This document shows, piece after piece, positions 1-64,000 of a stretch of 64,000 nt of DNA. The position numbers and the translations under genes are program-made. Below the pieces are notes generated by a model that saw only the letters and a program-made list of their open reading frames with translations, ran no database searches and was not told where the DNA came from. Each line of letters starts with the position of its first letter. Positions within the stretch are counted from its first letter, which is position 1. The DNA comes from a virus (lineage: Duplodnaviria; Caudoviricetes), in IMG/VR virus record IMGVR_UViG_3300017492_000028, positions 8,983-72,982 of that record; one strand, 5' to 3'.

Positions 1-817
1 GATTATCAAAGTTTTTAATACTTTCGTCTTTAGTTTCTTCACTTATAGATTGCTCATCCCCCGATAAAGTATCATCATCCTCAATTTCTTCATTATATTC
101 CTCTTCTCGTTTATCCTCCTCAGATTTTTCTTTTTCTATAGCGCGAAGTTCTTTAGTCATAAACACCGTATCAAATAAATCTTGTGATACAGTTTTATCA
201 TGGTCATCGCTAAGTCTTACACCACTAAATGCTTCTTTAAATAAAGCATAAAGGTTTTTATCTTGATAAGTAGCATTTTCAGAATCAAATATTTCATCTA
301 TTACATTAAAATCTTTTTTGGCCCATATAGCATTTATTTCTTCCAATGACTTACCTGTTATATCAATAGCTCTACGCTTAATTGCTTTTCTTAAATTTAC
401 TTTAGCCATTCCAATATAATGGTCTCTAGCATCACTTTTAGGAACACTGCCATTTAGTTTGTCATTAAGATAATTGGTAGCAATAGTATAGCGTAAAAAC
501 TCTATACCGTCTTGACGTCCTTTGTCAGTAACATAACCTTGTATTTTTCCGGTATATTGATTTTTAACAGTTGCACGAGCATTAGGAACTTTATAATAAT
601 AATACTCTCTAATATCGCTAGCCATTTGACGACTATTAGGGGTATTAAAATTAGGCTCCTTATTATACTTTGCTTTATACCAATCTTTAAACCCTTGCAA
701 CGGAGTTCCGTTACTAGCCATAGCCTCACAAATGTAATTACTTAGGGTTGTTTCATTACATGTTTTTGCAAGTGAGAGAAAGGCTTTAGTACTTTTTTGT
801 TCTAAACTACAATACAT
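1..817 (-). CDS. 5' end of a gene running off the window, probably the giant virion-packaged RNA polymerase/cargo protein (not in the ORF track)
   Basis: Hand translation from ATG at 817 (MYCSLEQKSTKAFLSLAKTC...EEEYNEEIEDDDTLSGDEQS...) is open to position 1. It follows the large cargo genes, where crAss-like phages encode the giant RNAP. No catalytic motif lies inside the window, so the product call rests on synteny. Confidence 0.6.
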   Translation of the reverse strand, partial: MYCSLEQKSTKAFLSLAKTCNETTLSNYICEAMASNGTPLQGFKDWYKAKYNKEPNFNTPNSRQMASDIREYYYYKVPNARATVKNQYTGKIQGYVTDKGRQDGIEFLRYTIATNYLNDKLNGSVPKSDARDHYIGMAKVNLRKAIKRRAIDITGKSLEEINAIWAKKDFNVIDEIFDSENATYQDKNLYALFKEAFSGVRLSDDHDKTVSQDLFDTVFMTKELRAIEKEKSEEDKREEEYNEEIEDDDTLSGDEQSISEETKDESIKNFDN

Positions 818-839
818 AATATTATTTATTAAATTAATA

Positions 840-866
840 GCAGGAGCAATTTGAATTACCCCTGCC
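840..866 (-). terminator. Possible terminator/attenuator hairpin between the 2278-aa gene and the next gene
   Basis: Minus strand GCAGGGGTAATT-CA-AATTGCTCCTGC (stem with G.U pairs) followed by TATTAATTT. Confidence 0.35.
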
Positions 867-871
867 GTATA

Positions 872-3800
872 TTATTTACATTTAATGCTTATATTTCCAC
901 TATCTATTAAATCTATCATTTGCTCTTTAGATGAATTTGGAAGACTGTCAATATATGCTCCAATGCTAGGATGTTCACCTATTCTAGAACCTAATATATC
1001 ATCATCATCATCACTGGCAAAAATATCATCTTCGTATTCAATGCCCTCTGTTTTTTCTGTTTGTGTTTCAGTTGTATCTTCTGTGTCAGTTGTGTCTTCT
1101 GTTTGTGAAAACAAATCATTTGTTTTAATTAAATCTCCAAGAGCAATAAATTCTTTTTCTCTAAGACTATTCTTTTTAATATCCCAACCAAATACATCAG
1201 ATATAATTTCAAGTATTTTTTGAAATAGTGTTTTGGACGTTGCTTTGTTATCTACAACTGCTGAAGTTTCATTAAGTAATTGAACAAGATTTGAATTAGT
1301 CAAACTTTCAACTAAAAACTCCTCAATTCCGTATTTAGTAAATTCTTTAGCTATACTATTGCCTTTCCACTTACCACTATCAACTTCTTTTTTAAAGTCA
1401 TCAAATACCTCATTTACTTTATTAAGTATTTTATCCTTTTTACCACTATCATGTAGAATCTTATGTAGTTGCTCATGAATAAGCTTGCGTACTGCTTCAT
1501 TTCTTCTACGGGGGGTTAGACATAAGCCAATCCACTTATTACTTACATATATATTGCCTGTTTTCTCATCATAAGCAGCATACGCATCTTTAAGTTTTTT
1601 ATCTATATTACCTATATTTTCTACAAATATAATATTTTTTGGTAACAATCCAAATCCCTGTATAGGCAATATTAAATTTTTAACTTTTTTAATCTCATCC
1701 TTGCCTAGAAGAATATTAGCAAGTGCTACACCTTTATCAGTATTATCACTTTGTAATATATTCCTAACATCAGATTCAATTTTATCAGATTCCAAATTGA
1801 TTTCTGATTGGCTTTCTGTAGAATTTTCATTTTCACTTTCTTCAGCAAATTCTTCTTTAGGGGTTATTTTTACATAAAATGACTGATTAGCTATTTGTTC
1901 TTCATTGTCAAATGAATAAAAGTTAGTTTCGTCCCCATTATAATTTTTGCTCTTAGCAACATTTACTCTAATAAGATTATTATCTAGAATAAAACTTTTA
2001 TAGGATATAATATTATGTACATGAGGATTGGCTTTATCTTTTGAATTAGGTATTTCTATTCTAAAACTACCATCTGGATTAGCTTTAAAGAAACCATTAA
2101 GTTCTCTTTTTTTATTACTTTCATAATCTAATGCTCCATAATTAAGCTCATAAGTAGAAACTGCAAATGCTTCTTTAAAAAACTCTTTCAGTTGTTTCTT
2201 TATGTCATCAGCTTGGTCTTTGCTAACTTTACTAAGATTAACAGCTCTATTGTCATTAGGAAGTTTTACAGCATAACTAGGAGCAATTCCTGTAGTTTTA
2301 AATATTCTAACATATTTTTTATTTGGAAGAGATATTAAAACGCCTATATCAACACCATTATTATTAGTAATGTGATGAATTAGTGGACCACCAAATATAT
2401 GACGATTGTTATTCTTTACTTTACCATTTCTCCAAAGATTGTCAATAAAATCTATTAAATTAGTTCCACTTCCGTCTTCTTGATTGAAATAATCATCAAC
2501 CAAGTTTTGAAGTTCTTCAAATAATTCTTTAGATATTTGTTTAGCCTCTTTACCAACACAACTATCTTTAGTTAAAACAGAAAAAGCAGAAGTAAGTCGT
2601 GTTTCACCATTTCCATTAGTTAATGCAATCATTGTAGTACCAGGCTTTATCTGACTAGTATCTGATAAATAAAGTTTACTACCATTGCTTAGTTGCATAG
2701 AATATCTATCAATGTTACCGTTTTCATCAACGCTCATTGGTTTATAAGCAATCTCAAATGACTGTTGATTGTCAATAGTAAGGGATTCAGCTATAGGAGT
2801 TGCTTTACTTCTTACTTCGGCAATATTTGTTCCATTATAACGAACATTCTCTCTTATTCTAGGACTATTAATTCTAGATATAGTAAAGTCAAAATGACTA
2901 ACTGATTTGCCAACATTATAAATGGTATTATAACTTGTTTTTAATTTATCAAACCAATTATCAAGACTATTACTTATAGCAAGATTAATTCTTTCACGAG
3001 AAACTGTTGCAGAAGTACCAACATATCTCCATAATTTAACAACTGAATTAACAATAATACTTGGGTCTATACTGTCATCAATTAATTCATCACTTATAGC
3101 TTTTTTAATAGCATTGGTATTCATGAAATGCTTTAAATCAGCTTTACTTATTTCTTTCTTATTACATAGTTCAAATATAAGCTGATTAATTTTTTTCGCA
3201 TCATCTGTTTCTTCAGAAAGCCAACTATTGAATCTATCTTTAAGAGGTGATTCTCCAGTGTTGCAATTTATTTCATAATTCCAACCCTCATTTCTAACGA
3301 AATAAGTATCTGGTTTACTTACTTTAGGAATAGACATATAAGCAATTACTTGCCCATTTACCTCAAGTGCAATTTGATTACCTATTTTTCGAGTAGATAA
3401 TTTATCTCCAACTTTCAAATGTTCAAGAACATTATAAAGATTATTAAGACGTTCTGTATCTAGACTTCTTTGAAATGCAGAAATTACAGTGTTAACACCA
3501 ATTCGATGCTCTTCTATAAAACCAAGTTTATCTACATTAGCTGTAGGTATATCTTTTTTAGCTCTAGCAAGTATTGCATCTTGTGAATCAAATTTGTCCA
3601 TAACTATATATTCATAATTAGGATTTTTAGATTGTTCCTCAAGATACGACTTAATAACTGAATACATTGCATCAGCCGTAGTATCATTATTGCTTACTTC
3701 ATTACACCACCTAAGCAAGTTTTCTAGACTAATAATCTTCTTTGTTATACCGTCAGAATTGGTAAACACATAAGAATTAGTAGCAGCAATATATTTAGTA

Positions 3801-6800
3801 AGCATATCACTAGCTGCACTATTTAATAAATCCAAAGCAGCAGTAACATCCTCAGCATTAGTTGCTTCTTCTAACAACCTACTAGCCATAAGAACATCAC
3901 CAACAGAAAATTTAGCTTTCAGAGCAGGTTCAAGACCTTTAATCAAAGCCTCTACTGCTTCTTGGTCTGGGTCATCTTTAAATTCTTCTTTTAAAGCGGT
4001 AATAACATCATCATAATTACCTTGACCATTAAAATTCTTAATAATGGTAACTGCTCTGTTATTACGATTGACAATTTCATCTCCCTCTGACATACCCCCC
4101 GTAGAAGAATTGCTGGTTGTTCCATTACTAGGAGTTGGTGATGTTGGCTTATCATTTGCAACTTCAGTTTTCTTTTGATTCGCAAGTTGTTCTAAAGGAG
4201 TAGGAGCCGGAGTTGAAGTTTCTGTGGCAGGTATTTCTTCTACGGGGGTGCTATTATTAGCATTTACAATCTTACCTTTTTCCCAATTAATAGTTACATT
4301 ACCAAATTTGTCAGTATATGTTATTTGCTTTGGCTTAACTATAACTTTAAGTTGGGCATTATCATCTAGCAGATTAACATCTCTATCTAAATCAAATAAT
4401 TCTGAATATTTGTATTCATCCTCTGTAGCTTCATAGGTTCTAACATAAGTAGTACCATTTGAATCGGTATTACCATGCGCTTCAGAAAAATTACCTTTAA
4501 GTTCAACAGTAGAGCCGTCATCAAGCTTGAATAACAAGCCCTGTTTTGAGGATTGGTTATTTGTTGTGTCTTGTTTTTGCCTTGTTGCTTGCTCCGTGTT
4601 CGATTGTGGTACTGTCTGTGATGAATTGGTAGGCTGTGGGTTTTGAGTTGTTTGTGATGAATTTGAATTTGTGGAATTTAATTCTTTTTCATCTTCACTA
4701 TCAACTCGTTCAGTAGTTTCTTCTGTAGCTTTAGCTTGTTTATTATTAGCCTTTTCTCTGGCAGCAAACATTACCTGAAGACTACGATATAAGGGTGTGT
4801 TAGCCTTGTTTGCAAAATTAAATATTTCAATTGCTTCTTTAAACTGCTTACGTTCTTCTTCATTCATGTCTGAAGATGCAATATTGAAATCATTTTCATT
4901 ACCGTCATATAATGCGGCAATAGAACCCTCAACTACATCTCTGCCATACTTATCAAACAGATTTTCAATAGTAACAGAAGCGTCTTTTAAAGCATTAATT
5001 CGTGCTTCATTTAATGTGTTATTTACTCGTGTAAGATAATTCTGTAATTGATCTTTAGTTTGAACAAGATTAGAAGCAAGAAGTTTATTTTGATATTGTA
5101 ATTGAATGTAAGCTCTATAATTATCGGCTGCATCCGGTGCTACTTGATTAATACCTTGCTTACCACGTATTGCTTCACGTGTTTCGGCTTGTATTTTCTT
5201 ATATTCTTGCTGAAATGCAAGTCTATCTACGGTACTAGCAGAATTTATTGTAGATTTATAATCACTATCAAATAACTTATATAAACTTTTAAAATCTTGT
5301 TTTTCTGAAGCATCAGTAATAGCTTTATCCATTTCAGTAACATCTTCTAATGCAGTTTCAGTTCCAAGTAACTTGAGATTATCACTCACGTTACTCATAG
5401 TATAAAGCATTTTAGATATACTAAATTCTTCTTCAGAAGCAACTAAAGAACGCTTTACTGATTTGATTTGAGTATCAATATTTTGCAGTGCAATACGCTT
5501 AGCAAGAGTATCACCGTTTTTAATACTCTCACGCAGTTTTGCACGTTCTACATAAAGGTCTTGAAGTATGGCAGTATAAGTAGTTAGCTCAAGTGCACTT
5601 CGGTAATTAAGTTCAGGATTTAATACAGGTGCGTCAGGATTAGATTTTCTGCCAATTTCATCTTCATAAGCACTAAGATACTTTTGAGCATTTTTATTAT
5701 TTTCTTCTATCTGAAGTTCACGATAAACATTGTCTGTAGCAGCCATTTGAATTGCTTCAATAGCTATGTATTTACCTTTATCTTCGCTATCAATATTGGC
5801 AGCTTGTCTATCAAGATTAATTATATTTCTATTATATCTATCTTGTATATCTTTAATGTCTTTTTTCATCTGCATTTGCCATTCGTCAGCATCTTTTTGA
5901 TTAATAATCCCTTTATCAATCATAGCCTTTTTAACATTATCAGATTCAACAAAGCCATCAAGCAAATCCACAGTGCCGTCATTAATACTTCTAAGAACAA
6001 TATCTGCTTTAGTTCTATTTCGAATGTCATCTATTTGTTGCTCCTTTTCAAAATCACTAAATTTATCATTATCCTTTACTTGCTGAATTGCATCTTCAGC
6101 CATATTCATTTTAATTTGTGCATCCCAAATAGAAGCAACTTTACGTTTAACTTCTGGTAGTTGAGTTAAACCTTTCCAACTTGTTTCAGCTTTTTGCTCA
6201 CCTGTTTTTTCATTATCTTTATTTTTATTTTCTTTTTCAGCTGCCGCATCCTCTAAAGTAAGTTGCACACGCTTAAATCCACTACCTACTTTTTGAAATA
6301 CAACTCCACCCAATGCACCCCAAAAAGCACTTTCCCATAATTGAGGCGCATTAAGATAACTTATCATACGAGTATCAAACGAAGAATAATCATCTTTACC
6401 AAGAAGCTGTTTGCCTAAGTGCATACCCTCTTCTTGGGCAACATAGTTAATTGCTTCCTCAGCACCTTCACTAAGCTGACTTCCAACAGTAAATGCTTCA
6501 CCAGGAACAAAATCACTTATAAAATCTGCTGTTTTTTGACCAAAACTACGGGCTTTTTCTAATTGCCTAACTTGTTCTGTAATAGTTTTCTCGTCAACAC
6601 CTTTAAGCTGGTCAGCATATCTTGCTCTTTGACGAGCTGCTTTACGAATAGAATATGATGAGTTTTTACCCAGCATACCTTTGCCAAATGAATTTCTAAG
6701 TCCATATAATTCAACAATATCAAATCCTATGTTACTCATATCTATAGCAAAAGTCCTATCAGCTGCTTCTTTAGCAAGTCGTTTAGCTACAGCATCTTTA

Positions 6801-7708
6801 TTTGACGTGTCTATACCTTGAAGTATATCTGCATTACGCTCTACTAAACGCGCGTATTCTTCATCAGACATTTGAGCTATTACATCTATATTATCATTAT
6901 ATTGGTCTTTCCAAACTTGACTTGATTCTTGATAATTTTCCATTATACGAGAACTAGCTGCGGTAAGACCATTTTCAATAAACCTGTTAACAGTATTAAT
7001 TGTACCAGGTTTATTAATTGCTATATCAATGCCTTTACCTATATTTCCTTGTTGAGCTAATGCCTTACCCATAGTTGATACGGCTTTGCGAGTATAACTA
7101 TTAAGTTTAGTAGCTTTACCTAGCCAACTAAGCCCTTTAACAAAACCTGTACTAGGAAGAAGAAGTGTAAGACTACTAGCAATACTAGGAATATTTTTAG
7201 CCCACCAACCAACATCAGTAAGACCACCATTAGATATATCTAAATCCGGGTCTGCATATATTGGAGCAATTTCATTATCAAACTTATCTTGTAATGACTG
7301 TATATATTGTGATACAGGATTTGAATAATCATTATCATTTCTAAATGCAGCACCTGTAAGATAATCTGTCATATCTGATATACCTCTAAACGTTCCAAGT
7401 CCTACTTCAGATACAAGTGTTTGTGCTAAAGCATTTCCTATTTTAGCCCAATCAGATTGAGCATTAGATAATTCTTTAGCAGGATTAAGCCCAGGTCTAA
7501 CAGTTATATTATATGGATTATATTTTTCTGTATCACGAACAGTAAAATTATTATTGGCATTTCTATAAAACAAGTCAGCCACAGGATTATATTCTCTATC
7601 ATCCTGTGTCTGAATGTATGGTGCTTGTCTATTTCTTTTAGCTTTTGGATTGTATGCTGGATTAGGAATTAGATAGCTACCTCTATTGAACAGCTCTTCG
7701 ACATTCAT
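872..7708 (-). CDS. Giant virion cargo (ejection) protein with C-terminal zincin-like metalloprotease motif
   Basis: 2278 aa. HEQLH (HExxH, 1463-1477) followed by EEFLVE (1307-1324). EGAEEA motif, hydrophobic Gly-rich segments, coiled coils and S/T/N/Q linkers. Lies in the crAss cargo locus. Confidence 0.7.
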   Translation of the reverse strand: MNVEELFNRGSYLIPNPAYNPKAKRNRQAPYIQTQDDREYNPVADLFYRNANNNFTVRDTEKYNPYNITVRPGLNPAKELSNAQSDWAKIGNALAQTLVSEVGLGTFRGISDMTDYLTGAAFRNDNDYSNPVSQYIQSLQDKFDNEIAPIYADPDLDISNGGLTDVGWWAKNIPSIASSLTLLLPSTGFVKGLSWLGKATKLNSYTRKAVSTMGKALAQQGNIGKGIDIAINKPGTINTVNRFIENGLTAASSRIMENYQESSQVWKDQYNDNIDVIAQMSDEEYARLVERNADILQGIDTSNKDAVAKRLAKEAADRTFAIDMSNIGFDIVELYGLRNSFGKGMLGKNSSYSIRKAARQRARYADQLKGVDEKTITEQVRQLEKARSFGQKTADFISDFVPGEAFTVGSQLSEGAEEAINYVAQEEGMHLGKQLLGKDDYSSFDTRMISYLNAPQLWESAFWGALGGVVFQKVGSGFKRVQLTLEDAAAEKENKNKDNEKTGEQKAETSWKGLTQLPEVKRKVASIWDAQIKMNMAEDAIQQVKDNDKFSDFEKEQQIDDIRNRTKADIVLRSINDGTVDLLDGFVESDNVKKAMIDKGIINQKDADEWQMQMKKDIKDIQDRYNRNIINLDRQAANIDSEDKGKYIAIEAIQMAATDNVYRELQIEENNKNAQKYLSAYEDEIGRKSNPDAPVLNPELNYRSALELTTYTAILQDLYVERAKLRESIKNGDTLAKRIALQNIDTQIKSVKRSLVASEEEFSISKMLYTMSNVSDNLKLLGTETALEDVTEMDKAITDASEKQDFKSLYKLFDSDYKSTINSASTVDRLAFQQEYKKIQAETREAIRGKQGINQVAPDAADNYRAYIQLQYQNKLLASNLVQTKDQLQNYLTRVNNTLNEARINALKDASVTIENLFDKYGRDVVEGSIAALYDGNENDFNIASSDMNEEERKQFKEAIEIFNFANKANTPLYRSLQVMFAAREKANNKQAKATEETTERVDSEDEKELNSTNSNSSQTTQNPQPTNSSQTVPQSNTEQATRQKQDTTNNQSSKQGLLFKLDDGSTVELKGNFSEAHGNTDSNGTTYVRTYEATEDEYKYSELFDLDRDVNLLDDNAQLKVIVKPKQITYTDKFGNVTINWEKGKIVNANNSTPVEEIPATETSTPAPTPLEQLANQKKTEVANDKPTSPTPSNGTTSNSSTGGMSEGDEIVNRNNRAVTIIKNFNGQGNYDDVITALKEEFKDDPDQEAVEALIKGLEPALKAKFSVGDVLMASRLLEEATNAEDVTAALDLLNSAASDMLTKYIAATNSYVFTNSDGITKKIISLENLLRWCNEVSNNDTTADAMYSVIKSYLEEQSKNPNYEYIVMDKFDSQDAILARAKKDIPTANVDKLGFIEEHRIGVNTVISAFQRSLDTERLNNLYNVLEHLKVGDKLSTRKIGNQIALEVNGQVIAYMSIPKVSKPDTYFVRNEGWNYEINCNTGESPLKDRFNSWLSEETDDAKKINQLIFELCNKKEISKADLKHFMNTNAIKKAISDELIDDSIDPSIIVNSVVKLWRYVGTSATVSRERINLAISNSLDNWFDKLKTSYNTIYNVGKSVSHFDFTISRINSPRIRENVRYNGTNIAEVRSKATPIAESLTIDNQQSFEIAYKPMSVDENGNIDRYSMQLSNGSKLYLSDTSQIKPGTTMIALTNGNGETRLTSAFSVLTKDSCVGKEAKQISKELFEELQNLVDDYFNQEDGSGTNLIDFIDNLWRNGKVKNNNRHIFGGPLIHHITNNNGVDIGVLISLPNKKYVRIFKTTGIAPSYAVKLPNDNRAVNLSKVSKDQADDIKKQLKEFFKEAFAVSTYELNYGALDYESNKKRELNGFFKANPDGSFRIEIPNSKDKANPHVHNIISYKSFILDNNLIRVNVAKSKNYNGDETNFYSFDNEEQIANQSFYVKITPKEEFAEESENENSTESQSEINLESDKIESDVRNILQSDNTDKGVALANILLGKDEIKKVKNLILPIQGFGLLPKNIIFVENIGNIDKKLKDAYAAYDEKTGNIYVSNKWIGLCLTPRRRNEAVRKLIHEQLHKILHDSGKKDKILNKVNEVFDDFKKEVDSGKWKGNSIAKEFTKYGIEEFLVESLTNSNLVQLLNETSAVVDNKATSKTLFQKILEIISDVFGWDIKKNSLREKEFIALGDLIKTNDLFSQTEDTTDTEDTTETQTEKTEGIEYEDDIFASDDDDDILGSRIGEHPSIGAYIDSLPNSSKEQMIDLIDSGNISIKCK

Positions 7709-7711
7709 AAA

Positions 7712-9637
7712 TTATAAATTTAATTGTTCTAGTATTCTTTGATATATTTCAAGTTTCTTATGTGTAAGCTCATCATAATCATTTCTTTCTTGATCGGTAG
7801 CATCAACTTTTTGCTTTTGTATTTCAGCTGCACGAAGTTTAGAATAAACAGAAGAATACTCTGGATATAATTCCATAACTGCTGCATCAGCTATATTTTC
7901 AATTTGAGCATTTATTTGTTCCATATTAACTTTACCACGAATACCGTCTGGACCAAATACTGATTTATTTGCTGCTTCAGCTGCATTTTGAATAATAAAA
8001 TCTTCATTAAGAAGTTTAAGAGCTTCTTCTCTATTTGGAAGTGGAACAATTCTACCAGTTTTGTTATTCTGATAAGCAAGAGCTATATCACCATTTGGTA
8101 ACTGTTGTGTAACGATTTTATTACCATTACTTAAATCATAATCATAATTATATGCCTCCATATTAGCAAGCTCTTTTTGTGCTTGGGTTTTTGTACTCAT
8201 TTCAAAGGCTTGTTGAGCTTCATCAGTCCAAAGACTAGGTATAAACAACATTACTGCATCTTCTTTTCCGTCACTAATATGCTTACCATTCATACCTGTA
8301 CGCTGGTCTTTATAAATCTTAATATAAGCACCACTTTTATCTCCAGACATACCAAGAAAACAATCAATGTTTTTTCCAAATGTTGACATATCATCTGTTT
8401 CACGTAATACAGAATCTTTTAAACGATTCAGCTCATGAAGTTTATCAGCATCTGTAATACGAGTTAATACTTGTTTGCCTGTATCATCATATTCAGCAGC
8501 CCATATTTCTTGGTTCTCAAGATTAATTCCACGTAATGCGCGTTTACGCATAGATGTATCTTTTTCAACACCTGTATCATCGCCTCGTAAATAACATTGC
8601 GCAGCATAAGCACTTGCAAACGGAATAAATGTACCACCAACAGTTATTTGAGTATCGTCATTAGGCGTTGTATATTTATTATAAACTTTTTTAGCTTCAT
8701 CTACCGTTTTATAGGCATTAAGAAATTCATCTTTTGTTCTGTCAGGAGTCATATACTGACTAAATGTTACAGTAGAAGTCATCATTTCACCTTTACTTAC
8801 ACGATTATCGTTTTCGTCTGTGCCATATAAGTTATAATGAACTCCTCTATCTTCAGCTTTCTTTAATGCTTGATAAACTTTATATACATTAGGGTTAGTT
8901 TTATCAAAATAAAGTTTAGTTTCACCATCAACTTTCTCAATTTTTACACCCATTTTTTGAAGTTCTTTCCAGCCATAGCCTGTAACAGTTTTAAATTGGT
9001 TATAATTAGATAAAGATTTAGTTTTATCATTTTGACCTGTAATATTATTCCAAATGCCTTCAGCTATACCTTTAATTGCTCCTACTGCTCCACCAATAAC
9101 TCCGCCAATAAGTGCTCCAGTACCTGTGCCTAATGCTGTACCAGCAGGTCCAACAGCTGTACCTACTGCACCTCCACCTATTGCTCCTATACCAGAACCA
9201 GCAGCAGCTCCCCAGCCTATATTATCCTTAATTCCTTGACCAATATTTGAAAGTTGTTCACCAAGACTTAACCCGTCAAAAGTAACAACAAATCCTGTAG
9301 CATCTTTACCTCCAGCTTTATTTATATTGTTAACAAACTGCTGTGTATAAATATTATTATTTGCATTTGGCAATAAAGGATTTGAATCAGTCATAGCACT
9401 GTAAAATGCAATAGCCTGCCGTTCATTAACATTAGCTCTAGACATTATCGCATCCCATTTACGCCCTGTAGATTGAAGTTCTTTAATCTTATTATTTAAG
9501 GCAGCTTGTGTATAATAGTCATCTGCATAAAAACCTTTTAAAGTATTGGCTAAACCAAAATAATCATGATTTTGTTTATATGTATTAAACATATAAAAAT
9601 CATTATTATTAAGTGTATTTATATTTCTTAAATCCAT
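7712..9637 (-). CDS. Virion cargo protein with glycine-zipper membrane segment
   Basis: 641 aa; GWGAAAGSGIGAIGGGAVGTAVGPAGTALGTGTGALIGGVIGGAVGAIKG; position in the cargo locus. Confidence 0.6.
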   Translation of the reverse strand: MDLRNINTLNNNDFYMFNTYKQNHDYFGLANTLKGFYADDYYTQAALNNKIKELQSTGRKWDAIMSRANVNERQAIAFYSAMTDSNPLLPNANNNIYTQQFVNNINKAGGKDATGFVVTFDGLSLGEQLSNIGQGIKDNIGWGAAAGSGIGAIGGGAVGTAVGPAGTALGTGTGALIGGVIGGAVGAIKGIAEGIWNNITGQNDKTKSLSNYNQFKTVTGYGWKELQKMGVKIEKVDGETKLYFDKTNPNVYKVYQALKKAEDRGVHYNLYGTDENDNRVSKGEMMTSTVTFSQYMTPDRTKDEFLNAYKTVDEAKKVYNKYTTPNDDTQITVGGTFIPFASAYAAQCYLRGDDTGVEKDTSMRKRALRGINLENQEIWAAEYDDTGKQVLTRITDADKLHELNRLKDSVLRETDDMSTFGKNIDCFLGMSGDKSGAYIKIYKDQRTGMNGKHISDGKEDAVMLFIPSLWTDEAQQAFEMSTKTQAQKELANMEAYNYDYDLSNGNKIVTQQLPNGDIALAYQNNKTGRIVPLPNREEALKLLNEDFIIQNAAEAANKSVFGPDGIRGKVNMEQINAQIENIADAAVMELYPEYSSVYSKLRAAEIQKQKVDATDQERNDYDELTHKKLEIYQRILEQLNL

Positions 9638-9659
9638 AGTATCTTATTTTAAATGATTA

Positions 9660-10859
9660 TTACCTATATAACACACGATTAATATTTAGCAAATTATTAC
9701 TACCACTAATCAAAGGTCTCATATTAAAGGATTGTTCATAGTCTGTACTACCTAAATTTGCAAATCGAGCAGGCATTGTAGCACTTGTTATTTGACGACC
9801 ATTAATTCCCTGTAATGCCATACCAAGTGCACCGCTAACATTATTATATCCTCCATAATTATCAGGAGCATCACTTGTTATAGTATGAGTATTAGTGCTA
9901 TCTTGTCTATAAGTATAAGCAAAATTATTTATAACTGTTTCATATCTATTATAAAAAGAATCAAATGCTCCTTTAGAAACAATACCGTTTCTATCACTAA
10001 TAGCCTGTTTATATCTGTTTGCCTTTATTTGCAAATCTTCTCTATCACTATCACTCAAACCAGGATTATTCAGTTTTGCCTCAACATTATTATAAAGAGT
10101 TTTATACTTTTTATAAGTCCATTCTACCCAATTAGCAAGTTCGGGATTTTGCTCAACATAATTTTTAAGTTGTTCCTTAATTCGTTCCTTACTAAGTTCT
10201 TGAATATTATGTGTGTATGTTCCACCTTTGTCACTACTTGAACCATCACTCTTTGTATGTGCAGTTCTACTACCAGTAGTTTTATCATTTTTATATGGGG
10301 CAATTAATGAAATAGCTTTATGTATTTCGTCTATTTCATTAATTGCTTTTGGAATATAATCAGCTTCCCATTTACTTCCACCAATTATAATACCTTGTGA
10401 ATCAGTTTTATCTTGATACTTATAAGGATTTAATAAATTCCATGCTTCAATATCTTCAGAATTTAAATCATTTCTGGATTTAAGTTCTTTAAGTTGTTGT
10501 TCTCTATCAGCATGTGCTTTTGCTCTGCCAAGTAATTCTGGAGAACTAACTGCTGTACCAGCAAGCATTGTTGCTGTAGTTAAAGCTGTACTATAATCCC
10601 CGTATTTAGCTTGTTCATTTATTTGGTCTCTAATATTTTGAGCATAATTGGCTTTCCATTCATCCTCACTGCTATCAAGTTCAATTTGACTAAGTGCAAG
10701 GTCTATTGCACTCATTTTTTCAACAGCTTTTTGATGACGTTCATCTATTTTATTAATAGAATTAGCCCATTGGTCAAGATACCAATTATGTTTAAGTGGT
10801 CCAGCAACATCCCCACCAAAACCAATATCTATACTGTTTGCATTATATTGTTGTGCCAT
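9660..10859 (-). CDS. Putative virion cargo protein
   Basis: 399 aa, helical, between the muzzle and the large cargo genes. Confidence 0.5.
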   Translation of the reverse strand: MAQQYNANSIDIGFGGDVAGPLKHNWYLDQWANSINKIDERHQKAVEKMSAIDLALSQIELDSSEDEWKANYAQNIRDQINEQAKYGDYSTALTTATMLAGTAVSSPELLGRAKAHADREQQLKELKSRNDLNSEDIEAWNLLNPYKYQDKTDSQGIIIGGSKWEADYIPKAINEIDEIHKAISLIAPYKNDKTTGSRTAHTKSDGSSSDKGGTYTHNIQELSKERIKEQLKNYVEQNPELANWVEWTYKKYKTLYNNVEAKLNNPGLSDSDREDLQIKANRYKQAISDRNGIVSKGAFDSFYNRYETVINNFAYTYRQDSTNTHTITSDAPDNYGGYNNVSGALGMALQGINGRQITSATMPARFANLGSTDYEQSFNMRPLISGSNNLLNINRVLYR

Positions 10860-10875
10860 ATTTATAATATGTTAT

Positions 10876-13194
10876 TTAAAACAATCTAAGAGAATTTAAT
10901 GTTTGTCTCTTTCTAAGCATATCATTATTATATTTCTTTCTTGCATTGGAATATGCAGTTGTATCAAGAACACCGTCTTTCATATAATCTTCTTTGTTAG
11001 GTTCTTTGATATTGTTATAATAACTCCAATCATCAACAAGAGAATTATATAATCTATTACGCATATCCTTGCTAAATGGAACACCCATACTTGCTAATCT
11101 TGCAGGAGTACCATGCTCAGAACCAGCAAGTAACACTGCCTTAGCAATATCGCCTTCATATCTATCAGTGCCAGATTGCAAAAAATTAGTAACAGCATTA
11201 CTTAACCCACTAAAGCTTGCATTAAGTGCTTTTGCTCTAGCAAGTTTATAAGCATTATTTTGGTCTTGTTCTCTATTCTTAATCTCTGCAACATCTTTAG
11301 ACCACTGATTACGAGCAGCAGCATTTCTACTACGAACAGCTTGTTCATTTTCAGCTTGTCTATTCCTAAGTTCAGCTTCTTTATTAAATTTGGTATCCCA
11401 AAGTTTGTTAGCTTCTATTGCAGTATTTGTATTATTTGTCTGCATAGCATTTTGAGCAGCCTGCGAGCTAACGGTATTAGAAGCAATAGCTCTATTATTA
11501 TTAAGTCTTGCTCTTTCAAGTTCCGCAAGTTGAGCACCAATTCTATATCTTGTATCAAACGGCACTGCCATTTCACTTACAAACTGTGGTGTCTGATAAT
11601 CTGCTTTAAGATTCTTATAAGCATTTGCATTAAACAATCCAAGACTTAATGAACCTAGTGTATCAACTCCTAGTTTTAGATAATCAGAATAATTAAATCT
11701 AGCTCCCCATTTATTATCCTTTACAGGTCGCTTTTTAAAATCTTCTGTTTTATCATCTGTTGGTGTATCAGCAGATTTTTCTTTTGCAGAAAGTTGAGGA
11801 TAATCTTTTGCTGTTAAAGCGTTACCATTAATATCACAACCATATATATTCCAATTTTTATTATCATTATAGCCAACAAGTGCTTTAGGTCTTCCACCAT
11901 ATCGCATTGCTATCCTTAATTTCTCTACAGGGCGTCTATATAAAAGTGGCACTTCATCTTCAAGTACTTCACCACCATTACGCTTTTTAGTTCCGTCATC
12001 ATTAATACCATACATTTGTTTATATAACTCTTGCATAGCAAAAACTTGACTAGGGTTAGCGCCATTAATAACTGCATCAGCTGGACTTATACCATTAAAT
12101 ATAGGCTGAGCAGAGAATATCTTAACATTGGTTGGAGTCTTTTGCATAACCTCGTTATTCTCTGCCTCTATTTCTTTATTACCTACTTTAATGCCAATAC
12201 CAGTTTTACCATTATGCACTTGTTCATGGGTAGCCCCCCGTAGAAGAGATAGATGATTATGACCGAGTGGCATAGCTACTCCTCCGTCTATAACTTTTGT
12301 ATTACTACCTTGCTTGCTACCACCATTTCTATATGTAAGCTCTGGAGCAAAATCAGATTCATTATAACCTGACATGAAACTATTAAAAGCATTGCTTCTG
12401 CTCATTGCAGTAGTTCTCTCTGCGTTTTCCATAGCTTCTTTATTCTTTCTTCTTTGTTCACGAAGAATAGCTTTCTTTTTAGAATTAGCAGAAATCAATG
12501 CACCAGCTCCACTAATTAAAGAACCAAGAAATGCACGATTTCTTGGATAACGTCTAAGTATGCCATAACGAGCAACCATTGGTTTATCTGATAGAATAGT
12601 GGAGCTCATTAAACCACTTGTAGGATTACTAGTTTGTATGCCACTATTACCAGCATCCATATTAGTGTCAGTGCTTGTAGGTGTTGTAGAATCGGATGAA
12701 TTATCATTGCTATCATCACCGTTATTATCACTACCGTCTTTCTTTTTAAACAAACTTCCAATTTTACCTGTAAGCCAACTGTCAATTCCACTATTTGTAA
12801 CAGCTGCGCCAACGCCTTGAGTAAATGCTCCCCAAAAATCTCCACCCATTCCAAGATGAGGTCTAATAGTGCTCAATCCACCATTAGGTAAATCTGGTTG
12901 ACCAAATGTTGTAGGCATAGCTTGTTGCTGTGCTTGTGCATCTTTAGCTTTTTGTGCAGCAGCTTGTTGTGCAAGACTACCTTGTTTGCTGCCTTGAGAT
13001 GCTTGTAATTGCGCTGCTGCCATATTAGCTTGATTGACACGTTCATCTGCGTCAGCTTGCTTTTGTGCTCCAGCTACTTTAGAACCAGCTATTGCGTTCA
13101 TTGCGGCACCAGCTATTTGGCTTGCCGCATTTACAGCCATACCAATAAAAGCCTTATCTCTTCTACCACCATATTTTAATCTTCTGTGGTTCAT
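10876..13194 (-). CDS. Putative virion cargo protein with repeated [RK]-[YN]-GG motifs
   Basis: 772 aa; low-complexity A/Q and D/S/N tracts, amphipathic Gly/Ala segments, recurring YGG/NGG. Confidence 0.55.
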   Translation of the reverse strand: MNHRRLKYGGRRDKAFIGMAVNAASQIAGAAMNAIAGSKVAGAQKQADADERVNQANMAAAQLQASQGSKQGSLAQQAAAQKAKDAQAQQQAMPTTFGQPDLPNGGLSTIRPHLGMGGDFWGAFTQGVGAAVTNSGIDSWLTGKIGSLFKKKDGSDNNGDDSNDNSSDSTTPTSTDTNMDAGNSGIQTSNPTSGLMSSTILSDKPMVARYGILRRYPRNRAFLGSLISGAGALISANSKKKAILREQRRKNKEAMENAERTTAMSRSNAFNSFMSGYNESDFAPELTYRNGGSKQGSNTKVIDGGVAMPLGHNHLSLLRGATHEQVHNGKTGIGIKVGNKEIEAENNEVMQKTPTNVKIFSAQPIFNGISPADAVINGANPSQVFAMQELYKQMYGINDDGTKKRNGGEVLEDEVPLLYRRPVEKLRIAMRYGGRPKALVGYNDNKNWNIYGCDINGNALTAKDYPQLSAKEKSADTPTDDKTEDFKKRPVKDNKWGARFNYSDYLKLGVDTLGSLSLGLFNANAYKNLKADYQTPQFVSEMAVPFDTRYRIGAQLAELERARLNNNRAIASNTVSSQAAQNAMQTNNTNTAIEANKLWDTKFNKEAELRNRQAENEQAVRSRNAAARNQWSKDVAEIKNREQDQNNAYKLARAKALNASFSGLSNAVTNFLQSGTDRYEGDIAKAVLLAGSEHGTPARLASMGVPFSKDMRNRLYNSLVDDWSYYNNIKEPNKEDYMKDGVLDTTAYSNARKKYNNDMLRKRQTLNSLRLF

Positions 13195-13195
13195 A

Positions 13196-16100
13196 TTAAT
13201 ATTGATTTAAGTTTATATTTAATGTTTCTAGCATAAAATCTTTGCGTCTGTCAATTATCAAACGCACGACTATATATTTACCGTATATTACTGATTTATT
13301 ATCAGAGCCTTTAAGTTCATCATCAGTTTTCTTTAATGCTTGTTGCTTGCGCAATTCTTCCATTGATATTTCTTTTGTAATGAAATTACCATTTTCGTCT
13401 TGCGCGACAATAGTTGTTTTTAATTCTTCTACATTGTTTACTTCTAAATCATCTGTTGACAATCTGTTTCTGAAGTAATTAATATTCCATGTACCTTTAT
13501 TATAGAACGGATATTTATAATTATTCATTACATTTATATTCTTATTATCAACATAAATGTCAAGCAAACCGCTATAACAACTATCACTGTAAACAGTCAA
13601 AGCATTTCCGCTATATTTTCTGTATCTGTCAACATTGTCAAACATACCAAGAGATTTATCTATCGTATTAAGTATGTAATTAATACTTTCAATACACTTG
13701 GTTGTTTCATAAGCATTATTGACAATAACATCTACATAAGATGCAAATACTCCATCAACCTTAAACGAAGGAATATAGCTATGCTCTGTATCTGTAAGTT
13801 CAAGATAATCATAACTGTTTTTATCAAATACAAACAGTTTATTATTAGCTTTTACTTCATTATACAAATAAAGTTTATTATATGTATTATAACCACGAGT
13901 AAATGAAAAATCATGCAAACTTATATATTTATGCAGATTTAAATCATAACTAAGAGTTATTGTTTGACACATTGATAACTCGCGTTTGGCACTACCATTT
14001 GGAACATACCAAATACATATTAGTAACCTGTTTGTAAAATCATAAGCAAATCTAACACTTACAATATCAAGTTTTTTAAGAAATTGGTCTATATCAGATG
14101 ACAATATCTTAGGTGTGCTTTCATCAAATCTAAATATATTCTTTGTAAGGTGGTCATACCAAATATATCCAGCAGGACAAAGAAGACAATCATAATTATC
14201 TTGTAATCCACCCCAACCATTTTGCGTTGGAAACAACTCTGAATATTGTACATCAAATGTATCTTTTATTTCTGGAGTAAGTTTTGATGAAAGACGTGGA
14301 GACCTATCAAATTGAAATATAGAATTTTCAGTATGAATTAACAACGTAGTACCAACACCGATAATGTTTGTAATTTCTCCTTTGTTTTCATGTATAATTC
14401 TATATTGGTCTGTTTCAAATTGTCTAAATCTATTTTCATAGCTTTCATCACTTATTTGATTACTTCTCCAAATGGTTGTTGGGAATGTATTAAGATATTG
14501 CTGTTCTCTATAATTAGTGTACGTTTTACTTGGTTTAGCAGTATATGCTGCCTGTATTTCAAGAAAATCACCAATTTTATTTGGAAGAATTACATTACTT
14601 GTATATGTACCAATAAGTTTATTACTTGCATCTATAAACGTTTGTTGTATAATTTCATAATCCTGTTTTACATTATAAGTATAAATTGGAATATCACTAT
14701 AAACATAATCTGTAGCATTTGCTATATCATAATCAACTTGTGATTGCGATAAAGAAGTAATACTAAGACTATCTGCATTTGCTATAATATTTTGCGCATA
14801 AAGAATACTAACTTCTCTATTTATAAATCCATGCAAATATTCATTAGTCCAATTATGCTTTTTCTTAGTAAAATAACGAGGAGTTAATTGATATAATGTT
14901 TTTACATCGTTTTTATATTCAACATCTTTTGTTGTATAAATTATATCCCCATCGGTAGCATTAACGGATTCTACTTCTATAGCATTTTCTGATAATTTAT
15001 TAAACTTATCATATTTATAAGTTACAGTTGTTGTAGTTCCAGCCGTGCCTCCAGCAATATTTGGAAAATGATAAATTAAATCATCATATATTACTCTGCA
15101 ATTAGTGAAGTAATAACTACTGTCTATTTGAGTATAAATATTCCAATTAACAGATTTAATTATATCTTCATAAGTATAAAAATAACCTATATAATTATCA
15201 TTATAATATTTCTCATTATCAGCTGTAAACTTATATATTGTATTTGGATTACATTCTCTTACAAGTGTTTCACATGTTACAGGATAACCAAGTGTTACAG
15301 TATAATCAGAACGTATAAAATGCTTGAATATATTATAATTCTGATAAGGCAGGAGTGTACGAGGTATGTTTATATTATCAGTAACTTTATACTTGCTTGG
15401 TACATTAGTTATGTTTACATTATTTTTAATGCTATCAGCTTTTTCATTTTTATCTTCCTTTAATGATATTTCAGCACTACATTTAAGTTTTGCATTACTA
15501 AATTTAGCAGGTTGATATTCCCAAGCATGAGTATTCGTAGAAAGAGTTTTATCTGCATTTTGATAAATTAAACGTGGAACCCATCTATCCCAAGCCTCTT
15601 TACGGTCACCTTTTTTATTCATCTTAAACTGTTCTGAAGCAAGATATATAGTTTCACCGTCTAGAGTTGCATTTCTAGCACCACTTAAATGTAAAGCTCT
15701 ATATGATAAGGCAACAGTCATATTATAATTATTAACTGATGTGAGAAACACAGCTTGAGGGGCTGAAGTGCCGTATTTCATAGCTCGTAATGGGGCTATA
15801 GCATTATGATGTTTGCCTACAACTTGTGCAAAAGTTTTATCTAATAATGCTACTTCATTATCTTTGTTAACATATAATTCAAAAGCTGGAATAGGATTTG
15901 TTTCTGCATCACTTTTATCACGACTATATGTTTCACAGGCATTTTTATAATTAGAATCAAGATTACTATTCCAAACTAATTCATCTATGTCTGGATAATC
16001 TAGATTCTCGCTATATAACATTTTTCCTTGAAATATATTATCATCATTATTTGTTTTTGCATCAACATCCGCTTTTACATAATCAGCACATTTATCTGAT

Positions 16101-17692
16101 AACTTAGTCATAGTTCTAACTTTACCATTCCACCATAATACAATTCCTGTAGGAGTACTACGTCTAGAACAAACACTAAGCAAAACTGAAAGTTTAACTA
16201 TAACGTTTTTATCAGCATCATCGCTACTTTTACCGGGATTTTCTTGACAATATATTTGATCGCAAGCATAAGCACCATTTACAAGATTCTCTAGTTTATT
16301 AGCATCATTTTGTGATGCAGAATTATCAGAATAATCTATAACATAATTACTGAACATTTCATTAAATATGTCATAGACATCACTAGGATTAACTTGATAC
16401 CAAGTACCGATTAATCCATAATCATCCAATCCTGTAACTTTACTAATTTCTACAGTTTTTTCTAGTGATATATTATCACTATGATACATGAAATCAAAAT
16501 ATAAAGTAACAGTATCATTATTTATATTTCCTGTATTTATAGAATTATTATAGTAAGTAGTAGTTTTATCAGCTGTTGCTCCCGTTTCAAGATAACCCTC
16601 TACTTCAGATTTCGTTTCATCATAATGTGTAAAATAATTAGCACAATATAATCTATTACTATAATTGCATAATGATTTTACATTAAATATTGCAGACGGA
16701 GAACGTAATAAATCATCTATAGAAACTTCTGTGATATATTCATTATTATATAAAGAAAATTGCAAAAAGTTATCTGTCAGCTTTAAATCAAGAAAATATC
16801 TACCAACTACATTTGCTTCATGTTTAAATATGTAAGCAACTTCAGCAACACTATATTTCCAGCTTTCATCAATATTTTCTAATTGTATTGTTATTAAATA
16901 AGGACTATATCCCTCTTTATTAACAATATATGATTTGAACTTTTGAGTATTAGCACTATCGAGAGCAAATCCTATCTGATAAAAATGCTTTGGCTTTTTC
17001 TTTTGATTATTATTAGTAATTATAATATCATCGGTTAATTGAAACCAATTAGTATAATCATAATTATTAATTTTAAATCTGATAAAGAAAGTATATACAC
17101 CTGTTATAAGATTTCCACCATTTCTAATATATCTATCAATATTAAATCTTGGAATATCAGGATTTATTTTGAGTATATTATTATCATTATATTTAACTAA
17201 TCCATTAGAACTTTGCTCTTCATAATCATCATTTGTAATAAGCGTCCAAGAGCGTAATGGATATTTTGTATAATTGGTTTTATCGCAGTCTTCTGCATAT
17301 TCACAAACAGCAACAATATATCTGCCAGCAGGGTCAGTTGTATAATCACCAATAAATCTTGTATTGCCTACATGTTTCCAATCATGTTCGCACTCATTAA
17401 TAGTACGTTTGCCATTTGTATCAATTTCATTATTTACAATATAGATATGACTTTTGTCATTATCCTCGTCATAAGTAAATATAATTAGGTCTTTTACTGT
17501 TGGTATCACTCCAACAATATAACCCTCGATTTTACTATCATTAATAAGATTGGCAAGCACATCTTTAAAACCAGGCTCTCGTATGATATTTATAGTATCA
17601 GAGTCTATACAAATATTCCTAGCGGCAACAAGACTACCGTTAGGAACTGATTTATATGATTTACCAAGTGAAAGTTCTTTATTTATATCCAT
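13196..17692 (-). CDS. Tail muzzle / tail stabilisation protein (P22 gp10-like)
   Basis: 1498 aa beta-rich protein; N-terminus SLGKSYKSVPNGSLVAARNI resembles crAss muzzle proteins; directly upstream of the cargo genes. Confidence 0.65.
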   Translation of the reverse strand: MDINKELSLGKSYKSVPNGSLVAARNICIDSDTINIIREPGFKDVLANLINDSKIEGYIVGVIPTVKDLIIFTYDEDNDKSHIYIVNNEIDTNGKRTINECEHDWKHVGNTRFIGDYTTDPAGRYIVAVCEYAEDCDKTNYTKYPLRSWTLITNDDYEEQSSNGLVKYNDNNILKINPDIPRFNIDRYIRNGGNLITGVYTFFIRFKINNYDYTNWFQLTDDIIITNNNQKKKPKHFYQIGFALDSANTQKFKSYIVNKEGYSPYLITIQLENIDESWKYSVAEVAYIFKHEANVVGRYFLDLKLTDNFLQFSLYNNEYITEVSIDDLLRSPSAIFNVKSLCNYSNRLYCANYFTHYDETKSEVEGYLETGATADKTTTYYNNSINTGNINNDTVTLYFDFMYHSDNISLEKTVEISKVTGLDDYGLIGTWYQVNPSDVYDIFNEMFSNYVIDYSDNSASQNDANKLENLVNGAYACDQIYCQENPGKSSDDADKNVIVKLSVLLSVCSRRSTPTGIVLWWNGKVRTMTKLSDKCADYVKADVDAKTNNDDNIFQGKMLYSENLDYPDIDELVWNSNLDSNYKNACETYSRDKSDAETNPIPAFELYVNKDNEVALLDKTFAQVVGKHHNAIAPLRAMKYGTSAPQAVFLTSVNNYNMTVALSYRALHLSGARNATLDGETIYLASEQFKMNKKGDRKEAWDRWVPRLIYQNADKTLSTNTHAWEYQPAKFSNAKLKCSAEISLKEDKNEKADSIKNNVNITNVPSKYKVTDNINIPRTLLPYQNYNIFKHFIRSDYTVTLGYPVTCETLVRECNPNTIYKFTADNEKYYNDNYIGYFYTYEDIIKSVNWNIYTQIDSSYYFTNCRVIYDDLIYHFPNIAGGTAGTTTTVTYKYDKFNKLSENAIEVESVNATDGDIIYTTKDVEYKNDVKTLYQLTPRYFTKKKHNWTNEYLHGFINREVSILYAQNIIANADSLSITSLSQSQVDYDIANATDYVYSDIPIYTYNVKQDYEIIQQTFIDASNKLIGTYTSNVILPNKIGDFLEIQAAYTAKPSKTYTNYREQQYLNTFPTTIWRSNQISDESYENRFRQFETDQYRIIHENKGEITNIIGVGTTLLIHTENSIFQFDRSPRLSSKLTPEIKDTFDVQYSELFPTQNGWGGLQDNYDCLLCPAGYIWYDHLTKNIFRFDESTPKILSSDIDQFLKKLDIVSVRFAYDFTNRLLICIWYVPNGSAKRELSMCQTITLSYDLNLHKYISLHDFSFTRGYNTYNKLYLYNEVKANNKLFVFDKNSYDYLELTDTEHSYIPSFKVDGVFASYVDVIVNNAYETTKCIESINYILNTIDKSLGMFDNVDRYRKYSGNALTVYSDSCYSGLLDIYVDNKNINVMNNYKYPFYNKGTWNINYFRNRLSTDDLEVNNVEELKTTIVAQDENGNFITKEISMEELRKQQALKKTDDELKGSDNKSVIYGKYIVVRLIIDRRKDFMLETLNINLNQY

Positions 17693-17695
17693 ACT

Positions 17696-18532
17696 TTAAT
17701 TATTTCTTGGGTCAAATGTACTATTATAAAAGAAATTGCGCCAACCCTCATCTTTATTCATTTTAGCTTTTGCAGAAGCAGCAGCTTTCGGTCTAAGGGT
17801 ATTCCACTGTAAATAAGGATTTGTAACAGGTGAATTAGATTTTAAATCATATACAGGATGATGACTACCTCTACTAAGGTGTTTAAATAGAATATACCAT
17901 GCTAGTGCTTCTAGCAAAAGACCATCATCATAAATATACGGAACTTCACAATTAAAATAATCATCATAATAAGTAGCAACTTCGTTTGTTTCAACTGTGA
18001 TACTATCTGTATCAAAGTTTAACTCAATGCTATTTCCAGAAACAACAAAGTTTCTACTTGAATCATTAGATATTACACTTGCTACTCGCATAAAATTAGT
18101 CCCTGTAGTATTGGTGTCATCAATAATAGCAATGACATCTTCACTAGTTTGTGTGGAACCCCCCGTAGAAGAATTGTTGCATGAACAATTACTTGATGAG
18201 CTATCATTAGCTGCTTCTATTTCACAGCCATTTTCATCATATACCTTAATGTCATTAGCATCTAATGAACAAGGAAATGTAGCAATTTTATCTGTAACCT
18301 CAAGAGTACGTTTCTTACGTTCTCTAGGCAAACATTTCATTTGGCTAAGAGCGTCTATAACCCATGCAGCACAACGCGGTATCCAATCACTTTCACTAAT
18401 ATTAAAGTCATTATCTACCTTCGCTACAAGCCTTTGCATACTTATATATGTATTGATTTTCATTTCTAATAAATTTAGTATATTCCTGTGGATAACGTTT
18501 AAGATATAATGTAAGTTTCTTTGCAATGTCAA
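17696..18532 (-). CDS. Tail ring/tubular protein (true start probably MKINTY, near 18463)
   Basis: 278 aa; synteny with the crAss tail ring genes next to the muzzle. Confidence 0.5.
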   Translation of the reverse strand: MTLQRNLHYILNVIHRNILNLLEMKINTYISMQRLVAKVDNDFNISESDWIPRCAAWVIDALSQMKCLPRERKKRTLEVTDKIATFPCSLDANDIKVYDENGCEIEAANDSSSSNCSCNNSSTGGSTQTSEDVIAIIDDTNTTGTNFMRVASVISNDSSRNFVVSGNSIELNFDTDSITVETNEVATYYDDYFNCEVPYIYDDGLLLEALAWYILFKHLSRGSHHPVYDLKSNSPVTNPYLQWNTLRPKAAASAKAKMNKDEGWRNFFYNSTFDPRNN

Positions 18533-19358
18533 GTGGAAGATTTAATATATCATCTTTGGTTTTGCAAGTTGCAAGTATTTCATCATACGACATATTTTTA
18601 TAATTACGACCAATATATTCTGTACGGAATATTTTTACTGAATGTCCATGAGTTACTCTACAATTTATTAATATTAGCTCATACGCATGATCTCCTGTAA
18701 GATAAATACGTGGGTCTTCTGCGTCATATTCAATGCCATATTTCTTGCACCAAAGATATGTTTCTCTATCCCAAACTTTACCACCATTAGCTTTTATTTC
18801 TGCTTTTCGTTTATTTGTTTCTCGAAAATTTATTGCCTTACGATTACCTTTTAGTTTGAATCGATTAAACAACATACATCCAAGCATACCACTCATTACA
18901 TATCCATTTCCATTATCAATCATCTCTTTGTGAACCTGCGAATAATATACACGAAGAATATCTCTATACTTAAAATAATCCAAGTCATATTTCTTTTCTT
19001 CTAACGCAAGTTTATCTTCATCCTCTTTAAGAGCTTTTTGAAAAGAAGCTAATTTATAAATATCTAGTAGTTCCATTACTACTTGATATTGATTTTTCTT
19101 ATTCATAAAAAGAGCTTTAGCTGCTTTAAGGAATGTACCGTCTGTATATTTATTATCTTGATACTCGTCATAGTCATAAGGGTTAAAATGATAGTGAGTA
19201 TTTACAAAATCAGTACTTTTCTCTACTTTAGCTTTAAGTTCTTCTATTCTATTTTCTAGTGCCTGTATTTTCTCTTTGTATCTTTTAATTGTGATTTTGG
19301 CTCTAATATGAAACCATTTATAATAATCACTAATACCTATAGGCAGTTCTTCAATCAT
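18411..19358 (-). CDS. Conserved crAss protein with IHF/HU-like C-terminal region
   Basis: 315 aa, basic; GYVMSGMLGCML...INFRETNKRK resembles the IHF-like genes found in this locus of crAss-like phages. Confidence 0.45.
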   Translation of the reverse strand: MIEELPIGISDYYKWFHIRAKITIKRYKEKIQALENRIEELKAKVEKSTDFVNTHYHFNPYDYDEYQDNKYTDGTFLKAAKALFMNKKNQYQVVMELLDIYKLASFQKALKEDEDKLALEEKKYDLDYFKYRDILRVYYSQVHKEMIDNGNGYVMSGMLGCMLFNRFKLKGNRKAINFRETNKRKAEIKANGGKVWDRETYLWCKKYGIEYDAEDPRIYLTGDHAYELILINCRVTHGHSVKIFRTEYIGRNYKNMSYDEILATCKTKDDILNLPLDIAKKLTLYLKRYPQEYTKFIRNENQYIYKYAKACSEGR

Positions 19359-19361
19359 ACT

Positions 19362-20051
19362 TTAATTGAATTTAATATTATTTTGAATCTCATCTGTTTC
19401 ACGATGAGTTTGTACCAAATTACGCTTATATATAATTTCTGTAATCTGACCTATCATATCCTCTGGGAGAAGCCATTCATTTTCATCCATTGCAATATCC
19501 CATTTATCGGTTTCACCATTATTTGCTTCAATAACATTAGGATGTTCAAAAGCAGACTCAATAACTATTGCTCCCTGCTCAAAAGGATAATTATCAGCAG
19601 GAAATATATAAATAAACCCATTAATATAATCATATCTAGGCATAGCACACATACCCGGCAAACTACTTGTAAACCGTGCAGCTGCTTCTTTAATAAATGG
19701 TATTTCTCGATTCGTTTTATAACCTACTGTAGAAACTCTATCAAATGGCAGATTATTAGTCAAACGAACAGGACGTGGAACTTTTTGTTGTGTTCTTTTA
19801 ATGGTTTCTATATCTGACGTATCAATATCTAATCCGTCAAGATTTGGATCACCGTCAGGAACATCAATAAGACTAACTTTATATCTTTGAGTTAGTCCTT
19901 TATCAACATAACCATGATTTTCATAGCTATGTCTGATAAGCTCGTTTCTTGTATGTATTATAAGGAGCTTAAGATTTTCTCTAAGTGCTCTATTATTAGG
20001 TTGTCCCAGAGAATGACTTAACTCACTTACTAGTTGCGCAATACTAGCCAT
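19362..20051 (-). CDS. Tail tubular/ring protein (P22 gp4-like)
   Basis: 229 aa; ends ENEWLLPEDMIGQITEII, typical of crAss tail ring proteins; synteny. Confidence 0.55.
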   Translation of the reverse strand: MASIAQLVSELSHSLGQPNNRALRENLKLLIIHTRNELIRHSYENHGYVDKGLTQRYKVSLIDVPDGDPNLDGLDIDTSDIETIKRTQQKVPRPVRLTNNLPFDRVSTVGYKTNREIPFIKEAAARFTSSLPGMCAMPRYDYINGFIYIFPADNYPFEQGAIVIESAFEHPNVIEANNGETDKWDIAMDENEWLLPEDMIGQITEIIYKRNLVQTHRETDEIQNNIKFN

Positions 20052-20426
20052 ATATTTATGTTTAAATTGTTATTCAAGAAAACGCTCCACAGAAGCGTTA
20101 TGAAGAAAACTTTAAATCAAAACAAATTACTATCATTAACCCTAAAATTCAAAAATACGAAAACTAATTCAAACTCAATCATTAACATTACTTCTGTGGA
20201 GCGTGGAGATAAACTAACATCATCACTGACATTAATGTTATCCCTATAATAAAAACTCATCGCAAAGACAAATATAGCATTTTTATTTGTACCAACAAAA
20301 CAGCATACTTGAGTATATGGCACTGTGTGCGCACACAATTACAGAAAAATAGCCGTCATAATAGATTAATCGACTGAAAACCAAACGCTTACAAAAATAA
20401 AATTAAACTACTGAAACTATCAGTAC

Positions 20427-20464
20427 AAAATAAAGGAGTATCAATATTGCTATCAATACTCCTT
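20427..20464 (-). terminator. Rho-independent terminator closing the five-gene cassette
   Basis: AAGGAGTATTGATA-GCAA-TATTGATACTCCTT then TATTTTG on the minus strand. Confidence 0.7.
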
Positions 20465-20475
20465 AAACAAACAAC

Positions 20476-20940
20476 TTAAAGAACACTATACCAATCTATA
20501 GGCTCACCTTTTCTACACATATCTGCATACCAACGATTAAACGGTAAACCGTCATATCCGTCTGCGTCATCAAGAACATCTCTAATATAATAACATAGAT
20601 GAGCATCATCGGGAATACTACTTCCTAGAAAATCTGCTTTGCACTGATTAGCAAGATAAACATAATCATATAAAACATTATTTTCTAAAGTTACTCCATA
20701 TAAATGAAGTTTTTTGTCAACGTCATCTTTTGTTAATATTTTAATACGATTATTATTTTTATCAGTCATAAGATTAACTGCATAATCACAAAGTTTGTGA
20801 TTGAAATGTCTGCCATTATGACGAAGATAATTAATCATATCTTCAGGAAGTTCATCATATATATCAAGGGAATCTTTACCAATCATATCTATGTGATATA
20901 TTCCTTCTACGGGGGGTATAGTCTGAATTGTCATATTCAC
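20476..20940 (-). CDS. Conserved gut-phage hypothetical protein (cassette gene 5)
   Basis: 154 aa; YLRHNGRHFNHKLCDYAV...YDYVYLANQCKADFLGSSI...DDADGYDG...RWYAD. Confidence 0.6.
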   Translation of the reverse strand: MNMTIQTIPPVEGIYHIDMIGKDSLDIYDELPEDMINYLRHNGRHFNHKLCDYAVNLMTDKNNNRIKILTKDDVDKKLHLYGVTLENNVLYDYVYLANQCKADFLGSSIPDDAHLCYYIRDVLDDADGYDGLPFNRWYADMCRKGEPIDWYSVL

Positions 20941-21070
20941 TCGTATTTCTACTGCGAGAATATGTTTCTTCTTCCATACAATCTTCTATGTCGCAAAGCA
21001 TGTCTTTTATCTTATTAACATACTGTGTAACTTTATTTGTATTACTTCTATGTTCTACCATAATTATCAT
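20876..21070 (-). CDS. Small hypothetical protein (cassette gene 4)
   Basis: 64 aa; stop/start coupled with the upstream gene and overlaps the annotated 5' end of the next ORF. Confidence 0.55.
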   Translation of the reverse strand: MIIMVEHRSNTNKVTQYVNKIKDMLCDIEDCMEEETYSRSRNTSEYDNSDYTPRRRNISHRYDW

Positions 21071-21537
21071 ACTGTTTTATTTTGTTTATTAAACATTTCC
21101 AGCAATTTGTCAAGTTTATTTTCTAGATTATCAATCTTTTCATCACGAGCTTTATCTTTAGCAAATTGTGGATTAAGGTCTTTAAGTATTGCTTCACAAG
21201 CAGTTATATTATCTTTATACATGTCTATATTATTAATAATATCTCTACTATTTTGAAGTAATGCTTCTACTTCATTTTGAAGACCTTGTTTAGTTTCACT
21301 TAAAACTAATTTACCATTATTATAAGTAACACTACTTGCATCACCGGGAATGTTACAATAATCAAATACAGCTCCATTAGTTTTAACTTTAATATTAATT
21401 GTAGGAGTTAATGTGTAACCCCCCGTAGAAGAAATGTTTGATGATTGAACACTTGTTACTTCTCCTATTTTAATTACAGGTTTAGCTGTTTTATCAAGAA
21501 TATAAACAGAATTACCTTGACAAATTGTTGAAAACAT
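21067..21537 (-). CDS. Hypothetical protein with C-terminal coiled coil (cassette gene 3)
   Basis: 156 aa; MFSTICQGNSVYILDK start; tightly packed with neighbours. Confidence 0.65.
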   Translation of the reverse strand: MFSTICQGNSVYILDKTAKPVIKIGEVTSVQSSNISSTGGYTLTPTINIKVKTNGAVFDYCNIPGDASSVTYNNGKLVLSETKQGLQNEVEALLQNSRDIINNIDMYKDNITACEAILKDLNPQFAKDKARDEKIDNLENKLDKLLEMFNKQNKTV

Positions 21538-21539
21538 AA

Positions 21540-21941
21540 TTATACTATTAATTGAAGTTTATTACTTGGTTTATCAAAAAGTAAAATATGAATACCTGCT
21601 GTAAGTGCAGTTACTGCCTCATCATTATTACTTGTTAACGCAAGACTTGAATCATTAACCGTTATATTTATTCCTGTTGCAGTTGTAACAGCTGCACTAA
21701 AATTAACAACAATCAATCCACGAAGTCCTACAAATCTAAAAGTATGATTGGGCATTGTATAAGCTGCATCGGTAGTTGAACTACCAGCACTTGATTGAGT
21801 AGCATTTCCTATTGGAATACCACCTCTATTGCCGATGAACTCATTTGTAATCATATTTACTCCTCCATTAATACCAAAATCCTGTAGCACCTGTACCATA
21901 TATACCATATTGTGCAGCAACACAATTAGGTACTGCAACAA
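21540..21941 (-). CDS. Hypothetical protein (cassette gene 2; real start probably MITNEF)
   Basis: 133-aa ORF; its N-terminal part overlaps the upstream gene. Confidence 0.55.
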   Translation of the reverse strand: MLQYLIVLLHNMVYMVQVLQDFGINGGVNMITNEFIGNRGGIPIGNATQSSAGSSTTDAAYTMPNHTFRFVGLRGLIVVNFSAAVTTATGINITVNDSSLALTSNNDEAVTALTAGIHILLFDKPSNKLQLIV

Positions 21942-22824
21942 ATGGCTGATAAGGTGTTGTTATAGTAGCAGGCTGAGCTGCTTTAATTTCAGCTACAGTT
22001 TGAGCCACAGGGTTAACTGCTGCTGCAATCTGTTGCGCCGTAATAGCATTTTGGTGTTCAAGATTAAGCTGTGTAGTAAGTGTTGACTTAGCCTCTTGAA
22101 GCGCATCAATCTTAGCTTGAAGTGAACTACGCTCCATGCTATCAAGTTTAGCAATAATCTGCTGAGTATTAGCAGTTGCATTATCTTTAAGACTTTGAGC
22201 ATTATTGCTAACATTCTGATTAATATCACATGTTTGCTGCTGTGTAGCATAAGCAACACTTGAGAAACCACGCTCTTGACCAGTTGCAACATTGTTAATC
22301 TTATCCGCAAGCTGATAAGTCTGATTACTAATACTTTCACGAAGATTACAGCAGCAAGTAGAAAGCTGACTAGCAAGTGTCATATTACCTTGCTGAATAC
22401 TATTTTTAACTTGTTCTGCTGTAAGGTCAGTCTTTGCACCAACATTGGCAACAGCAGTATTCAAATTAGCAATAGCTAACTGAATATTATCAGTAGAAGT
22501 ATTAAGCATAGTTGCAAGACTTGAAATAGAATCAGCATTACGATTAATAGCAGACATTAACAACTCTCGTCCATTATCATTGTTAATAAGATTGCCAAGA
22601 GGACCAAGTCCACTACCGCTACCATTACCCATATTACCAAACAAACCACCATTTCTAAGAAGAGGATATAAGAAGAACAAGAAGATTACCCAAAGGAAAC
22701 CTCCACCACCAAAACCATTACCGCCATTATTCATCATGGCAAGTAACAGCGCAGGATCTACACTGCTATTAGAATTACCATTAGACCTACTATCAGGTAT
22801 CATAAAGATATTACTCTCTGGCAT
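21868..22824 (-). CDS. Gly/Asn-rich membrane-anchored coiled-coil protein with CCC motif (cassette gene 1)
   Basis: 318 aa; GGNGFGGGGFLWVIFLFFL hydrophobic segment, LSTCCCNL, long heptad region. Confidence 0.7.
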   Translation of the reverse strand: MPESNIFMIPDSRSNGNSNSSVDPALLLAMMNNGGNGFGGGGFLWVIFLFFLYPLLRNGGLFGNMGNGSGSGLGPLGNLINNDNGRELLMSAINRNADSISSLATMLNTSTDNIQLAIANLNTAVANVGAKTDLTAEQVKNSIQQGNMTLASQLSTCCCNLRESISNQTYQLADKINNVATGQERGFSSVAYATQQQTCDINQNVSNNAQSLKDNATANTQQIIAKLDSMERSSLQAKIDALQEAKSTLTTQLNLEHQNAITAQQIAAAVNPVAQTVAEIKAAQPATITTPYQPFVAVPNCVAAQYGIYGTGATGFWY

Positions 22825-22890
22825 AACATTTAAATTTTTAATTAATACTTTAGTTAATACTTACTTTGTAACGTTACGTCAGCAAAAGTG

Positions 22891-22930
22891 CAAAAAAAAA
22901 CACTTAGAATTTGAACAATCCTAAGTGTTT
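22891..22930 (-). terminator. Rho-independent terminator after the HTH gene
   Basis: AAACACTTAG...CTAAGTGTTT inverted repeat followed by a long T run on the minus strand. Confidence 0.7.
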
Positions 22931-22952
22931 AATTTAAATAGTTGAAATACAA

Positions 22953-23249
22953 CTACTTGTGTTTAGTAACATATTCGTCTAATACTGATTTGCTCCATGA
23001 TAATTCTTTAAAACCAACATCTTTACGTCCTTTTGGTAGTTTACCGTCATGAACTAAATTATCAAATGTTGCTCTGCTTACATGCAAATATCTACATGCT
23101 TGTTCTTTACTTAGCCTTGTTGAAGTTATTTCATTAAGACAAGACAATATCATTTGTCCGTCAGCTTCACTAATTGTAGAATTGCCTGCATCTATATCAT
23201 CAACGAGTTTAGCAAGTATGTTACGAATTACATGTATCATTATACACAA
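22953..23249 (-). CDS. Small HTH DNA-binding protein (excisionase/AlpA-like)
   Basis: RLSKEQACRYLHVSRATFDNLVHDGKLPKGRK. Confidence 0.65.
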   Translation of the reverse strand: MCIMIHVIRNILAKLVDDIDAGNSTISEADGQMILSCLNEITSTRLSKEQACRYLHVSRATFDNLVHDGKLPKGRKDVGFKELSWSKSVLDEYVTKHK

Positions 23250-24103
23250 ATAGTATTAATCTCATCATCTGTTATAGCTACCATTGCATCAAGACTTGCC
23301 TGCAACTCTGCTTCAGCCGCTTTAGCACGAGCAATTTCTGCTGTCAAACTAGCATTCAAATTAGAAATATTAGTAGTATTGGTAGCAATATTAGTCTTAT
23401 TAGTTGCAATATTTGTTGCATTAGCACTTTCAGCAGCTTTAGCACGAGTTGTTTCAGTACTTATTGCGTCTGCATTAGTCTGCTCTGCTGCTTTAGCGCG
23501 TGTAACTTCGTCAGACAAATCAGAAGTAAGAGTATTCTCTGCCGTCTGTGCGCGAGTAGTCTCTGTTGAAATTGCAGTAGCATTTGTTGACTCTGCTGCT
23601 TTAGCACGAGTTACTTCATTATCAAGATTGGTCTGAACTGCTGCAATCTTATTAGTAATAGTAGATGCAAAATTCGCATCATCACCAAGTGCATCAGCCA
23701 ACTCTTTCAATGTATCAAGAGCCTCTGGGGCAGCACCAACCACGTTCTCAATAGCAGTAGTAACTTCAGTTTTTGTCTGATACTCACTGTCATTCTCAAG
23801 CTGAGAAACCTTAGTTACATTCTTAGCATTAGCCTCAATTCCGTCAAGTTTAGCCTTGTAAGCATCAGTAAAATCATTAGCAGAAAGAGCTTTTCCCTCT
23901 ACCTTATCAACTTTAGTTGCTTCAGCTGCTGTAGCACGAGTTTGCTCTGCTGCTATTGCATCAGAGTTCTTAGTCTCTGCTGTTGTAGCACGAGTAATCT
24001 CGTTACTGAGAGCTGTCGTAAGAGAGCTATTAAGATTAGATACCTGTGTTTTAATTAAATTCCAAAGGGTTTTAAGACCAGTTTCATTAAGATATTTAGC
24101 CAT
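23240..24103 (-). CDS. Tail fibre component, coiled-coil
   Basis: 287 aa; ExTRAxAAE repeats, APEALDTLKELADAL motif, shared N- and C-terminal modules. Confidence 0.7.
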   Translation of the reverse strand: MAKYLNETGLKTLWNLIKTQVSNLNSSLTTALSNEITRATTAETKNSDAIAAEQTRATAAEATKVDKVEGKALSANDFTDAYKAKLDGIEANAKNVTKVSQLENDSEYQTKTEVTTAIENVVGAAPEALDTLKELADALGDDANFASTITNKIAAVQTNLDNEVTRAKAAESTNATAISTETTRAQTAENTLTSDLSDEVTRAKAAEQTNADAISTETTRAKAAESANATNIATNKTNIATNTTNISNLNASLTAEIARAKAAEAELQASLDAMVAITDDEINTICV

Positions 24104-24136
24104 AATGATATTATTTTTAAATTGTTTATTATTAAT

Positions 24137-24721
24137 TTATTGACAAATTGTTATAACTTCCGCAGAAGATATTGCGGTAATTGCATTAATTTTAGCAGTA
24201 TTTGTATCTATACCATTTTGAAGTACCAAATGTTCAGCTGCTGCTGATAACTGTGTTTCAAAAATAGTATCACTTTGTTCTTTATTGTAATAATCTGCAA
24301 GGTCTATTTCAGACCTAAAATCACCAAGTTTCTCGTAATCATTAATTGTGTTAGAAGAACCATCACCACGATAAAGATACTCTGTATAGAGATTATTTTC
24401 ACTATCTGCGGTTTTAAGAAGATAAACCTTATTAGTATCTGGTTCATCCACAGGAATTGATGATACAACATTGAAAAGCTCTTTATTTACCAAATCAATG
24501 TTTTCTCCTGTTAACAAACTTTTTCCATTAATCGTTGCAATGTTGACATTATCAACAAGATTATCTTGCTTTGTTTCAGCAAGTGTTGCAATGTCATTTT
24601 CATTGGTTGTGATTTCACTACTAATTTCGTCAAACAACTTGCTTAGCTGATATTTTTGTGCATCACTAAGATTAATTGAATTAAGCTTGTTAAAAAAATA
24701 ACTTAAACTACTATTCTCCAT
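24137..24721 (-). CDS. Tail fibre-associated protein
   Basis: 194 aa; KQDNLVDNVNIATINGKSLL motif is also in the 1261-aa fibre; ends AISSAEVITIC. Confidence 0.55.
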   Translation of the reverse strand: MENSSLSYFFNKLNSINLSDAQKYQLSKLFDEISSEITTNENDIATLAETKQDNLVDNVNIATINGKSLLTGENIDLVNKELFNVVSSIPVDEPDTNKVYLLKTADSENNLYTEYLYRGDGSSNTINDYEKLGDFRSEIDLADYYNKEQSDTIFETQLSAAAEHLVLQNGIDTNTAKINAITAISSAEVITICQ

Positions 24722-25085
24722 TTTTTACAAGACTTTTATAATCTATATTATATTTCTTACATATAGGTTTAATAATCCAACTCCATGAAACAGGTGATAC
24801 AATAGATGAATTAAGAAGAACTAGCTTGTTTTCATAATCACCAATGTACAGGTAACATCCTGCTATAATTACTATACTGCATACAAGTAGCACACGTTTC
24901 GTAAAAGTTGAAACTACTTTTGCCCCATTAAGATAATCTACAATGTTAATCAATATATATGTTAATACATTTACTATTAAAATAAATGTAAAATCAAAAT
25001 TATTGAATACTTTTTGTATTATTTCATCTATCATAATTATGACTACTAAGTTGCCGCACAAACAGCCCGAACATATTTTACCCAA
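24711..25085 (-). CDS. Holin-like membrane protein
   Basis: 124 aa, about three hydrophobic segments, basic C-terminus. Confidence 0.45.
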   Translation of the reverse strand: MGKICSGCLCGNLVVIIMIDEIIQKVFNNFDFTFILIVNVLTYILINIVDYLNGAKVVSTFTKRVLLVCSIVIIAGCYLYIGDYENKLVLLNSSIVSPVSWSWIIKPICKKYNIDYKSLVKNGE

Positions 25086-25801
25086 TCTTTATTACCAGCA
25101 TATTGACCTGTAGAACCATTTGGTTCTAGTCGCCAAGCATACGCTGTATCAAATTGTGTTGATGACCAATAAGCCTCATTTGAAGCAATCTCTGTACCTC
25201 CAACAAGAGTAAGAGCACTGTTAAGGTCTGTTGAAAAACAATCCATACTATACAACTCTGTTATTGTTGGCAAATAACCATTCTTACCATTTGGAAACAC
25301 ATAGTTTTTACATTCATAAGCCGCATAACCGTCAGCAGAAGTTCCTTGCGCTGCAATGATTGCATCGGTATTAGCTTCTCCGGCAACATCATACGATCGT
25401 CTAGCCACAGTTACACTACCTGTAGCAGTACTATCATCATATATAGTTGTACAACCGTCTATTAATAATTTTCTACTTCCCCATGCTCTTTTTGTGCAAT
25501 CAGTTAATGCTACAATAAAAGCAAAATACGTAGTAGGAGTATAAGAAATTTCGTTATGTCCTCTAATGTCAACAACTGCAATTCCAACTACATTGTCATT
25601 ATTCGTTGTGTCCCATTCTGCTGGCTTAGTATAATTGCCGTCCATATCATAAACATAAACACCTCTAATTTTAGGATATTTAGTTCCATGATATTTATCA
25701 ATTTGTTCATCAACATACTCTTTAGTTACGCATATATCGGCTGCATAACCTTTTAGCTTACTCCAAAATGTTTCTACACCATGTTTATCTAAGTACTTCA
25801 T
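25046..25801 (-). CDS. Putative receptor-binding protein with C-type-lectin-fold (DUF1566/Lcl-like) C-terminus
   Basis: 251 aa; YLPTITEL...YWSSTQ...AWRL...VRAVC motifs; shared N-terminal module. Confidence 0.6.
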   Translation of the reverse strand: MKYLDKHGVETFWSKLKGYAADICVTKEYVDEQIDKYHGTKYPKIRGVYVYDMDGNYTKPAEWDTTNNDNVVGIAVVDIRGHNEISYTPTTYFAFIVALTDCTKRAWGSRKLLIDGCTTIYDDSTATGSVTVARRSYDVAGEANTDAIIAAQGTSADGYAAYECKNYVFPNGKNGYLPTITELYSMDCFSTDLNSALTLVGGTEIASNEAYWSSTQFDTAYAWRLEPNGSTGQYAGNKDWVKYVRAVCAAT

Positions 25802-25812
25802 GAATATATGTT

Positions 25813-25941
25813 TTAAGTTGTACTAGAATGATATTTGCTTATTTGCTCATCAACATAGTCTTTAGTAGCATAATTATTGTCAATAAACTCTTTTACTTTA
25901 GCCCAAAGAGTTGCAAGACCTTGTTCATCTAAATATTCCAT
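25813..25941 (-). CDS. 42-aa micropeptide made only of the fibre N-terminal module (not in the ORF track)
   Basis: MEYLDEQGLATLWAKVKEFIDNNYATKDYVDEQISKYHSSTT, closely paralogous to the N-terminus of the next gene; fills the intergenic gap. Confidence 0.75.
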   Translation of the reverse strand: MEYLDEQGLATLWAKVKEFIDNNYATKDYVDEQISKYHSSTT

Positions 25942-25957
25942 ATATATATATATTATA

Positions 25958-26572
25958 TTATATTTTCTTTATGCGAATATAGTCTATTTGCCCTATGGCA
26001 TATCTTTGCAAAGTACTACCGTCGCTGCCATAAGCAGCCCCAAGAACAATATTATTATCAAAGTTTATACTATGCTTATAAACAAGAGTATCATGACCCG
26101 TGTAACCAGTACTACAATTAAAATAAGATACATCACCTATTTTAGTCCATTTTACAATAAGTGGATAATAAGCTTCACCGTCATTATAATCAATACTAAT
26201 ATACTTTGTAGATTCATCAAAATTAAGCTCAACAGCATAATGCCCTGTACTTTCATTAGCTGCATAAGCTCTGCGAATGTTAATACCTGCATAAGCACCA
26301 CTTACTTCATTATACGCACTAAATATGGTAGAATAATCACCGTCGGCATTAGCATCAGGATCGAATCTCATAAGCATAGTACACTCAAAGTTTGGTGCGT
26401 CAGTAGCAAAAGGCTTAAACGGTACTTCTATTGCATTTGTTCCGTCAAACTCTAAACTATTGTTTTTATAGATTGTAGCACTTTCGCTTTCATCACTCAA
26501 TGTATAGTCTTGAATAGTAGTTTTAATCTTTGCCCATAGGGTATTTAAACCATGCTCATCTAAAAACTTCAT
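25958..26572 (-). CDS. Fibre-associated protein with LamG/concanavalin-like lectin domain
   Basis: 204 aa; LEFDGTNAIEVP...NIVLGAA...GQIDYIRI pattern; shared N-terminal module. Confidence 0.55.
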   Translation of the reverse strand: MKFLDEHGLNTLWAKIKTTIQDYTLSDESESATIYKNNSLEFDGTNAIEVPFKPFATDAPNFECTMLMRFDPDANADGDYSTIFSAYNEVSGAYAGINIRRAYAANESTGHYAVELNFDESTKYISIDYNDGEAYYPLIVKWTKIGDVSYFNCSTGYTGHDTLVYKHSINFDNNIVLGAAYGSDGSTLQRYAIGQIDYIRIKKI

Positions 26573-26943
26573 TTATCACATTTTAAATATATTATTAACG
26601 TTACAACCATTAATACAAAATAGCATATAACGTTCACTATCAAAAGTTCTAAATTTGATATTGGAATACCAATGTAATAATCATAATACGTAAGTATATT
26701 ATTTATTACAACATAATGCAGAAACATTCTGTGATATTCACAATATCTAAATACATAAGAACTAACATATAAGAATACCAAAGGTATAATACCTGTACCA
26801 CTAAGAATAGATATTAATTGACAATCAATATTAAAATAAGATAGAACCGTATTAATTGCATACGAAGTTGCCAATATAAAAGGCATTATTTTTAATAGTA
26901 TCAATTCTATTTTATATAATATTTTACTTTGTCTAACTTCCAT
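26569..26943 (-). CDS. Multi-pass membrane protein
   Basis: 124 aa with about four hydrophobic segments. Confidence 0.6.
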   Translation of the reverse strand: MEVRQSKILYKIELILLKIMPFILATSYAINTVLSYFNIDCQLISILSGTGIIPLVFLYVSSYVFRYCEYHRMFLHYVVINNILTYYDYYIGIPISNLELLIVNVICYFVLMVVTLIIYLKCDK

Positions 26944-27100
26944 ATCTAAATACTCTTCTTGTTTTGGTAACTCCTGCCTTTTGAACTACAGGGTTTGGTC
27001 TGCCATTTGGCTTATTCACAAATTTAATCGGTTCTCTTTTAGGACTATCTCTATTTGAAACAAATCCTTTTTTTACTAACTTAATTACTTTGTTAGGCAT
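26933..27100 (-). CDS. 55-aa basic peptide (not in the ORF track)
   Basis: MPNKVIKLVKKG...KAGVTKTRRVFRYGS; ATG abuts the stop of the 1261-aa gene; its stop overlaps the next start. Confidence 0.6.
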   Translation of the reverse strand: MPNKVIKLVKKGFVSNRDSPKREPIKFVNKPNGRPNPVVQKAGVTKTRRVFRYGS

Positions 27101-30100
27101 TTAATCTGTATCTTTTGTAAACCATGTTTCTGGATTATCTATTAAACCTTGAAATGTAGGTCTATCATTTTCAATACTAGCTACTATATCCCCATTAGCA
27201 TAATATATGTCATAATCACCCTTAATGGTATTTCCTTTATAAAAAGATGCACCATTGCAAAATACTAGATAGCAACTTGTATCTATTTCATACGGTACAA
27301 AGAAAGTACCATTTAATTCATATTGCTCAACACCGTCTTTACAATATACTAGTGATATGTTACTATAATATTGACCGCTAACATTAAGATTATTATCATT
27401 ATAATTACCTGTGGTTATAGTTGGCTGTTGCTTACTATAAAAACCATTTGCTAAATACGTAGGATAGCAACCATTATCTCCATTAACGGTATCTTGTCTA
27501 GTACATATTTTAGAAGTATAGGAACTATCTCCTGTATCATGCGCTGCAAAAATATAGAGATAACCTGCTGCTGTAGTTTTAAGGTTCATTAGTATAGCAT
27601 TTACATAAGCATTTAGAGTAACCGTTGAGTTTAGCGAGTTTATTGTATATATGGACGAGAATAAAGTGAAACTATAAGGTATAGTTTTATTTAATCCCGT
27701 CCATTTCTGAAAATTTACAATATACCAGCCTCCGTCATCAGGATTTTTCATTGCAAGCTGACAGCCACTACCAGTGGTAAAAAAGCCTGCTACAGTTTCT
27801 CCAGCAGAATTTTTAAATTTATACGCTAAACTATCTTCTGATATAGCTGTTTCACTTCCTGCATTAAGTGTAGTACTTATACTATTTGCAGTAACATTAC
27901 CTTCATTATCAACAATAAATTTGTCATTGTAATTAATACTACTATCACTACCAGTGTTTATAGCAATACCGTTTTCAGTGAGTGTTACATTGCCATATTG
28001 TGTACCTTTTTGAACACAAGCCGCAATTTTATTATCATACTGTGTAATACTACTCTGCGCGGTTGTAAGACCTTTTTCTGTAGCAGTTATACGAGTTTCA
28101 AAACTATTTGCAGTTTGGGTTAGCTTACTTACGCTACCTTTTACAGTAGTTACTTCACCTGTTAGATTATTATATTCAGTCTGCAAGCTAGCTACATTAG
28201 TACTGATTTCATTTGCTTTTTCACTAATACTACTGTAATTTTCTGATACTTCTGTAATTTTATCTGTATTAGTATCTACAGAAGTTTGCAACTCTTTTAC
28301 CTGTGTTTGTATTTTATTCGCTTGCTGTGTAATATTACTATAATTAGAAGTTAACGTTGCTACATTACCAGAAACTGTGTTTATACTACTTTGCATAGAT
28401 TTGCTAAATATTATAGCATTATCTATTACACTATTACTATAATTCGTTGATTCTGTAGTAAACGTTACATGGGCTGAATAAAGATGACTATCAACATTGA
28501 CTGATACATCATATCCGCCACTATTCATTGGAATAGTTAAGTCTATCTTATCACCACTCGAATTATAAGTACCGTCAGTAACAACCTGTGTAGGAACATT
28601 AGTAATTTCAATATATCCACAATAGTTATCACCAGAAGAATTTACAAACTTTGTTGAACAATTACTTTCATTGCTTATTGCAACATCACTATTGGCTATA
28701 CTCAGCAGTGTTGTTCCCTTATATGCAACAATATAACTACGTGCGTCATCAAGATCAGCTGAATAAACCCCCTCCGTTGCACCTGCTTCAAGTGGAAGAA
28801 CAAGGGATGTTGGTGAAATACCAATTACAAGCTGTTCAGAACCACTGTCCCCACTATTAGTAGCAGTTCCAGCAATCATCACAGCACTCATTGTTCCATA
28901 TAATGTAACAGTGGTATTATTACTAGCATCTTCTGCATAATAGGCTTCAACAGTAAAAGGAATCTCATAACTTCCAAGACTAAGACCACTATAAGGTTTA
29001 GCTGTTATACTGTCGCTAGTTGACGTTACATCAATATACTGTGTAGGCAATGAATCTGTGTCAACTGTAATGCTTTTTATAGTAGCATTGCTTACAGTAA
29101 CTGCATCATTGCTGTCAACAGTTGCACGACTAACAGTAATCTTGTTTTTCAAACTAGTTGGAGTAATACTTATGGTATCATCACTTTCAGTTTTTACAAA
29201 AACGGCTATTGGAGAACTCTGGTTAAGAGTAAATGAAGAAGTACTTGCTTCATTAGCACTATCAGCATCATCAATTCTTTGAGGAGAAGTCCAACCACTT
29301 ATTGTTCCGTCACTTTTTGCAATAGCAGTACTCATCCATACACCCTTGCTATAATCATCAACAACTTCATACCAACCTGTAGGATAAGTAACAGTTAGTG
29401 TAGTCCAATTAAAGCTTCCTCCTGTAGGAGTTGCAGGTTTAGTATCACTGTTACAGAAAGCAGTAATATTGACGTAAGCTGCTGCATCACCACCTGTATT
29501 CTTTCCGTCATAAGCATAACGAGTCCAAAGAGCAGCTTTTCCTGTATCAGCATTACCTTTAAAATTACCCCAAACACCGTCTGTTTGTTTTCTAAGACAA
29601 ACCCATTCATAGCAATTAGTTTCATCAACACCCTGTGGATTATCAGTCCAACCAGTAGGAACATAATCATCCTTGTTTACACTTGTTGGAATATTTGGTG
29701 CATCGTTGCTTGTAGTACGAGTAAATATATACTCAATACTATCACCGTCAGTACCTTGTTTTCCATAAACGCTCCACCTTGCTGGAGTTGACCAACTCCC
29801 CCAAGTTCCGTCTGTCTTTACTCTTTGGCATATCCACTCTACGGGGGAGCTTTCTGTAATCCCTTGCGCTCTATCAGTCCAACCTGTAGGAACAAAATCA
29901 TCAGTGTCTTCATTTTCTGTTGGAGTACTTACAACAGTATCATAACTGTTAACAAGTTTATAAATAAACTCATAGCCTTTTCCGTCAGTTCCTGCACTAC
30001 CCTCACCACCACTTGATGAGCCATCAACAGCAGTAATTCTTACAGGAGTTGACCAAGCAGTATTTTGCTTACCTGTTGTAATATTCCAATCAGCACTACT

Positions 30101-30886
30101 CATATAAGTAATCTTACCCTCAATATGAGTTAAATCCCAGCCACTTGGAGGAGTAAGAGTAGCGGTACTAGTATTGTAAGTACCCCCCGTAGGAGAAGTG
30201 ATTGTGTCATCAATAACACTTGAGACATTCTTATAAATAAACTTAGACACAATGACATCTACACTGCCAGCAGCAGTTCCCGGGTCGCCTTTATCTCCTT
30301 TATCACCCTTATCACCTTTGTCTCCTTTGTCTCCTTTGTTTCCTTTATCGCCTTTATCACCTTTATCACCCTTTGTTCCTTTTGCGCCTGCTGGAATACC
30401 AAATGAAAAATTCAGCGTATCATCGTTCATTGTTACATGCGCTTCGGCTGTACTTGCTTCATGAGCAGTAGCAACAGCTGATACATCGCCAAATTGCACA
30501 CCGTCTTTTCCAGCAGGAATTGCAAATTCAAAACTAAGTTTATTATCTTCTACATCAACATAAGCTGCTGCTTGTTCAGCACTAACAGCTGTTGCTTCAA
30601 CCTCAATATCACTAAGTTTAAATTTTGGAACTCCAATATTAAGGTCAATAGACTTTTTATCAGTTTTTGCAAAAGTACTTAGCTCATCACTTTCTTGTGC
30701 GGTAAAGTTTACTTGCACATCAGATAAATCTGTTTCGATAGCAATATCTCCACTACCTAAAATAGATTCTCCATTAATGGTCTTAATATTCTCACCAGAA
30801 ACAAGTTTATCTTGCTTCTTACTAAGTAGAACTTTTAGTTCTTCCCAAAAGACTTTAAGACCACATATATCTAATAACTTGACCAT
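27101..30886 (-). CDS. Long tail fibre with collagen-like segment
   Basis: 1261 aa; (GDK)n collagen run, repeated PTGWTD...EW.C.R...DG.WG and PTGG..N.TT.T.T.P.GW units, coiled coil, distinct C-terminal domain. Confidence 0.8.
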   Translation of the reverse strand: MVKLLDICGLKVFWEELKVLLSKKQDKLVSGENIKTINGESILGSGDIAIETDLSDVQVNFTAQESDELSTFAKTDKKSIDLNIGVPKFKLSDIEVEATAVSAEQAAAYVDVEDNKLSFEFAIPAGKDGVQFGDVSAVATAHEASTAEAHVTMNDDTLNFSFGIPAGAKGTKGDKGDKGDKGNKGDKGDKGDKGDKGDKGDPGTAAGSVDVIVSKFIYKNVSSVIDDTITSPTGGTYNTSTATLTPPSGWDLTHIEGKITYMSSADWNITTGKQNTAWSTPVRITAVDGSSSGGEGSAGTDGKGYEFIYKLVNSYDTVVSTPTENEDTDDFVPTGWTDRAQGITESSPVEWICQRVKTDGTWGSWSTPARWSVYGKQGTDGDSIEYIFTRTTSNDAPNIPTSVNKDDYVPTGWTDNPQGVDETNCYEWVCLRKQTDGVWGNFKGNADTGKAALWTRYAYDGKNTGGDAAAYVNITAFCNSDTKPATPTGGSFNWTTLTVTYPTGWYEVVDDYSKGVWMSTAIAKSDGTISGWTSPQRIDDADSANEASTSSFTLNQSSPIAVFVKTESDDTISITPTSLKNKITVSRATVDSNDAVTVSNATIKSITVDTDSLPTQYIDVTSTSDSITAKPYSGLSLGSYEIPFTVEAYYAEDASNNTTVTLYGTMSAVMIAGTATNSGDSGSEQLVIGISPTSLVLPLEAGATEGVYSADLDDARSYIVAYKGTTLLSIANSDVAISNESNCSTKFVNSSGDNYCGYIEITNVPTQVVTDGTYNSSGDKIDLTIPMNSGGYDVSVNVDSHLYSAHVTFTTESTNYSNSVIDNAIIFSKSMQSSINTVSGNVATLTSNYSNITQQANKIQTQVKELQTSVDTNTDKITEVSENYSSISEKANEISTNVASLQTEYNNLTGEVTTVKGSVSKLTQTANSFETRITATEKGLTTAQSSITQYDNKIAACVQKGTQYGNVTLTENGIAINTGSDSSINYNDKFIVDNEGNVTANSISTTLNAGSETAISEDSLAYKFKNSAGETVAGFFTTGSGCQLAMKNPDDGGWYIVNFQKWTGLNKTIPYSFTLFSSIYTINSLNSTVTLNAYVNAILMNLKTTAAGYLYIFAAHDTGDSSYTSKICTRQDTVNGDNGCYPTYLANGFYSKQQPTITTGNYNDNNLNVSGQYYSNISLVYCKDGVEQYELNGTFFVPYEIDTSCYLVFCNGASFYKGNTIKGDYDIYYANGDIVASIENDRPTFQGLIDNPETWFTKDTD
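30280..30390 (-). repeat. 9-bp tandem repeat encoding collagen-like Gly-Asp-Lys
   Basis: GAKGTKGDKGDKGDKGNKGDKGDKGDKGDKGDKGDPG. Confidence 0.9.
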
Positions 30887-30904
30887 AATATATATATATA
30901 TATA

Positions 30905-30997
30905 TTAGTTTGAACTTAACTTTTTATCAGCATACGCCTTTATTTTCTCGATGATTATCTTCAAATCATCATAATCTACAAATTCTGTCATAATCAT
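30905..30997 (-). CDS. 28-30-aa micropeptide resembling the fibre N-terminal module (not in the ORF track)
   Basis: (MI)MTEFVDYDDLKIIIEKIKAYADKKLSSN, between a terminator and the long fibre gene. Confidence 0.55.
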   Translation of the reverse strand: MIMTEFVDYDDLKIIIEKIKAYADKKLSSN

Positions 30998-31005
30998 AAA
31001 GTTTA

Positions 31006-31037
31006 AAACTAGGAGGAGAATTAACTCCACCTAGTTT
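31006..31037 (-). terminator. Rho-independent terminator after the 537-aa fibre gene
   Basis: AAACTAGGTGGAG-TTAATT-CTCCTCCTAGTTTT on the minus strand. Confidence 0.6.
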
Positions 31038-31043
31038 GATTGT

Positions 31044-32636
31044 TTAACCTAATATACTTGTACACAAACTCTCTATATCTGAAGTAGAAATTGCACTATC
31101 GGTAGTACCTGTATCGGTATCTTTTTCACAGTACAAAGTATAACTATTATTATCTACTTTAATTGTTGCTATCTTTGTTCCGCTAGTCAAGATAGGATTA
31201 ACAGTTACAGTAGAACCACCTAGATTATTTACGTCAATCTTATCCAACTTAGCCTTATCACTTGCGCTCATCAAACCAGCTGTTGAAGTAGTAGCTGCCG
31301 AATATGTGGTATCAGTAAACTTTGCATTAGCAGGAACACTTGCACCAAGAGTATAAGTACAAGCTACAGGAACTCCGTTTGCAAAATATACAGGCTGTGT
31401 AGCAGAACCAGCACTTGTACTAAGCTTACTTGCGGTAGTAGCAGTAGTGGCACTAGTAGCACTGGTTGCACTATCTGCACTACCAGCTTTAGTTGCGTAG
31501 CTTACACTTGTTGGGGTTGGAATAGTAACTTTAGAAGTTGAGCTATCACTACCCGTCAACGTAACTACTTGCCCGCTTATAGACAACTCATAAGTAGTAT
31601 TACCGTCACCGCCAGCTGCACTAGTAATCTCACTTACTTTATTATCTACATAAGATTTTGTAGCATAAATTGGAGTATAAATCGTATGTGCTGTACCGTC
31701 AACCGTAATGATAGCAATAGAATCTCCGCTATTATATTCTGTTGCAACACTTACGATTGAACCGCTATTACCACTACTTGGAGCAGACGGCATTACTACA
31801 GTAATATCTGTTCCAGCAACAGTTGCAATAGTATGACTAGACCCAAATGAAAGTGTTGCGTTTTTGTTAGTAACACTTACAGAAGTTGTACCACTACTAC
31901 TACCTCCGCTTATTGTACCATAAGTAAATACTATCTTACCTGTTGAACTATCAATACTAACACCAGTTATTGCGTTGCCACTGCCACTAGTAGTTACATT
32001 AGATATTTCAACATAATCTGATAAATCACTAGTTTTTGCATAACTTGACAAATCACTAGTTTTTGCATAAGCCGCTAAATCTGTAAGTTTTGCATATCCA
32101 CTAAGGTCAACCGTTCCACCACTACTTGCACTTGCAACAGCTGAATCAACATAAGATTTAGTGGCAATAGTACTCGTATCAACGCTTATAGTGGTACCAC
32201 TAATGCTTATACCTGTGCCAGCACTATATGTAATAGGTTCAGAACTGCTTGTACCAGGAGTATATCCAAGTGCATCAATTATAGCGCTCTTAGTAAGAGT
32301 ATAACTATATGTACAACTAATCTTTCTATTGGATATGCTTATATAATTACCTGCTGTATAGGTAGCTTGTGCTGTAGTAGCATAAGTACTACTAGCAGTA
32401 CTCTTAGTAAGATATATACTACTTGCATCAGTTTTAGTAAGATACGTACTTGATGCAGCAGATGTAGTAAGATAACTATTGAGTTTAGTAGTTAAATCTG
32501 TAGTAGTAACATAGGTATTAGCTATTGTTTTACTAAGATTATTAATTTTGGTATCTACCTCATCACTTTGGTCACCAAACTTATCTACGATTTTAGACCA
32601 AAGAGTATTAAGACCATTAATATCTAAATATTCCAT
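31044..32636 (-). CDS. Ser/Thr-rich tail fibre protein (start moved to MEYLD at 32636)
   Basis: TDTTYSAATTSTAGLMSASDKAKLD and GSATQPVYF motifs, 8-aa YAKTSDLS repeats, shared N- and C-terminal modules. Confidence 0.75.
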   Translation of the reverse strand: MEYLDINGLNTLWSKIVDKFGDQSDEVDTKINNLSKTIANTYVTTTDLTTKLNSYLTTSAASSTYLTKTDASSIYLTKSTASSTYATTAQATYTAGNYISISNRKISCTYSYTLTKSAIIDALGYTPGTSSSEPITYSAGTGISISGTTISVDTSTIATKSYVDSAVASASSGGTVDLSGYAKLTDLAAYAKTSDLSSYAKTSDLSDYVEISNVTTSGSGNAITGVSIDSSTGKIVFTYGTISGGSSSGTTSVSVTNKNATLSFGSSHTIATVAGTDITVVMPSAPSSGNSGSIVSVATEYNSGDSIAIITVDGTAHTIYTPIYATKSYVDNKVSEITSAAGGDGNTTYELSISGQVVTLTGSDSSTSKVTIPTPTSVSYATKAGSADSATSATSATTATTASKLSTSAGSATQPVYFANGVPVACTYTLGASVPANAKFTDTTYSAATTSTAGLMSASDKAKLDKIDVNNLGGSTVTVNPILTSGTKIATIKVDNNSYTLYCEKDTDTGTTDSAISTSDIESLCTSILG

Positions 32637-32647
32637 GGTATTAAACT

Positions 32648-33295
32648 TTAAACACAAATTTTATCTATTTGATCATTGGTAATAGGAGTGTCGGGATTAG
32701 CAATATAAATATAAGTACTTCCACTCCAGCGATAACTATAGTTGGTGTCTTTAGCTATATATATTTTACCTGTTTCTCCTGTTGCAGGAAAATCATTAAG
32801 AGTATCATATTCCAACACGTCATCAACATAAGAAGGAAGTTGAGAAGAAGGAACTTTACCTGACCCGTCAAGACTTGCAACTCCGTTAGCTTGCCCAACA
32901 GAACTCTTATCAACCTTTTTATCAAGAGCTGCTTGTGTAGCAGTTGATATAGGCTTGTCAAGGTCCGATGTATTATCTACGTTACCAAGACCAACATCAC
33001 CCTTTGTAATAGTTACGTTGCCGTCAAGTGCATGACCATTAATTGTAGTGGTCTTGTCAACTTTCTTATCAAGAGCAGCTTGTACTTTATCACTTATAGG
33101 TGCGTCTTTTGAAGAAACATTATCAACATTGCCCAAACCAACATCAGCTTTAGTAAGAACAGGATTCTCACTAATCTTATATCCGTTGATAGTATAATTA
33201 TCAATAGTTTTCTTCAAGTTTGCAATACATTCTGCTATATACTTTTTAATTTTACTCCAAAAGTATATAACACCATCATAGTTTAAATACTCCAT
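32648..33295 (-). CDS. Tail fibre protein with TKxDVGLGNVDN repeats
   Basis: 215 aa; TKADVGLGNVDNVS and TKGDVGLGNVDNTSD; VASLDGSGKVPSSQLP. Confidence 0.75.
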   Translation of the reverse strand: MEYLNYDGVIYFWSKIKKYIAECIANLKKTIDNYTINGYKISENPVLTKADVGLGNVDNVSSKDAPISDKVQAALDKKVDKTTTINGHALDGNVTITKGDVGLGNVDNTSDLDKPISTATQAALDKKVDKSSVGQANGVASLDGSGKVPSSQLPSYVDDVLEYDTLNDFPATGETGKIYIAKDTNYSYRWSGSTYIYIANPDTPITNDQIDKICV

Positions 33296-34002
33296 TATTC
33301 CTTACTTATTATTTGTTCAACAATCTCTTTTCTAATAGGAAAATCACACTCGCAATCATGGTGGTGATGATGATGAGAATGAATATCATGATGATGCCTA
33401 TAAAAATCTAACAAATATTTAATTTGCTCATCAGTTAATTCCTGTTTTTCATCATCAGTGTTGCTATCAGAATCACTGCCAGTGTCAGTGTCTGTAGTAG
33501 TATCATCCGTAGTGTCATCTTTCTTATCTTCTAACTCTTTAATTGGGTCACTCATTATACGCCATAAATCACCAAGATCTATAAGTCCTGGTTCATCACA
33601 GCAATGAGGATGATGATGATGTTCATAACAAGGTATTGGGTCTGGTACACCAGGAGTAAGACAAGGATGTTCTTCATGTACAGGACAATCCTTAAATTCT
33701 CTACCTTCGTACCATGCTTTACTTACGCAATGACGCTTGCCTAAAAGAATCTCATCAAGCATAATCCTCGGTATAGGCTTAGCTTCAAGTTTACCGTCTA
33801 TAAAACAAGCAGTAGGAAGCCAATATCTATCATCAGTAATATCTATGCCAGCAGGCACAGGCTTTCTTGATATATAAGTCCTAAAATGTATAGGGTCAAA
33901 CTTGTATGTAACAACACAAAGTCTGTTATAGGAATTACGTTTATCCCAATAACCCTCCACAGTAGGAGAAACTTTACCAAGATTTTCAATCTGTAGTTTC
34001 AT
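33295..34002 (-). CDS. Tail hub/fibre-attachment protein with His/Cys-rich C-terminus
   Basis: 235 aa; NLGKVSPTVEGYWD...ISRKPVPAGIDITDDRYW resembles crAss fibre-hub N-termini; HHHH tracts. Confidence 0.55.
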   Translation of the reverse strand: MKLQIENLGKVSPTVEGYWDKRNSYNRLCVVTYKFDPIHFRTYISRKPVPAGIDITDDRYWLPTACFIDGKLEAKPIPRIMLDEILLGKRHCVSKAWYEGREFKDCPVHEEHPCLTPGVPDPIPCYEHHHHPHCCDEPGLIDLGDLWRIMSDPIKELEDKKDDTTDDTTTDTDTGSDSDSNTDDEKQELTDEQIKYLLDFYRHHHDIHSHHHHHHDCECDFPIRKEIVEQIISKE

Positions 34003-34735
34003 ACTTAATTGATTTTGTTAATACTTTGGTTACATGTTTATATATGACAACTACTACAAATTCATGCAAACCTCTTGAAACTTCTCCAACATCCTCATAT
34101 TGTTTAACTGGATGACCGTCAAAATAAAGTTCTATTGTTGCTTCTTTATAATCAATTTCAGTTCCATTATATTTAACTGTCAAATCGCCACAAGGAAGTA
34201 CATGGTCATCAACAACTTCAAATCTTGCAAAGAAAGTAAGTTCAAGTAACTCTGGGTCAATATCACATTTGCTACCACCACCTTTATCTTCTTCACCTAA
34301 TTCATATCTATCGTTATGTTCAGAATTAAGATAATGGTGTTTATAAAGGTTCATATCATCAGAATTAATCTCAAACAGAGGATGCTCACCGCAACTAACA
34401 AAAGCCTTAATATAGCCATTCTCATCAACAGGAAACACAAAACTTGTAGAGTTATCTTTACCTTTATATATTTGATTAATCTTTGCTTTTATATATTTAA
34501 TAATAGTTTCTGCTAACTTATCTTTACCAAGTTTTCTAGCAGCAACGGCACTATTAAACATATTGAAGCACTCAATTATATTACTATTCCTATCTGTACA
34601 GTTTGCTTTACAGTCTTTAAGCATTTCTTCACCATAATCAGCCAACATAGCTATTATCTTATGATAAACACAAATATACTCCGCAGGAATAGTTAAATAA
34701 ACATATTCGGGTTCAATAGGAATTAGTTTAATCAT
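33986..34735 (-). CDS. Conserved crAss tail collar/hub protein
   Basis: 249 aa; Cys-containing helical N-terminal domain; synteny. Confidence 0.5.
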   Translation of the reverse strand: MIKLIPIEPEYVYLTIPAEYICVYHKIIAMLADYGEEMLKDCKANCTDRNSNIIECFNMFNSAVAARKLGKDKLAETIIKYIKAKINQIYKGKDNSTSFVFPVDENGYIKAFVSCGEHPLFEINSDDMNLYKHHYLNSEHNDRYELGEEDKGGGSKCDIDPELLELTFFARFEVVDDHVLPCGDLTVKYNGTEIDYKEATIELYFDGHPVKQYEDVGEVSRGLHEFVVVVIYKHVTKVLTKSIKYETTD

Positions 34736-34965
34736 ACCTTAAATAAATTATTATAAAGACGTTCTACACTAGCCTGTTGTTCTTCACTTAATATATTTAA
34801 GTTTTCAAGAGCATGAATAAGAATGGAAGTCCACTCTACCTTATTTCTCTTAGCTTTATTAACAACATATCCTTGTTGAGTAAGTACCATTGTTGTATTA
34901 ACAACATTTAGTAACTTATCAGCAAGGTCATCTATAGCTTTGTTAGAAAAGTTTGTATCATACAT
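34732..34965 (-). CDS. Small conserved virion-module protein
   Basis: 77 aa, translationally coupled. Confidence 0.55.
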   Translation of the reverse strand: MYDTNFSNKAIDDLADKLLNVVNTTMVLTQQGYVVNKAKRNKVEWTSILIHALENLNILSEEQQASVERLYNNLFKV

Positions 34966-34977
34966 AAGAACATCTTA

Positions 34978-35619
34978 TTAATGATTAAATATTTTATTCA
35001 TTGTATATACGGAATAATTATTAATTATAACTTGAAGTTTTGCGTGAAGCTGCCCAACTCTGATTACGCTATCTTGTCCGTTGTAAATTATTCCTATACA
35101 CTCATTAGTAATCTCCGTTATCCATTCTTCTTTTAAACGGCTTGACAGATTTTTGTTGTCAAATTCGTATGCTGACAGAAGCGAATATAATTTGTAATAT
35201 TCAGTATTGACAAATTTAGAAATATTAGATTTAATGGTTTCGACACTATTATGAATATTATTATGTATGACTATTCCAATACAGTAATCATTAATATTAA
35301 ATTCAAAACTATCAAACGCTAAATTAATTATATTTCTACAATTTTGTGCTTCTTTAGCTTCAGCATTTCTGAAAGTTCTATCTAGTACATTATTTAGTTT
35401 AACTACGTTTTCACTGACTTCCTTAATAGCATTTGCCATTTCAATTAATGGCTTGTTTCTATGCTTGGATTTAATAAGTTCAACACCGCGAATAATAAGT
35501 GTGTATAATATAAAAACACAACTACTAATCAGAACGGTTGTATAAGAAGAATCTTTAATGGCATTACTAATAACATCATTTACTGCTGTAAATTCGTTCA
35601 TTTGATAATGTTTAAGCAT
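34978..35619 (-). CDS. Membrane-anchored protein, possible holin
   Basis: 213 aa with one N-terminal hydrophobic segment. Confidence 0.45.
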   Translation of the reverse strand: MLKHYQMNEFTAVNDVISNAIKDSSYTTVLISSCVFILYTLIIRGVELIKSKHRNKPLIEMANAIKEVSENVVKLNNVLDRTFRNAEAKEAQNCRNIINLAFDSFEFNINDYCIGIVIHNNIHNSVETIKSNISKFVNTEYYKLYSLLSAYEFDNKNLSSRLKEEWITEITNECIGIIYNGQDSVIRVGQLHAKLQVIINNYSVYTMNKIFNH

Positions 35620-35669
35620 AATCGCTCATTTAAGAACGATTATGCTATTAGTAATACCTTGCTTGCGAA

Positions 35670-36602
35670 CTACTCCCCCGTAGAAGAATCAATGCAAACC
35701 TTATCATCGCCTCCGTCAACAGAAGTTGTAGAAGCACCACTTGCGTCAGATGAACTACCGTCATCAAACAGCGCAAGAACATCATCAAAATTATCCTCTG
35801 GTGCAACAATATGAACAACCTGTGTTACAGGCTCATCACCTTGATACTTAAACTGCTTTGCTGTAGCAAAACGAAGAGTTACCATACCATACTTCTTATC
35901 CTCAACTGGCTCTGGATAACCTGGATAAATAGTATCACCATCACGATAAGTATATTGATAACCCTTATCAGCAGCACACATTGAAGCAAGATGGCGAATA
36001 TAAGCCGCATCAACACAAGCGTGCTCAGCTTCAGTAATAGTAACTTCCTCACCATAAAGTGCATCACCAGCAGTCAAAGTCCAAGCATCACCAGGAATAA
36101 GACCCTCAACAGTAACCTTTGCACCGTCAGCAGTTGCTTTAATTGGAAGAGCACCAGTATCACCCATTGCTTGGAACTGATTTGCAAGAGACTTTGCAAT
36201 CTCTTCAGCAGTCTTATCAACACCAATAGGAACGAACTCGGTTACAGTCCAATTAGAACGCTCATTAAATACAACACCTTTCTTAGTAAGAACAAGCGTA
36301 TAATCGCGTCCGTATTTAGGCTCTGGTATAGTAACCTCTGCCTTGAACTTAACTGCATCATCCTCATTAGGCTCTGTTACACGTACTTGAAGCGTGTGAA
36401 CATCTACCTCCGGAATAACCAATGCAGGAGAATTATTACCACGACCAAGAGCTATGGCAAAATTCTTTTTGGGAAGAGAAGAAGCAACCTTATTATCATC
36501 AGGCGTAAAAACCAAAAGGTCACCAGCTTTCATTTCAGAAAGGTCTGTAGGCTCTACACCATTAATGGTAGCATCACTCTTTACTATAAGTAAATGTTTC
36601 AT
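35670..36602 (-). CDS. Structural protein, probable auxiliary capsid protein
   Basis: 310 aa; third gene downstream of the major capsid gene in the conserved crAss capsid block. Confidence 0.5.
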   Translation of the reverse strand: MKHLLIVKSDATINGVEPTDLSEMKAGDLLVFTPDDNKVASSLPKKNFAIALGRGNNSPALVIPEVDVHTLQVRVTEPNEDDAVKFKAEVTIPEPKYGRDYTLVLTKKGVVFNERSNWTVTEFVPIGVDKTAEEIAKSLANQFQAMGDTGALPIKATADGAKVTVEGLIPGDAWTLTAGDALYGEEVTITEAEHACVDAAYIRHLASMCAADKGYQYTYRDGDTIYPGYPEPVEDKKYGMVTLRFATAKQFKYQGDEPVTQVVHIVAPEDNFDDVLALFDDGSSSDASGASTTSVDGGDDKVCIDSSTGE

Positions 36603-36617
36603 TGTTTAAAAATTAGT

Positions 36618-37463
36618 TTAACTATTATTACTATCGTTAGCAGGAGAATAATTATTCCTCGTATTTTCTTGCTGTTGCTGTTGCTGTGCAGCTTGTGCTG
36701 CATGTAAACTACCTTGTAATGCAATGTGATATAAGTCAACAGCGTGTTTAACTATGTCAACGTGCATATAATCTGGTAAATCACAATCAACATTCTCAAG
36801 TCCATTATCCTCATTATAAGATACTTTAGCAGGTTTGCTAAGATAAGCAACTCTGAATATATTTGGTATCAAACCATTTGAAAGTTCTATATCATCACCT
36901 ACATAATTACCTTTATCGATATGGATTAAAAAGGTTGAAGCATCAGCATTTGTTTCTTTATTACCATATATTGTCAGAATGGGAGACCTAAACCGTGGCG
37001 AAAGAACAAAGTCATTAAGTACATCTGCAAGATAAATATCATCAATAAGACGAACAGGAAAGAAGTTTGTATAAAAATTATCACCTCTTTTATAATTAAG
37101 ACTAAAATCTACTAGAAATAGATAATTAGGAATATTACTTTCAGAAGCAAGTCCTAGTGAGTAAGCTGTAGCTTCCCAACTAGGAGTATAAGTATGCTTC
37201 TTTGAAGGTGTAAATTTATCAAATTCAACGTCCTTTGTCTTATATAAACTACGAAGAGTATTAAGCTGACCTACTTTAGAATTGTCAGTGATAACTCTAT
37301 CAGAAGTAACACCAACATTCTCTTTAATCATTTGATTGACCGTATCTGAAATGCTCGTATTAATCAGTATGTCAATCTGTTCGGGAAGAATTGCACGAAC
37401 ATTTTGCATACCCATTTGCTGAGCATACTGACGAAACCAAACGTGCATATCATGTATATTCAT
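36618..37463 (-). CDS. Tail ring/adaptor protein
   Basis: 281 aa; LPEQIDILIN and DCDLPDYMHVDIVKHAV motifs typical of crAss ring proteins. Confidence 0.6.
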   Translation of the reverse strand: MNIHDMHVWFRQYAQQMGMQNVRAILPEQIDILINTSISDTVNQMIKENVGVTSDRVITDNSKVGQLNTLRSLYKTKDVEFDKFTPSKKHTYTPSWEATAYSLGLASESNIPNYLFLVDFSLNYKRGDNFYTNFFPVRLIDDIYLADVLNDFVLSPRFRSPILTIYGNKETNADASTFLIHIDKGNYVGDDIELSNGLIPNIFRVAYLSKPAKVSYNEDNGLENVDCDLPDYMHVDIVKHAVDLYHIALQGSLHAAQAAQQQQQQENTRNNYSPANDSNNS

Positions 37464-37475
37464 ACTATCAATCTA

Positions 37476-38612
37476 TTAAAATAGTTTCAGTTTATTTTCG
37501 TAAGCAGTACGAACATCTTTATTTTCGGGATTATTGAAATAAGCTATTGCTTCATTCATGTTAGCACCAATAAATGTGCCCTCTGCTGTAGAAATTTGTT
37601 GATTATAAGATGACCTAGTAAGTTCACCACGACTAATCAAAGTTTCAATAAATGCTTTAACAGCAAGATTTCTATCCTTGATAATCTTATTGAATCTATC
37701 AGGTGAGTTATTAACAAACTTCATAACAATTTCAGTCTTTTCATCTCTTTGCTTGAGAAGTGCTGATGCAAGGTTTTCATTATTATAAACAACCACTGCA
37801 ACAAATACTGCATTAAACTTCTTATCGTCAGTAGATATATTGACAAAGTTACGCATAGCAACAAGACGCTCTTCAGTAATCTGCTTACGCTTACTTGCCT
37901 CCTTAGCTTCATCTTTAATATAAAAACGATAAGTATCATCTGAATTAATCAGTGCAGAATCTTTAGCAACTTCGGGATAAAGAAGACAATGACGATAGAT
38001 AAGATATTCTTCAGCATTTTCTGGTCTTCCATACTGATATTTAGAACTCTCCAAATCATTCAGCGCATTAATACGTGTTTTAAGAGCTTTCTTAATTTCA
38101 GAAGTATCAGACCTATCAACTGCATCATAAGCCTTTTCTATCTCTGCTTCTTTCTTAGCTATTTTAAGAAAATCAGACTTTTTGTTATAAATAAAAGAAG
38201 CATTAAGATGTGCATCTTCATTGCTAACAACAAACCTAATATTACTAAGCCATGCTTTAACTCTTGTAATAAACTCTGGATTATTATATGCAAGACCAAC
38301 TATTGCAGGAAAGTATGCTTCAATTTCTCCTTTATGGGAAGAAAGAATACGACAAGAAGTAACAGAACTACCAATAGTTTCTGTTCTATGTCCCAATGCT
38401 TTCAAATTAGCCTTACGATAAGCAGAATAATTATGAACAAGTGATATAACTATATCTCGCTTGTCAACATATTCTTTATCCAAGTCATCATCGCCAAACG
38501 TATTTACCTTGACTGTGGCTTGCTCATCAGTCTTTATTTCTTCTTTTTCAACAGTTCCTGCATTACTTGCAGCATTAGTATTATCTGTTGCAGAATTAAT
38601 CTTTATATCCAT
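37476..38612 (-). CDS. Conserved capsid-module protein
   Basis: 378 aa, immediately downstream of the major capsid gene. Confidence 0.55.
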   Translation of the reverse strand: MDIKINSATDNTNAASNAGTVEKEEIKTDEQATVKVNTFGDDDLDKEYVDKRDIVISLVHNYSAYRKANLKALGHRTETIGSSVTSCRILSSHKGEIEAYFPAIVGLAYNNPEFITRVKAWLSNIRFVVSNEDAHLNASFIYNKKSDFLKIAKKEAEIEKAYDAVDRSDTSEIKKALKTRINALNDLESSKYQYGRPENAEEYLIYRHCLLYPEVAKDSALINSDDTYRFYIKDEAKEASKRKQITEERLVAMRNFVNISTDDKKFNAVFVAVVVYNNENLASALLKQRDEKTEIVMKFVNNSPDRFNKIIKDRNLAVKAFIETLISRGELTRSSYNQQISTAEGTFIGANMNEAIAYFNNPENKDVRTAYENKLKLF

Positions 38613-38626
38613 AGTTTAAACAGTTA

Positions 38627-40102
38627 TTAGAGTACACACTTTAATTGGAACATCTTGGTTGCATTGTTTACCTGCAAACCATAAGAGTTCATAATCTCAT
38701 AAGCACTTGCATCAACACGAGTAGAAATAGAAAGCTGCGGAACAGCACCCCAAGAAGCAGGTATATCAGCAAGTCCTTTATAAATACCTACCTTATAAAT
38801 CTTACCCTTTAGACGAACCTTACGAACATTACGCTGTCCCTCATAAGTACTCATATCAATCAAAAATGCTTGATGTGAAGTAATAGGCAAACCTGTACGA
38901 GGATGTATCATACCATTAGCTTTAGCATTTTCTGCTATAGTTCCGTGGTCAAGGAAAGGAAGTGCTTTTACAGTAATGGTATGACCGTCAACAGTCTTAT
39001 AACGACGGAAATACTTACCATAAGAAAGACCACCCTCAAAATCCTCAATCATCTTATCGCCAAGCGGAGTAGCAAAACCCTCTGAACGAGCATCGTTACG
39101 CATAGCCATATCAAAGTCCTGCATAAAGCCTTTACCACCCATGAGAACAACCTCCATTGAACCTGTATCAGTATCCTTATTAAGAACATCACCTACAGTA
39201 CGCTCAATCTTGTTAAGAGTAAGAACTTCTCCATAAGTATCGTAATTGCTTTCACGACATATCTCCATCATACCTGCAGTATGAGGAATTGGTTTACCAT
39301 TATCAACATCCTGAAGAATTATCTCACCATTCTCTGTACGGTTATATTCAGCAAGCCACAGACGCTCCTCATCCATAACACGCTTAGTAATATCAAATTG
39401 ACGCATTTCCTCATTAATCCAAAGATTGGTTGTACCACCACCTTTAGTCTTAAACTGATACGTTACAACTTGATTAGCAAGGTCACCACCAATCTCTTTA
39501 GAATAACGATGAAGTTCAAGCTGTGAGGTCATCTTTCCAGGACCCATAACATTACTTCTATTACCCTTAGAATAAGACTGTGATACAGTAGGAGCAGTCA
39601 TACTCCAATACTTACCCTTTTTAAGATTATCAAGGTCGCAATAAAGATTAGGATTAGGAGATGTAAGTTTAAGACGATAAACATAACCGCCATGAGTACC
39701 CTCACCAAGATCTTTCATAATACGTACCTGCGTATGTCCGTCTGGAGCTATCAAACCATACTGCTCAATAAGCCAATGAGTAGCAAACTCAACATCAAAC
39801 ATAGCACCACCTTTACCAGGTGTCTTATTACTCTCATCTACCCACAGAACATAATCATTAAACTTCATACGTCCCATAGTTTTCCAAGTCCACTGAACCT
39901 TGTCAATATCAACAACTCCAGCAGTACCTTGACCCTCTGTCAAGAATGTAAGCGGAAACCTGTCATCATCCATACCATAAGTATAGGTAAGAATGTTATT
40001 AATTTCCGCAGGTTTTTGAAGCATAAGATGAGCAAGAGTCTCTTCATTAGAATAGCCTCTATCATCATATTGCCCACGTGAAATTTCTCTAAGTTTGTAC
40101 AT
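38627..40102 (-). CDS. Major capsid protein
   Basis: 491 aa; size, position after portal and scaffold-like genes, crAss MCP-like sequence (DDRFPLTFLTEG, YGLIAPDG, ELHRYSK). Confidence 0.85.
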   Translation of the reverse strand: MYKLREISRGQYDDRGYSNEETLAHLMLQKPAEINNILTYTYGMDDDRFPLTFLTEGQGTAGVVDIDKVQWTWKTMGRMKFNDYVLWVDESNKTPGKGGAMFDVEFATHWLIEQYGLIAPDGHTQVRIMKDLGEGTHGGYVYRLKLTSPNPNLYCDLDNLKKGKYWSMTAPTVSQSYSKGNRSNVMGPGKMTSQLELHRYSKEIGGDLANQVVTYQFKTKGGGTTNLWINEEMRQFDITKRVMDEERLWLAEYNRTENGEIILQDVDNGKPIPHTAGMMEICRESNYDTYGEVLTLNKIERTVGDVLNKDTDTGSMEVVLMGGKGFMQDFDMAMRNDARSEGFATPLGDKMIEDFEGGLSYGKYFRRYKTVDGHTITVKALPFLDHGTIAENAKANGMIHPRTGLPITSHQAFLIDMSTYEGQRNVRKVRLKGKIYKVGIYKGLADIPASWGAVPQLSISTRVDASAYEIMNSYGLQVNNATKMFQLKCVL

Positions 40103-40137
40103 AAAACAATTAGTTAATTGATTAATAATTCCTTGAT

Positions 40138-41463
40138 TTAAAGTAATATATCATTAATGTCTGCTTTCTTCGCTGATTTAGACACGAACTTAATAGGCTT
40201 TGCAATACGTTGTTCCTTAGACTTTAAACGTAATTGATTAACCTTGTTTTCTTGAATTGACATATTAGCCAAATCTTTATAAGTTCCACCTGTAAACATT
40301 AGCCATGCAGCAAGAAGGTCTCTTTGCGTAAGTTCTTCTTCTGACATATTATTCAAATCTCTTTCGTATGCAGTAATTTTATTTCCATTTTCATCTGCTA
40401 TATTTTTCCTTGAAAGATAATCAAAAAAGTCATTAGGAGTATAAATAAGTTTTTTACCATTTTGTTCTTTAGTAAAACTCTCTGGAATTTTAAATCCTGC
40501 AATAGTTCTACTATCAATAATCTTATTTACATTCTCCCAATACTTGGTAATAGCTTGTTGCTCTTGTTCTCTTTGTGCAGCAGCTTCTTTTTGCATATTC
40601 TCCATATACTGTTTGTCTTTAGCCACAAGGTTTTTAAGTTGAACTTGTGCTTCATCAAACAAACCACCGCTATCTTTCAAGTACTTAATATAATTATCAT
40701 TCAAAGAAGCATTACCAAACTCTTTAGCAGCTATACGTATAACAGCTTCAAGTTGTGCTTCATTATCCTTATTAAGCTCTATATTGCTTCTATCAGGAAT
40801 TTGTCCAAAACCTACTGGACTACCATTAACCTTGCAATAATCTATAAATTGAGGAATAATTGGATTAGCTTCCATAAAACGATTGAGTGTAGCATTTGCT
40901 ATTTCAGTCGATTTAATATCCATTACAGAATCAACATACGCTTTAACGCCAGCTATTGAATTTTCAAATTCAACAGGCTTACCGTCCTCACCTGTAACCT
41001 CTATTCCAATTTCATCTTGAAGTTTCTTGATGTCAAAAGTGTCTTCTTTCTCATCTTTAACATCATCTTCCTTTTGAACAGTCTCAAGCCATTCCTTAAC
41101 TTGGGCAGCAGCTTTAAAAACAGTTCCATTCTTATCTACAATGTCACCGTTTTCTGCTACTTTATAAGTCTGTCCCTCATATTCTATTTCAGTTCCTGCT
41201 GTTAGTTGAGAGCTAGCATCTTCGTTATTATGCTCCTCTTCTTTTTTCTTGTTATCATCATTATTATTGGCATTGCTATCCCCATTATTGTTAGCAGTAG
41301 TATCACCACTTTTATTTGTTATATCAGGGTTTCCCTTATCGCCATTAATAGACGCTGCATCAGCTTCTTTATTAGCTAATTGCTCACCACTGGGTTCATT
41401 GGTGTTACTGTTTTGTACATCAGTATCTTTAACACCATCTCCAAAATCAATGTCTAAAGCCAT
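40138..41463 (-). CDS. Acidic scaffold-like protein
   Basis: 441 aa; acidic disordered N-terminus, coiled-coil C-terminus; between portal and capsid genes. Confidence 0.55.
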   Translation of the reverse strand: MALDIDFGDGVKDTDVQNSNTNEPSGEQLANKEADAASINGDKGNPDITNKSGDTTANNNGDSNANNNDDNKKKEEEHNNEDASSQLTAGTEIEYEGQTYKVAENGDIVDKNGTVFKAAAQVKEWLETVQKEDDVKDEKEDTFDIKKLQDEIGIEVTGEDGKPVEFENSIAGVKAYVDSVMDIKSTEIANATLNRFMEANPIIPQFIDYCKVNGSPVGFGQIPDRSNIELNKDNEAQLEAVIRIAAKEFGNASLNDNYIKYLKDSGGLFDEAQVQLKNLVAKDKQYMENMQKEAAAQREQEQQAITKYWENVNKIIDSRTIAGFKIPESFTKEQNGKKLIYTPNDFFDYLSRKNIADENGNKITAYERDLNNMSEEELTQRDLLAAWLMFTGGTYKDLANMSIQENKVNQLRLKSKEQRIAKPIKFVSKSAKKADINDILL

Positions 41464-41503
41464 AAAATTAATGTTTTAATTATTACTATATGTTAGTTTG
41501 ATG

Positions 41504-41534
41504 CAAATATAATATAATTATGTATATCATGCAA
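41504..41534 (-). promoter_or_regulatory. Bacteroidota sigma-A-type promoter for the capsid operon
   Basis: TTG-N20-TATATTTG (TAnnTTTG -7 box) 40 bp upstream of the 41463 start. Confidence 0.7.
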
Positions 41535-41789
41535 TGGTTCACTATTATCATTAACATTAATTTTATTACTAGCTTTATCAACAATAATTATTTACAGTTA
41601 ATTTGAAAATCATCTAAATCCCTATCAAAAGCATTATTTTGCCATGCAAACTATGCACAAACCACTATACGCAAAATATAGCCTATATTCCTCTCTACGG
41701 GGGTGCTAAAACAAACCAAATTTATTGTCCGATTAACTAATCAGCCATTAAAAATTTAACACGGTACAAATGATTTCCAAAGTGCAATA

Positions 41790-41837
41790 TAAAATAAAAT
41801 GTCCTCAATCATAGCTTACATTACTATGTTGAGGACA
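41790..41837 (-). terminator. Rho-independent terminator after portal
   Basis: TGTCCTCAACATAG...CTATGATTGAGGACA followed by TTTTATTTT. Confidence 0.75.
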
Positions 41838-41861
41838 AGAAGTAGTCTGGGAATGTACTAC

Positions 41862-44279
41862 TTATTTATCATACCTATTCTTATTAGTCTTAGCTATTTT
41901 AAGATTAGTATCAATTTCGTGCATTTTAACTTGCCTATCAGCAGCTTTAGAATAAGTATCTGCCATTAGTTTTTGACGTTCTATATTCAGCTTTGATTGT
42001 TCAATAGCACGTTTATTATCTTCACTCATTTGAGCAAGATTAGCTTTGATAGTTTGATCTTCGCCCCCCGTAGAAGAAATTGCTGCATCCAATTCCATAC
42101 CTTTTAGTTGCATCTCATATTGATACTTCAATTCTTGCGTAAGTCTATCTTGCTCACCCTTAGCTGCAATCTCTTGAAGTTTATTTTGTATTTCTTCTTG
42201 CTTCAGCATCTGTTCCATTTGCTGCATTTGCTCCTCATGCTGGCGTTTGATTTCACTAAACTTCTCTACAGATGCTTTTATTTGAGTAACATTATCTCCT
42301 GTAATTGCTGCAAGAGCCATATCCAAATCACCATTCTGTGCTGCACTAAACGCCCATTGACGAAGTTGTTGAACTTTATCAACTTCTTTAGTATCATTAC
42401 GAACCGTAGTTGAATAATCAGAATTTACAAAAGAATTAACATCAAGAGAAATATATCTTTTTCTTGCAAGTTCATCCCAATAAGAAGTGTCAAGTCCGTC
42501 AACATACGCTAGCTTAGCATAATCCAAATCACGATTATAATCATGAACACGGAACTCATCAAACATTTGATTAATAACAACAGAACCCATACTTGATTGA
42601 GCAATCGCATTTTGGGTTGTAGTAGCTCCTGCTGATTGTGCTATTTGTCCATAGCGTTGAGCGTTCATATCAACAAGCTCACGAGCTTCTACTTTAATAC
42701 TTTCAATAAGATTTGTAAGTTCTGTTATATACTGACCCATATTAGCATTAAGAAGTCTTATTTGTTGGGCTTTAAGTGAGTTAGTATCTTCACTGTCATC
42801 AATAAATAATACTCCATCAGCTGCCATTTTATAGATTTTATCTTCTGTATCAGAAGCAACAAGACTTTCAGGTAGTAACAATATTAGCATTTTGTTCTTT
42901 GCTATTACCATTTCTCTGTGAAAGTATATGATGTTTCTTAATATCTGATATGGCAATATTATCTTTACTATACTAAATTTACCCATAAAAGGCAGTACTT
43001 CCATAATACCATTATAAGGCAATTTACCATTACGATTAAATGGAACTGGACGTGCCTTTACAGGATAAACAGCAGTATAACGTGTACCTATACGATAACC
43101 CTCATATACTTGAGGCTCATAAGCCCATTCAATAGATATATCACCTTGCTCTGGATTAACAACATAATTTTCATCAACTACTCTTGTTGTTTGCATACCA
43201 AGCTGGTTTATATATGTGAGAATACCACGTCTTGCTTCTCCTCTCCAAACAACATGCCAAACTTCATATAGCATGTTATTATCTTCATACATGGATATAG
43301 GAGAGTTTTTAAAGAAGTTTCTTTCTTCGTTAGTAAACTTTGAACATACATCTGCATAAGTTTCAAAATATTTACTATAAAGAAGCTGTCGTGTGGCATT
43401 ACTGTTTTCCTGCCCATAATATGTTTCAAGAAAATTCCTATCTTCATCAGTAAGATTATCATCAAAGAAATCAAGTATTTGCTGATAACTCATCATCATC
43501 TTTCTTGCAAACATATCATGGTCTTCAACAAAGTAGTTTGAATTAGGAATAGGATATGCTTCAGTAACAGGTATTGATTCTTTAACTATTTTATCACCAC
43601 GAACATCCGTATATGTATAGCACTCACCAAGAGCCACATAATTAAAATATGCTGATAAATAAACAAGATTGTCATCAGTCATTGCTCGAATGTATCCAAG
43701 CACATCTTGACCTTGTTTGCTTTCAGTATCAATATAATTACGATTAAAATTATCCATAAATTCCTTTGCATCAGGCATTGCTTGAGAGGGATCTACAGAT
43801 TCTGCTGGCTGACCTTGTTGAGCAGCTTCATTAATCATTTGTTCATATCTTTTTTGGAACTCCTGTTGAAATGCTTGCTCAGCAGCTTGCATAATGCTTT
43901 CTTTAAGCTTAGCATTTTTATTTATTACTATATCAGGATTACTAGCTCCAACTATAAACTCATGAACACCTTTAAAATACTCTGATACATATCTTCTTAC
44001 AACATCATTCATAATATCATAATTACGAAGCGTTGCAGGAAAACGTGTATATTTTTCTTTACTAGAATTATAAGGATTTAATGTTTTCTTATAAAACTTA
44101 TCTGGCATATTACCATGAAGACAATTAAGCTGCAATTCTGTATCTTGTCTATCATTATAACCTATACCAACACTTATTATATAATCTATGCAATTAGCAT
44201 ACCATTCAGCTTTTTGTTTTTCAGCACCACTAACTCTTTGCTTAGGAAAATTAGCTTGCCATGTGGGAAATCCATTCAT
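41862..44279 (-). CDS. Portal protein
   Basis: 805 aa; FPKQRVSGAEKQKAEWYANCIDY start typical of crAss portals; directly after terminase. Confidence 0.85.
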   Translation of the reverse strand: MNGFPTWQANFPKQRVSGAEKQKAEWYANCIDYIISVGIGYNDRQDTELQLNCLHGNMPDKFYKKTLNPYNSSKEKYTRFPATLRNYDIMNDVVRRYVSEYFKGVHEFIVGASNPDIVINKNAKLKESIMQAAEQAFQQEFQKRYEQMINEAAQQGQPAESVDPSQAMPDAKEFMDNFNRNYIDTESKQGQDVLGYIRAMTDDNLVYLSAYFNYVALGECYTYTDVRGDKIVKESIPVTEAYPIPNSNYFVEDHDMFARKMMMSYQQILDFFDDNLTDEDRNFLETYYGQENSNATRQLLYSKYFETYADVCSKFTNEERNFFKNSPISMYEDNNMLYEVWHVVWRGEARRGILTYINQLGMQTTRVVDENYVVNPEQGDISIEWAYEPQVYEGYRIGTRYTAVYPVKARPVPFNRNGKLPYNGIMEVLPFMGKFSIVKIILPYQILRNIIYFHREMVIAKNKMLILLLPESLVASDTEDKIYKMAADGVLFIDDSEDTNSLKAQQIRLLNANMGQYITELTNLIESIKVEARELVDMNAQRYGQIAQSAGATTTQNAIAQSSMGSVVINQMFDEFRVHDYNRDLDYAKLAYVDGLDTSYWDELARKRYISLDVNSFVNSDYSTTVRNDTKEVDKVQQLRQWAFSAAQNGDLDMALAAITGDNVTQIKASVEKFSEIKRQHEEQMQQMEQMLKQEEIQNKLQEIAAKGEQDRLTQELKYQYEMQLKGMELDAAISSTGGEDQTIKANLAQMSEDNKRAIEQSKLNIERQKLMADTYSKAADRQVKMHEIDTNLKIAKTNKNRYDK

Positions 44280-44291
44280 AATTATATTATT

Positions 44292-46571
44292 TTAAAACCA
44301 ATCTCTTTTCATTATACTATTATCGTCATAATCTTCTTCTTTAATCTTTTTTCTATGCTCTAATTCTTTAGCTGCTTCAACGTTTTGACTTCTCCATTGT
44401 AACCCTCTAATTATCATTTCTGATACTCTATCATAGTTACCAATATTATTCCACATCTTTAATTCTACAATACTTTGGTAATCGTATATTGTGCGAAATA
44501 ATCTTATAGGTCTATCAAGTTCATCTCTACCAACTTCAGAATAAAGCATTTCTTTAAGAATACGCAATCCTTCAAGTTTCTTAGCTTCAGTACCCATATT
44601 GACACCATAGCTACCAACAACTTTACCTTTAATACTATTATCCCATATTTCAACAGGGTCTTTCATTAAGTATTTCAATGCTTTCCATTTAGTAAAGTTA
44701 CTAATAGTTTCACCACGGTTAACCTCAACTCCTGTAGTACCAATACAATTATAATACTTTGCTAAAAGCAATAATATTCTATCTGCTTCTTCAAGTGTTT
44801 CTGGACGACCATAATAACTTGCAACACACGCTGTTTTAAAGTTATTATATTTAGTTGGATTCATCCAAACTTTAATGCTATTATGTGAATGTTTAAGAGT
44901 AATACCTTTTGTATCTTTATTTATACCAACAGGGTCATAACTAATAGAATATAAGCCAGGAGGAGTACCATTTATTTGATTACCATGCACATCCCTATAT
45001 ATTATTTTTAACGGACTAAACCATTTGCGAATACAACCGTGTGGATGTTCATGTTCCTTTCTTGGAACACCTGTAATATAATCAAAATAATCTATATTAT
45101 ATCTTCCTCCCTCTGCTGCTATACGAGCATTTGTTCTAAACTCTACATTACCTCCTTTTTCAAACAGCATACCGTCAACATAGAAATTATATGCTGAATC
45201 ATTGCGAAGTATCTCTTCCCAAATCATTAGCTCTTCACTACTAAAAATATTTTCAATAGCAGAACTAAAACTTTCAGCTGGCTGCAAAGCATATTGCCCA
45301 AGATAATTAATATAATCTGCAAATGACTTAGCATTTTCTTTTTGATATTGTCGTTGCTTAAAAGCAAGATGCAAACCAACATTTAAGTCAGAATTGCCAT
45401 CTTTATCCATTGCCCAAGCATCCCCAAGCTTACCTTGAAGTCCCCAAGCATAAGGTTTGAAAAAACCACAAACTTCATGTCTGCAATCTTTATCCCAAAC
45501 ATTTTCAAAAGCAAGACAATTAAATGATTTAGGATTATAGAAATTACTAGCAAATGTTTGCATATCACCAGAGGTAGCAGTTCCCCAAGCAAATAAATTA
45601 CCAGTAACATAAGCACCACTAGTCATTGCAGGAACTGTTGCATTCATAAACGCATCATAATTATCCATAGTGGAAACCTCCTCTACTTTAACTTTTAATG
45701 CGTCCTTACCAATAGCACAATCGGGGTTATTTTGAGCAGACACAGAAAATAACGCGCTGTTCCATGCAGTTGGAGCAACTGTTCCATTAGGAAGTTTATA
45801 ACCTAGTACAAAATTTTCTTTATCACTTGTTAGAATACCTCGTTTAAAGAAAGTTTTAGTTTCATAAAATAGCAAATTTGCAATAGCAAAATCTGTAAGT
45901 CCACCTTTCTTTGTAAGATACTTCTTATCGATAGCTACATGTATATCAGTTTTATGAGGATTTAAGTTAACATCATTGGCACTATCACTAGCCATGATAT
46001 AAGAAAATCCTCCACGACGTGTTTTATCTATGATAAGATTTTTACCATTAAGAACCGCAAATTCCATAACAGCAAACGTCCAAAACTGTGCATCTATAAA
46101 ATTAGGAAAATCATAAAATTTCTTAGCAGTTGCTATACCTCCTGTAGTATTAATGGTACTTTCATCTACTTTCTCCATTAATGTATAATTAAGATAATTA
46201 TACATGGCACCGCTAATATGTACATCTTGAAGTTTACCATTACGCAAAAGACAAGGCGCACTAAAGCCATGTCTTCTACGATATTCTTCTCTTTTTCTTA
46301 ATTGTCTATAAGGAATACTATCTTCCTTATAATTAGTATATTTTTTATTGGCTCTATAAAAATCTGCCATTTCAGTAAAAAGATGAGTATTAACAAACTT
46401 ATCCCCAATCTGAATATTAAATAGCAAACCCCCACTTTCACCAACTAAAAAATTATCATAAGGGTCATTCCACCCTGCATCTTTTGCATGAGTGTATTTA
46501 GTCTTATCCTCATTTATATAATTAAGAAAAGAATATTCATTAATAAATCTTTCAAAACTTACTTCTATCAT
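44292..46571 (-). CDS. terL: Terminase large subunit
   Basis: 759 aa; KTRRGGFSY P-loop-like motif, VKVEEVS Walker B-like, YDP...YYGRP and GNYDRVS nuclease-domain motifs. Confidence 0.85.
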   Translation of the reverse strand: MIEVSFERFINEYSFLNYINEDKTKYTHAKDAGWNDPYDNFLVGESGGLLFNIQIGDKFVNTHLFTEMADFYRANKKYTNYKEDSIPYRQLRKREEYRRRHGFSAPCLLRNGKLQDVHISGAMYNYLNYTLMEKVDESTINTTGGIATAKKFYDFPNFIDAQFWTFAVMEFAVLNGKNLIIDKTRRGGFSYIMASDSANDVNLNPHKTDIHVAIDKKYLTKKGGLTDFAIANLLFYETKTFFKRGILTSDKENFVLGYKLPNGTVAPTAWNSALFSVSAQNNPDCAIGKDALKVKVEEVSTMDNYDAFMNATVPAMTSGAYVTGNLFAWGTATSGDMQTFASNFYNPKSFNCLAFENVWDKDCRHEVCGFFKPYAWGLQGKLGDAWAMDKDGNSDLNVGLHLAFKQRQYQKENAKSFADYINYLGQYALQPAESFSSAIENIFSSEELMIWEEILRNDSAYNFYVDGMLFEKGGNVEFRTNARIAAEGGRYNIDYFDYITGVPRKEHEHPHGCIRKWFSPLKIIYRDVHGNQINGTPPGLYSISYDPVGINKDTKGITLKHSHNSIKVWMNPTKYNNFKTACVASYYGRPETLEEADRILLLLAKYYNCIGTTGVEVNRGETISNFTKWKALKYLMKDPVEIWDNSIKGKVVGSYGVNMGTEAKKLEGLRILKEMLYSEVGRDELDRPIRLFRTIYDYQSIVELKMWNNIGNYDRVSEMIIRGLQWRSQNVEAAKELEHRKKIKEEDYDDNSIMKRDWF

Positions 46572-46577
46572 ATCATA

Positions 46578-46916
46578 TCATTTAAATAACAATATTATCA
46601 AAGTGGCTAACAATCCACCACCAACAATACTTAATATATTTCTTTGCGTTTTATATTCTTTTGCAACAGTTTTATAATGCTCTATTTGAATACTATCATT
46701 TGCAATAATACTATCCTTTTTTGCATCTATTTGTTTAAGATATTTAAGTTCAGTCATCTTAATAACTGCTTTACGTAAATCAGAAACAGAAACAGTTACA
46801 CTATCTCGTGTTATACCCCCCGTAGAGAGAATATGTGCATTACTCGCTGATAAGTTTATAGAACAAACTAACAACGCTATCGTTATCAATGCTTTGAATT
46901 TGTATAATTTCTGCAT
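46578..46916 (-). CDS. Spanin-like protein
   Basis: 112 aa; N-terminal signal-like segment ending in Cys, C-terminal TM helix; overlaps the upstream gene, downstream of endolysin. Confidence 0.45.
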   Translation of the reverse strand: MQKLYKFKALITIALLVCSINLSASNAHILSTGGITRDSVTVSVSDLRKAVIKMTELKYLKQIDAKKDSIIANDSIQIEHYKTVAKEYKTQRNILSIVGGGLLATLIILLFK

Positions 46917-47115
46917 CTTTTACACTATCTAGTTTTTTTATATCAATTACTAAACTATCATTTCGTTTTTGAATAGTTTGTATTTCTTCAGTGTTTATGT
47001 CTATCACATTCTCTTCTACGGGGGTGCTAGAACAACAATGCGAGATAGTAATAGCTATTAATAGCACTAATGCAAAACCAAACACTATTACTAGTATATT
47101 ATTAAATTCTTTCAT
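46840..47115 (-). CDS. Spanin-like membrane-anchored coiled-coil protein
   Basis: 91 aa; N-terminal TM followed by CC; directly after endolysin. Confidence 0.45.
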   Translation of the reverse strand: MKEFNNILVIVFGFALVLLIAITISHCCSSTPVEENVIDINTEEIQTIQKRNDSLVIDIKKLDSVKDAEIIQIQSIDNDSVVSLFYKLISE

Positions 47116-47723
47116 ATTATATCATCCTCCGTAAGAAGTGTGTAAGTAAATGTACTGCCATTGCCACACTCTATCTGCTTATTACAAGCTGTCATGAATG
47201 TATTAAAATCATCTCGTTTGGCAAAGACTTGGCAACCTGCGCTCCAACCGTCAACTATTATAGACGAAGTGCCAGCTTTATGAATATTAATTCCAAATAT
47301 GCCAGTATCAATAGTACTAGGATTAAAATCATATTTGTCATCTTTATTATTATCCCTATAAACAGGTAATGGCTTAGCTTGGCAAAGAGCTTTATACTTA
47401 CCCTTATGAAGTCCTATTTTATAAGCACTTCTATATTGACCAGGAACAAGTATAGCACATCCTTTATAATTTTGAATTTGTTTAAGAGATTTAAGACCTG
47501 GAGTAGTAGTAATTGGAAATACTTTTCTTACAAGTCTATCATCTTTATCTTTGTACTCTAATATTAGAGCATCGTTAAAATCGTTTGTACAAACGTTGCC
47601 ATTACGCCGTACACCAACAATATTAAGATTATAATTTCCTTTTTCAAAATAGGCATAGCCTTTATTCTTCAATATTTCTTTAAGATTAATACCATTACAA
47701 ATAGGTATAATATTCGTCTTCAT
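47112..47723 (-). CDS. Endolysin, L,D-transpeptidase (YkuD)-like fold
   Basis: GINIHKAG...GWSAGCQV matches the H-x14-S-x-G-C catalytic pattern. Confidence 0.7.
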   Translation of the reverse strand: MKTNIIPICNGINLKEILKNKGYAYFEKGNYNLNIVGVRRNGNVCTNDFNDALILEYKDKDDRLVRKVFPITTTPGLKSLKQIQNYKGCAILVPGQYRSAYKIGLHKGKYKALCQAKPLPVYRDNNKDDKYDFNPSTIDTGIFGINIHKAGTSSIIVDGWSAGCQVFAKRDDFNTFMTACNKQIECGNGSTFTYTLLTEDDII

Positions 47724-48713
47724 TTAAAATAAATTTAATTCTTTATTAACATTTGCAGCTTGTAGTTCAAGTCTCCTATCTTCAAGTACTGCACAAGCTT
47801 CTTGTCTAAGATAATTAATTCTAAACCATTTTACAGTTTCTTCACCATTTGGATCTATACGATAAATAGGTGCATTATTAAACCTTTGTGGTTGACCCCA
47901 AGCGTTCTTAATAAAAGGACTGCCAATATGACATAATCCTAAGCCAATACAAGGTATTCCAAGAATAAGCTCAACCATTAACGCATACATGCTTAATTGC
48001 ATTGAATAGTGCATACCATTACAATTAGGGAGATGAGTTAATGGAGGTAGCATTGATTCAGTCTTATCTACCCATTCATTAGTAAGCTGATTAGGATTTG
48101 TATGTTTATCTTTTTTATAATAACCACTTGTAAATTGTAAACCTTGTCTATTAGTTTTCCAATCTAGAATAACAAAATTTTCAGGTTTATAGCATAATAT
48201 ATCAATAGTTCCACTAATACAATAGTCCATAAGATAAGCACCAATTTCAGAATAAATTGTGTAACCTTTGGATGTATAATAGTCAAATACTCTATAAATT
48301 TCCGCATATTTATAATTTGTAGCTTCTTTAAATTCACCTATATTAAGAGGTTTAGGAATAAGATTTGGAATATCAGCTACAGTAATCTTTCTTCCTGTTT
48401 TCACATCAATAAGATATTTGATTGCATCTTCAAACATACTTGTTGATTTAATGGCGTCCTCTATACCATTATGAGTAGCTGTACCTCTAGTACATGCTTC
48501 ATCTGTAATATCCTGCCATTGTTTAGCAAGAGCTTTTTCTGTTGTATTTAATTCCCTAGCTTTCTTATGAAGCCAATATGCTTTATCAAACTTAGGAACA
48601 TATTTATCATGTATAAGAGTAGTTACACTTGTATATTGATTACCAAGTGAATCATAATATTTATGACCGTCTTCTTCAAAATAAAGAAAATTACTGTTAT
48701 ATCTCTCGTCCAT
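47724..48713 (-). CDS. PD-(D/E)XK nuclease (Cas4/lambda-exonuclease-like)
   Basis: YTSVTT, RGTATH, SE..., GTIDIL, ILDWKTN, YSMQLSMYA motifs. Confidence 0.8.
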   Translation of the reverse strand: MDERYNSNFLYFEEDGHKYYDSLGNQYTSVTTLIHDKYVPKFDKAYWLHKKARELNTTEKALAKQWQDITDEACTRGTATHNGIEDAIKSTSMFEDAIKYLIDVKTGRKITVADIPNLIPKPLNIGEFKEATNYKYAEIYRVFDYYTSKGYTIYSEIGAYLMDYCISGTIDILCYKPENFVILDWKTNRQGLQFTSGYYKKDKHTNPNQLTNEWVDKTESMLPPLTHLPNCNGMHYSMQLSMYALMVELILGIPCIGLGLCHIGSPFIKNAWGQPQRFNNAPIYRIDPNGEETVKWFRINYLRQEACAVLEDRRLELQAANVNKELNLF

Positions 48714-48714
48714 A

Positions 48715-49329
48715 TTATATTCCTACATCTTCAGCGTTCATAGAACTAGTTACTGCTTGACCACCACGTGCTATCTCTGTTTCACGCTCATAAAGTAAGT
48801 TCTCCTTAGCTTCTGTTAGCTTTTTCATAATAGCTGGCAGGTCTGTTGCTTTTTTATTAACATCGTTAATGAGTTGCATAATTGTTGGAATTTCCTCTAA
48901 AGTCATTTGTGAATTAAGCTTCTCATTAATAAGATTATTTATTGCACTAACAGCAAGATTAATGTTGTGAATACCTTGCATGATATTCTCAACAACTTTA
49001 CCTGCTTCAGTTATATTTTGCTCATAATATTTTTTAATAAGTCGAAGTACAAGTGTGTCAGGCAGGTAAGTAGCAGCTAACCCCGCCTGTTCATTAGCAA
49101 GTTTAAGACACTCCGGCTCACTTAGTCCTGCTTGTCTTGCAGGTGATTTTGGATCACCAAGATAATATATTATAATACATTCTGCAATATACTTAGTTTT
49201 ATCTGGTGAAGTATCTCTTGCCCAAAGCTGGCGTAAATCTTTATCTACAAGTTGTCTAACAGTTGGTGCTTGAGGCATACCTGTATTATCAAGATTAAGC
49301 ATATCATCTATTAATAATTTTCTGCTCAT
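48715..49329 (-). CDS. Conserved hypothetical protein (possible small terminase)
   Basis: 204 aa, helical, upstream of the packaging genes; function is inference only. Confidence 0.4.
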   Translation of the reverse strand: MSRKLLIDDMLNLDNTGMPQAPTVRQLVDKDLRQLWARDTSPDKTKYIAECIIIYYLGDPKSPARQAGLSEPECLKLANEQAGLAATYLPDTLVLRLIKKYYEQNITEAGKVVENIMQGIHNINLAVSAINNLINEKLNSQMTLEEIPTIMQLINDVNKKATDLPAIMKKLTEAKENLLYERETEIARGGQAVTSSMNAEDVGI

Positions 49330-49340
49330 ATAATTCTTAT

Positions 49341-49829
49341 TTAATAAGTATCTACTTGCCTAAAAGTACTACTATAACCTGCCATGTGAATATTAGCTAT
49401 ACTAACACCACGTCTAAGACACCAAGTATGATAAGCGTCAACATGTTTTCTGGCATTAACTGCAATGATATATCTTAAATATCTTTCATGCTCTCTACGT
49501 CTAGCTTCGTAATCAGTAGTTTGTTTTCTAAAAACAATATATTCTTTCTTAGTTAAAGTGCGTCTTGCTTCTTTAATCATTTCAGCATAACCAGGTCTAA
49601 AATAAAAAGGAGCTTTAACATCGCTATAACGTAATGTACAGCAATAAGGAATACCTACCCACTTATTATGAACAAGCACCTTAGCTGCATCAGTTTCAAG
49701 CTGTTCAACAATTTCTACAGCAAGTTCTTTGTCGATAATATTATCGTCAATTGTTTTTAATATATCCTCTTTTCTTACAACAGTAATAGGTCTTTCAGTA
49801 CCCGGATATTTATATTCATCTTTTGCCAT
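49341..49829 (-). CDS. Basic protein, possibly IHF/HU-like
   Basis: 162 aa, Arg/Lys-rich. Confidence 0.4.
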   Translation of the reverse strand: MAKDEYKYPGTERPITVVRKEDILKTIDDNIIDKELAVEIVEQLETDAAKVLVHNKWVGIPYCCTLRYSDVKAPFYFRPGYAEMIKEARRTLTKKEYIVFRKQTTDYEARRREHERYLRYIIAVNARKHVDAYHTWCLRRGVSIANIHMAGYSSTFRQVDTY

Positions 49830-49841
49830 AGAATTAATATT

Positions 49842-49877
49842 AAAAGAAATACGGAGGGTTTGTGTCTAACCCCCCGT
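49842..49877 (-). terminator. Rho-independent terminator whose stem contains a copy of the CCCCCCGTAG motif
   Basis: Minus strand ACGGGGGGTT-AGACACA-AACCCTCCGT followed by ATTTCTTTT. Confidence 0.65.
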
Positions 49878-49894
49878 AGAAAGAATATGAATTG

Positions 49895-50464
49895 TTAGTT
49901 ATTAGTATCAGCTTCCTCTTCTGTTTCAACAGAAATAAAAGGAGAGTCATAATTATTTTGAACGGTAGAAACTACTTCTGCGTGTATATTGCAGTTAGGT
50001 ATTAGCTTAAACTCAACAAAATAATAATAGTTATCATCCTTTAAAGCCTCCATATAAATATCCTTGTCATCCTTGCACAGATTAACAACACTAGCTATTG
50101 ACAAAACATTAATGGGAGAATTAATCTGATAACCCAATGCTAAATCAGAACCAGCAATAATAACAGGATTGCCCAAAGTAAGACCATTACAAAAATCACT
50201 CTCTGATTCACCACTACAAACAAACAGAGGCACTACAGAAGAAGTAATGTTCTTATTCTCTTTGACACTGTTAAGAACTATTGCAAGCTTCTCACGATAA
50301 CAAAGGGCAATAATAGAATACTCTGGTGCAGGCTGAAGATGCTCAACACAACTCCGAAGATAATCAGCAGTAATTTCAGTAACATCCGTTGGAAGTTTAA
50401 GAACTACTTTTCCTGCTTTACCATTAACTTTGAATGGTTCTCCATTGATTTTAAATGCTTTCAT
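49895..50464 (-). CDS. Hypothetical protein, first gene of the minus-strand block
   Basis: 189-aa ORF with its own upstream -7 box. Confidence 0.7.
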   Translation of the reverse strand: MKAFKINGEPFKVNGKAGKVVLKLPTDVTEITADYLRSCVEHLQPAPEYSIIALCYREKLAIVLNSVKENKNITSSVVPLFVCSGESESDFCNGLTLGNPVIIAGSDLALGYQINSPINVLSIASVVNLCKDDKDIYMEALKDDNYYYFVEFKLIPNCNIHAEVVSTVQNNYDSPFISVETEEEADTNN

Positions 50465-50543
50465 ACTTTGATGTACTTTAATAGTTAAATATAATTTTTT
50501 ATTTTAGCAGGAGAGCTTTTAATAAAGAAACAACTCCTGTTGG

Positions 50544-50551
50544 CAAAGATA
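50544..50551 (-). promoter_or_regulatory. Bacteroidota -7 promoter box
   Basis: TATCTTTG(C) 80 bp upstream of 50464. Confidence 0.5.
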
Positions 50552-50648
50552 ATATTAATATTACACAAGGTGATAATCATAATGATTAAAAACGTTAAAT
50601 TTAATATTTATTCTATTTTGAATAAATATTTGTTAAACCCCTATATAT

Positions 50649-50683
50649 AATAATGTACGTGTACATTATTTATTATATTTGCA
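50649..50683 (+). promoter_or_regulatory. -7 promoter box preceded by an operator-like palindrome
   Basis: AATAATGTAC-GT-GTACATTATT (50649-50670) then TATATTTGCA (50674-50683). Confidence 0.5.
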
Positions 50684-50896
50684 GATGGTTAGTAAATAAT
50701 TAGTAAAGTGTACTGCAAATAACGTAGCAAATGACTTTATTAAATGTGAGTTGTAACATATTTCATTTGATTAATTCGAGGTTTTATAAGGTTATTTTTC
50801 TCGTCTGATGTTCACTTGATAGAAAGCGAACTTAGATTCTAAAACGTAAAAGTACAACGATTTTTGAAGATTTAATCAATAGCGATTGATTGAATG

Positions 50897-50936
50897 ACGG
50901 CATTAGTTGAGAAACTAGTGCCGTTGTTTGTTTTTG
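50897..50936 (+). terminator. Rho-independent terminator
   Basis: ACGGCATTAGTT-GAGA-AACTAGTGCCGT followed by TGTTTGTTTTTG. Confidence 0.75.
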
Positions 50937-50998
50937 TAAGCAATAGAAAAATTGTTTTTTTTTTGCAGTCAAAATACAAGTAACAAAATAAATAATGC

Positions 50999-51008
50999 TA
51001 TATTTGCA
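50999..51008 (+). promoter_or_regulatory. -7 promoter box for the 130-aa gene
   Basis: TATATTTGCA about 20 bp upstream of ATG 51027. Confidence 0.6.
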
Positions 51009-51026
51009 TAATTAAATTATTTAATT

Positions 51027-51419
51027 ATGGCAGAATATGTGGATAAAGCAGGCATTACAGTATGCCTTAATAAACTGAAAGATTATATAGATACAACCGC
51101 TGAAAACGCAGATACGGCAATAAGCGACTATTGCTCACCAACTTGCAGCTTCCGAACTCTTACAAAAGGCAGTACATTTAATTTTAAAAGTGGTATATAT
51201 TTTATTTGTGATGCAAACTGTACTAAAACTTATCCAAATCTTAGTGAAGTTACACATGTTATAATAAGTGAAGGTTATGTCGATAATGCTAATATGGTAA
51301 ATCATAGTACTGGTAATATACTTTTTACTATAACTGCTTCTAGTAATCATTATGTTTTAACAGCAAAAAGTGATATATACATAACGAATATAACAAATTT
51401 TACAGGATTGGGATATTAA
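51027..51419 (+). CDS. Orphan protein carrying a fibre-type N-terminal module
   Basis: MAEYVDKAGITVCLNKLKDYID resembles the YLDxxGLxxxWxKxK module of the fibre genes. Confidence 0.6.
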   Translation: MAEYVDKAGITVCLNKLKDYIDTTAENADTAISDYCSPTCSFRTLTKGSTFNFKSGIYFICDANCTKTYPNLSEVTHVIISEGYVDNANMVNHSTGNILFTITASSNHYVLTAKSDIYITNITNFTGLGY

Positions 51420-51442
51420 ATTGATATTATTAATATTATTAT

Positions 51443-51476
51443 AATAGCTCTAAGAGAAAATCTTAGAGCTATTTTT
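51443..51476 (+). terminator. Rho-independent terminator
   Basis: Perfect 13-bp stem AATAGCTCTAAGA-GAAAA-TCTTAGAGCTATT followed by TTT. Confidence 0.8.
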
Positions 51477-51480
51477 GTAT

Positions 51481-51848
51481 AAGTATAAATGGTAGTGAAA
51501 GGAAAATAAGGAAAATGAATGAGGAAGAACGAAAGAAAAAGAAAGGAATAAATAAAATGAGATATAAATAAAATGCAAAAGAAAAGAATAAAGAAGAATG
51601 AGTAAAAAATAAAGAAGTTGAAATGAGAAAAGAAATGGAAAGAAGAGTAAGGAAGAAAGAGTAAGGAAGAAAGAAAATAAAATATTAAAGAAATATAACG
51701 AGAAGAAGAATAATAGAAAATTTTGATGTATAGGTAAGAGAGGGAAGATAAAAGAGAAAAGGAAGAGTGAGGTAAAAGAGAAAGAAAGTTAAGAAGAGGA
51801 GAAAATTTGAAATTTTTAATGTATAAATAAGAGAGGGAGGTATTGTAG
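51481..51848 (+). repeat. Purine-rich, nearly C-free low-complexity tract
   Basis: I count only 3 C residues in about 365 nt; internal direct repeats such as GAGTAAGGAAGAAA x2. Confidence 0.9.
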
Positions 51849-51917
51849 CTGAACCCCCGCCAGTTCATAAGTAAGTCAAACCACCCCCGCCATGTCAAGC
51901 AAAAGAGACTCCTTTTC

Positions 51918-52222
51918 CTCTTGAAAACAAAGCGAATTTCTCATCAAAACAAAACGAATTTTGGATTAAAAATTACAATTATGAAGAATATTAAAAACAA
52001 AGTGGTTAGCCACATCATTGAGAATGGTTTTGGCTATATTCTGGTAGCAGGAATTGTTGCACTTGCAGTGCTACAGATTATCAGGGGTGAGTGCATCTAT
52101 TGAGCATGGTAATGGCAAATGGTAGCATTGTGACACAACGTGTCATGGTGCTGCCGTTTGTTACACACTTCCCACTCATCAAAACAAAACGAATTTTGCT
52201 CATTAAAACAAAACGAATTTTG
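51918..52222 (+). repeat. Four copies of a 22-24-bp repeat in two tandem pairs
   Basis: CTCATCAAAACAAAACGAATTTTG at 51940 and 52175, a 1-mismatch copy at 52199, a degenerate copy at 51918. Confidence 0.9.
51981..52103 (+). CDS. 40-aa single-pass membrane peptide
   Basis: MKNIKNKVVSHIIENGFGYILVAGIVALAVLQIIRGECIY with an A/T-rich leader; lies between the two repeat pairs. Confidence 0.5.
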   Translation: MKNIKNKVVSHIIENGFGYILVAGIVALAVLQIIRGECIY

Positions 52223-52378
52223 GTGTGATAGTGGTACTGTAGCACGTAACGCATTATGCTATACTTGATAGAGTTGACAGCCATATCAAGATAGGTAATG
52301 ACGTATGATGTTTACTTTACTCACTTGTTGCCCATTTACTTATTCATTTATTTATTAATCATTTAATTCATTACAAAC

Positions 52379-52867
52379 ATGAAACATTCAGAAATTATCG
52401 AGAGTATGATTAAGAAAGGTGCAACCAAGCTGGCTGATACTTTTCAAGTGTTGAACGTCAATGTTAAGGAGGAGGACAACTACACACGTCTGACCCTTAC
52501 ACTTGACAAGGAGTTTGATGCAATGGTGAGGCAGGAGGACGGCACTCGCAAGCTGCAAAAGACGAATGTACTGTTCACAAGCACGTACAGCGTTGCAGGC
52601 TTGATGAAAACGAATCCAAAGCTTTCACTTGCGGCAGGTCATTGTCTTGAGCACGTTAACGCATTTAAGGCAGTTCTTGCAGGTGTTAAACTTCAGCTTC
52701 TTCAAGAAAAGGTCAAGGAGGGTACTGATTACGTTAGTCCTTTCGCTTCAGACCAGAGCAACAAGAAACATTACGACCACGATACCATTATTACTCACAT
52801 TATTGGTATTGACAACGTTAATGAGGTCATTCTTGCGCAAATCACTAACTATATCCTGTTTGGATAG
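52379..52867 (+). CDS. Early hypothetical protein
   Basis: 162 aa; A/T-rich leader; followed by a strong hairpin. Confidence 0.75.
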   Translation: MKHSEIIESMIKKGATKLADTFQVLNVNVKEEDNYTRLTLTLDKEFDAMVRQEDGTRKLQKTNVLFTSTYSVAGLMKTNPKLSLAAGHCLEHVNAFKAVLAGVKLQLLQEKVKEGTDYVSPFASDQSNKKHYDHDTIITHIIGIDNVNEVILAQITNYILFG

Positions 52868-52880
52868 TAGATAGTATAAA

Positions 52881-52922
52881 CCGCTTGTTCGTGGCAGTGT
52901 GCTGCGGACAAGCGGCGATTTT
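52881..52922 (+). terminator. Terminator hairpin
   Basis: CCGCTTGTTCGTGGCA-GTG-TGCTGCGGACAAGCGG (16 bp with G.U pairs) followed by CGATTTT. Confidence 0.6.
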
Positions 52923-54041
52923 GTGATTCTGCAAAATATTACAACCTGTTACACATAAGTGTTCCATTGAAACATTGTGCTGAATCATTTTACACGTGAT
53001 TTTGACAGTTAGCGAAACCTGAACGGGGAGCATTTGCTCATAATAGTATAAATAATGATGATAGTATTAATCTAGAATAAATAAGTGTTTTATAATTTCA
53101 CTTTCTTCTTTATTACTATTATTATTACTATTATTATTGTCAAAATAAAATGCTCAAATATGACTTAAATCATCATATCGAGCATTAGGAGGTGCACCTC
53201 GACCTGGGGTGGGAAGATGAGATTGAAGATTATTATTATTAGAATTTCCTATCGTTTCTACATGCAAAATATGTAACTTTGCTACGCTGCGTGTAAGCTC
53301 GCTTACTTACGCTAGCGTAACGCAAAGTTACACTTTTTGAATGAGAAAACAATGGAATTAACAATCTTTCGTGCTATTTGTTAATGACAATTAACAATTA
53401 TGCACCTTGACTGTCAAAACTATTATGAGGAAGAGTTCTATTAAGTGATAAGTCTATATCAAAATCTATATTGTCAGTAACATTTGTTCACAATTTAAAT
53501 GGACATCTAGAGCTGGAAAGTGATTAGATGAGGCTTTAAGTGTAGGTTTAGGAGTATCAAAATCATTAGTTCCCCCTTATCAGTCGCTATATCATCTTCT
53601 CTCCTCATTCTTCCTCACTTCCATTTCTTTTCAGCTTATCCCTCCTCACTCTTCATTCTCTTTCCTCATTCTTCCTTACAACTATCATCTAACTCAACAC
53701 TTCGTCTTCATCATATTATAAATCATACTATATAAGTCATTATAATTTATGACTTTCTATTCCTCATACGTCTCTATAAACACGTTAGGAAAATCATTAT
53801 GATTTTTATTATGATTATGACTACCTGCACTATTCCTGTAAGTCTTTTGGCTGATTTATTTCAGCTAATATAACTTTACTCTCTCTTAATAGAATAAATA
53901 TAATCAATAATACATTTTGTTTCAATATGTTTTTCAATATAACATTGTGTTACATCATGTTTTGTTTTTGTATTTAATTCTATTCTATCTTTTCAATTTA
54001 CAACAATATTCTTAACACTTTAAACATTAGGAGGACTAATT

Positions 54042-54275
54042 ATGTTAGTAGCAATACTAGAAGATAAAAATACATCAAGTTATCATATACTTGGCTCTTT
54101 ATATCGTAACGATATTGATAAACTTATTGACAAAATCAATGACCTTTATAAATTGAGTTTGCATGAGGACTTAACTTATAATGGTGATGACGATTACTAT
54201 GTTTATCACAATCTTAAAGGTGAAAAACAAATAGATTTGGTTATAACAAATGTTCGCCAATGGCATTTTAATTAA
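54042..54275 (+). CDS. Small early hypothetical protein
   Basis: 77-aa ORF preceded by AGGAGGACTAATT. Confidence 0.65.
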   Translation: MLVAILEDKNTSSYHILGSLYRNDIDKLIDKINDLYKLSLHEDLTYNGDDDYYVYHNLKGEKQIDLVITNVRQWHFN

Positions 54276-54303
54276 AAATTAAATAAAGAAAAGGAGAAAT
54301 AAA

Positions 54304-54585
54304 ATGAATAAGAAAGTTTGTGGGGAACCCCCCGTAGAGAAGAAATATGATGATATTCAGCCCATGATATACAACAATCATATACATCATTATGTTCAAT
54401 CTTATATCGCGTCTATATTACAACATCGTGATTTAGGTAAGAACTTTGCAGACCCTCAAGATGTCAAAATATATCATCTTGATAATCATCCTGCATGGGT
54501 TAAGGCTATTACTAATTATGGCACGTTCACTATTAATAAGCGTGCTATGCTGAATGTTGAATTAACAGCATTAAAATGCTTATGA
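54304..54585 (+). CDS. Small early hypothetical protein
   Basis: 93-aa ORF. Confidence 0.65.
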   Translation: MNKKVCGEPPVEKKYDDIQPMIYNNHIHHYVQSYIASILQHRDLGKNFADPQDVKIYHLDNHPAWVKAITNYGTFTINKRAMLNVELTALKCL

Positions 54586-54752
54586 TTATGAAGTCATCAA
54601 TAAAACGTAACGTCATTGCAATTTTGATACTGCTGTTATATGCAGCTGTCATTATTGCTACACTGTGCATGACTGATTCAACAGCAGTTGTTGCATTAGT
54701 GTTCTCAATATGTGTATTATCATACGCATTAATCTTAACAGATAAATATTAA
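54582..54752 (+). CDS. 56-aa two-TM membrane peptide (not in the ORF track)
   Basis: MIMKSSIKRNVIAILILLLYAAVIIATLCMTDSTAVVALVFSICVLSYALILTDKY; ATGA overlap with the upstream stop. Confidence 0.65.
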   Translation: MIMKSSIKRNVIAILILLLYAAVIIATLCMTDSTAVVALVFSICVLSYALILTDKY

Positions 54753-54785
54753 CATCACTAACAACTTAAAATATAATTTATAGCA

Positions 54786-55073
54786 ATGAAAACAACAGAT
54801 TTAATTCAAACTCTAGACGATATAATACGTCTATCAGTACAAACAAAGTCTAAGGTAAATGATTTATCAGACTATGAAAGAGTATGTGTAGTATCTATTA
54901 AAGAAACATTAGAATCTTTATGCTCTACAACAATAGATAAATCCCATTTGCCGCAAACTTATGAAGAGATGTATAAGTCTATTAGTTCTCGTTTGATTAA
55001 ACTTGAAGAAAGAGTTTCAGCGTTAGAACTTACTAAAACATTTACATTTCCTCAACCGTTTTTAATTAGCTGA
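54786..55073 (+). CDS. Small early hypothetical protein
   Basis: 95-aa helical ORF. Confidence 0.65.
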   Translation: MKTTDLIQTLDDIIRLSVQTKSKVNDLSDYERVCVVSIKETLESLCSTTIDKSHLPQTYEEMYKSISSRLIKLEERVSALELTKTFTFPQPFLIS

Positions 55074-55100
55074 ATCATTAACAATTTGAAATCACACAAC

Positions 55101-55253
55101 ATGAAAAAGTTTTATTTCTTTAATTCTTCAAGAAAGAATGAAAATTGTCCTTTGTCAATATGGGCATTAACACCACATGCAGCATTTTGCATGGCATTAC
55201 GATATATGCTGGAGCATGGGTATAAAGGTAGTCCTGTAAGGATTGCTTTATAA
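55101..55253 (+). CDS. 50-aa hypothetical peptide (not in the ORF track)
   Basis: MKKFYFFNSSRKNENCPLSIWALTPHAAFCMALRYMLEHGYKGSPVRIAL. Confidence 0.55.
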   Translation: MKKFYFFNSSRKNENCPLSIWALTPHAAFCMALRYMLEHGYKGSPVRIAL

Positions 55254-55298
55254 GGTGTTAAATATGGTTGATTTAGTCAACGTTTGCGAATAATTAAT

Positions 55299-55308
55299 TA
55301 TATTTGCA
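55299..55308 (+). promoter_or_regulatory. -7 promoter box
   Basis: TATATTTGCA in an intergenic gap. Confidence 0.55.
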
Positions 55309-55438
55309 TCATTAATATAATAGTGAGGAATAATCAGTGTTCTCTCGTCTAAATGGAACATATATTTTGGTTATCAATGTAAGCAGGTAATTCAATACAT
55401 CAGCAGCTTTAGGACACTCACTATTTTAATGTTATGAT

Positions 55439-55570
55439 ATGAATATTTTTGATTATCTTGCAGTTGACATGGATAGTTATTGTCTGAACCATGATTTTGA
55501 TGAATATGACCTGTACGGAGAACGTATGGAGCAAGAATCAGATTGTGATACAGATATTGTTATGGAATAA
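55439..55570 (+). CDS. 43-aa highly acidic peptide (not in the ORF track)
   Basis: MNIFDYLAVDMDSYCLNHDFDEYDLYGERMEQESDCDTDIVME. Confidence 0.55.
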   Translation: MNIFDYLAVDMDSYCLNHDFDEYDLYGERMEQESDCDTDIVME

Positions 55571-55591
55571 CCATTTAATAAATAAATAAAA

Positions 55592-55993
55592 ATGAATAAA
55601 GAAGAAACAACAGCTACTAAGGGCAGAAGAACTAAACTTAGTAAAAAATCAGTGGAAGAACTTGTTAATATCATTTTAAGGAAAGATGATGTTGAACGAG
55701 GACTTCGTGAAAAACTTAATAATAGTCAAGACAAATATAATGAGACTATTAATACTCTCTCGACAGATATAGATGATGTATCAAAACAATATAAGACTCT
55801 TAAAGAGACGTATGAGAAACTTCGCGATAATTATACTACCATAGCCGCTATGAATAAATCACTTGTTGATAAGGCTAAAGAAGTTCATAGTCGTCTCGTA
55901 GATGCAAATAACAGAGTATTTAAACTTACAATTTCTAATGCTATCGCGTATCTGTTTCTAATTATAAGCATTATAGTTATTATTATCTTTTAA
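55592..55993 (+). CDS. Coiled-coil protein with C-terminal TM anchor
   Basis: 133 aa; heptad region followed by AIAYLFLIISIIVIIIF. Confidence 0.7.
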   Translation: MNKEETTATKGRRTKLSKKSVEELVNIILRKDDVERGLREKLNNSQDKYNETINTLSTDIDDVSKQYKTLKETYEKLRDNYTTIAAMNKSLVDKAKEVHSRLVDANNRVFKLTISNAIAYLFLIISIIVIIIF

Positions 55994-56135
55994 AAACTTC
56001 TTGTAATATAAAATCTTAGTATAAATTATTCAGTTAAGTCGATTTTTATAGATTTCGCGATTTGCTTAGAACTTGGTGCTATTGTCTGTGAAGATGATAG
56101 CATTTTTATTATAAACATTTAAAACAATTAAAACA

Positions 56136-56396
56136 ATGAAACAAACAATTATATTATTAATAGCTATTATAGCTTCTTCAATAACACTTGGTGTTAGTTG
56201 CACAGCAGTAAATAACAATAATGCTGCTGATAAGAATATATCTATTATAGATAGTCTTAAACGTGAAATTATTATTCGTGATAGCACGATTAATATGGCT
56301 ATTGAACTTATGGATAAGAACCAACTATGGGATAAAGACGGTTCTGATGAAATGGGTGATTTTCTTATTAATCTTTCAAGATTATATAATAGATGA
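56136..56396 (+). CDS. Putative small lipoprotein
   Basis: MKQTIILLIAIIASSITLGVS-C signal peptide II-like. Confidence 0.6.
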   Translation: MKQTIILLIAIIASSITLGVSCTAVNNNNAADKNISIIDSLKREIIIRDSTINMAIELMDKNQLWDKDGSDEMGDFLINLSRLYNR

Positions 56397-56521
56397 CTAG
56401 CTCTGTAAGTGCTGATATTCTTAATGTTCTTGATAATAGTTATATCAATGAAACAGAGGATATTATAGAGGAAATCACAGCGGATTTTGACTGCGACAGT
56501 GTTCCATGTGGTCTATTTTGA
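56393..56521 (+). CDS. 42-aa acidic peptide (not in the ORF track)
   Basis: MTSSVSADILNVLDNSYINETEDIIEEITADFDCDSVPCGLF; ATGA overlap with the upstream stop. Confidence 0.55.
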   Translation: MTSSVSADILNVLDNSYINETEDIIEEITADFDCDSVPCGLF

Positions 56522-56623
56522 TGTTTTGTGTTAGTGTGAGGGACTTTTGTCTTTTGGCTGATAAATTCTTCAGTCATTAGACAAAAGTCTTTTATAATTA
56601 AAATTAAAAAATTATATAACAAT

Positions 56624-56914
56624 ATGATAGTAAATATATATTATGCTAATCCAAATGTTCCTTTTAGTGAAGATGCTTGGAAATGCTTTACTATACATAG
56701 AGAAATAAATGTTAATGTAGGTGATAATATTAACGTTACAATAAACGGTTGTGAATATCATTTATTAGTTAATGGAAAGACTGTTAAACTTGATACAACT
56801 GGCTGTATTATTGAATATGATTATACTTGCATAATACGTGGAATAGCTATAGATAAAGATAAATTGAATGATGAAGTAAATGATATGCTTAAATCTGCTG
56901 GATTTGGCGCATGA
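56624..56914 (+). CDS. Hypothetical protein
   Basis: 96-aa ORF. Confidence 0.65.
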   Translation: MIVNIYYANPNVPFSEDAWKCFTIHREINVNVGDNINVTINGCEYHLLVNGKTVKLDTTGCIIEYDYTCIIRGIAIDKDKLNDEVNDMLKSAGFGA

Positions 56915-57064
56915 TGTGCATATTCTTCTCTACGGGGGGTTAAACATAAGCTTCATTGGCATGTACTACTAGTACGGTGTATGATGCGAAATCACAATGA
57001 AGCACAATGTGATGATAATATCACAGATACTGATTATTAACTAATAAAATTTTGTTGTAAAGAA

Positions 57065-57340
57065 ATGAGTAATTTTGATGAAAACAAAGCATGTAGGAGT
57101 TTGAGTCAAGTATGTAAAATTGATTCGCGTAACAAATGGATTGAAGTTAATCGTGGAACTATGGTTGGTTTAAGACGATTAGCTAAAATTGATTTTCTTG
57201 TGAATAAATGCGGTTATAAACTCTCTTATGGTGGCAGAGTGGCTGTTGGTGATAAGTTTGATTTATCAGATAACACTAAGGCTAAATATGCTAAAAAGGA
57301 TTCTAAATCACATAAACTTAGTGATAAGCGTAAGAAATGA
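57065..57340 (+). CDS. Small basic hypothetical protein
   Basis: 91-aa ORF, Lys/Arg-rich. Confidence 0.65.
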   Translation: MSNFDENKACRSLSQVCKIDSRNKWIEVNRGTMVGLRRLAKIDFLVNKCGYKLSYGGRVAVGDKFDLSDNTKAKYAKKDSKSHKLSDKRKK

Positions 57341-57801
57341 ATACACTTGTTTATAATTTTAAGTTTAAGCCTATTGCTAAACGCCGTAAGAAAGCTGTAG
57401 CAGTTAAGGAACGTAAACTTGCAGCCAATGTAATTGGTATAGTATTTATTGAAGATGGTGTATATAAAGTGCATGTTAGTTGTGCTACATCTGAAGAAGA
57501 AGAATTACCACCGCAATTAATATTAGAGTTTACTCCAGATAGTTATAATCTTAAAGGTCATACTAAGGCTTTTACGAAATGCTATACACCACGAGATAAA
57601 TGGACTTGTTATTGCAGAACAAGAGAACATTCTACATTATTTCCTAATTTAGCTGAACAATTAGTTCCTTTTGCTCATAATTGGGAAGTTAAAGGCTGGA
57701 TTGTTAGACGTAATGGTCAATTAATGTTTAAGCTTAAACAGGCTCTTACTATTCATGGATATAATATGTGGGTAGCTGATGAAGGAGGAAGTGATGATTG
57801 A
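57337..57801 (+). CDS. Hypothetical protein
   Basis: 154-aa ORF coupled to its neighbours. Confidence 0.65.
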   Translation: MNTLVYNFKFKPIAKRRKKAVAVKERKLAANVIGIVFIEDGVYKVHVSCATSEEEELPPQLILEFTPDSYNLKGHTKAFTKCYTPRDKWTCYCRTREHSTLFPNLAEQLVPFAHNWEVKGWIVRRNGQLMFKLKQALTIHGYNMWVADEGGSDD

Positions 57802-59281
57802 TATTAAGTTAACTACTGCTAATGGTAGAGATACTGCAAATATATCTAATTTCACAAAAGGACAATTAGTTGCTTATAATGAACTTATTAAGTTTATTAA
57901 TGCTCCTTATGATGAAAATGATTATAAGCGTGCATTAGTTGGTCCTGCTGGTACTGGTAAGACATATCTTATTAAATCAGTTTTAAAGAATTGTTCAATG
58001 AGTTATGGTATTATTGGTCTATCAGCTCCAACACATAAAGCATGTAGAGTTCTTCGTGAAAGTATTGGAAATATAGCTTGTAAAGTTATCACATTACAGT
58101 CTGCATTAGGTTTTCGTCCTAACTACGATTTTGATAATTTTGATATAAATAATATTGAGTTTAGTGCATTAGGTAAAATAAAGATTGCTAAGTATAAATT
58201 ATTTATTATTGATGAAGCATCTATGATACCTGATAAAAGTAAAAGCAATAAAGGTGGATTACGAACTTTTCTTGAAAGGGTTTGTAAGAAAAATGAATGT
58301 AAGATAATATATATTGGAGATGACCATCAATTACCTCCTGTAAATGAAAAACATTCTACTGCTTTTCTCAATGTTAAATTATATAGACTAACAGAAATTG
58401 TAAGACAAGATGAAGATAATCCTATAAGTCCATTACTTGCTATACTTAGAGATGATATAGACCATAAATCTTTTAAGTTTTTGGAATATATTTCTAAACA
58501 TAAAGAGCAGTTTGATATTGACAATACTAAAGGGTATAAAGTTTGTAATCAAGCAGAGTTTAATCAGTTAGTTTATAATAATTTCAACGATGAAAGGATT
58601 ACAAAGGATATTGATTTTGCTCGTGTCATTAGTTATAAAAACATTAATGTAAGTTATTGGAATAATGTAGTCCGTAATGCTATCATAAAAGATGCAAATA
58701 AAGGAATACTTACTAAAAATGACTTAGTATTAAGTTATATAACTATTGTTGATAATTTTATGGATCCTATTATTCTTAATAGTGAAGAATATATCATTAG
58801 AGATATTGTCAATTATACTCATCCTACGTATGGGCTAAAAGGATATATGGTAACATTTGCCGCTATACATGGTGGCAAGCAAACTAATCCATTGTTCGTT
58901 GTTGACCATGCAGACGCATATAGTATTAATGCTTATGTGAAACTTAGTGACCAACTTGTAAGTGAAGCTAAAACTGCTCCGCAACGTATTAGGTCTCAAA
59001 AGTGGAAACAGTATTTTGCATTTAAAGAAGGATGTTTATTATTATGCAATATTGCTAAAGCAAATGGTAGTATATTATATAATAGAAATCTTGATTATGG
59101 CTTTGCTATAACTGCTCATAAAGCACAAGGTTCTACTTATGATACTGTACTAGTTGATGTTAATGATATTGTATTTGATAAACATGGTACTGTTTATACA
59201 GATGCAGAGGAGATAAATCGACGGCTCTATACGGCTATAAGTCGGTGTAAGTCAAAAGCATTTTTGAGATTTGGGGCTTAG
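57779..59281 (+). CDS. SF1B helicase (Dda/RecD-like)
   Basis: GPAGTGKT, LSAPTHKA, IIDEASM, IGDDHQLPPV, LTEIVRQ, TAHKAQGSTY, LYTAISR. Confidence 0.9.
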   Translation: MKEEVMIDIKLTTANGRDTANISNFTKGQLVAYNELIKFINAPYDENDYKRALVGPAGTGKTYLIKSVLKNCSMSYGIIGLSAPTHKACRVLRESIGNIACKVITLQSALGFRPNYDFDNFDINNIEFSALGKIKIAKYKLFIIDEASMIPDKSKSNKGGLRTFLERVCKKNECKIIYIGDDHQLPPVNEKHSTAFLNVKLYRLTEIVRQDEDNPISPLLAILRDDIDHKSFKFLEYISKHKEQFDIDNTKGYKVCNQAEFNQLVYNNFNDERITKDIDFARVISYKNINVSYWNNVVRNAIIKDANKGILTKNDLVLSYITIVDNFMDPIILNSEEYIIRDIVNYTHPTYGLKGYMVTFAAIHGGKQTNPLFVVDHADAYSINAYVKLSDQLVSEAKTAPQRIRSQKWKQYFAFKEGCLLLCNIAKANGSILYNRNLDYGFAITAHKAQGSTYDTVLVDVNDIVFDKHGTVYTDAEEINRRLYTAISRCKSKAFLRFGA

Positions 59282-59398
59282 GGTGTCGTGTGTTCGTGTC
59301 TAATGGGCTGTGCGATTAATTGTAAGCAACCCTTATTTCTCTTCAATAGCGACAAAAATAAAATGTAAAATAACAATGATAAAAATGTAAATAATAAA

Positions 59399-61702
59399 AT
59401 GATTGTTAGTTTAGCAAGTGATGTAGAGGTTTTTCCTAATCTATTTAGTATTGGTTTCGTAGATATTAGAAGTTATCTTCAAACCTTTGCTGATTGTGTA
59501 GATGATAAAGGAAATGCTATACCTATGACTGATAAGCTAACTGTTGCAGAAATAAAGCAACGATTAGATAGTGTTAAAAAATATAAGTTTTATATATCAG
59601 ATACTGATGATTCTCAACTACTATCTATCGTTGCTTTTATTAATAATATGCAAGCTCATTATGAAACAGATAGTTATGGTAATCAATATCCTGTAAGATA
59701 TGACGTTTATGGTTATAATTTTCAAGGTTATGATGATTATATGATTAAAGCATTTCTAATGTATTTTGATAAATATGACAATACTAAAGAATTGCTTAAT
59801 AAATTGTATGATTTGAGTAAGAAAATTATTAAATCCCAAAAGGATAAAGATAGTTTTTATAATGATAAACAACTTGATCTTATAAGGCATTATAGATTGC
59901 CGTATGCAACTGTTGATGTACAAAAGGTTTTTGCATTAAACGCTGTAACAGTTACTTATGATAAAGAGACAGGAGAAAGAAACAAGTATGGTAAACGATT
60001 AAAACAAGTTTCTATTAATCTCAAATGGTATAATCTATTGGAATTTAGTTTACCTCCTATTGATGAAGAAGAAGCTGATATATATTGGCGTAAATTTCCA
60101 GGATATAGAGGTATGAGTGTTGAGCAATTAAATACCCTTATAACACAAGATTTTGATAGATATGTTTTGCCTAAATATGTTGAGTCTATGCTTGACTATA
60201 ATTTTAATGACATATATCTTGTCGCTGAAATAGTTAGACAAAAACCCGATGAGATTAAGCTCCGTTATAGTCTTGGTAGTGCATTTAAATTAAATCTTCT
60301 ATGTAGTTCTCGTGCTAACATTGCTGACAGACTGCTAATTAAATTTTATTCTGAAATGAGCGGTCTAAAAGTTGAACAGTTTAAAGACCTTAGAACTGAA
60401 CGTACTAAACTTAGTTTTAATAAGATTATATTTCCTCATATAAAGTTTCAAACTAAAGAACTGCAAGATATGCTTGCAGAAATGAAACAAGTTGCTATTT
60501 ATCATACTAATAAAGCAAGTTTTGAGAAAGTAGTAAAATTTAAGGGTAGCACATATACTCTTGCTACGGGGGGATTGCACAGTAAAGATATACCTGCCAT
60601 TCTTAAATCAACTGACAAATATACATATATTCATTATGATATAAGCAGTTTTTATCCAAGTGTTATGGTTGCATATAAAATATGTCCTAAACACCTTAAT
60701 CAACCTGTATTTACTAAAATGGTTGATTATTTTAGAACTACTCGTATTAAATGTAAACATACGTCAGATGATGTAGAACAGTGTATTAAAGGTGTAAAGA
60801 ATAAACTAAGTGCAGAAGCATTAAAGATTGTAATAAATGCTATTTATGGTAAATTTGGCAGTGATAAATTCTGGCTATATGATAGATTTGCACAATTACA
60901 AGTTACTATTAACGGACAATTAATGGTAATGATGGTTGTAGAAGCTCTTGAACTAGGTGGAATACATGTTGTATCAGCTAATACAGACGGTATAATTGTT
61001 AAACTACCAAATGATAAACGAGAAGAATTTAAACAAATAACTGATGATTGGTGTAAACAAAATGGTTTAAGCGCAGATAGTGAGGAATATAAAATATTTG
61101 TAACAAGAGATATTAATAATTATCTTGATTTACAAACGAATGGAAAAACAGAATATAAAGGTGCTTTTGATCCAAAGCAATACATTAAAGATTTAGGTAA
61201 AGGATATGACATGCCAATAGTTGCTAAAGCTGTTGAAAATTATTTTCTTTATAATAAACCTGTAATGGAAACTTTAAAAGAAAGTAATGATATTCTTGAT
61301 TTCTGTAAAACTCAAAATGTGGGAGAACAGTTTGAAATTGTATATGATACTTTTGAAAATGGTAAATCTATAAGAAAATATAGTCAACGTAATGTTAGAT
61401 TCTATGTTTCTAAATGTGGTGTTATTATTCAAAAAGAACATAAAGCAACTAAAGCTGTTCAACGATTAGCTCATGGTTTGCCAGTGATTGTAATTAACAC
61501 GCTAGATGATAAACCTATTGAAGAACGAGAAATAGATTATAAGTATTATTATGATGAAGCATATAAGAATATTAATCCTATTATGCTTGGTATTTCTCAA
61601 TCACAAAAAGCTGATCAACTACGTGGTACAAAAAGTGGCAAAATAACTCTTAAAAAATATGCACATGATTATCAAACATTATTCACAAATGATGATTTTT
61701 AA
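59399..61702 (+). CDS. polB: Family B DNA polymerase with 3'-5' exonuclease
   Basis: DVEVF (ExoI), GYNFQGYDD (ExoII), YDISSFYPS (A), KIVINAIYGK (B), SANTDGI (C). Confidence 0.9.
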   Translation: MIVSLASDVEVFPNLFSIGFVDIRSYLQTFADCVDDKGNAIPMTDKLTVAEIKQRLDSVKKYKFYISDTDDSQLLSIVAFINNMQAHYETDSYGNQYPVRYDVYGYNFQGYDDYMIKAFLMYFDKYDNTKELLNKLYDLSKKIIKSQKDKDSFYNDKQLDLIRHYRLPYATVDVQKVFALNAVTVTYDKETGERNKYGKRLKQVSINLKWYNLLEFSLPPIDEEEADIYWRKFPGYRGMSVEQLNTLITQDFDRYVLPKYVESMLDYNFNDIYLVAEIVRQKPDEIKLRYSLGSAFKLNLLCSSRANIADRLLIKFYSEMSGLKVEQFKDLRTERTKLSFNKIIFPHIKFQTKELQDMLAEMKQVAIYHTNKASFEKVVKFKGSTYTLATGGLHSKDIPAILKSTDKYTYIHYDISSFYPSVMVAYKICPKHLNQPVFTKMVDYFRTTRIKCKHTSDDVEQCIKGVKNKLSAEALKIVINAIYGKFGSDKFWLYDRFAQLQVTINGQLMVMMVVEALELGGIHVVSANTDGIIVKLPNDKREEFKQITDDWCKQNGLSADSEEYKIFVTRDINNYLDLQTNGKTEYKGAFDPKQYIKDLGKGYDMPIVAKAVENYFLYNKPVMETLKESNDILDFCKTQNVGEQFEIVYDTFENGKSIRKYSQRNVRFYVSKCGVIIQKEHKATKAVQRLAHGLPVIVINTLDDKPIEEREIDYKYYYDEAYKNINPIMLGISQSQKADQLRGTKSGKITLKKYAHDYQTLFTNDDF

Positions 61703-61711
61703 ATAACTATT

Positions 61712-63130
61712 ATGGTAACTGCTGAACAACTATTTGAACAAGCTATCATTCATTGGAGAGATGCAAAAGGTAGAGGTACTGCTTTTATTCCTCAGCCATT
61801 GGATGATAAAGCTATGGTGTTAGGTATTCTTCAGCGAATTTATATTCGCAATCCTACACAAGAAGTTATGATTGTAGTCAATACGTATAATGAACGAATT
61901 GACTTAATACAATTTCTAACAAGACAAGGTAATGAGGAAAATGATGATGAGTTTAAAAAGTTAATTTCAACTAAGAAACTTAAACTTGTTTCCGCTAATT
62001 TGCTTGAAAATAACCTTGAGTATTTTAATATTAGATACAGATACTTAATTGTTTATCATGTTAAAGATATTAGTAAAATATTATCTGCCATGATTGAACA
62101 TGCAAAGTTTGTATGCAATGTTTATAATATTCTTGCAAGTGATGAAACAAGAAATATTCTTTATTCAACTTGTCCTTTATTGCCAGATTTCAAACAAAAT
62201 GAAATCGATAGTATTCGGAGAAGCACCCCCGTAGAAGAAGAATTGATTGGTGTTGATTTTGGTGAAGCTGATGCAGTCATTTATGATAGATATACTAAAT
62301 ATATTAATGAATCTATTGCTATATTTGGTAGTCTTGAAATAATGAATACTGCTCGTCTTGGTGATAGAAATACCAATAGGTCTGAAATGGCAGTCTGTTA
62401 TGATATTGCTAAGGAAAATGGGTGGAATGAAAGACTTGATATGAGTATTGGTTTTAATAAGCAAATAGATGCAATGTTTAATCCTAATGCTCTTAATACT
62501 CGTGCATCTGACACCTATTCATATATACATAAACGTATGGATTTCTGTACAGATTATAATGCCAAAATAGATGTAATTCTTCGTCTTGTAAAAGAAAATG
62601 TAAACAAGAAAATATTGATAATTAATAAGCGTGGTGAATTTGCAAGTATTGTTACTGCTGCTATTAATGAGCAAACTGAAGCATTATGCGCTAATTACCA
62701 TGACAAAGTAGATAATATTCCAGCTGTTGATATTAATGGACAACCAGTGTTTTATAAAAGTGGAGTAAATAAAGGCAAACGTCGTATGATGGGCGCACAA
62801 GCTCAAAGAACTCTGGCTGTGCAACAATTCAATGATGGTTTAATTAATGTATTATCTACAAGTGGTTCACCTGATAAATCTTTAAATGTTGATGTAGATA
62901 TGGTTATTATAACATCTCCTGCATGTGATGAAATCGAAAATTACATTTACAGATTGTCCTCAGTGAATTTTGTTGGCTGTCATATTCCGTTGTTTACTCT
63001 CTATTGCAAAAACAGTATAGAAGAACGTAAAGTGCTGGAAAAAGAGCAATCAAAGACGCACAAAATAGTTAATAATACTGAAAATGAGGTTTATGCTGAT
63101 AAAAATCTAGATACTATCATTGTCAATTAG
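61712..63130 (+). CDS. SF2 helicase-like protein with degenerate motifs
   Basis: 472 aa; AKGRGT N-terminal motif; C-terminal helicase-C-like KKILIIN...LAVQQFNDGLINVLST...LNVDVDMVII; no canonical Walker motifs. Confidence 0.5.
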   Translation: MVTAEQLFEQAIIHWRDAKGRGTAFIPQPLDDKAMVLGILQRIYIRNPTQEVMIVVNTYNERIDLIQFLTRQGNEENDDEFKKLISTKKLKLVSANLLENNLEYFNIRYRYLIVYHVKDISKILSAMIEHAKFVCNVYNILASDETRNILYSTCPLLPDFKQNEIDSIRRSTPVEEELIGVDFGEADAVIYDRYTKYINESIAIFGSLEIMNTARLGDRNTNRSEMAVCYDIAKENGWNERLDMSIGFNKQIDAMFNPNALNTRASDTYSYIHKRMDFCTDYNAKIDVILRLVKENVNKKILIINKRGEFASIVTAAINEQTEALCANYHDKVDNIPAVDINGQPVFYKSGVNKGKRRMMGAQAQRTLAVQQFNDGLINVLSTSGSPDKSLNVDVDMVIITSPACDEIENYIYRLSSVNFVGCHIPLFTLYCKNSIEERKVLEKEQSKTHKIVNNTENEVYADKNLDTIIVN

Positions 63131-63151
63131 AAAATAATATGTATATTTGCA
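63120..63151 (+). promoter_or_regulatory. Bacteroidota sigma-A-type promoter
   Basis: TTG-N19-TATATTTGCA upstream of 63182. Confidence 0.65.
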
Positions 63152-63181
63152 CTGTAATTAATAAACAAGCTCTTTGATTTA

Positions 63182-64000
63182 ATGAATGAACAAGTAAAAG
63201 AACCAAGTAACGGTGATAGTCGTACATTGGCTATTAGACATGACGAAGCTCATACCGGTCTAAGTGTTCTAAATCTTCTTGATGATAAACAACTTGCAAG
63301 TGCAGAAGTTTTCTTAAAGAAGTTACTAACTACTGAAAAAGGTGGTATTAAAAGCGTTAATGAGGGTTTAGCTATTCTTATGAGAGCGCAAGATTTGCAA
63401 CTACCTTTTAGTACATGTATAGAACACATCCATGTTATTAATGGTAAAACAGGTGTTGATATTCATATCATTAAATCGTTATTATCGAGGGCAGGAGTAG
63501 TTTGGGAATGTACTAAAGATTATACTCCACAGTATAATTATACTGACGGTAATACGATTTATCTTGAAACACAATTACCAAATTATTGTGTTAAATGTCG
63601 TACCGCTGAAGAAGCAGTAAAAGCTTCTAATGGCGAAACTGTTGGTGTGTATCCGCTCAAATGGTATGTAGATTTAGGTGGTAATATATATAATGAGTTT
63701 CAAGTAAGCGATAAATGTGTGAAATGTATCAATCGTGTACAAGCTAATAAAGTTAAAAGCGAGGGTAAATTTCCTGTTATTCGTGTACCTGCACAACCTA
63801 TTGATTATGTTACCGAATATAAATTTACAAGGTGGCAAATGGTTGGTGGTAAACGTGTTGAAAGACATGCTACAAGTCATTTTAGCTACAGTGAAGCACA
63901 AGCAGCTGATTTCTTTAAGAAAGATACTTATAAGAATTATGCTCGTGTAATGATTGGTCACAGAGCTTTTACTCTTGGAGCAAGAGATATAGCAAGTGAT
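63182..64000 (+). CDS. RecT/Bet-like single-strand annealing protein, truncated by the window end (not in the ORF track)
   Basis: Hand translation MNEQVKEP...IHVINGK...FSYSEAQAADFFKKDTYKNYARVMIGHRAFTLGARDIASD is open to 64000 and matches the RecT-family pattern. Confidence 0.7.
   Translation, partial: MNEQVKEPSNGDSRTLAIRHDEAHTGLSVLNLLDDKQLASAEVFLKKLLTTEKGGIKSVNEGLAILMRAQDLQLPFSTCIEHIHVINGKTGVDIHIIKSLLSRAGVVWECTKDYTPQYNYTDGNTIYLETQLPNYCVKCRTAEEAVKASNGETVGVYPLKWYVDLGGNIYNEFQVSDKCVKCINRVQANKVKSEGKFPVIRVPAQPIDYVTEYKFTRWQMVGGKRVERHATSHFSYSEAQAADFFKKDTYKNYARVMIGHRAFTLGARDIASD

Follow-up and report, generated by a model that had tools for sequence, protein, structure and literature searches.

The window analysed here is a 64,000-nt stretch of the genome of a crAss-like phage of the family Intestiviridae, and it carries a GC-rich word within an AT-rich genome. 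The window has 19 copies of this word, CCCCCGTAG, of which 11 are on the + strand and 8 on the - strand; dinucleotide shuffles of the same window give a mean of 0.02 copies and a maximum of 1. In the whole 72,982-bp record, 21 copies are found where an order-3 Markov model predicts 0.10, and the word is the top over-represented one among 8-10-mers. The recount thus agrees with the original prediction, whose coordinates were right to within 0-7 nt, both in the number of copies on each strand and in the view that this number lies far above chance.

The gene at 872-7708(-), encoding 2278 amino acids, contains the copy at 1506..1514(-), which is in the sense orientation and contributes the peptide TPRRR. 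It also contains the copy at 4096..4104(+), antisense in a Ser/Thr-rich linker where the peptide is SSTGG, and the copy at 4240..4248(-), sense, which is translated as STPVEE. The latter two form a convergent pair 144 nt apart. Four relatives carry a same-orientation copy shifted by approximately 270-325 nt from the first of these positions, while the region around the 4096 copy cannot be aligned with relatives.

Further along, the copy at 12235..12243(+) is antisense in the gene at 10876-13194(-) (peptide LLRGA), and has an exact positional orthologue in the same orientation at 29626 of cr8_1. The copy at 18160..18168(+) is antisense in the ORF for crAss tail ring protein 1 (17696-18532(-); SSTGG); its exact positional orthologue lies at 58727 of the prototypical crAssphage. 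Close to the 5' end of the gene at 20476-20940(-) (DUF7841), the copy at 20907..20915(-) is read in the sense direction as PPVEG, and is again matched exactly by position in cr8_1, at 41931. Next come a copy at 21420..21428(+), antisense in the gene at 21067-21537(-) (SSTGG), and two in the 1261-aa gene at 27101-30886(-), one sense at 29839..29847(-) (SPVEW), the other antisense at 30184..30192(+) (SPTGG). The copy at 35675..35683(+) runs antisense over the final codons of the gene at 35670-36602(-), which ends SSTGE and then stops.

A non-coding gap of approximately 400 nt, between the gene at 40138-41463 and the portal gene at 41862-44279(-), holds the copy at 41695..41703(-). The 3' part of the portal gene itself holds an antisense copy at 42065..42073(+) (SSTGG), absent from relatives, whose portal gene encodes other residues there. 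The copy at 46817..46825(+), antisense in the gene at 46578-46916(-) (LSTGG), has exact positional orthologues in cr271_1, ctcc615 and cr8_1; the peptides there (SFTGE, LPTGE and PFTGG) agree with the dialect in which each genome writes the word. Convergent with this copy, at a distance of 199 nt, is that at 47016..47024(-), which is intergenic or else inside a doubtful 93-aa ORF. Two further copies are intergenic: that at 49871..49879(+), between the genes at 49341-49829(-) and 49895-50464(-), and that at 56930..56938(-), with small + strand ORFs on either side. Between these, the copy at 54329..54337(+) is sense at the start of a small ORF (54304-54585(+); PPVEK). The copy at 60564..60572(-) is antisense in the DNA polymerase gene (59399-61702(+)). 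Last, the copy at 62226..62234(+), sense in the gene for an SNF2-like ATPase (61712-63130(+); STPVEE), has an exact same-orientation positional orthologue in all four of four relatives, including the prototypical crAssphage at 11765.

Gene direction is ignored by these copies, of which 6 are sense, 8 antisense and 5 intergenic. Depending on how two doubtful small ORFs are treated, 14-16 copies lie in ORFs and 3-5 between genes; the division into 16 and 3 given originally is one end of this range. Within the window, four reading frames are used (giving TPVEE/PPVE, TPRRR, SSTGG and LLRGA), as had been reported, and a fifth (LLYGG) is used just beyond it. The sole unused frame is the one that would place TAG in frame.

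When synonymous codons are shuffled within genes, approximately 0.2 coding copies are expected against 14 observed, so the excess holds against a codon-aware null. The polymerase copy does lie, as predicted, in the conserved ATGGLH stretch, and is instructive. Here, ATGG is written GCT ACG GGG GGA, using rare codons (ACG 7% and GGG 5% of family). In four relatives the same amino acids are encoded by GCA/GCT ACT/ACA GGT/GGA GGT, and the motif is missing at this place. This, in turn, means that the polymerase site arose by synonymous change alone. Three lines of evidence support the original view that selection acts on the DNA, not on the protein: the codon-shuffle null, the use of rare synonymous codons to build sites, and peptides that track the dialect of each genome. 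This is a clear case where a DNA-level signal overrides codon choice, and even amino acids, in essential genes (polymerase, portal, ATPase).

The full signal is longer than the 9-nt core. On the C-rich strand it extends approximately 6 nt to the 5' side and 10-14 nt to the 3' side, with the general form TAG[A/C][C/T] C4-6 GT RR, followed by a purine-rich run and then often by ATG. The total is approximately 22-26 nt, with an information content of 33-44 bits. No hairpin was found, as the 52-nt stretches that surround the copies have, on both strands, the same folding energy as random stretches, and no Rfam family matches the motif. Thus, the signal is presumably read as linear sequence. No published description of it was found, and no compositional step was seen at its sites. 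The motif is a real and apparently undescribed DNA signal of the Intestiviridae.

Its layout is strand-polar. Gaps between neighbouring copies on the same strand have a coefficient of variation (CV) of 0.31 and 0.52 on the two strands of this genome, where random placement gives approximately 0.9. Across 11 genomes, the same-strand CV is 0.3-0.5 for most strands, rising to 0.88 for the sense array, and every genome examined has copies on both strands. When sites on both strands are pooled, the CV is 0.53-0.72. Shuffling the orientation labels abolishes the regularity (p=0.0024 for this genome, <0.0002 combined). Neighbouring copies alternate in orientation in 185 of 271 pairs, and while the closest same-strand pair is separated by 1252 nt, copies on opposite strands approach to within 37-52 nt. 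Each strand, then, carries its own evenly spaced array. In several lineages, the array lying in sense with the late genes has a gap of approximately 25 kb over the structural genes. No orientation flip was seen at the GC-skew inversion or at a gene-module boundary, and the strong orientation skew, flipping at a terminus, that marks the translocase-orienting words KOPS and SRS is likewise not a feature of this word.

An array of strand-specific marks might, of course, be a set of places where a phage nickase cuts one strand, in virion or in replicating DNA. Precedent exists in T5, the phiKMV-like phages, tf and Rembedalsseter, whose nick-associated motifs are conserved, non-palindromic, group-wide and of unknown function (PMC11780129). 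Like the present word, they are dispersed through genes and spacers regardless of coding, and are conserved across related phages; further, the Intestiviridae encode a DNA ligase. However, the known nick motifs are 9-19 nt long, occupy one strand only and are clustered in part of the genome (PMC11780129), not arranged as even arrays on both strands. Where copies on opposite strands are 37-52 nt from each other, cutting at both would bring a risk of double-strand breaks. A conserved nickase was not identified, and of 78 contig ends from related metagenomic assemblies, none falls within 100 nt of a copy, although this is a weak test. Nicking is a rather unlikely function.

Alternatively, a protein might bind the double-stranded site in a polar manner, acting either as a roadblock to translocating enzymes or as an anchor that organises the genome. 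An asymmetric, unstructured 22-26-bp site carrying 33-44 bits would suit a large footprint such as that of Tus-Ter, and dialects that co-evolve by lineage would suit a dedicated binding protein. The stoperators of Cluster A mycobacteriophages are comparable, being 20-35 asymmetric sites per genome read by one phage protein; unlike the present motif, they are 13-17 bp, mostly intergenic, oriented with transcription and devoted to lysogenic repression. Against simple binding is the layout itself. Each strand is regular alone and the union of the two is less so, which means that orientation matters and argues against orientation-blind binding. Bound roadblocks would also impede the phage's own forks and transcription. 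Nor was a candidate protein found. The genes proposed originally as IHF-like DNA organisers match Pfam families of crAss tail ring proteins, one clearly and one at 1e-10, making a DNA-organising role unlikely for them; a third ORF neighbouring these genes has no significant Pfam match. Binding of this kind appears quite unlikely.

Comparison with relatives shows how the signal evolves. Each Intestiviridae genome examined carries its own dialect of the word, and dialect changes are concerted, with all copies in a lineage changing together; in one lineage, for example, the core CCCCGT has become CCCTGT in every copy. At 5 of the 19 sites, other genera have a copy that occupies the identical codon with its orientation preserved, and the peptide tracks the local dialect. 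Of approximately 45 site-relative comparisons that could be mapped, 13 place the copy within 3 nt in the same orientation; at some other sites, relatives have a same-orientation replacement copy 300-700 nt away.

Concerted change, a GC-rich word in an AT-rich genome, and inverted doublets are all what one would expect from a miniature mobile or gene-converting element inserting in frame, along the lines of REP/REPIN sequences, MITEs or the GC clusters of yeast mitochondria. Such elements, however, are palindromic, extragenic and inserted at non-orthologous places. Here, the word is not palindromic, most copies are coding, they sit at orthologous codons across genera, and one was made by synonymous point changes with no insertion. 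There is no hairpin, no transposase, and no place for random insertion in spacing that is even on each strand; a search with CCCCCGTAGARGA allowing 2 mismatches found no copies with damaged cores, as decay would leave. This reading is largely refuted.

The word is also restricted in its distribution. It is absent from the Suoliviridae and Steigviridae genomes examined. Within its own family it recurs in independent GenBank and IMG/VR assemblies from several studies, and two oversized IMG/VR records carry it in their crAss-like part alone. The dialect may be used as a lineage marker, and flags the crAss-like part of a chimeric metagenomic contig. The original prediction had suggested looking for enrichment in hosts; five Bacteroidales genomes hold 8-25 copies each, where the reversed control word has 15-31, and are thus at control frequency. 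A host signal (a Bacteroidales Chi or uptake sequence) and an assembly artefact, which had only formal resemblance in their favour, are refuted by these host counts and by the independent assemblies, and dialects that vary between phage lineages speak against both. The original prediction had missed three features: that spacing is even on each strand, that sites are orthologous by position, and that the word is confined to one family, whose replication module lacks DnaB.

Formal resemblance to uptake sequences is nonetheless considerable. The DUS of Neisseriaceae and the USS of Pasteurellaceae are genome-wide words in excess, in both orientations, placed within genes in tolerated frames and in weakly constrained protein regions, with lineage dialects (PMC2817400, PMC3630211). 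Unlike the present word, DUS and USS are found in competent bacteria, are read by the uptake machinery, occur approximately once per kb, and are shorter. The present word belongs to a virulent phage, is not enriched in host-type genomes, is even on each strand, and often keeps the same codon across genera. The original assignment to the broad kind of genome-wide cis signal that includes Chi, KOPS and uptake sequences holds: the signal is specific to a strand, regular in its spacing and shared by the members of a phage family.

Dialects that co-evolve with the enzyme reading them are also a property of promoters of the T7 group (T7, T3, SP6, K11), which are approximately 23 bp, asymmetric and conserved within a genome. 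The copies could then be promoters of the giant phage RNA polymerase, serving priming, DNA entry or antisense control in place of ordinary expression. The size, asymmetry and information content fit, and so do the lineage-specific dialects; the purine-rich tract that follows the core on its 3' side is like an initially transcribed region, and the crAss-like virion RNA polymerase does use single-stranded templates (bioRxiv 10.1101/2020.03.07.982082). T7-group promoters, however, precede genes and all point with transcription. The copies here are mostly intragenic and point both ways, approximately half of them antisense, and the intergenic ones show no fixed distance from, or consistent position relative to, start codons. 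In phi14:2, early transcripts share no common upstream motif, and middle and late genes use the host polymerase (bioRxiv 10.1101/2020.03.07.982082). Further, Steigviridae and Suoliviridae possess the RNA polymerase, yet not the word. A promoter function is very unlikely.

The replication module of the Intestiviridae comprises a family B polymerase, a Dda/RecD-like SF1 helicase, an SNF2 ATPase and RecT. DnaB_C was not found in any of six motif-bearing genomes, whereas it was found in all three motif-less genomes of Suoliviridae and Steigviridae, two of them above the cut-off and crAss001 weakly, in a gene annotated as a replicative helicase; only two or three independent clades stand behind this correlation. 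The prototypical crAssphage has its primase in gp21 (PHROG 12622, E=1.8e-167). Primase is universal in Crassvirales, and crAss002 is circularly permuted (PMC10136315).

The phage also encodes a PD-(D/E)XK exonuclease along with its RecD/Dda-like helicase, and relatives encode RecT, so that a private analogue of Chi might be considered. Here, a phage helicase-nuclease would read the word in single-stranded DNA, switch from degradation to recombination, and in this way mark self while host DNA is degraded. Chi, as read by RecBCD or AddAB, is similarly polar and strand-specific, and it is useful only if the next copy in the right orientation is not too far away. The limited maximum gap on both strands fits, as does a word with information enough to be absent from the host genome (at control frequency in the five Bacteroidales genomes). 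Known Chi sites, however, are 5-8 nt, lie in host chromosomes and are co-oriented with replication; the phage word has 33-44 bits, is phage-private and populates both strands. No recognition subunit resembling those of AddAB or RecBCD was identified. A four-gamete test on 8 genomes of 92-97% identity gave 0.45-0.50 across the sites against 0.41-0.43 at random places, an excess of breakpoints that is not significant (p=0.07-0.3). On balance, a Chi-like role is unlikely.

What is established here is how the copies are laid out, that selection acts on the DNA, that dialects co-evolve, that the word is restricted to one family, and that DnaB is absent there. It is slightly more likely than not that the reader of the word is part of the replication or recombination machinery. 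The specific proposal, to which a probability of approximately 0.3 may be given, is that the word is a phage-private, strand-polar signal whose copies mark the start sites of priming in a replisome lacking DnaB. A phage-encoded protein would read the word while tracking along one DNA strand, and each strand would require a copy approximately every 3-10 kb. The copies would be the points where new DNA chains are started by the phage's DnaG-type primase. Because the Intestiviridae module has no DnaB-type helicase to recruit the primase, the sequence itself would have to direct priming. Forks would move both ways throughout the genome, as expected where a circularly permuted genome undergoes recombination-dependent replication, and sites would thus be needed on both strands.

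That the event itself is priming is the doubtful part of this proposal. Even arrays on each strand fit a signal that acts on whichever strand is the lagging template, and the invariant GT beside the C run is the dinucleotide that, in T7 and T4, serves as template for the pppAC with which primers start. Priming signals are also strand-specific signals in the template, and ssiA/ssiB of RSF1010, an inverted pair on opposite strands, resemble the tight doublets of the motif. Against this, the sites of known primases such as those of T7 and T4 are 3-5 nt and very frequent, and the sequence-directed signals (the origin of phage G4, ssiA/ssiB) are hairpins present once or twice per replicon; the motif offers 20-30 unstructured sites of 22-26 nt and 33-44 bits across a genome. 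The gap of approximately 25 kb in the sense array is difficult to square with a strict need for priming on that strand, and the absence of an orientation flip at the GC-skew inversion is contrary to a simple two-replichore model. That composition shows no step at the sites also counts against priming.

Stated more broadly, the hypothesis is that the Intestiviridae have a genome-wide punctuation system, with approximately 20-30 phage-private marks of 22-26 nt per genome, every few kb on each strand, and a strand-polar reader in a module lacking DnaB. The marks would serve to start chains without a helicase-primase complex, or to discriminate phage from host DNA. This has slightly less than even odds of being correct. 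If it is, co-evolution of the marks with their reader is tight enough for a DNA word to determine the local protein sequence of genes that are unrelated. The dialects, in turn, allow a search for the reader protein through co-variation.

The most abundant virus of the human gut belongs to the Intestiviridae. According to a recent review of the Crassvirales (PMC10136315), how these phages replicate is unknown. A signal that is conserved, strand-specific and evenly spaced is a concrete handle on their replication, as its sites show where primers, nicks, transcription starts and bound proteins should be sought.

The window holds 19 copies of the word CCCCCGTAG, 11 on the + strand and 8 on the - strand, where dinucleotide shuffles give 0.02 copies. 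The original prediction had reached the same count by inspection, and its coordinates were right to within 0-7 nt. In the 72,982-bp virus record as a whole (the window is its bases 8983-72982) there are 21 copies, where an order-3 Markov model predicts 0.10; no other 8-10-mers of the record come near the word and its extensions in over-representation. Almost every CCCCGT hexamer in the genome (21 of 23) is part of a copy, and a genome scan that allowed two mismatches found no copies with a damaged core. The excess also survives a codon-aware null, as had been proposed: When synonymous codons are shuffled within genes, about 0.2 coding copies remain, against 14 observed. The copies use all reading frames, except the one that places TAG in frame.

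Across the region of capsid, portal and terminase, the genome that carries these copies shares about 73% DNA identity with the Intestiviridae phages cr271_1 and ctcc615, and about 66% with prototypical crAssphage. The late genes lie on the - strand and extend to about 50 kb; beyond them the + strand carries small early ORFs and the replication genes, the latter including a Dda/RecD-like helicase, a DNA polymerase (whose crAssphage counterpart is annotated as family B) and an SNF2-like ATPase. No tRNA was found in the window. The IHF-like genes that had been offered as possible DNA-binding partners proved to be structural. Two of these ORFs (17696-18532 and 19362-20051), to which annotations usually give the name IHF-like, match the Pfam families CrAss_Ring_1 and CrAss_Ring_2, which are tail ring proteins 1 and 2 of crAss-like phages; no significant Pfam match was obtained for the ORF between them (18411-19358). 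Upstream of the portal gene lies a non-coding gap of about 400 nt (41464-41861), which holds one copy here and is kept in all relatives (cr271_1, ctcc615, cr8_1 and crAssphage) at 340-455 nt. A blastn search with window positions 38100-46000 matched 29 records of Flavobacterium psychrophilum phages; the 29 records in the 80-90% identity band of that search are probably these, matched over a short piece only.

Local protein alignments allowed each copy to be mapped to the relatives. Here, the copies at 12235, 18160, 20907, 46817 and 62226, and one just outside the window, lie no more than 3 nt from a same-orientation copy in another genus. Exact positional matches make up 13 of about 45 mapped comparisons, and all four relatives have the copy in the SNF2-like gene. 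At 46817 the encoded peptide is LSTGG in this genome, SFTGE in cr271_1, LPTGE in ctcc615 and PFTGG in cr8_1, each written in the dialect of its own genome. In the polymerase the converse holds: All five genomes conserve the residues ATGG, and the rare codons ACG GGG GGA are used in this genome only, the others having ACT/ACA GGT/GGA GGT. Judged from these codons, the polymerase copy arose through synonymous change. Two further copies have same-orientation counterparts in relatives that are shifted by 300-700 nt, a displacement that indicates local turnover under a spacing constraint.

A closer comparison comes from a single genus (eight genomes around L066/G006, 92-97% identical), where 21 of 24 sites are present in every genome. 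Variable columns make up 6% of the 8-nt core, about half the background level of 12%. The 30 nt or so that lie 3' of the core are more variable than the background (17-19% versus 12%), and the 3' flank is not conserved within this genus.

The flanks of the word differ, genome by genome. This genome writes TAAC-C6-GTAGAAGAAAT, cr271_1 writes TAGCTC5GTAGAAGAGATG, cr8_1 writes AGCCGC4GTAAAAGGTATG, and crAssphage writes TAGAC-C5-GTRGAGGATGGA. Of the core CCCCGTAG, cr271_1 has 13 copies, ctcc615 has 19 and crAssphage has 16, along with 15 further copies as CCCCGTGG; cr8_1 has 26 copies of CCCCGTAA. The signal is about 22-26 nt long and carries 33-44 bits of information. In one lineage (L079 and L083, G003) all copies read GCCGCCCTGTAAAA, with CCCTGT replacing CCCCGT; thus, even the core has changed in concert.

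Some version of the word is present in most of 80 related IMG/VR loci. It was not found in 50-kb samples of three Suoliviridae and crAss001 (Steigviridae). Two oversized IMG/VR records (L068, G007, 222 kb; L092, G015, 167 kb) combine a crAss-like genome, to which the word is restricted, with 70-130 kb of other DNA that holds none or almost none of it; these records may be chimeric or concatenated assemblies. In prototypical crAssphage, short GC-rich hairpins or CGCT-rich tracts stand in front of several copies, at 28050-28200 and at other intergenic sites, and one convergent doublet lies directly upstream of repL, in what could be an origin-like region.

Same-strand copies are spaced much more evenly than chance would have them. 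In this genome the coefficient of variation of same-strand gaps is 0.31 on the + strand and 0.52 on the - strand; across 11 genomes most strands have values of 0.3-0.5, where random placement gives about 0.9. Among some 270 copies, no two on the same strand are closer than 1252 nt. Copies on opposite strands come as near as 37-52 nt, in conserved doublets that are mostly convergent, and orientation alternates between neighboring copies in 185 of 271 cases. The per-strand regularity is lost when the positions are kept and the orientation labels shuffled (p=0.0024 in this genome, <0.0002 combined). This means that strand matters to whatever reads the word.

Orientation bears no relation to gene direction, with 6 copies sense, 8 antisense and 5 intergenic, and it shows no switch at the inversion of GC skew and gene direction. 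Neither GC skew nor AT skew has a step at the copies. Most lineages have a complete array antisense to the late genes and a sparser sense array; in two lineages, the sense array has no copies across about 25 kb of structural genes. This may be because a sense reading forces Pro-Pro-Val-Glu into structural proteins.

Several more familiar explanations fail. Folding energy around the copies is that of random stretches, so the word is not a hairpin; nor is it a known RNA, as the window contains no Rfam family. Mobile insertion is rejected by the orthologous codons and by the copy made through synonymous change. RepL is rejected as the reader, since Pfam RepL occurs in prototypical crAssphage only (two copies) and is absent from five other motif-bearing genomes. 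Enrichment in hosts, proposed earlier as a check, did not appear: Five Bacteroidales genomes hold the word at the frequency of a reversed control word, which rejects a host signal, and where inverted pairs of the word turn up in bacteria they are long GC hairpins that have other flanks and no relation to the phage signal. As to recombination hot spots, no significant excess of breakpoints was found at the sites, and none of 78 contig ends in related metagenomic fragments falls within 100 nt of a copy. Ordinary promoters and terminators are rejected by the positions and orientations of the copies. Searches with the word itself and with crAss-related terms found no published description of it, including in the Crassvirales review (PMC10136315) and the virion-RNAP paper (bioRxiv 10.1101/2020.03.07.982082).

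The only family with the word is the one that has no DnaB-type helicase in its replication module. DnaB_C is absent from all six motif-bearing genomes and from a Crevaviridae genome, and present in all three motif-less genomes. That Crevaviridae genome, cr127_1 (L155), has a different, longer repeat, which is GC-rich, dispersed and about 45 nt in length (...CCTCTCGCCCTTGTGGCCA...), with eight copies in 50 kb in both orientations (1769, 11364, 11912, 19699, 28698, 28879, 42040 and 42240), some paired 180-550 nt apart. This genome has the DnaB-less replication module in common with the motif-bearing ones, and its repeat may represent an analogous system. A primase is nonetheless found despite the absence of DnaB, and its presence is supported by the Crassvirales review (PMC10136315). 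According to the same review, crAss002 is circularly permuted and terminally redundant (PMC10136315), which suits recombination-dependent replication with forks moving both ways.

The layout (even, per strand, in both orientations) suggests a reader that moves along one strand. From any point in the genome, and whichever way it moves, such a reader would have to meet a mark in the right orientation before a certain maximum distance is reached. Together with the absence of DnaB, the presence of a primase and the permutation of crAss002, this layout favors the view that the word is a sequence-directed start site for discontinuous DNA synthesis; nick sites, a private Chi-like signal by which the phage would mark its own DNA, polar roadblocks and promoters for the giant RNAP are alternatives of lower probability. 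In the favored reading, the invariant GT of the word would template a pppAC start. In T7 and T4, GT templates the pppAC start of the primer. Known primase sites are far shorter than this word, and known priming signals are hairpins, unlike the word; the gaps in the sense array are also awkward. For these reasons, the probability that the copies are sequence-directed start sites for discontinuous DNA synthesis is put at only about 0.3. Whatever the reader may be, the lineage that writes CCCTGT should be useful for finding it through co-variation.

Follow-up and report, generated by a model that had tools for sequence, protein, structure and literature searches.

Complementary terminal modules suggest a widespread end-to-end connector for phage fibre proteins

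Modular or branched receptor-binding systems are already known as a kind. In the long tail fibre of phage T4, the separate trimeric proteins gp34, gp35, gp36 and gp37 are joined C-terminal end to N-terminal end, with the receptor-binding part last; to our knowledge these joints are pair-specific, and we know of no portable motif in them that is shared by thousands of proteins. In the anchor-branched receptor-binding protein (RBP) system of KP32 and K11, a small-helix peptide joins the second RBP to the virion-anchored first one, the structural parts being conserved and the tips exchanged horizontally. In siphoviruses the tail-tip trimer of Tal (PF06605, Prophage_tail) bears the central fibre and is classically a single long polypeptide, while in PKS/NRPS docking domains short complementary C- and N-terminal helices order separately encoded subunits. 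In the crAss-like phage crAss001, fibres dock through their N-termini into 12 tail hubs, gp22 residues 1-26 being seen in a hub by cryo-EM, and further fibre proteins hang on this trimeric gp22 (PMC10172136).

We found no account of a portable pair of N- and C-terminal modules in the literature searched. We have analysed such a pair in the fibre gene cluster of a 64-kb stretch of phage DNA (the window), and comparison across genomes suggests a widespread, undescribed connector that would clip fibre pieces and receptor-binding tips end to end. The likeness to the T4 fibre would be that of trimers joined end to end, and the difference the portable motif. The likeness to KP32/K11, a short conserved N-terminal helical peptide on an exchangeable second RBP, is functional; the partner here would be a C-terminal motif of about 12-45 residues instead of an internal T4gp10-like domain, and the joint would be end-to-end and iterable (anchor, F1, F2, F3), across many phyla and morphotypes. 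Pfam and PHROG scans, which a divergent copy could escape, found no gp10-like branching domain in the window fibres or anchor, and Gp10_C was met only as a tip domain on N-module-only proteins of other loci. PKS/NRPS docking domains offer an analogy only, the proteins being unrelated and of other oligomeric state and function; the carriers of the present modules are all phage virion proteins, not megasynthase subunits.

The N-module was scanned as (Y/F/L)L(D/N)xxG(L/V)xx(L/F)WxxxK (consensus YLDxxGLxxLWxKIK) and the C-module as (A/P)I(S/T)xx(E/D/Q)(I/V)xx(I/L)C (consensus AITxxEIxxIC). A regular-expression search of all six frames of the window returned seven N-modules, every one on the minus strand at an initiator Met 2-14 residues past a stop, and four C-modules, each 1-5 residues short of a stop, at an ORF end; shuffled windows (n=300) gave mean counts of 0.0 and 0.01, respectively. 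All six gene starts and all four gene ends at which the sequence-only reading had placed the modules were recovered, together with a 42-aa ORF that it had not listed (Table 1). It was also correct that the putative receptor-binding proteins F3, F4 and F5 carry the N-module only, but its 'LamG-like' and 'lectin-like' labels hold only as leads: the language-model atlas neighbours of F4 include Laminin_G_3 clusters (score 0.95) and those of F5 are DUF1566/Lcl_C-like, and Pfam gave nothing. Additional to that reading are a divergent C-like helix at the end of the anchor, a degenerate N-like start on P6 and an N-module relic between F2 and F3. The window holds six N-modules (seven with the 42-aa ORF) and five C-type ends, with no simple 1:1 balance.

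Table 1. Fibre cluster of the window: genes and ORFs with the positions of their terminal modules
Feature	Length	Coordinates	Strand	Modules and domains
Anchor	235 aa	33295..34002	-	No N-module; last 12 residues form a divergent C-like module
F1	215 aa	32648..33295	-	N-module 33245-33289; C-module 32654-32686
F2	530 aa	31044..32636	-	N-module 32586-32630; C-module 31062-31094, followed by 5 further residues
Short ORF in F2-F3 gap		30905..31030	-	Decayed N-module, invariant G and W gone
F3	1261 aa	27101..30886	-	N-module 30833-30877; no C-module
F4	204 aa	25958..26572	-	N-module 26522-26566 and globular domain; no C-module
Stand-alone ORF	42 aa	25813..25941	-	N-module 25891-25935 and ~20 residues copying the F5 head
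F5	251 aa	25046..25801	-	N-module 25751-25795 and globular domain; no C-module; phrog_4245
P6	194 aa	24137..24721	-	Degenerate N-like start only; C-module 24143-24175 at end
F7	287 aa	23240..24103	-	N-module 24050-24094; C-module 23246-23278

The N-terminal domain of the anchor (~63 aa) is common to the first fibre protein of related Intestiviridae: residues 1-63 share 55% identity with the N-terminal end of the ctcc615 first fibre, a 911-aa protein (E 5e-18), and the anchor is 44% identical to a 202-aa anchor at locus L005. The Intestiviridae first-fibre feature, these N-terminal ~60 residues directly after a conserved 249-aa gene, is present in the window, and the gene order there matches that of ctcc615, cr271_1 and R. 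jaberico. The anchor's C-terminal half has short helices of amphipathic character as well as clusters of His/Cys, and the anchor tail deviates from the C consensus. The start of F1 overlaps the anchor stop; between its modules F1 has GNVDN-type fibre repeats and then a small beta domain, with PHROG minor-tail and tail-fibre repeat matches, and its N-module, the sole window copy of the G-V-I-Y-F-W kind, resembles the class found after base proteins elsewhere. The F2 shaft is rich in Ser, Thr and Ala, and the ORF that follows F2 appears to be a remnant from the head of a gene that was replaced. F3 consists of collagen-like GDK repeats, a long coiled coil and a large distal domain (Pfam: Collagen and coiled-coil families), with a 9-nt tandem repeat at 30270-30398; since it has no C-module, it would be a chain terminator or tip.

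F4 is a candidate lectin-type tip and F5 a candidate tip. The 42-aa ORF between them is tied by DNA repeats D2 and D13 to 25679-25801, and is either left over from the replacement of a tip or a cap that bears no tip. P6 ends at a TAA that shares its reading frame with the F7 ATG, 33 nt further downstream. F7 has an Ala-rich repeat coiled coil between its modules, with tail-fibre PHROG matches, and is followed by an HTH gene and no N-module gene, which leaves its C-module unpaired in gene order. Small conserved membrane or uncharacterised proteins are also encoded among the fibre genes (26569-26943 and 24711-25085).

We consider it fairly probable that the two motifs form the complementary sides of a connector that joins trimeric phage fibre proteins end to end in a non-covalent way, an idea to which comparative genomics gives good support. 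In this reading the C-module would be a short helix at the C-terminus, often after a small conserved beta domain, at the distal terminus of a virion-bound protein or fibre segment, and the N-module an amphipathic helix, starting 2-5 residues past the initiator Met, at the proximal terminus of the protein that follows. The anchor, with its first-fibre-like N-terminal domain, would hold the assembly on the tail; F1 would plug into the C-terminal helix of the anchor, F2 into F1 and F3 into F2, with P6 and F7 forming a second chain. The N-module-only proteins F3, F4 and F5 would be alternative receptor-binding tips that occupy the C-modules left free by gene order, giving mixed or branched fibres.

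The earlier claim that the C-module of one subunit partners the N-module of the next-encoded one stands at the level of gene order, with 78-88% junction coupling against 6% in two independent collections; physical binding, the 3:3 geometry, the assignment of tips to C-modules and branching are what we infer. In IMG/VR loci gathered with a degenerate DNA pattern of the N-module, 136/175 N-module ORFs come after an ORF with a C-module end, compared with a background of 194/3,294 among all ORFs there that are at least 80 aa long. An independent set of bacterial and archaeal genome contigs gave 88/105 against 139/2,240, so that C-before-N coupling holds for 78-84% of N-module genes. In reverse, 169 of the 191 ORFs ending in a C-module (88%) are followed by an N-module start within about 120 nt, a figure biased upward since the loci had been gathered through the N-module pattern. 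Both modules are strictly terminal. A Met is found no more than 6 residues upstream of the N-module in 172/184 cases in the IMG/VR loci and 110/120 in the genome contigs, almost all of the best 150 of 2,480 profile matches have the N-module beginning at residue 1-3, and the C-module lies within 8 residues of the stop in 111/126. This fixed position relative to Met and stop points to selection on the proteins.

Further support comes from anchors. In three virion anchors that are unrelated to one another, a C-type module forms the end at precisely the point where an N-module gene comes next, and the relatives of these anchors are long fused proteins with neither module. Split siphovirus Tals of 390-470 aa, which align to positions 10-400 of a roughly 1,000-position PHROG profile, end in a C-module and are followed by an N-module fibre gene; fused Tals have 490-939 aa, and no internal modules were found in the homologous-Tal phages Javan422, Gardnerella vB_Gva_AB1 and NatCom_34192. 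In a relative (locus L113), the gp22 anchor domain is a separate 149-aa protein (41% identity to gp22 residues 1-137, E 6e-30) that ends in a C-module before an N-module gene, whereas crAss001 gp22 has neither module. The third is the window anchor, with a tail that is only C-like, whose relatives have first fibres of 468-1,499 aa. When crAss001 gp20-gp45 were searched against the window by tblastn, only the portal matched, and no gp22-like anchor domain was found; the window anchor and fibres have no sequence similarity to crAss001 gp21-gp26.

In addition to terminal position and split anchors, the docking reading is favoured by the tip and enzyme domains of N-module-only proteins (Gp10_C, Collar, GDSL esterase and alpha-L-fucosidase) and by one natural single-chain fusion, P0038, in which an N-module at the start and a C-module are followed, after a 12-residue linker, by a second N-module. 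P0038 occurs on two independent contigs and was the only ORF with C- and N-modules fused among the best 150 profile matches; there was none at the 184 + 120 N-module sites or the 126 C-module sites of the fetched loci. Such rarity is odd if the joint is a simple linear continuation, and it counts against docking, as do the partnerless C-module of F7, the off-consensus anchor tail and the unequal module counts.

Both modules are predicted to be helical. A single-chain fold of the read-through P6-F7 junction, made from 34 paired rows, was of low confidence (pLDDT 62, pTM 0.29), and a compact C/N hairpin was absent from this model. Covariation was rejected as a contact test: excess mutual information was 0.066 bit per column pair for junction partners and 0.058 for same-protein ends, a junction signal in effect no higher than that of same-protein pairs, which indicates lineage and not contact. 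The small beta domain before the C-module was compared with that of the head fibres phi29 gp8.5 and crAss001 gp21. Its resemblance to collagen XV is weak (Z 4.3 and rmsd 1.6 across 42 residues). Foldseek lists crAss001 gp21 residues 1-38 (7qof_l) at E 1.5 and TM 0.50, and one family member matches PF11133 Phage_head_fibr (E 1.8e-9). Fold searches with a minimal adaptor model gave weak matches only, with a best VIA Z of 5.6.

The modules are present in this phage as the sequence-only reading had it, but treating them as a feature of this phage alone took too limited a view: as a phage module the pair is very widespread. A profile search matched 2,480 protein clusters, and DNA scans found the pair in phages and prophages of many phyla; the two motifs nearly always come together at gene junctions, across hundreds of phages unrelated to one another. 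Both modules are missing from ctcc615, cr271_1 and R. jaberico, the nearest relatives that have names, and from 19 of 20 IMG/VR relatives of the neighbouring gene; thus the pair does not characterise Intestiviridae as a family. Among 50,697 phage records, Megablast found nothing that matched the fibre region. The modules have no match in Pfam or NCBIfam, and profile searches of the PDB gave best E values of 1.6 (N) and 0.19 (C), both spurious, and nothing meaningful with F1 as query. Literature searches with the motif strings returned only frog dermaseptins or nothing, and keyword searches no account of the pair. PHROG 24985 (70 positions, function unknown) spans the C-terminal ~45 residues of two Tals.

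The same gene order might arise if all N-modules bound one common site on the tail or anchor, for example the Cys/His-cluster-plus-helix units of the anchor, with the C-module a cis trimer cap or folding nucleus and adjacency the operon order of paralogues. The window and L005 anchors hold 2-4 tandem C-like helices beside CxC or His clusters, which could be several sockets, and the weak likeness of the beta domain to the trimerisation domain of collagen XV and the unequal module counts would fit, as would the docking of crAss001 fibre N-termini into tail hubs (PMC10172136). We still hold such a common socket to be unlikely, since it leaves unexplained why base proteins lacking an N-module, Tal and the gp22-like anchor among them, end in a C-module exactly when an N-module gene comes after them and their fused homologues do not, why tips are without the 'cap', and why junction coupling is reciprocal at 84-88%.

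It is quite improbable that the modules are handles for a shared chaperone or for assembly order that lie apart in the finished virion. Many phage fibres require dedicated chaperones, short terminal helices are typical chaperone handles, and small conserved proteins lie among the fibre genes of the cluster; however, across carriers as different as crAss-like podoviruses and Tal-bearing siphoviruses, the modules are not accompanied by any conserved gene that could be a chaperone candidate, and tags need not meet at gene junctions. Highly improbable in our view is that the junctions are kept mainly as homology patches for swapping fibre cassettes, with no direct protein-protein role. The N-module relics in gaps (in the window and at 13579 and 13891 of L005) are expected after cassette replacement at the N-module or close to it, and the same modules do surround very different central domains in many phyla. 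Against this, the DNA of the seven N-module copies in the window shows only 62-80% identity across 45 nt, with no long exact match and with varied codons for the conserved residues, and the motif is retained at the protein level, in fixed position, over hosts of widely differing base composition. Such a recombination role also leaves room for docking as a secondary effect.

Should the two motifs indeed dock with each other, thousands of phage genes that lack annotation could be read, an N-module start denoting a fibre segment or tip, a C-module end a socket, and gene order the order of fibre building. Receptor-binding protein and host-range prediction in gut viromes, where most phages, including crAss-like ones, are uncultured, would improve, several specificities on one virion would be explained, and a natural sequence-defined joint would be at hand for laboratory tip exchange, as already practised with the Klebsiella conserved-peptide system. 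It would also provide a concrete hypothesis for the attachment of the outer crAss-like fibres that are not resolved structurally (crAss001, PMC10172136).

A bolder proposal, to which we give somewhat less than an even chance, is a universal portable plug-and-socket fibre standard, in which two or more orthogonal classes of partners (from base to first segment, and from segment to tip) would set assembly order and tips would compete for one socket, a natural modular host-range switching missed by family databases. Its users would be podo- and siphoviruses of Bacteroidota, Bacillota, Actinomycetota and Spirochaetota, and even a methanogen MAG contig. Two partner classes of C- and N-modules, which also speak for the docking reading itself, are hinted at by the pairs: E-[IL]-E C-modules precede G-[LV]-L-Y N-modules in 29/40 pairs, compared with 5/128 of the rest (Fisher p 1e-18), and the G-[LV]-L-Y class nearly always comes after a base protein that has no N-module of its own (33 to 1).

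The late genes of the window all lie on the minus strand, and its major capsid protein (38627-40102) shares 83-85% identity with those of ctcc615 and cr271_1, crAss-like phages of the Intestiviridae. The fibre cluster occupies 23240-34002, with the head genes on one side and, on the other, a cassette beyond which come the tail and RNA-polymerase genes. In a six-frame translation, the YLDxxGLxxLWxKIK-type start motif (N-module) has seven matches, all on the minus strand and all at ORF starts; six are at the gene starts that the sequence-only reading had named, and the seventh, missing from its list, opens a 42-aa ORF. The AITxxEIxxIC-type end motif (C-module) has four pattern matches, each 1-5 residues from a stop, at precisely the gene ends that had been named, and the putative receptor-binding proteins F3, F4 and F5 do carry the N-module alone. 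Shuffles of the window gave 0.0 matches to the N-module pattern and 0.01 to the C-module pattern, and no N-module occurs elsewhere in the source record, a 72,982-bp IMG/VR virus contig. The highly non-random pattern of the terminal motifs is confirmed.

Features of the fibre cluster in window coordinates (N, start module; C, end module)
Feature	Coordinates	Strand	Remark
Anchor, 235 aa	33295-34002	-	Divergent C-like helix at its end, upstream of F1
F1	32648-33295	-	N and C
F2	31044-32636	-	N and C
Short ORF, F2-F3 gap	30905-31030		Decayed N, invariant G and W lost
(AT)n/(TA)n run	30887-30905		Immediately before start of F3
F3	27101-30886	-	N alone
F3 9-nt repeat	30270-30398		Ten tandem units in N-terminal region, encoding GDK collagen-like stretch
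Membrane protein, 124 aa	26569-26943		Small, multi-pass, between fibre genes
F4	25958-26572	-	N alone
(AT)n/(TA)n run	25942-25957		Immediately before start of 42-aa ORF
42-aa ORF	25813-25941	-	Intact; repeats first ~40 residues of F5, not of upstream F4
F5	25046-25801	-	N alone
Membrane protein, 124 aa	24711-25085		Small, multi-pass, between fibre genes
P6	24137-24721	-	Degenerate N-like stretch at start; C
F7	23240-24103	-	N and C
F7 repeats (D3-D8)	23388-24005		54-nt (18-residue) units rich in Ala/Glu/Thr

The same terminal placement is found in other loci. A Met lies within six residues upstream of the N-module at 172 of 184 sites in IMG/VR loci, none of these 184 lying within a long ORF, and at 110 of 120 sites in genome contigs. 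Matches to the strict C-module pattern sit no more than eight residues from the stop in 111 of 126 closed ORFs. An ORF ending in a C-module precedes 136 of the 175 N-module ORFs (78%) that have a same-strand upstream ORF in the IMG/VR loci, a count in which some upstream misses are C-modules by eye that fall outside the regex, as compared with a background of 194/3,294 (5.9%) for all ORFs of at least 80 aa in the same loci. In the independent genome set the figures are 88/105 (84%) and 139/2,240 (6.2%). Conversely, an N-module start follows within about 120 nt in 169 of 191 C-module ORFs (88%), a value biased upward because the loci were fetched via the N-module. Mostly 5-40 nt separate the upstream stop from the first N-motif residue, and the frame is arbitrary. 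For the earlier proposal that the C-module of one subunit binds the N-module of the next, this replicated comparative evidence (junction coupling of 78-88% versus about 6%) supports the core of the interpretation, with the binding itself being putative.

The strongest argument that the module pair may substitute a non-covalent joint for a peptide bond comes from comparing fused and split anchors. In ctcc615, cr271_1 and R. jaberico, where neither module was found, a conserved 249-aa gene is followed by a single long first fibre protein (911, 468 and 1,499 aa, respectively), whose first ~60 residues are similar (55% identity, E 5e-18) to the N-terminal part of the 235-aa protein in the window. 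Among 20 IMG/VR relatives of the 249-aa gene, the module system is present in one, the closest (L005). Its anchor (10731-11339, 202 aa) has a C-terminal half of four tandem units, each with a Cys cluster (CxC) and a C-like helix, and the locus further has three genes with both modules, one gene with the N-module only and two small N-module relics. Thus, in these two phages the first fibre protein has been reduced to its anchor domain, followed by a series of N-module genes. Residues ~125-220 of the window anchor are densely set with clusters of His and Cys (4-6 consecutive His beside CC or CxC), and a short amphipathic helix comes after each cluster; along the trimer axis the clusters may form metal or disulfide knots. 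CxC immediately ahead of a C-module is also seen in the unrelated loci L141 and L222.

The commonest upstream proteins with a C-module and no N-module are short siphovirus tail-tip proteins (Tal; PF06605 Prophage_tail, 390-470 aa), which align to positions 10-400 of a PHROG profile of ~1,000 positions. In named phages whose Tal domains are homologous, Tal is a single long protein (490-939 aa), and no modules were found in these phages. Locus L113, on a crAss001-like contig, has the gene order of crAss001 (portal, gp21-like head fibre, 149-aa protein). Its 149-aa protein (768-1217) matches gp22 residues 1-137 at 41% identity (E 6e-30) and carries a C-module at its end, with an N-module fibre gene next; gp22 of crAss001 is a single 832-aa tailspike, residues 1-26 of which are visible docked in the tail hub (PMC10172136). 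L113 is a good candidate for comparing the joint with the solved crAss001 tail hub. The Tal, gp22-like and window anchors thus present one alternative in three unrelated virion anchors, fused to the fibre or split. In the split state the C-module is on the anchor and the N-module on the next gene, the window anchor's own tail being only C-like.

A profile built from 34 junction constructs and run against 1.84 billion representative proteins retrieved 2,480 at E <= 1e-3 and 162 at E <= 1e-10. In nearly all of the best 150 of the 2,480 matches the N-module starts at residue 1-3. Fusions of the C- to the N-module within one ORF, which the earlier reading had suggested looking for, do occur: the best 150 of the 2,480 include one, P0038 (195 aa; L235 1724-2311), comprising an N-module, a small domain, a C-module, a 12-residue linker and a second N-module, and encoded under table 11 in two independent run assemblies. 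This fusion shows that the C- and N-modules belong side by side, in that order, and its rarity in that set marks the split state as the rule.

Searching with a degenerate N-module DNA pattern gave at least 117 IMG/VR contigs (7-170 kb in length), and 84 stretches in one-per-species genome contigs, the sources of which include Bacteroidota, Bacillota, Actinomycetota, Spirochaetota, Fibrobacterota, Chloroflexota, Saccharibacteria and others, as well as a Methanobrevibacter MAG. The modules are covered by no Pfam or NCBIfam family and have no match among PDB sequences, and a literature search found neither the motif strings nor an account of the pair. Anchors, adaptors, and branched and end-to-end fibre proteins are already known as a concept; the apparent novelty lies in a connector pair that is defined by sequence, can be iterated and crosses phyla. 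The nearest parallel is the conserved N-terminal peptide of the secondary receptor-binding proteins of Klebsiella phages KP32/K11 (PMC13579863).

Among 168 distinct junction pairs, 40 have an E-[IL]-E C-module, and in 29 of these the N-module that follows has G-[LV]-L-Y, versus 5 of the remaining 128 (Fisher p 1.4e-18). The protein upstream of this N class is almost always a base protein without an N-module (33 to 1), and the bearers' own C-modules are of the E-I-D kind. General covariation is no stronger at junction pairs than between the two ends of one protein, so that the classes hint at ordered assembly without proving contact. The window fits such classes: among its N-modules the G-V-I-Y-F-W core occurs only in F1, the first after the anchor, and G-L-N-T-L-W is common to F2 and F4, which could compete for a single socket.

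The most likely chain would run from the tail-bound anchor through F1 and F2 to F3, and a second from P6 to F7, with F4, F5 and perhaps the 42-aa ORF as alternative occupants of free C-modules. Since five C-type ends (anchor, F1, F2, P6, F7) face six N-modules plus the mini-ORF, all N-modules could be placed only if they competed or if internal helices of the anchor offered further sockets, and branched fibres are therefore possible. In a protein atlas, providing leads only, the neighbours of F4 are Laminin_G_3-like and those of F5 DUF1566/Lcl_C-like. Elsewhere, N-only proteins end in T4 Gp10_C, Phage Tail Collar, tail tip, GDSL esterase or alpha-L-fucosidase domains.

Folding was confined to single chains. 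The model of P0138, a minimal 98-aa adaptor (49-row alignment; mean pLDDT 77.8, pTM 0.49), has one helix for the N-module (residues 6-21) and one for the C-module (89-97), with a flexible linker and a confidently modelled beta domain of four strands (38-77, pLDDT ~90) between them. In fold searches the matches were all weak and fell on small N-terminal or trimerisation domains, namely ORF18 of Geobacillus virus E2 (Z 5.6), the trimerisation domain of collagen XV (Z 4.3) and residues 1-38 of crAss001 gp21. A conserved beta domain of ~45 residues (Y-K-Y-K-G-S ... G-D-V-Y ... Y-A-W-x-G-x-x-W-D-x-L-G) lies upstream of the C-module in most two-module proteins, including F1 (32690-32800). One family member matches Pfam Phage_head_fibr (phi29 gp8.5), and the crAss001 head fibre gp21 has a similar motif at its start. 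P6 ends in a TAA that shares its frame with the F7 ATG, the 33-nt A/T-rich spacer between them (24104-24139) having no further stops, and other loci have 33 such in-frame junctions. The P6-F7 read-through model, with these as a paired alignment, was poor (pLDDT 62, pTM 0.29, no contacts reported).

At the DNA level, the window's seven N-module copies have 62-80% identity over 45 nt and share no long exact repeats, so selection acts mainly on the peptide. The 42-aa ORF, which has DNA repeats D2 and D13 in common with 25679-25801, is a leftover of tip replacement or else a cap without a tip. The relics in the 42-aa ORF and the F2-F3 gap indicate cassette replacement at the N-module or just after it, as a docking system predicts for exchangeable tips. 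The unit number of the F3 9-nt repeat could change by slippage. F7 matches many tail-fibre PHROGs. Homologues of the 124-aa membrane proteins lie at the end of the fibre clusters in ctcc615, cr271_1, R. jaberico and L005, and these proteins could be holin-like or exclusion proteins.
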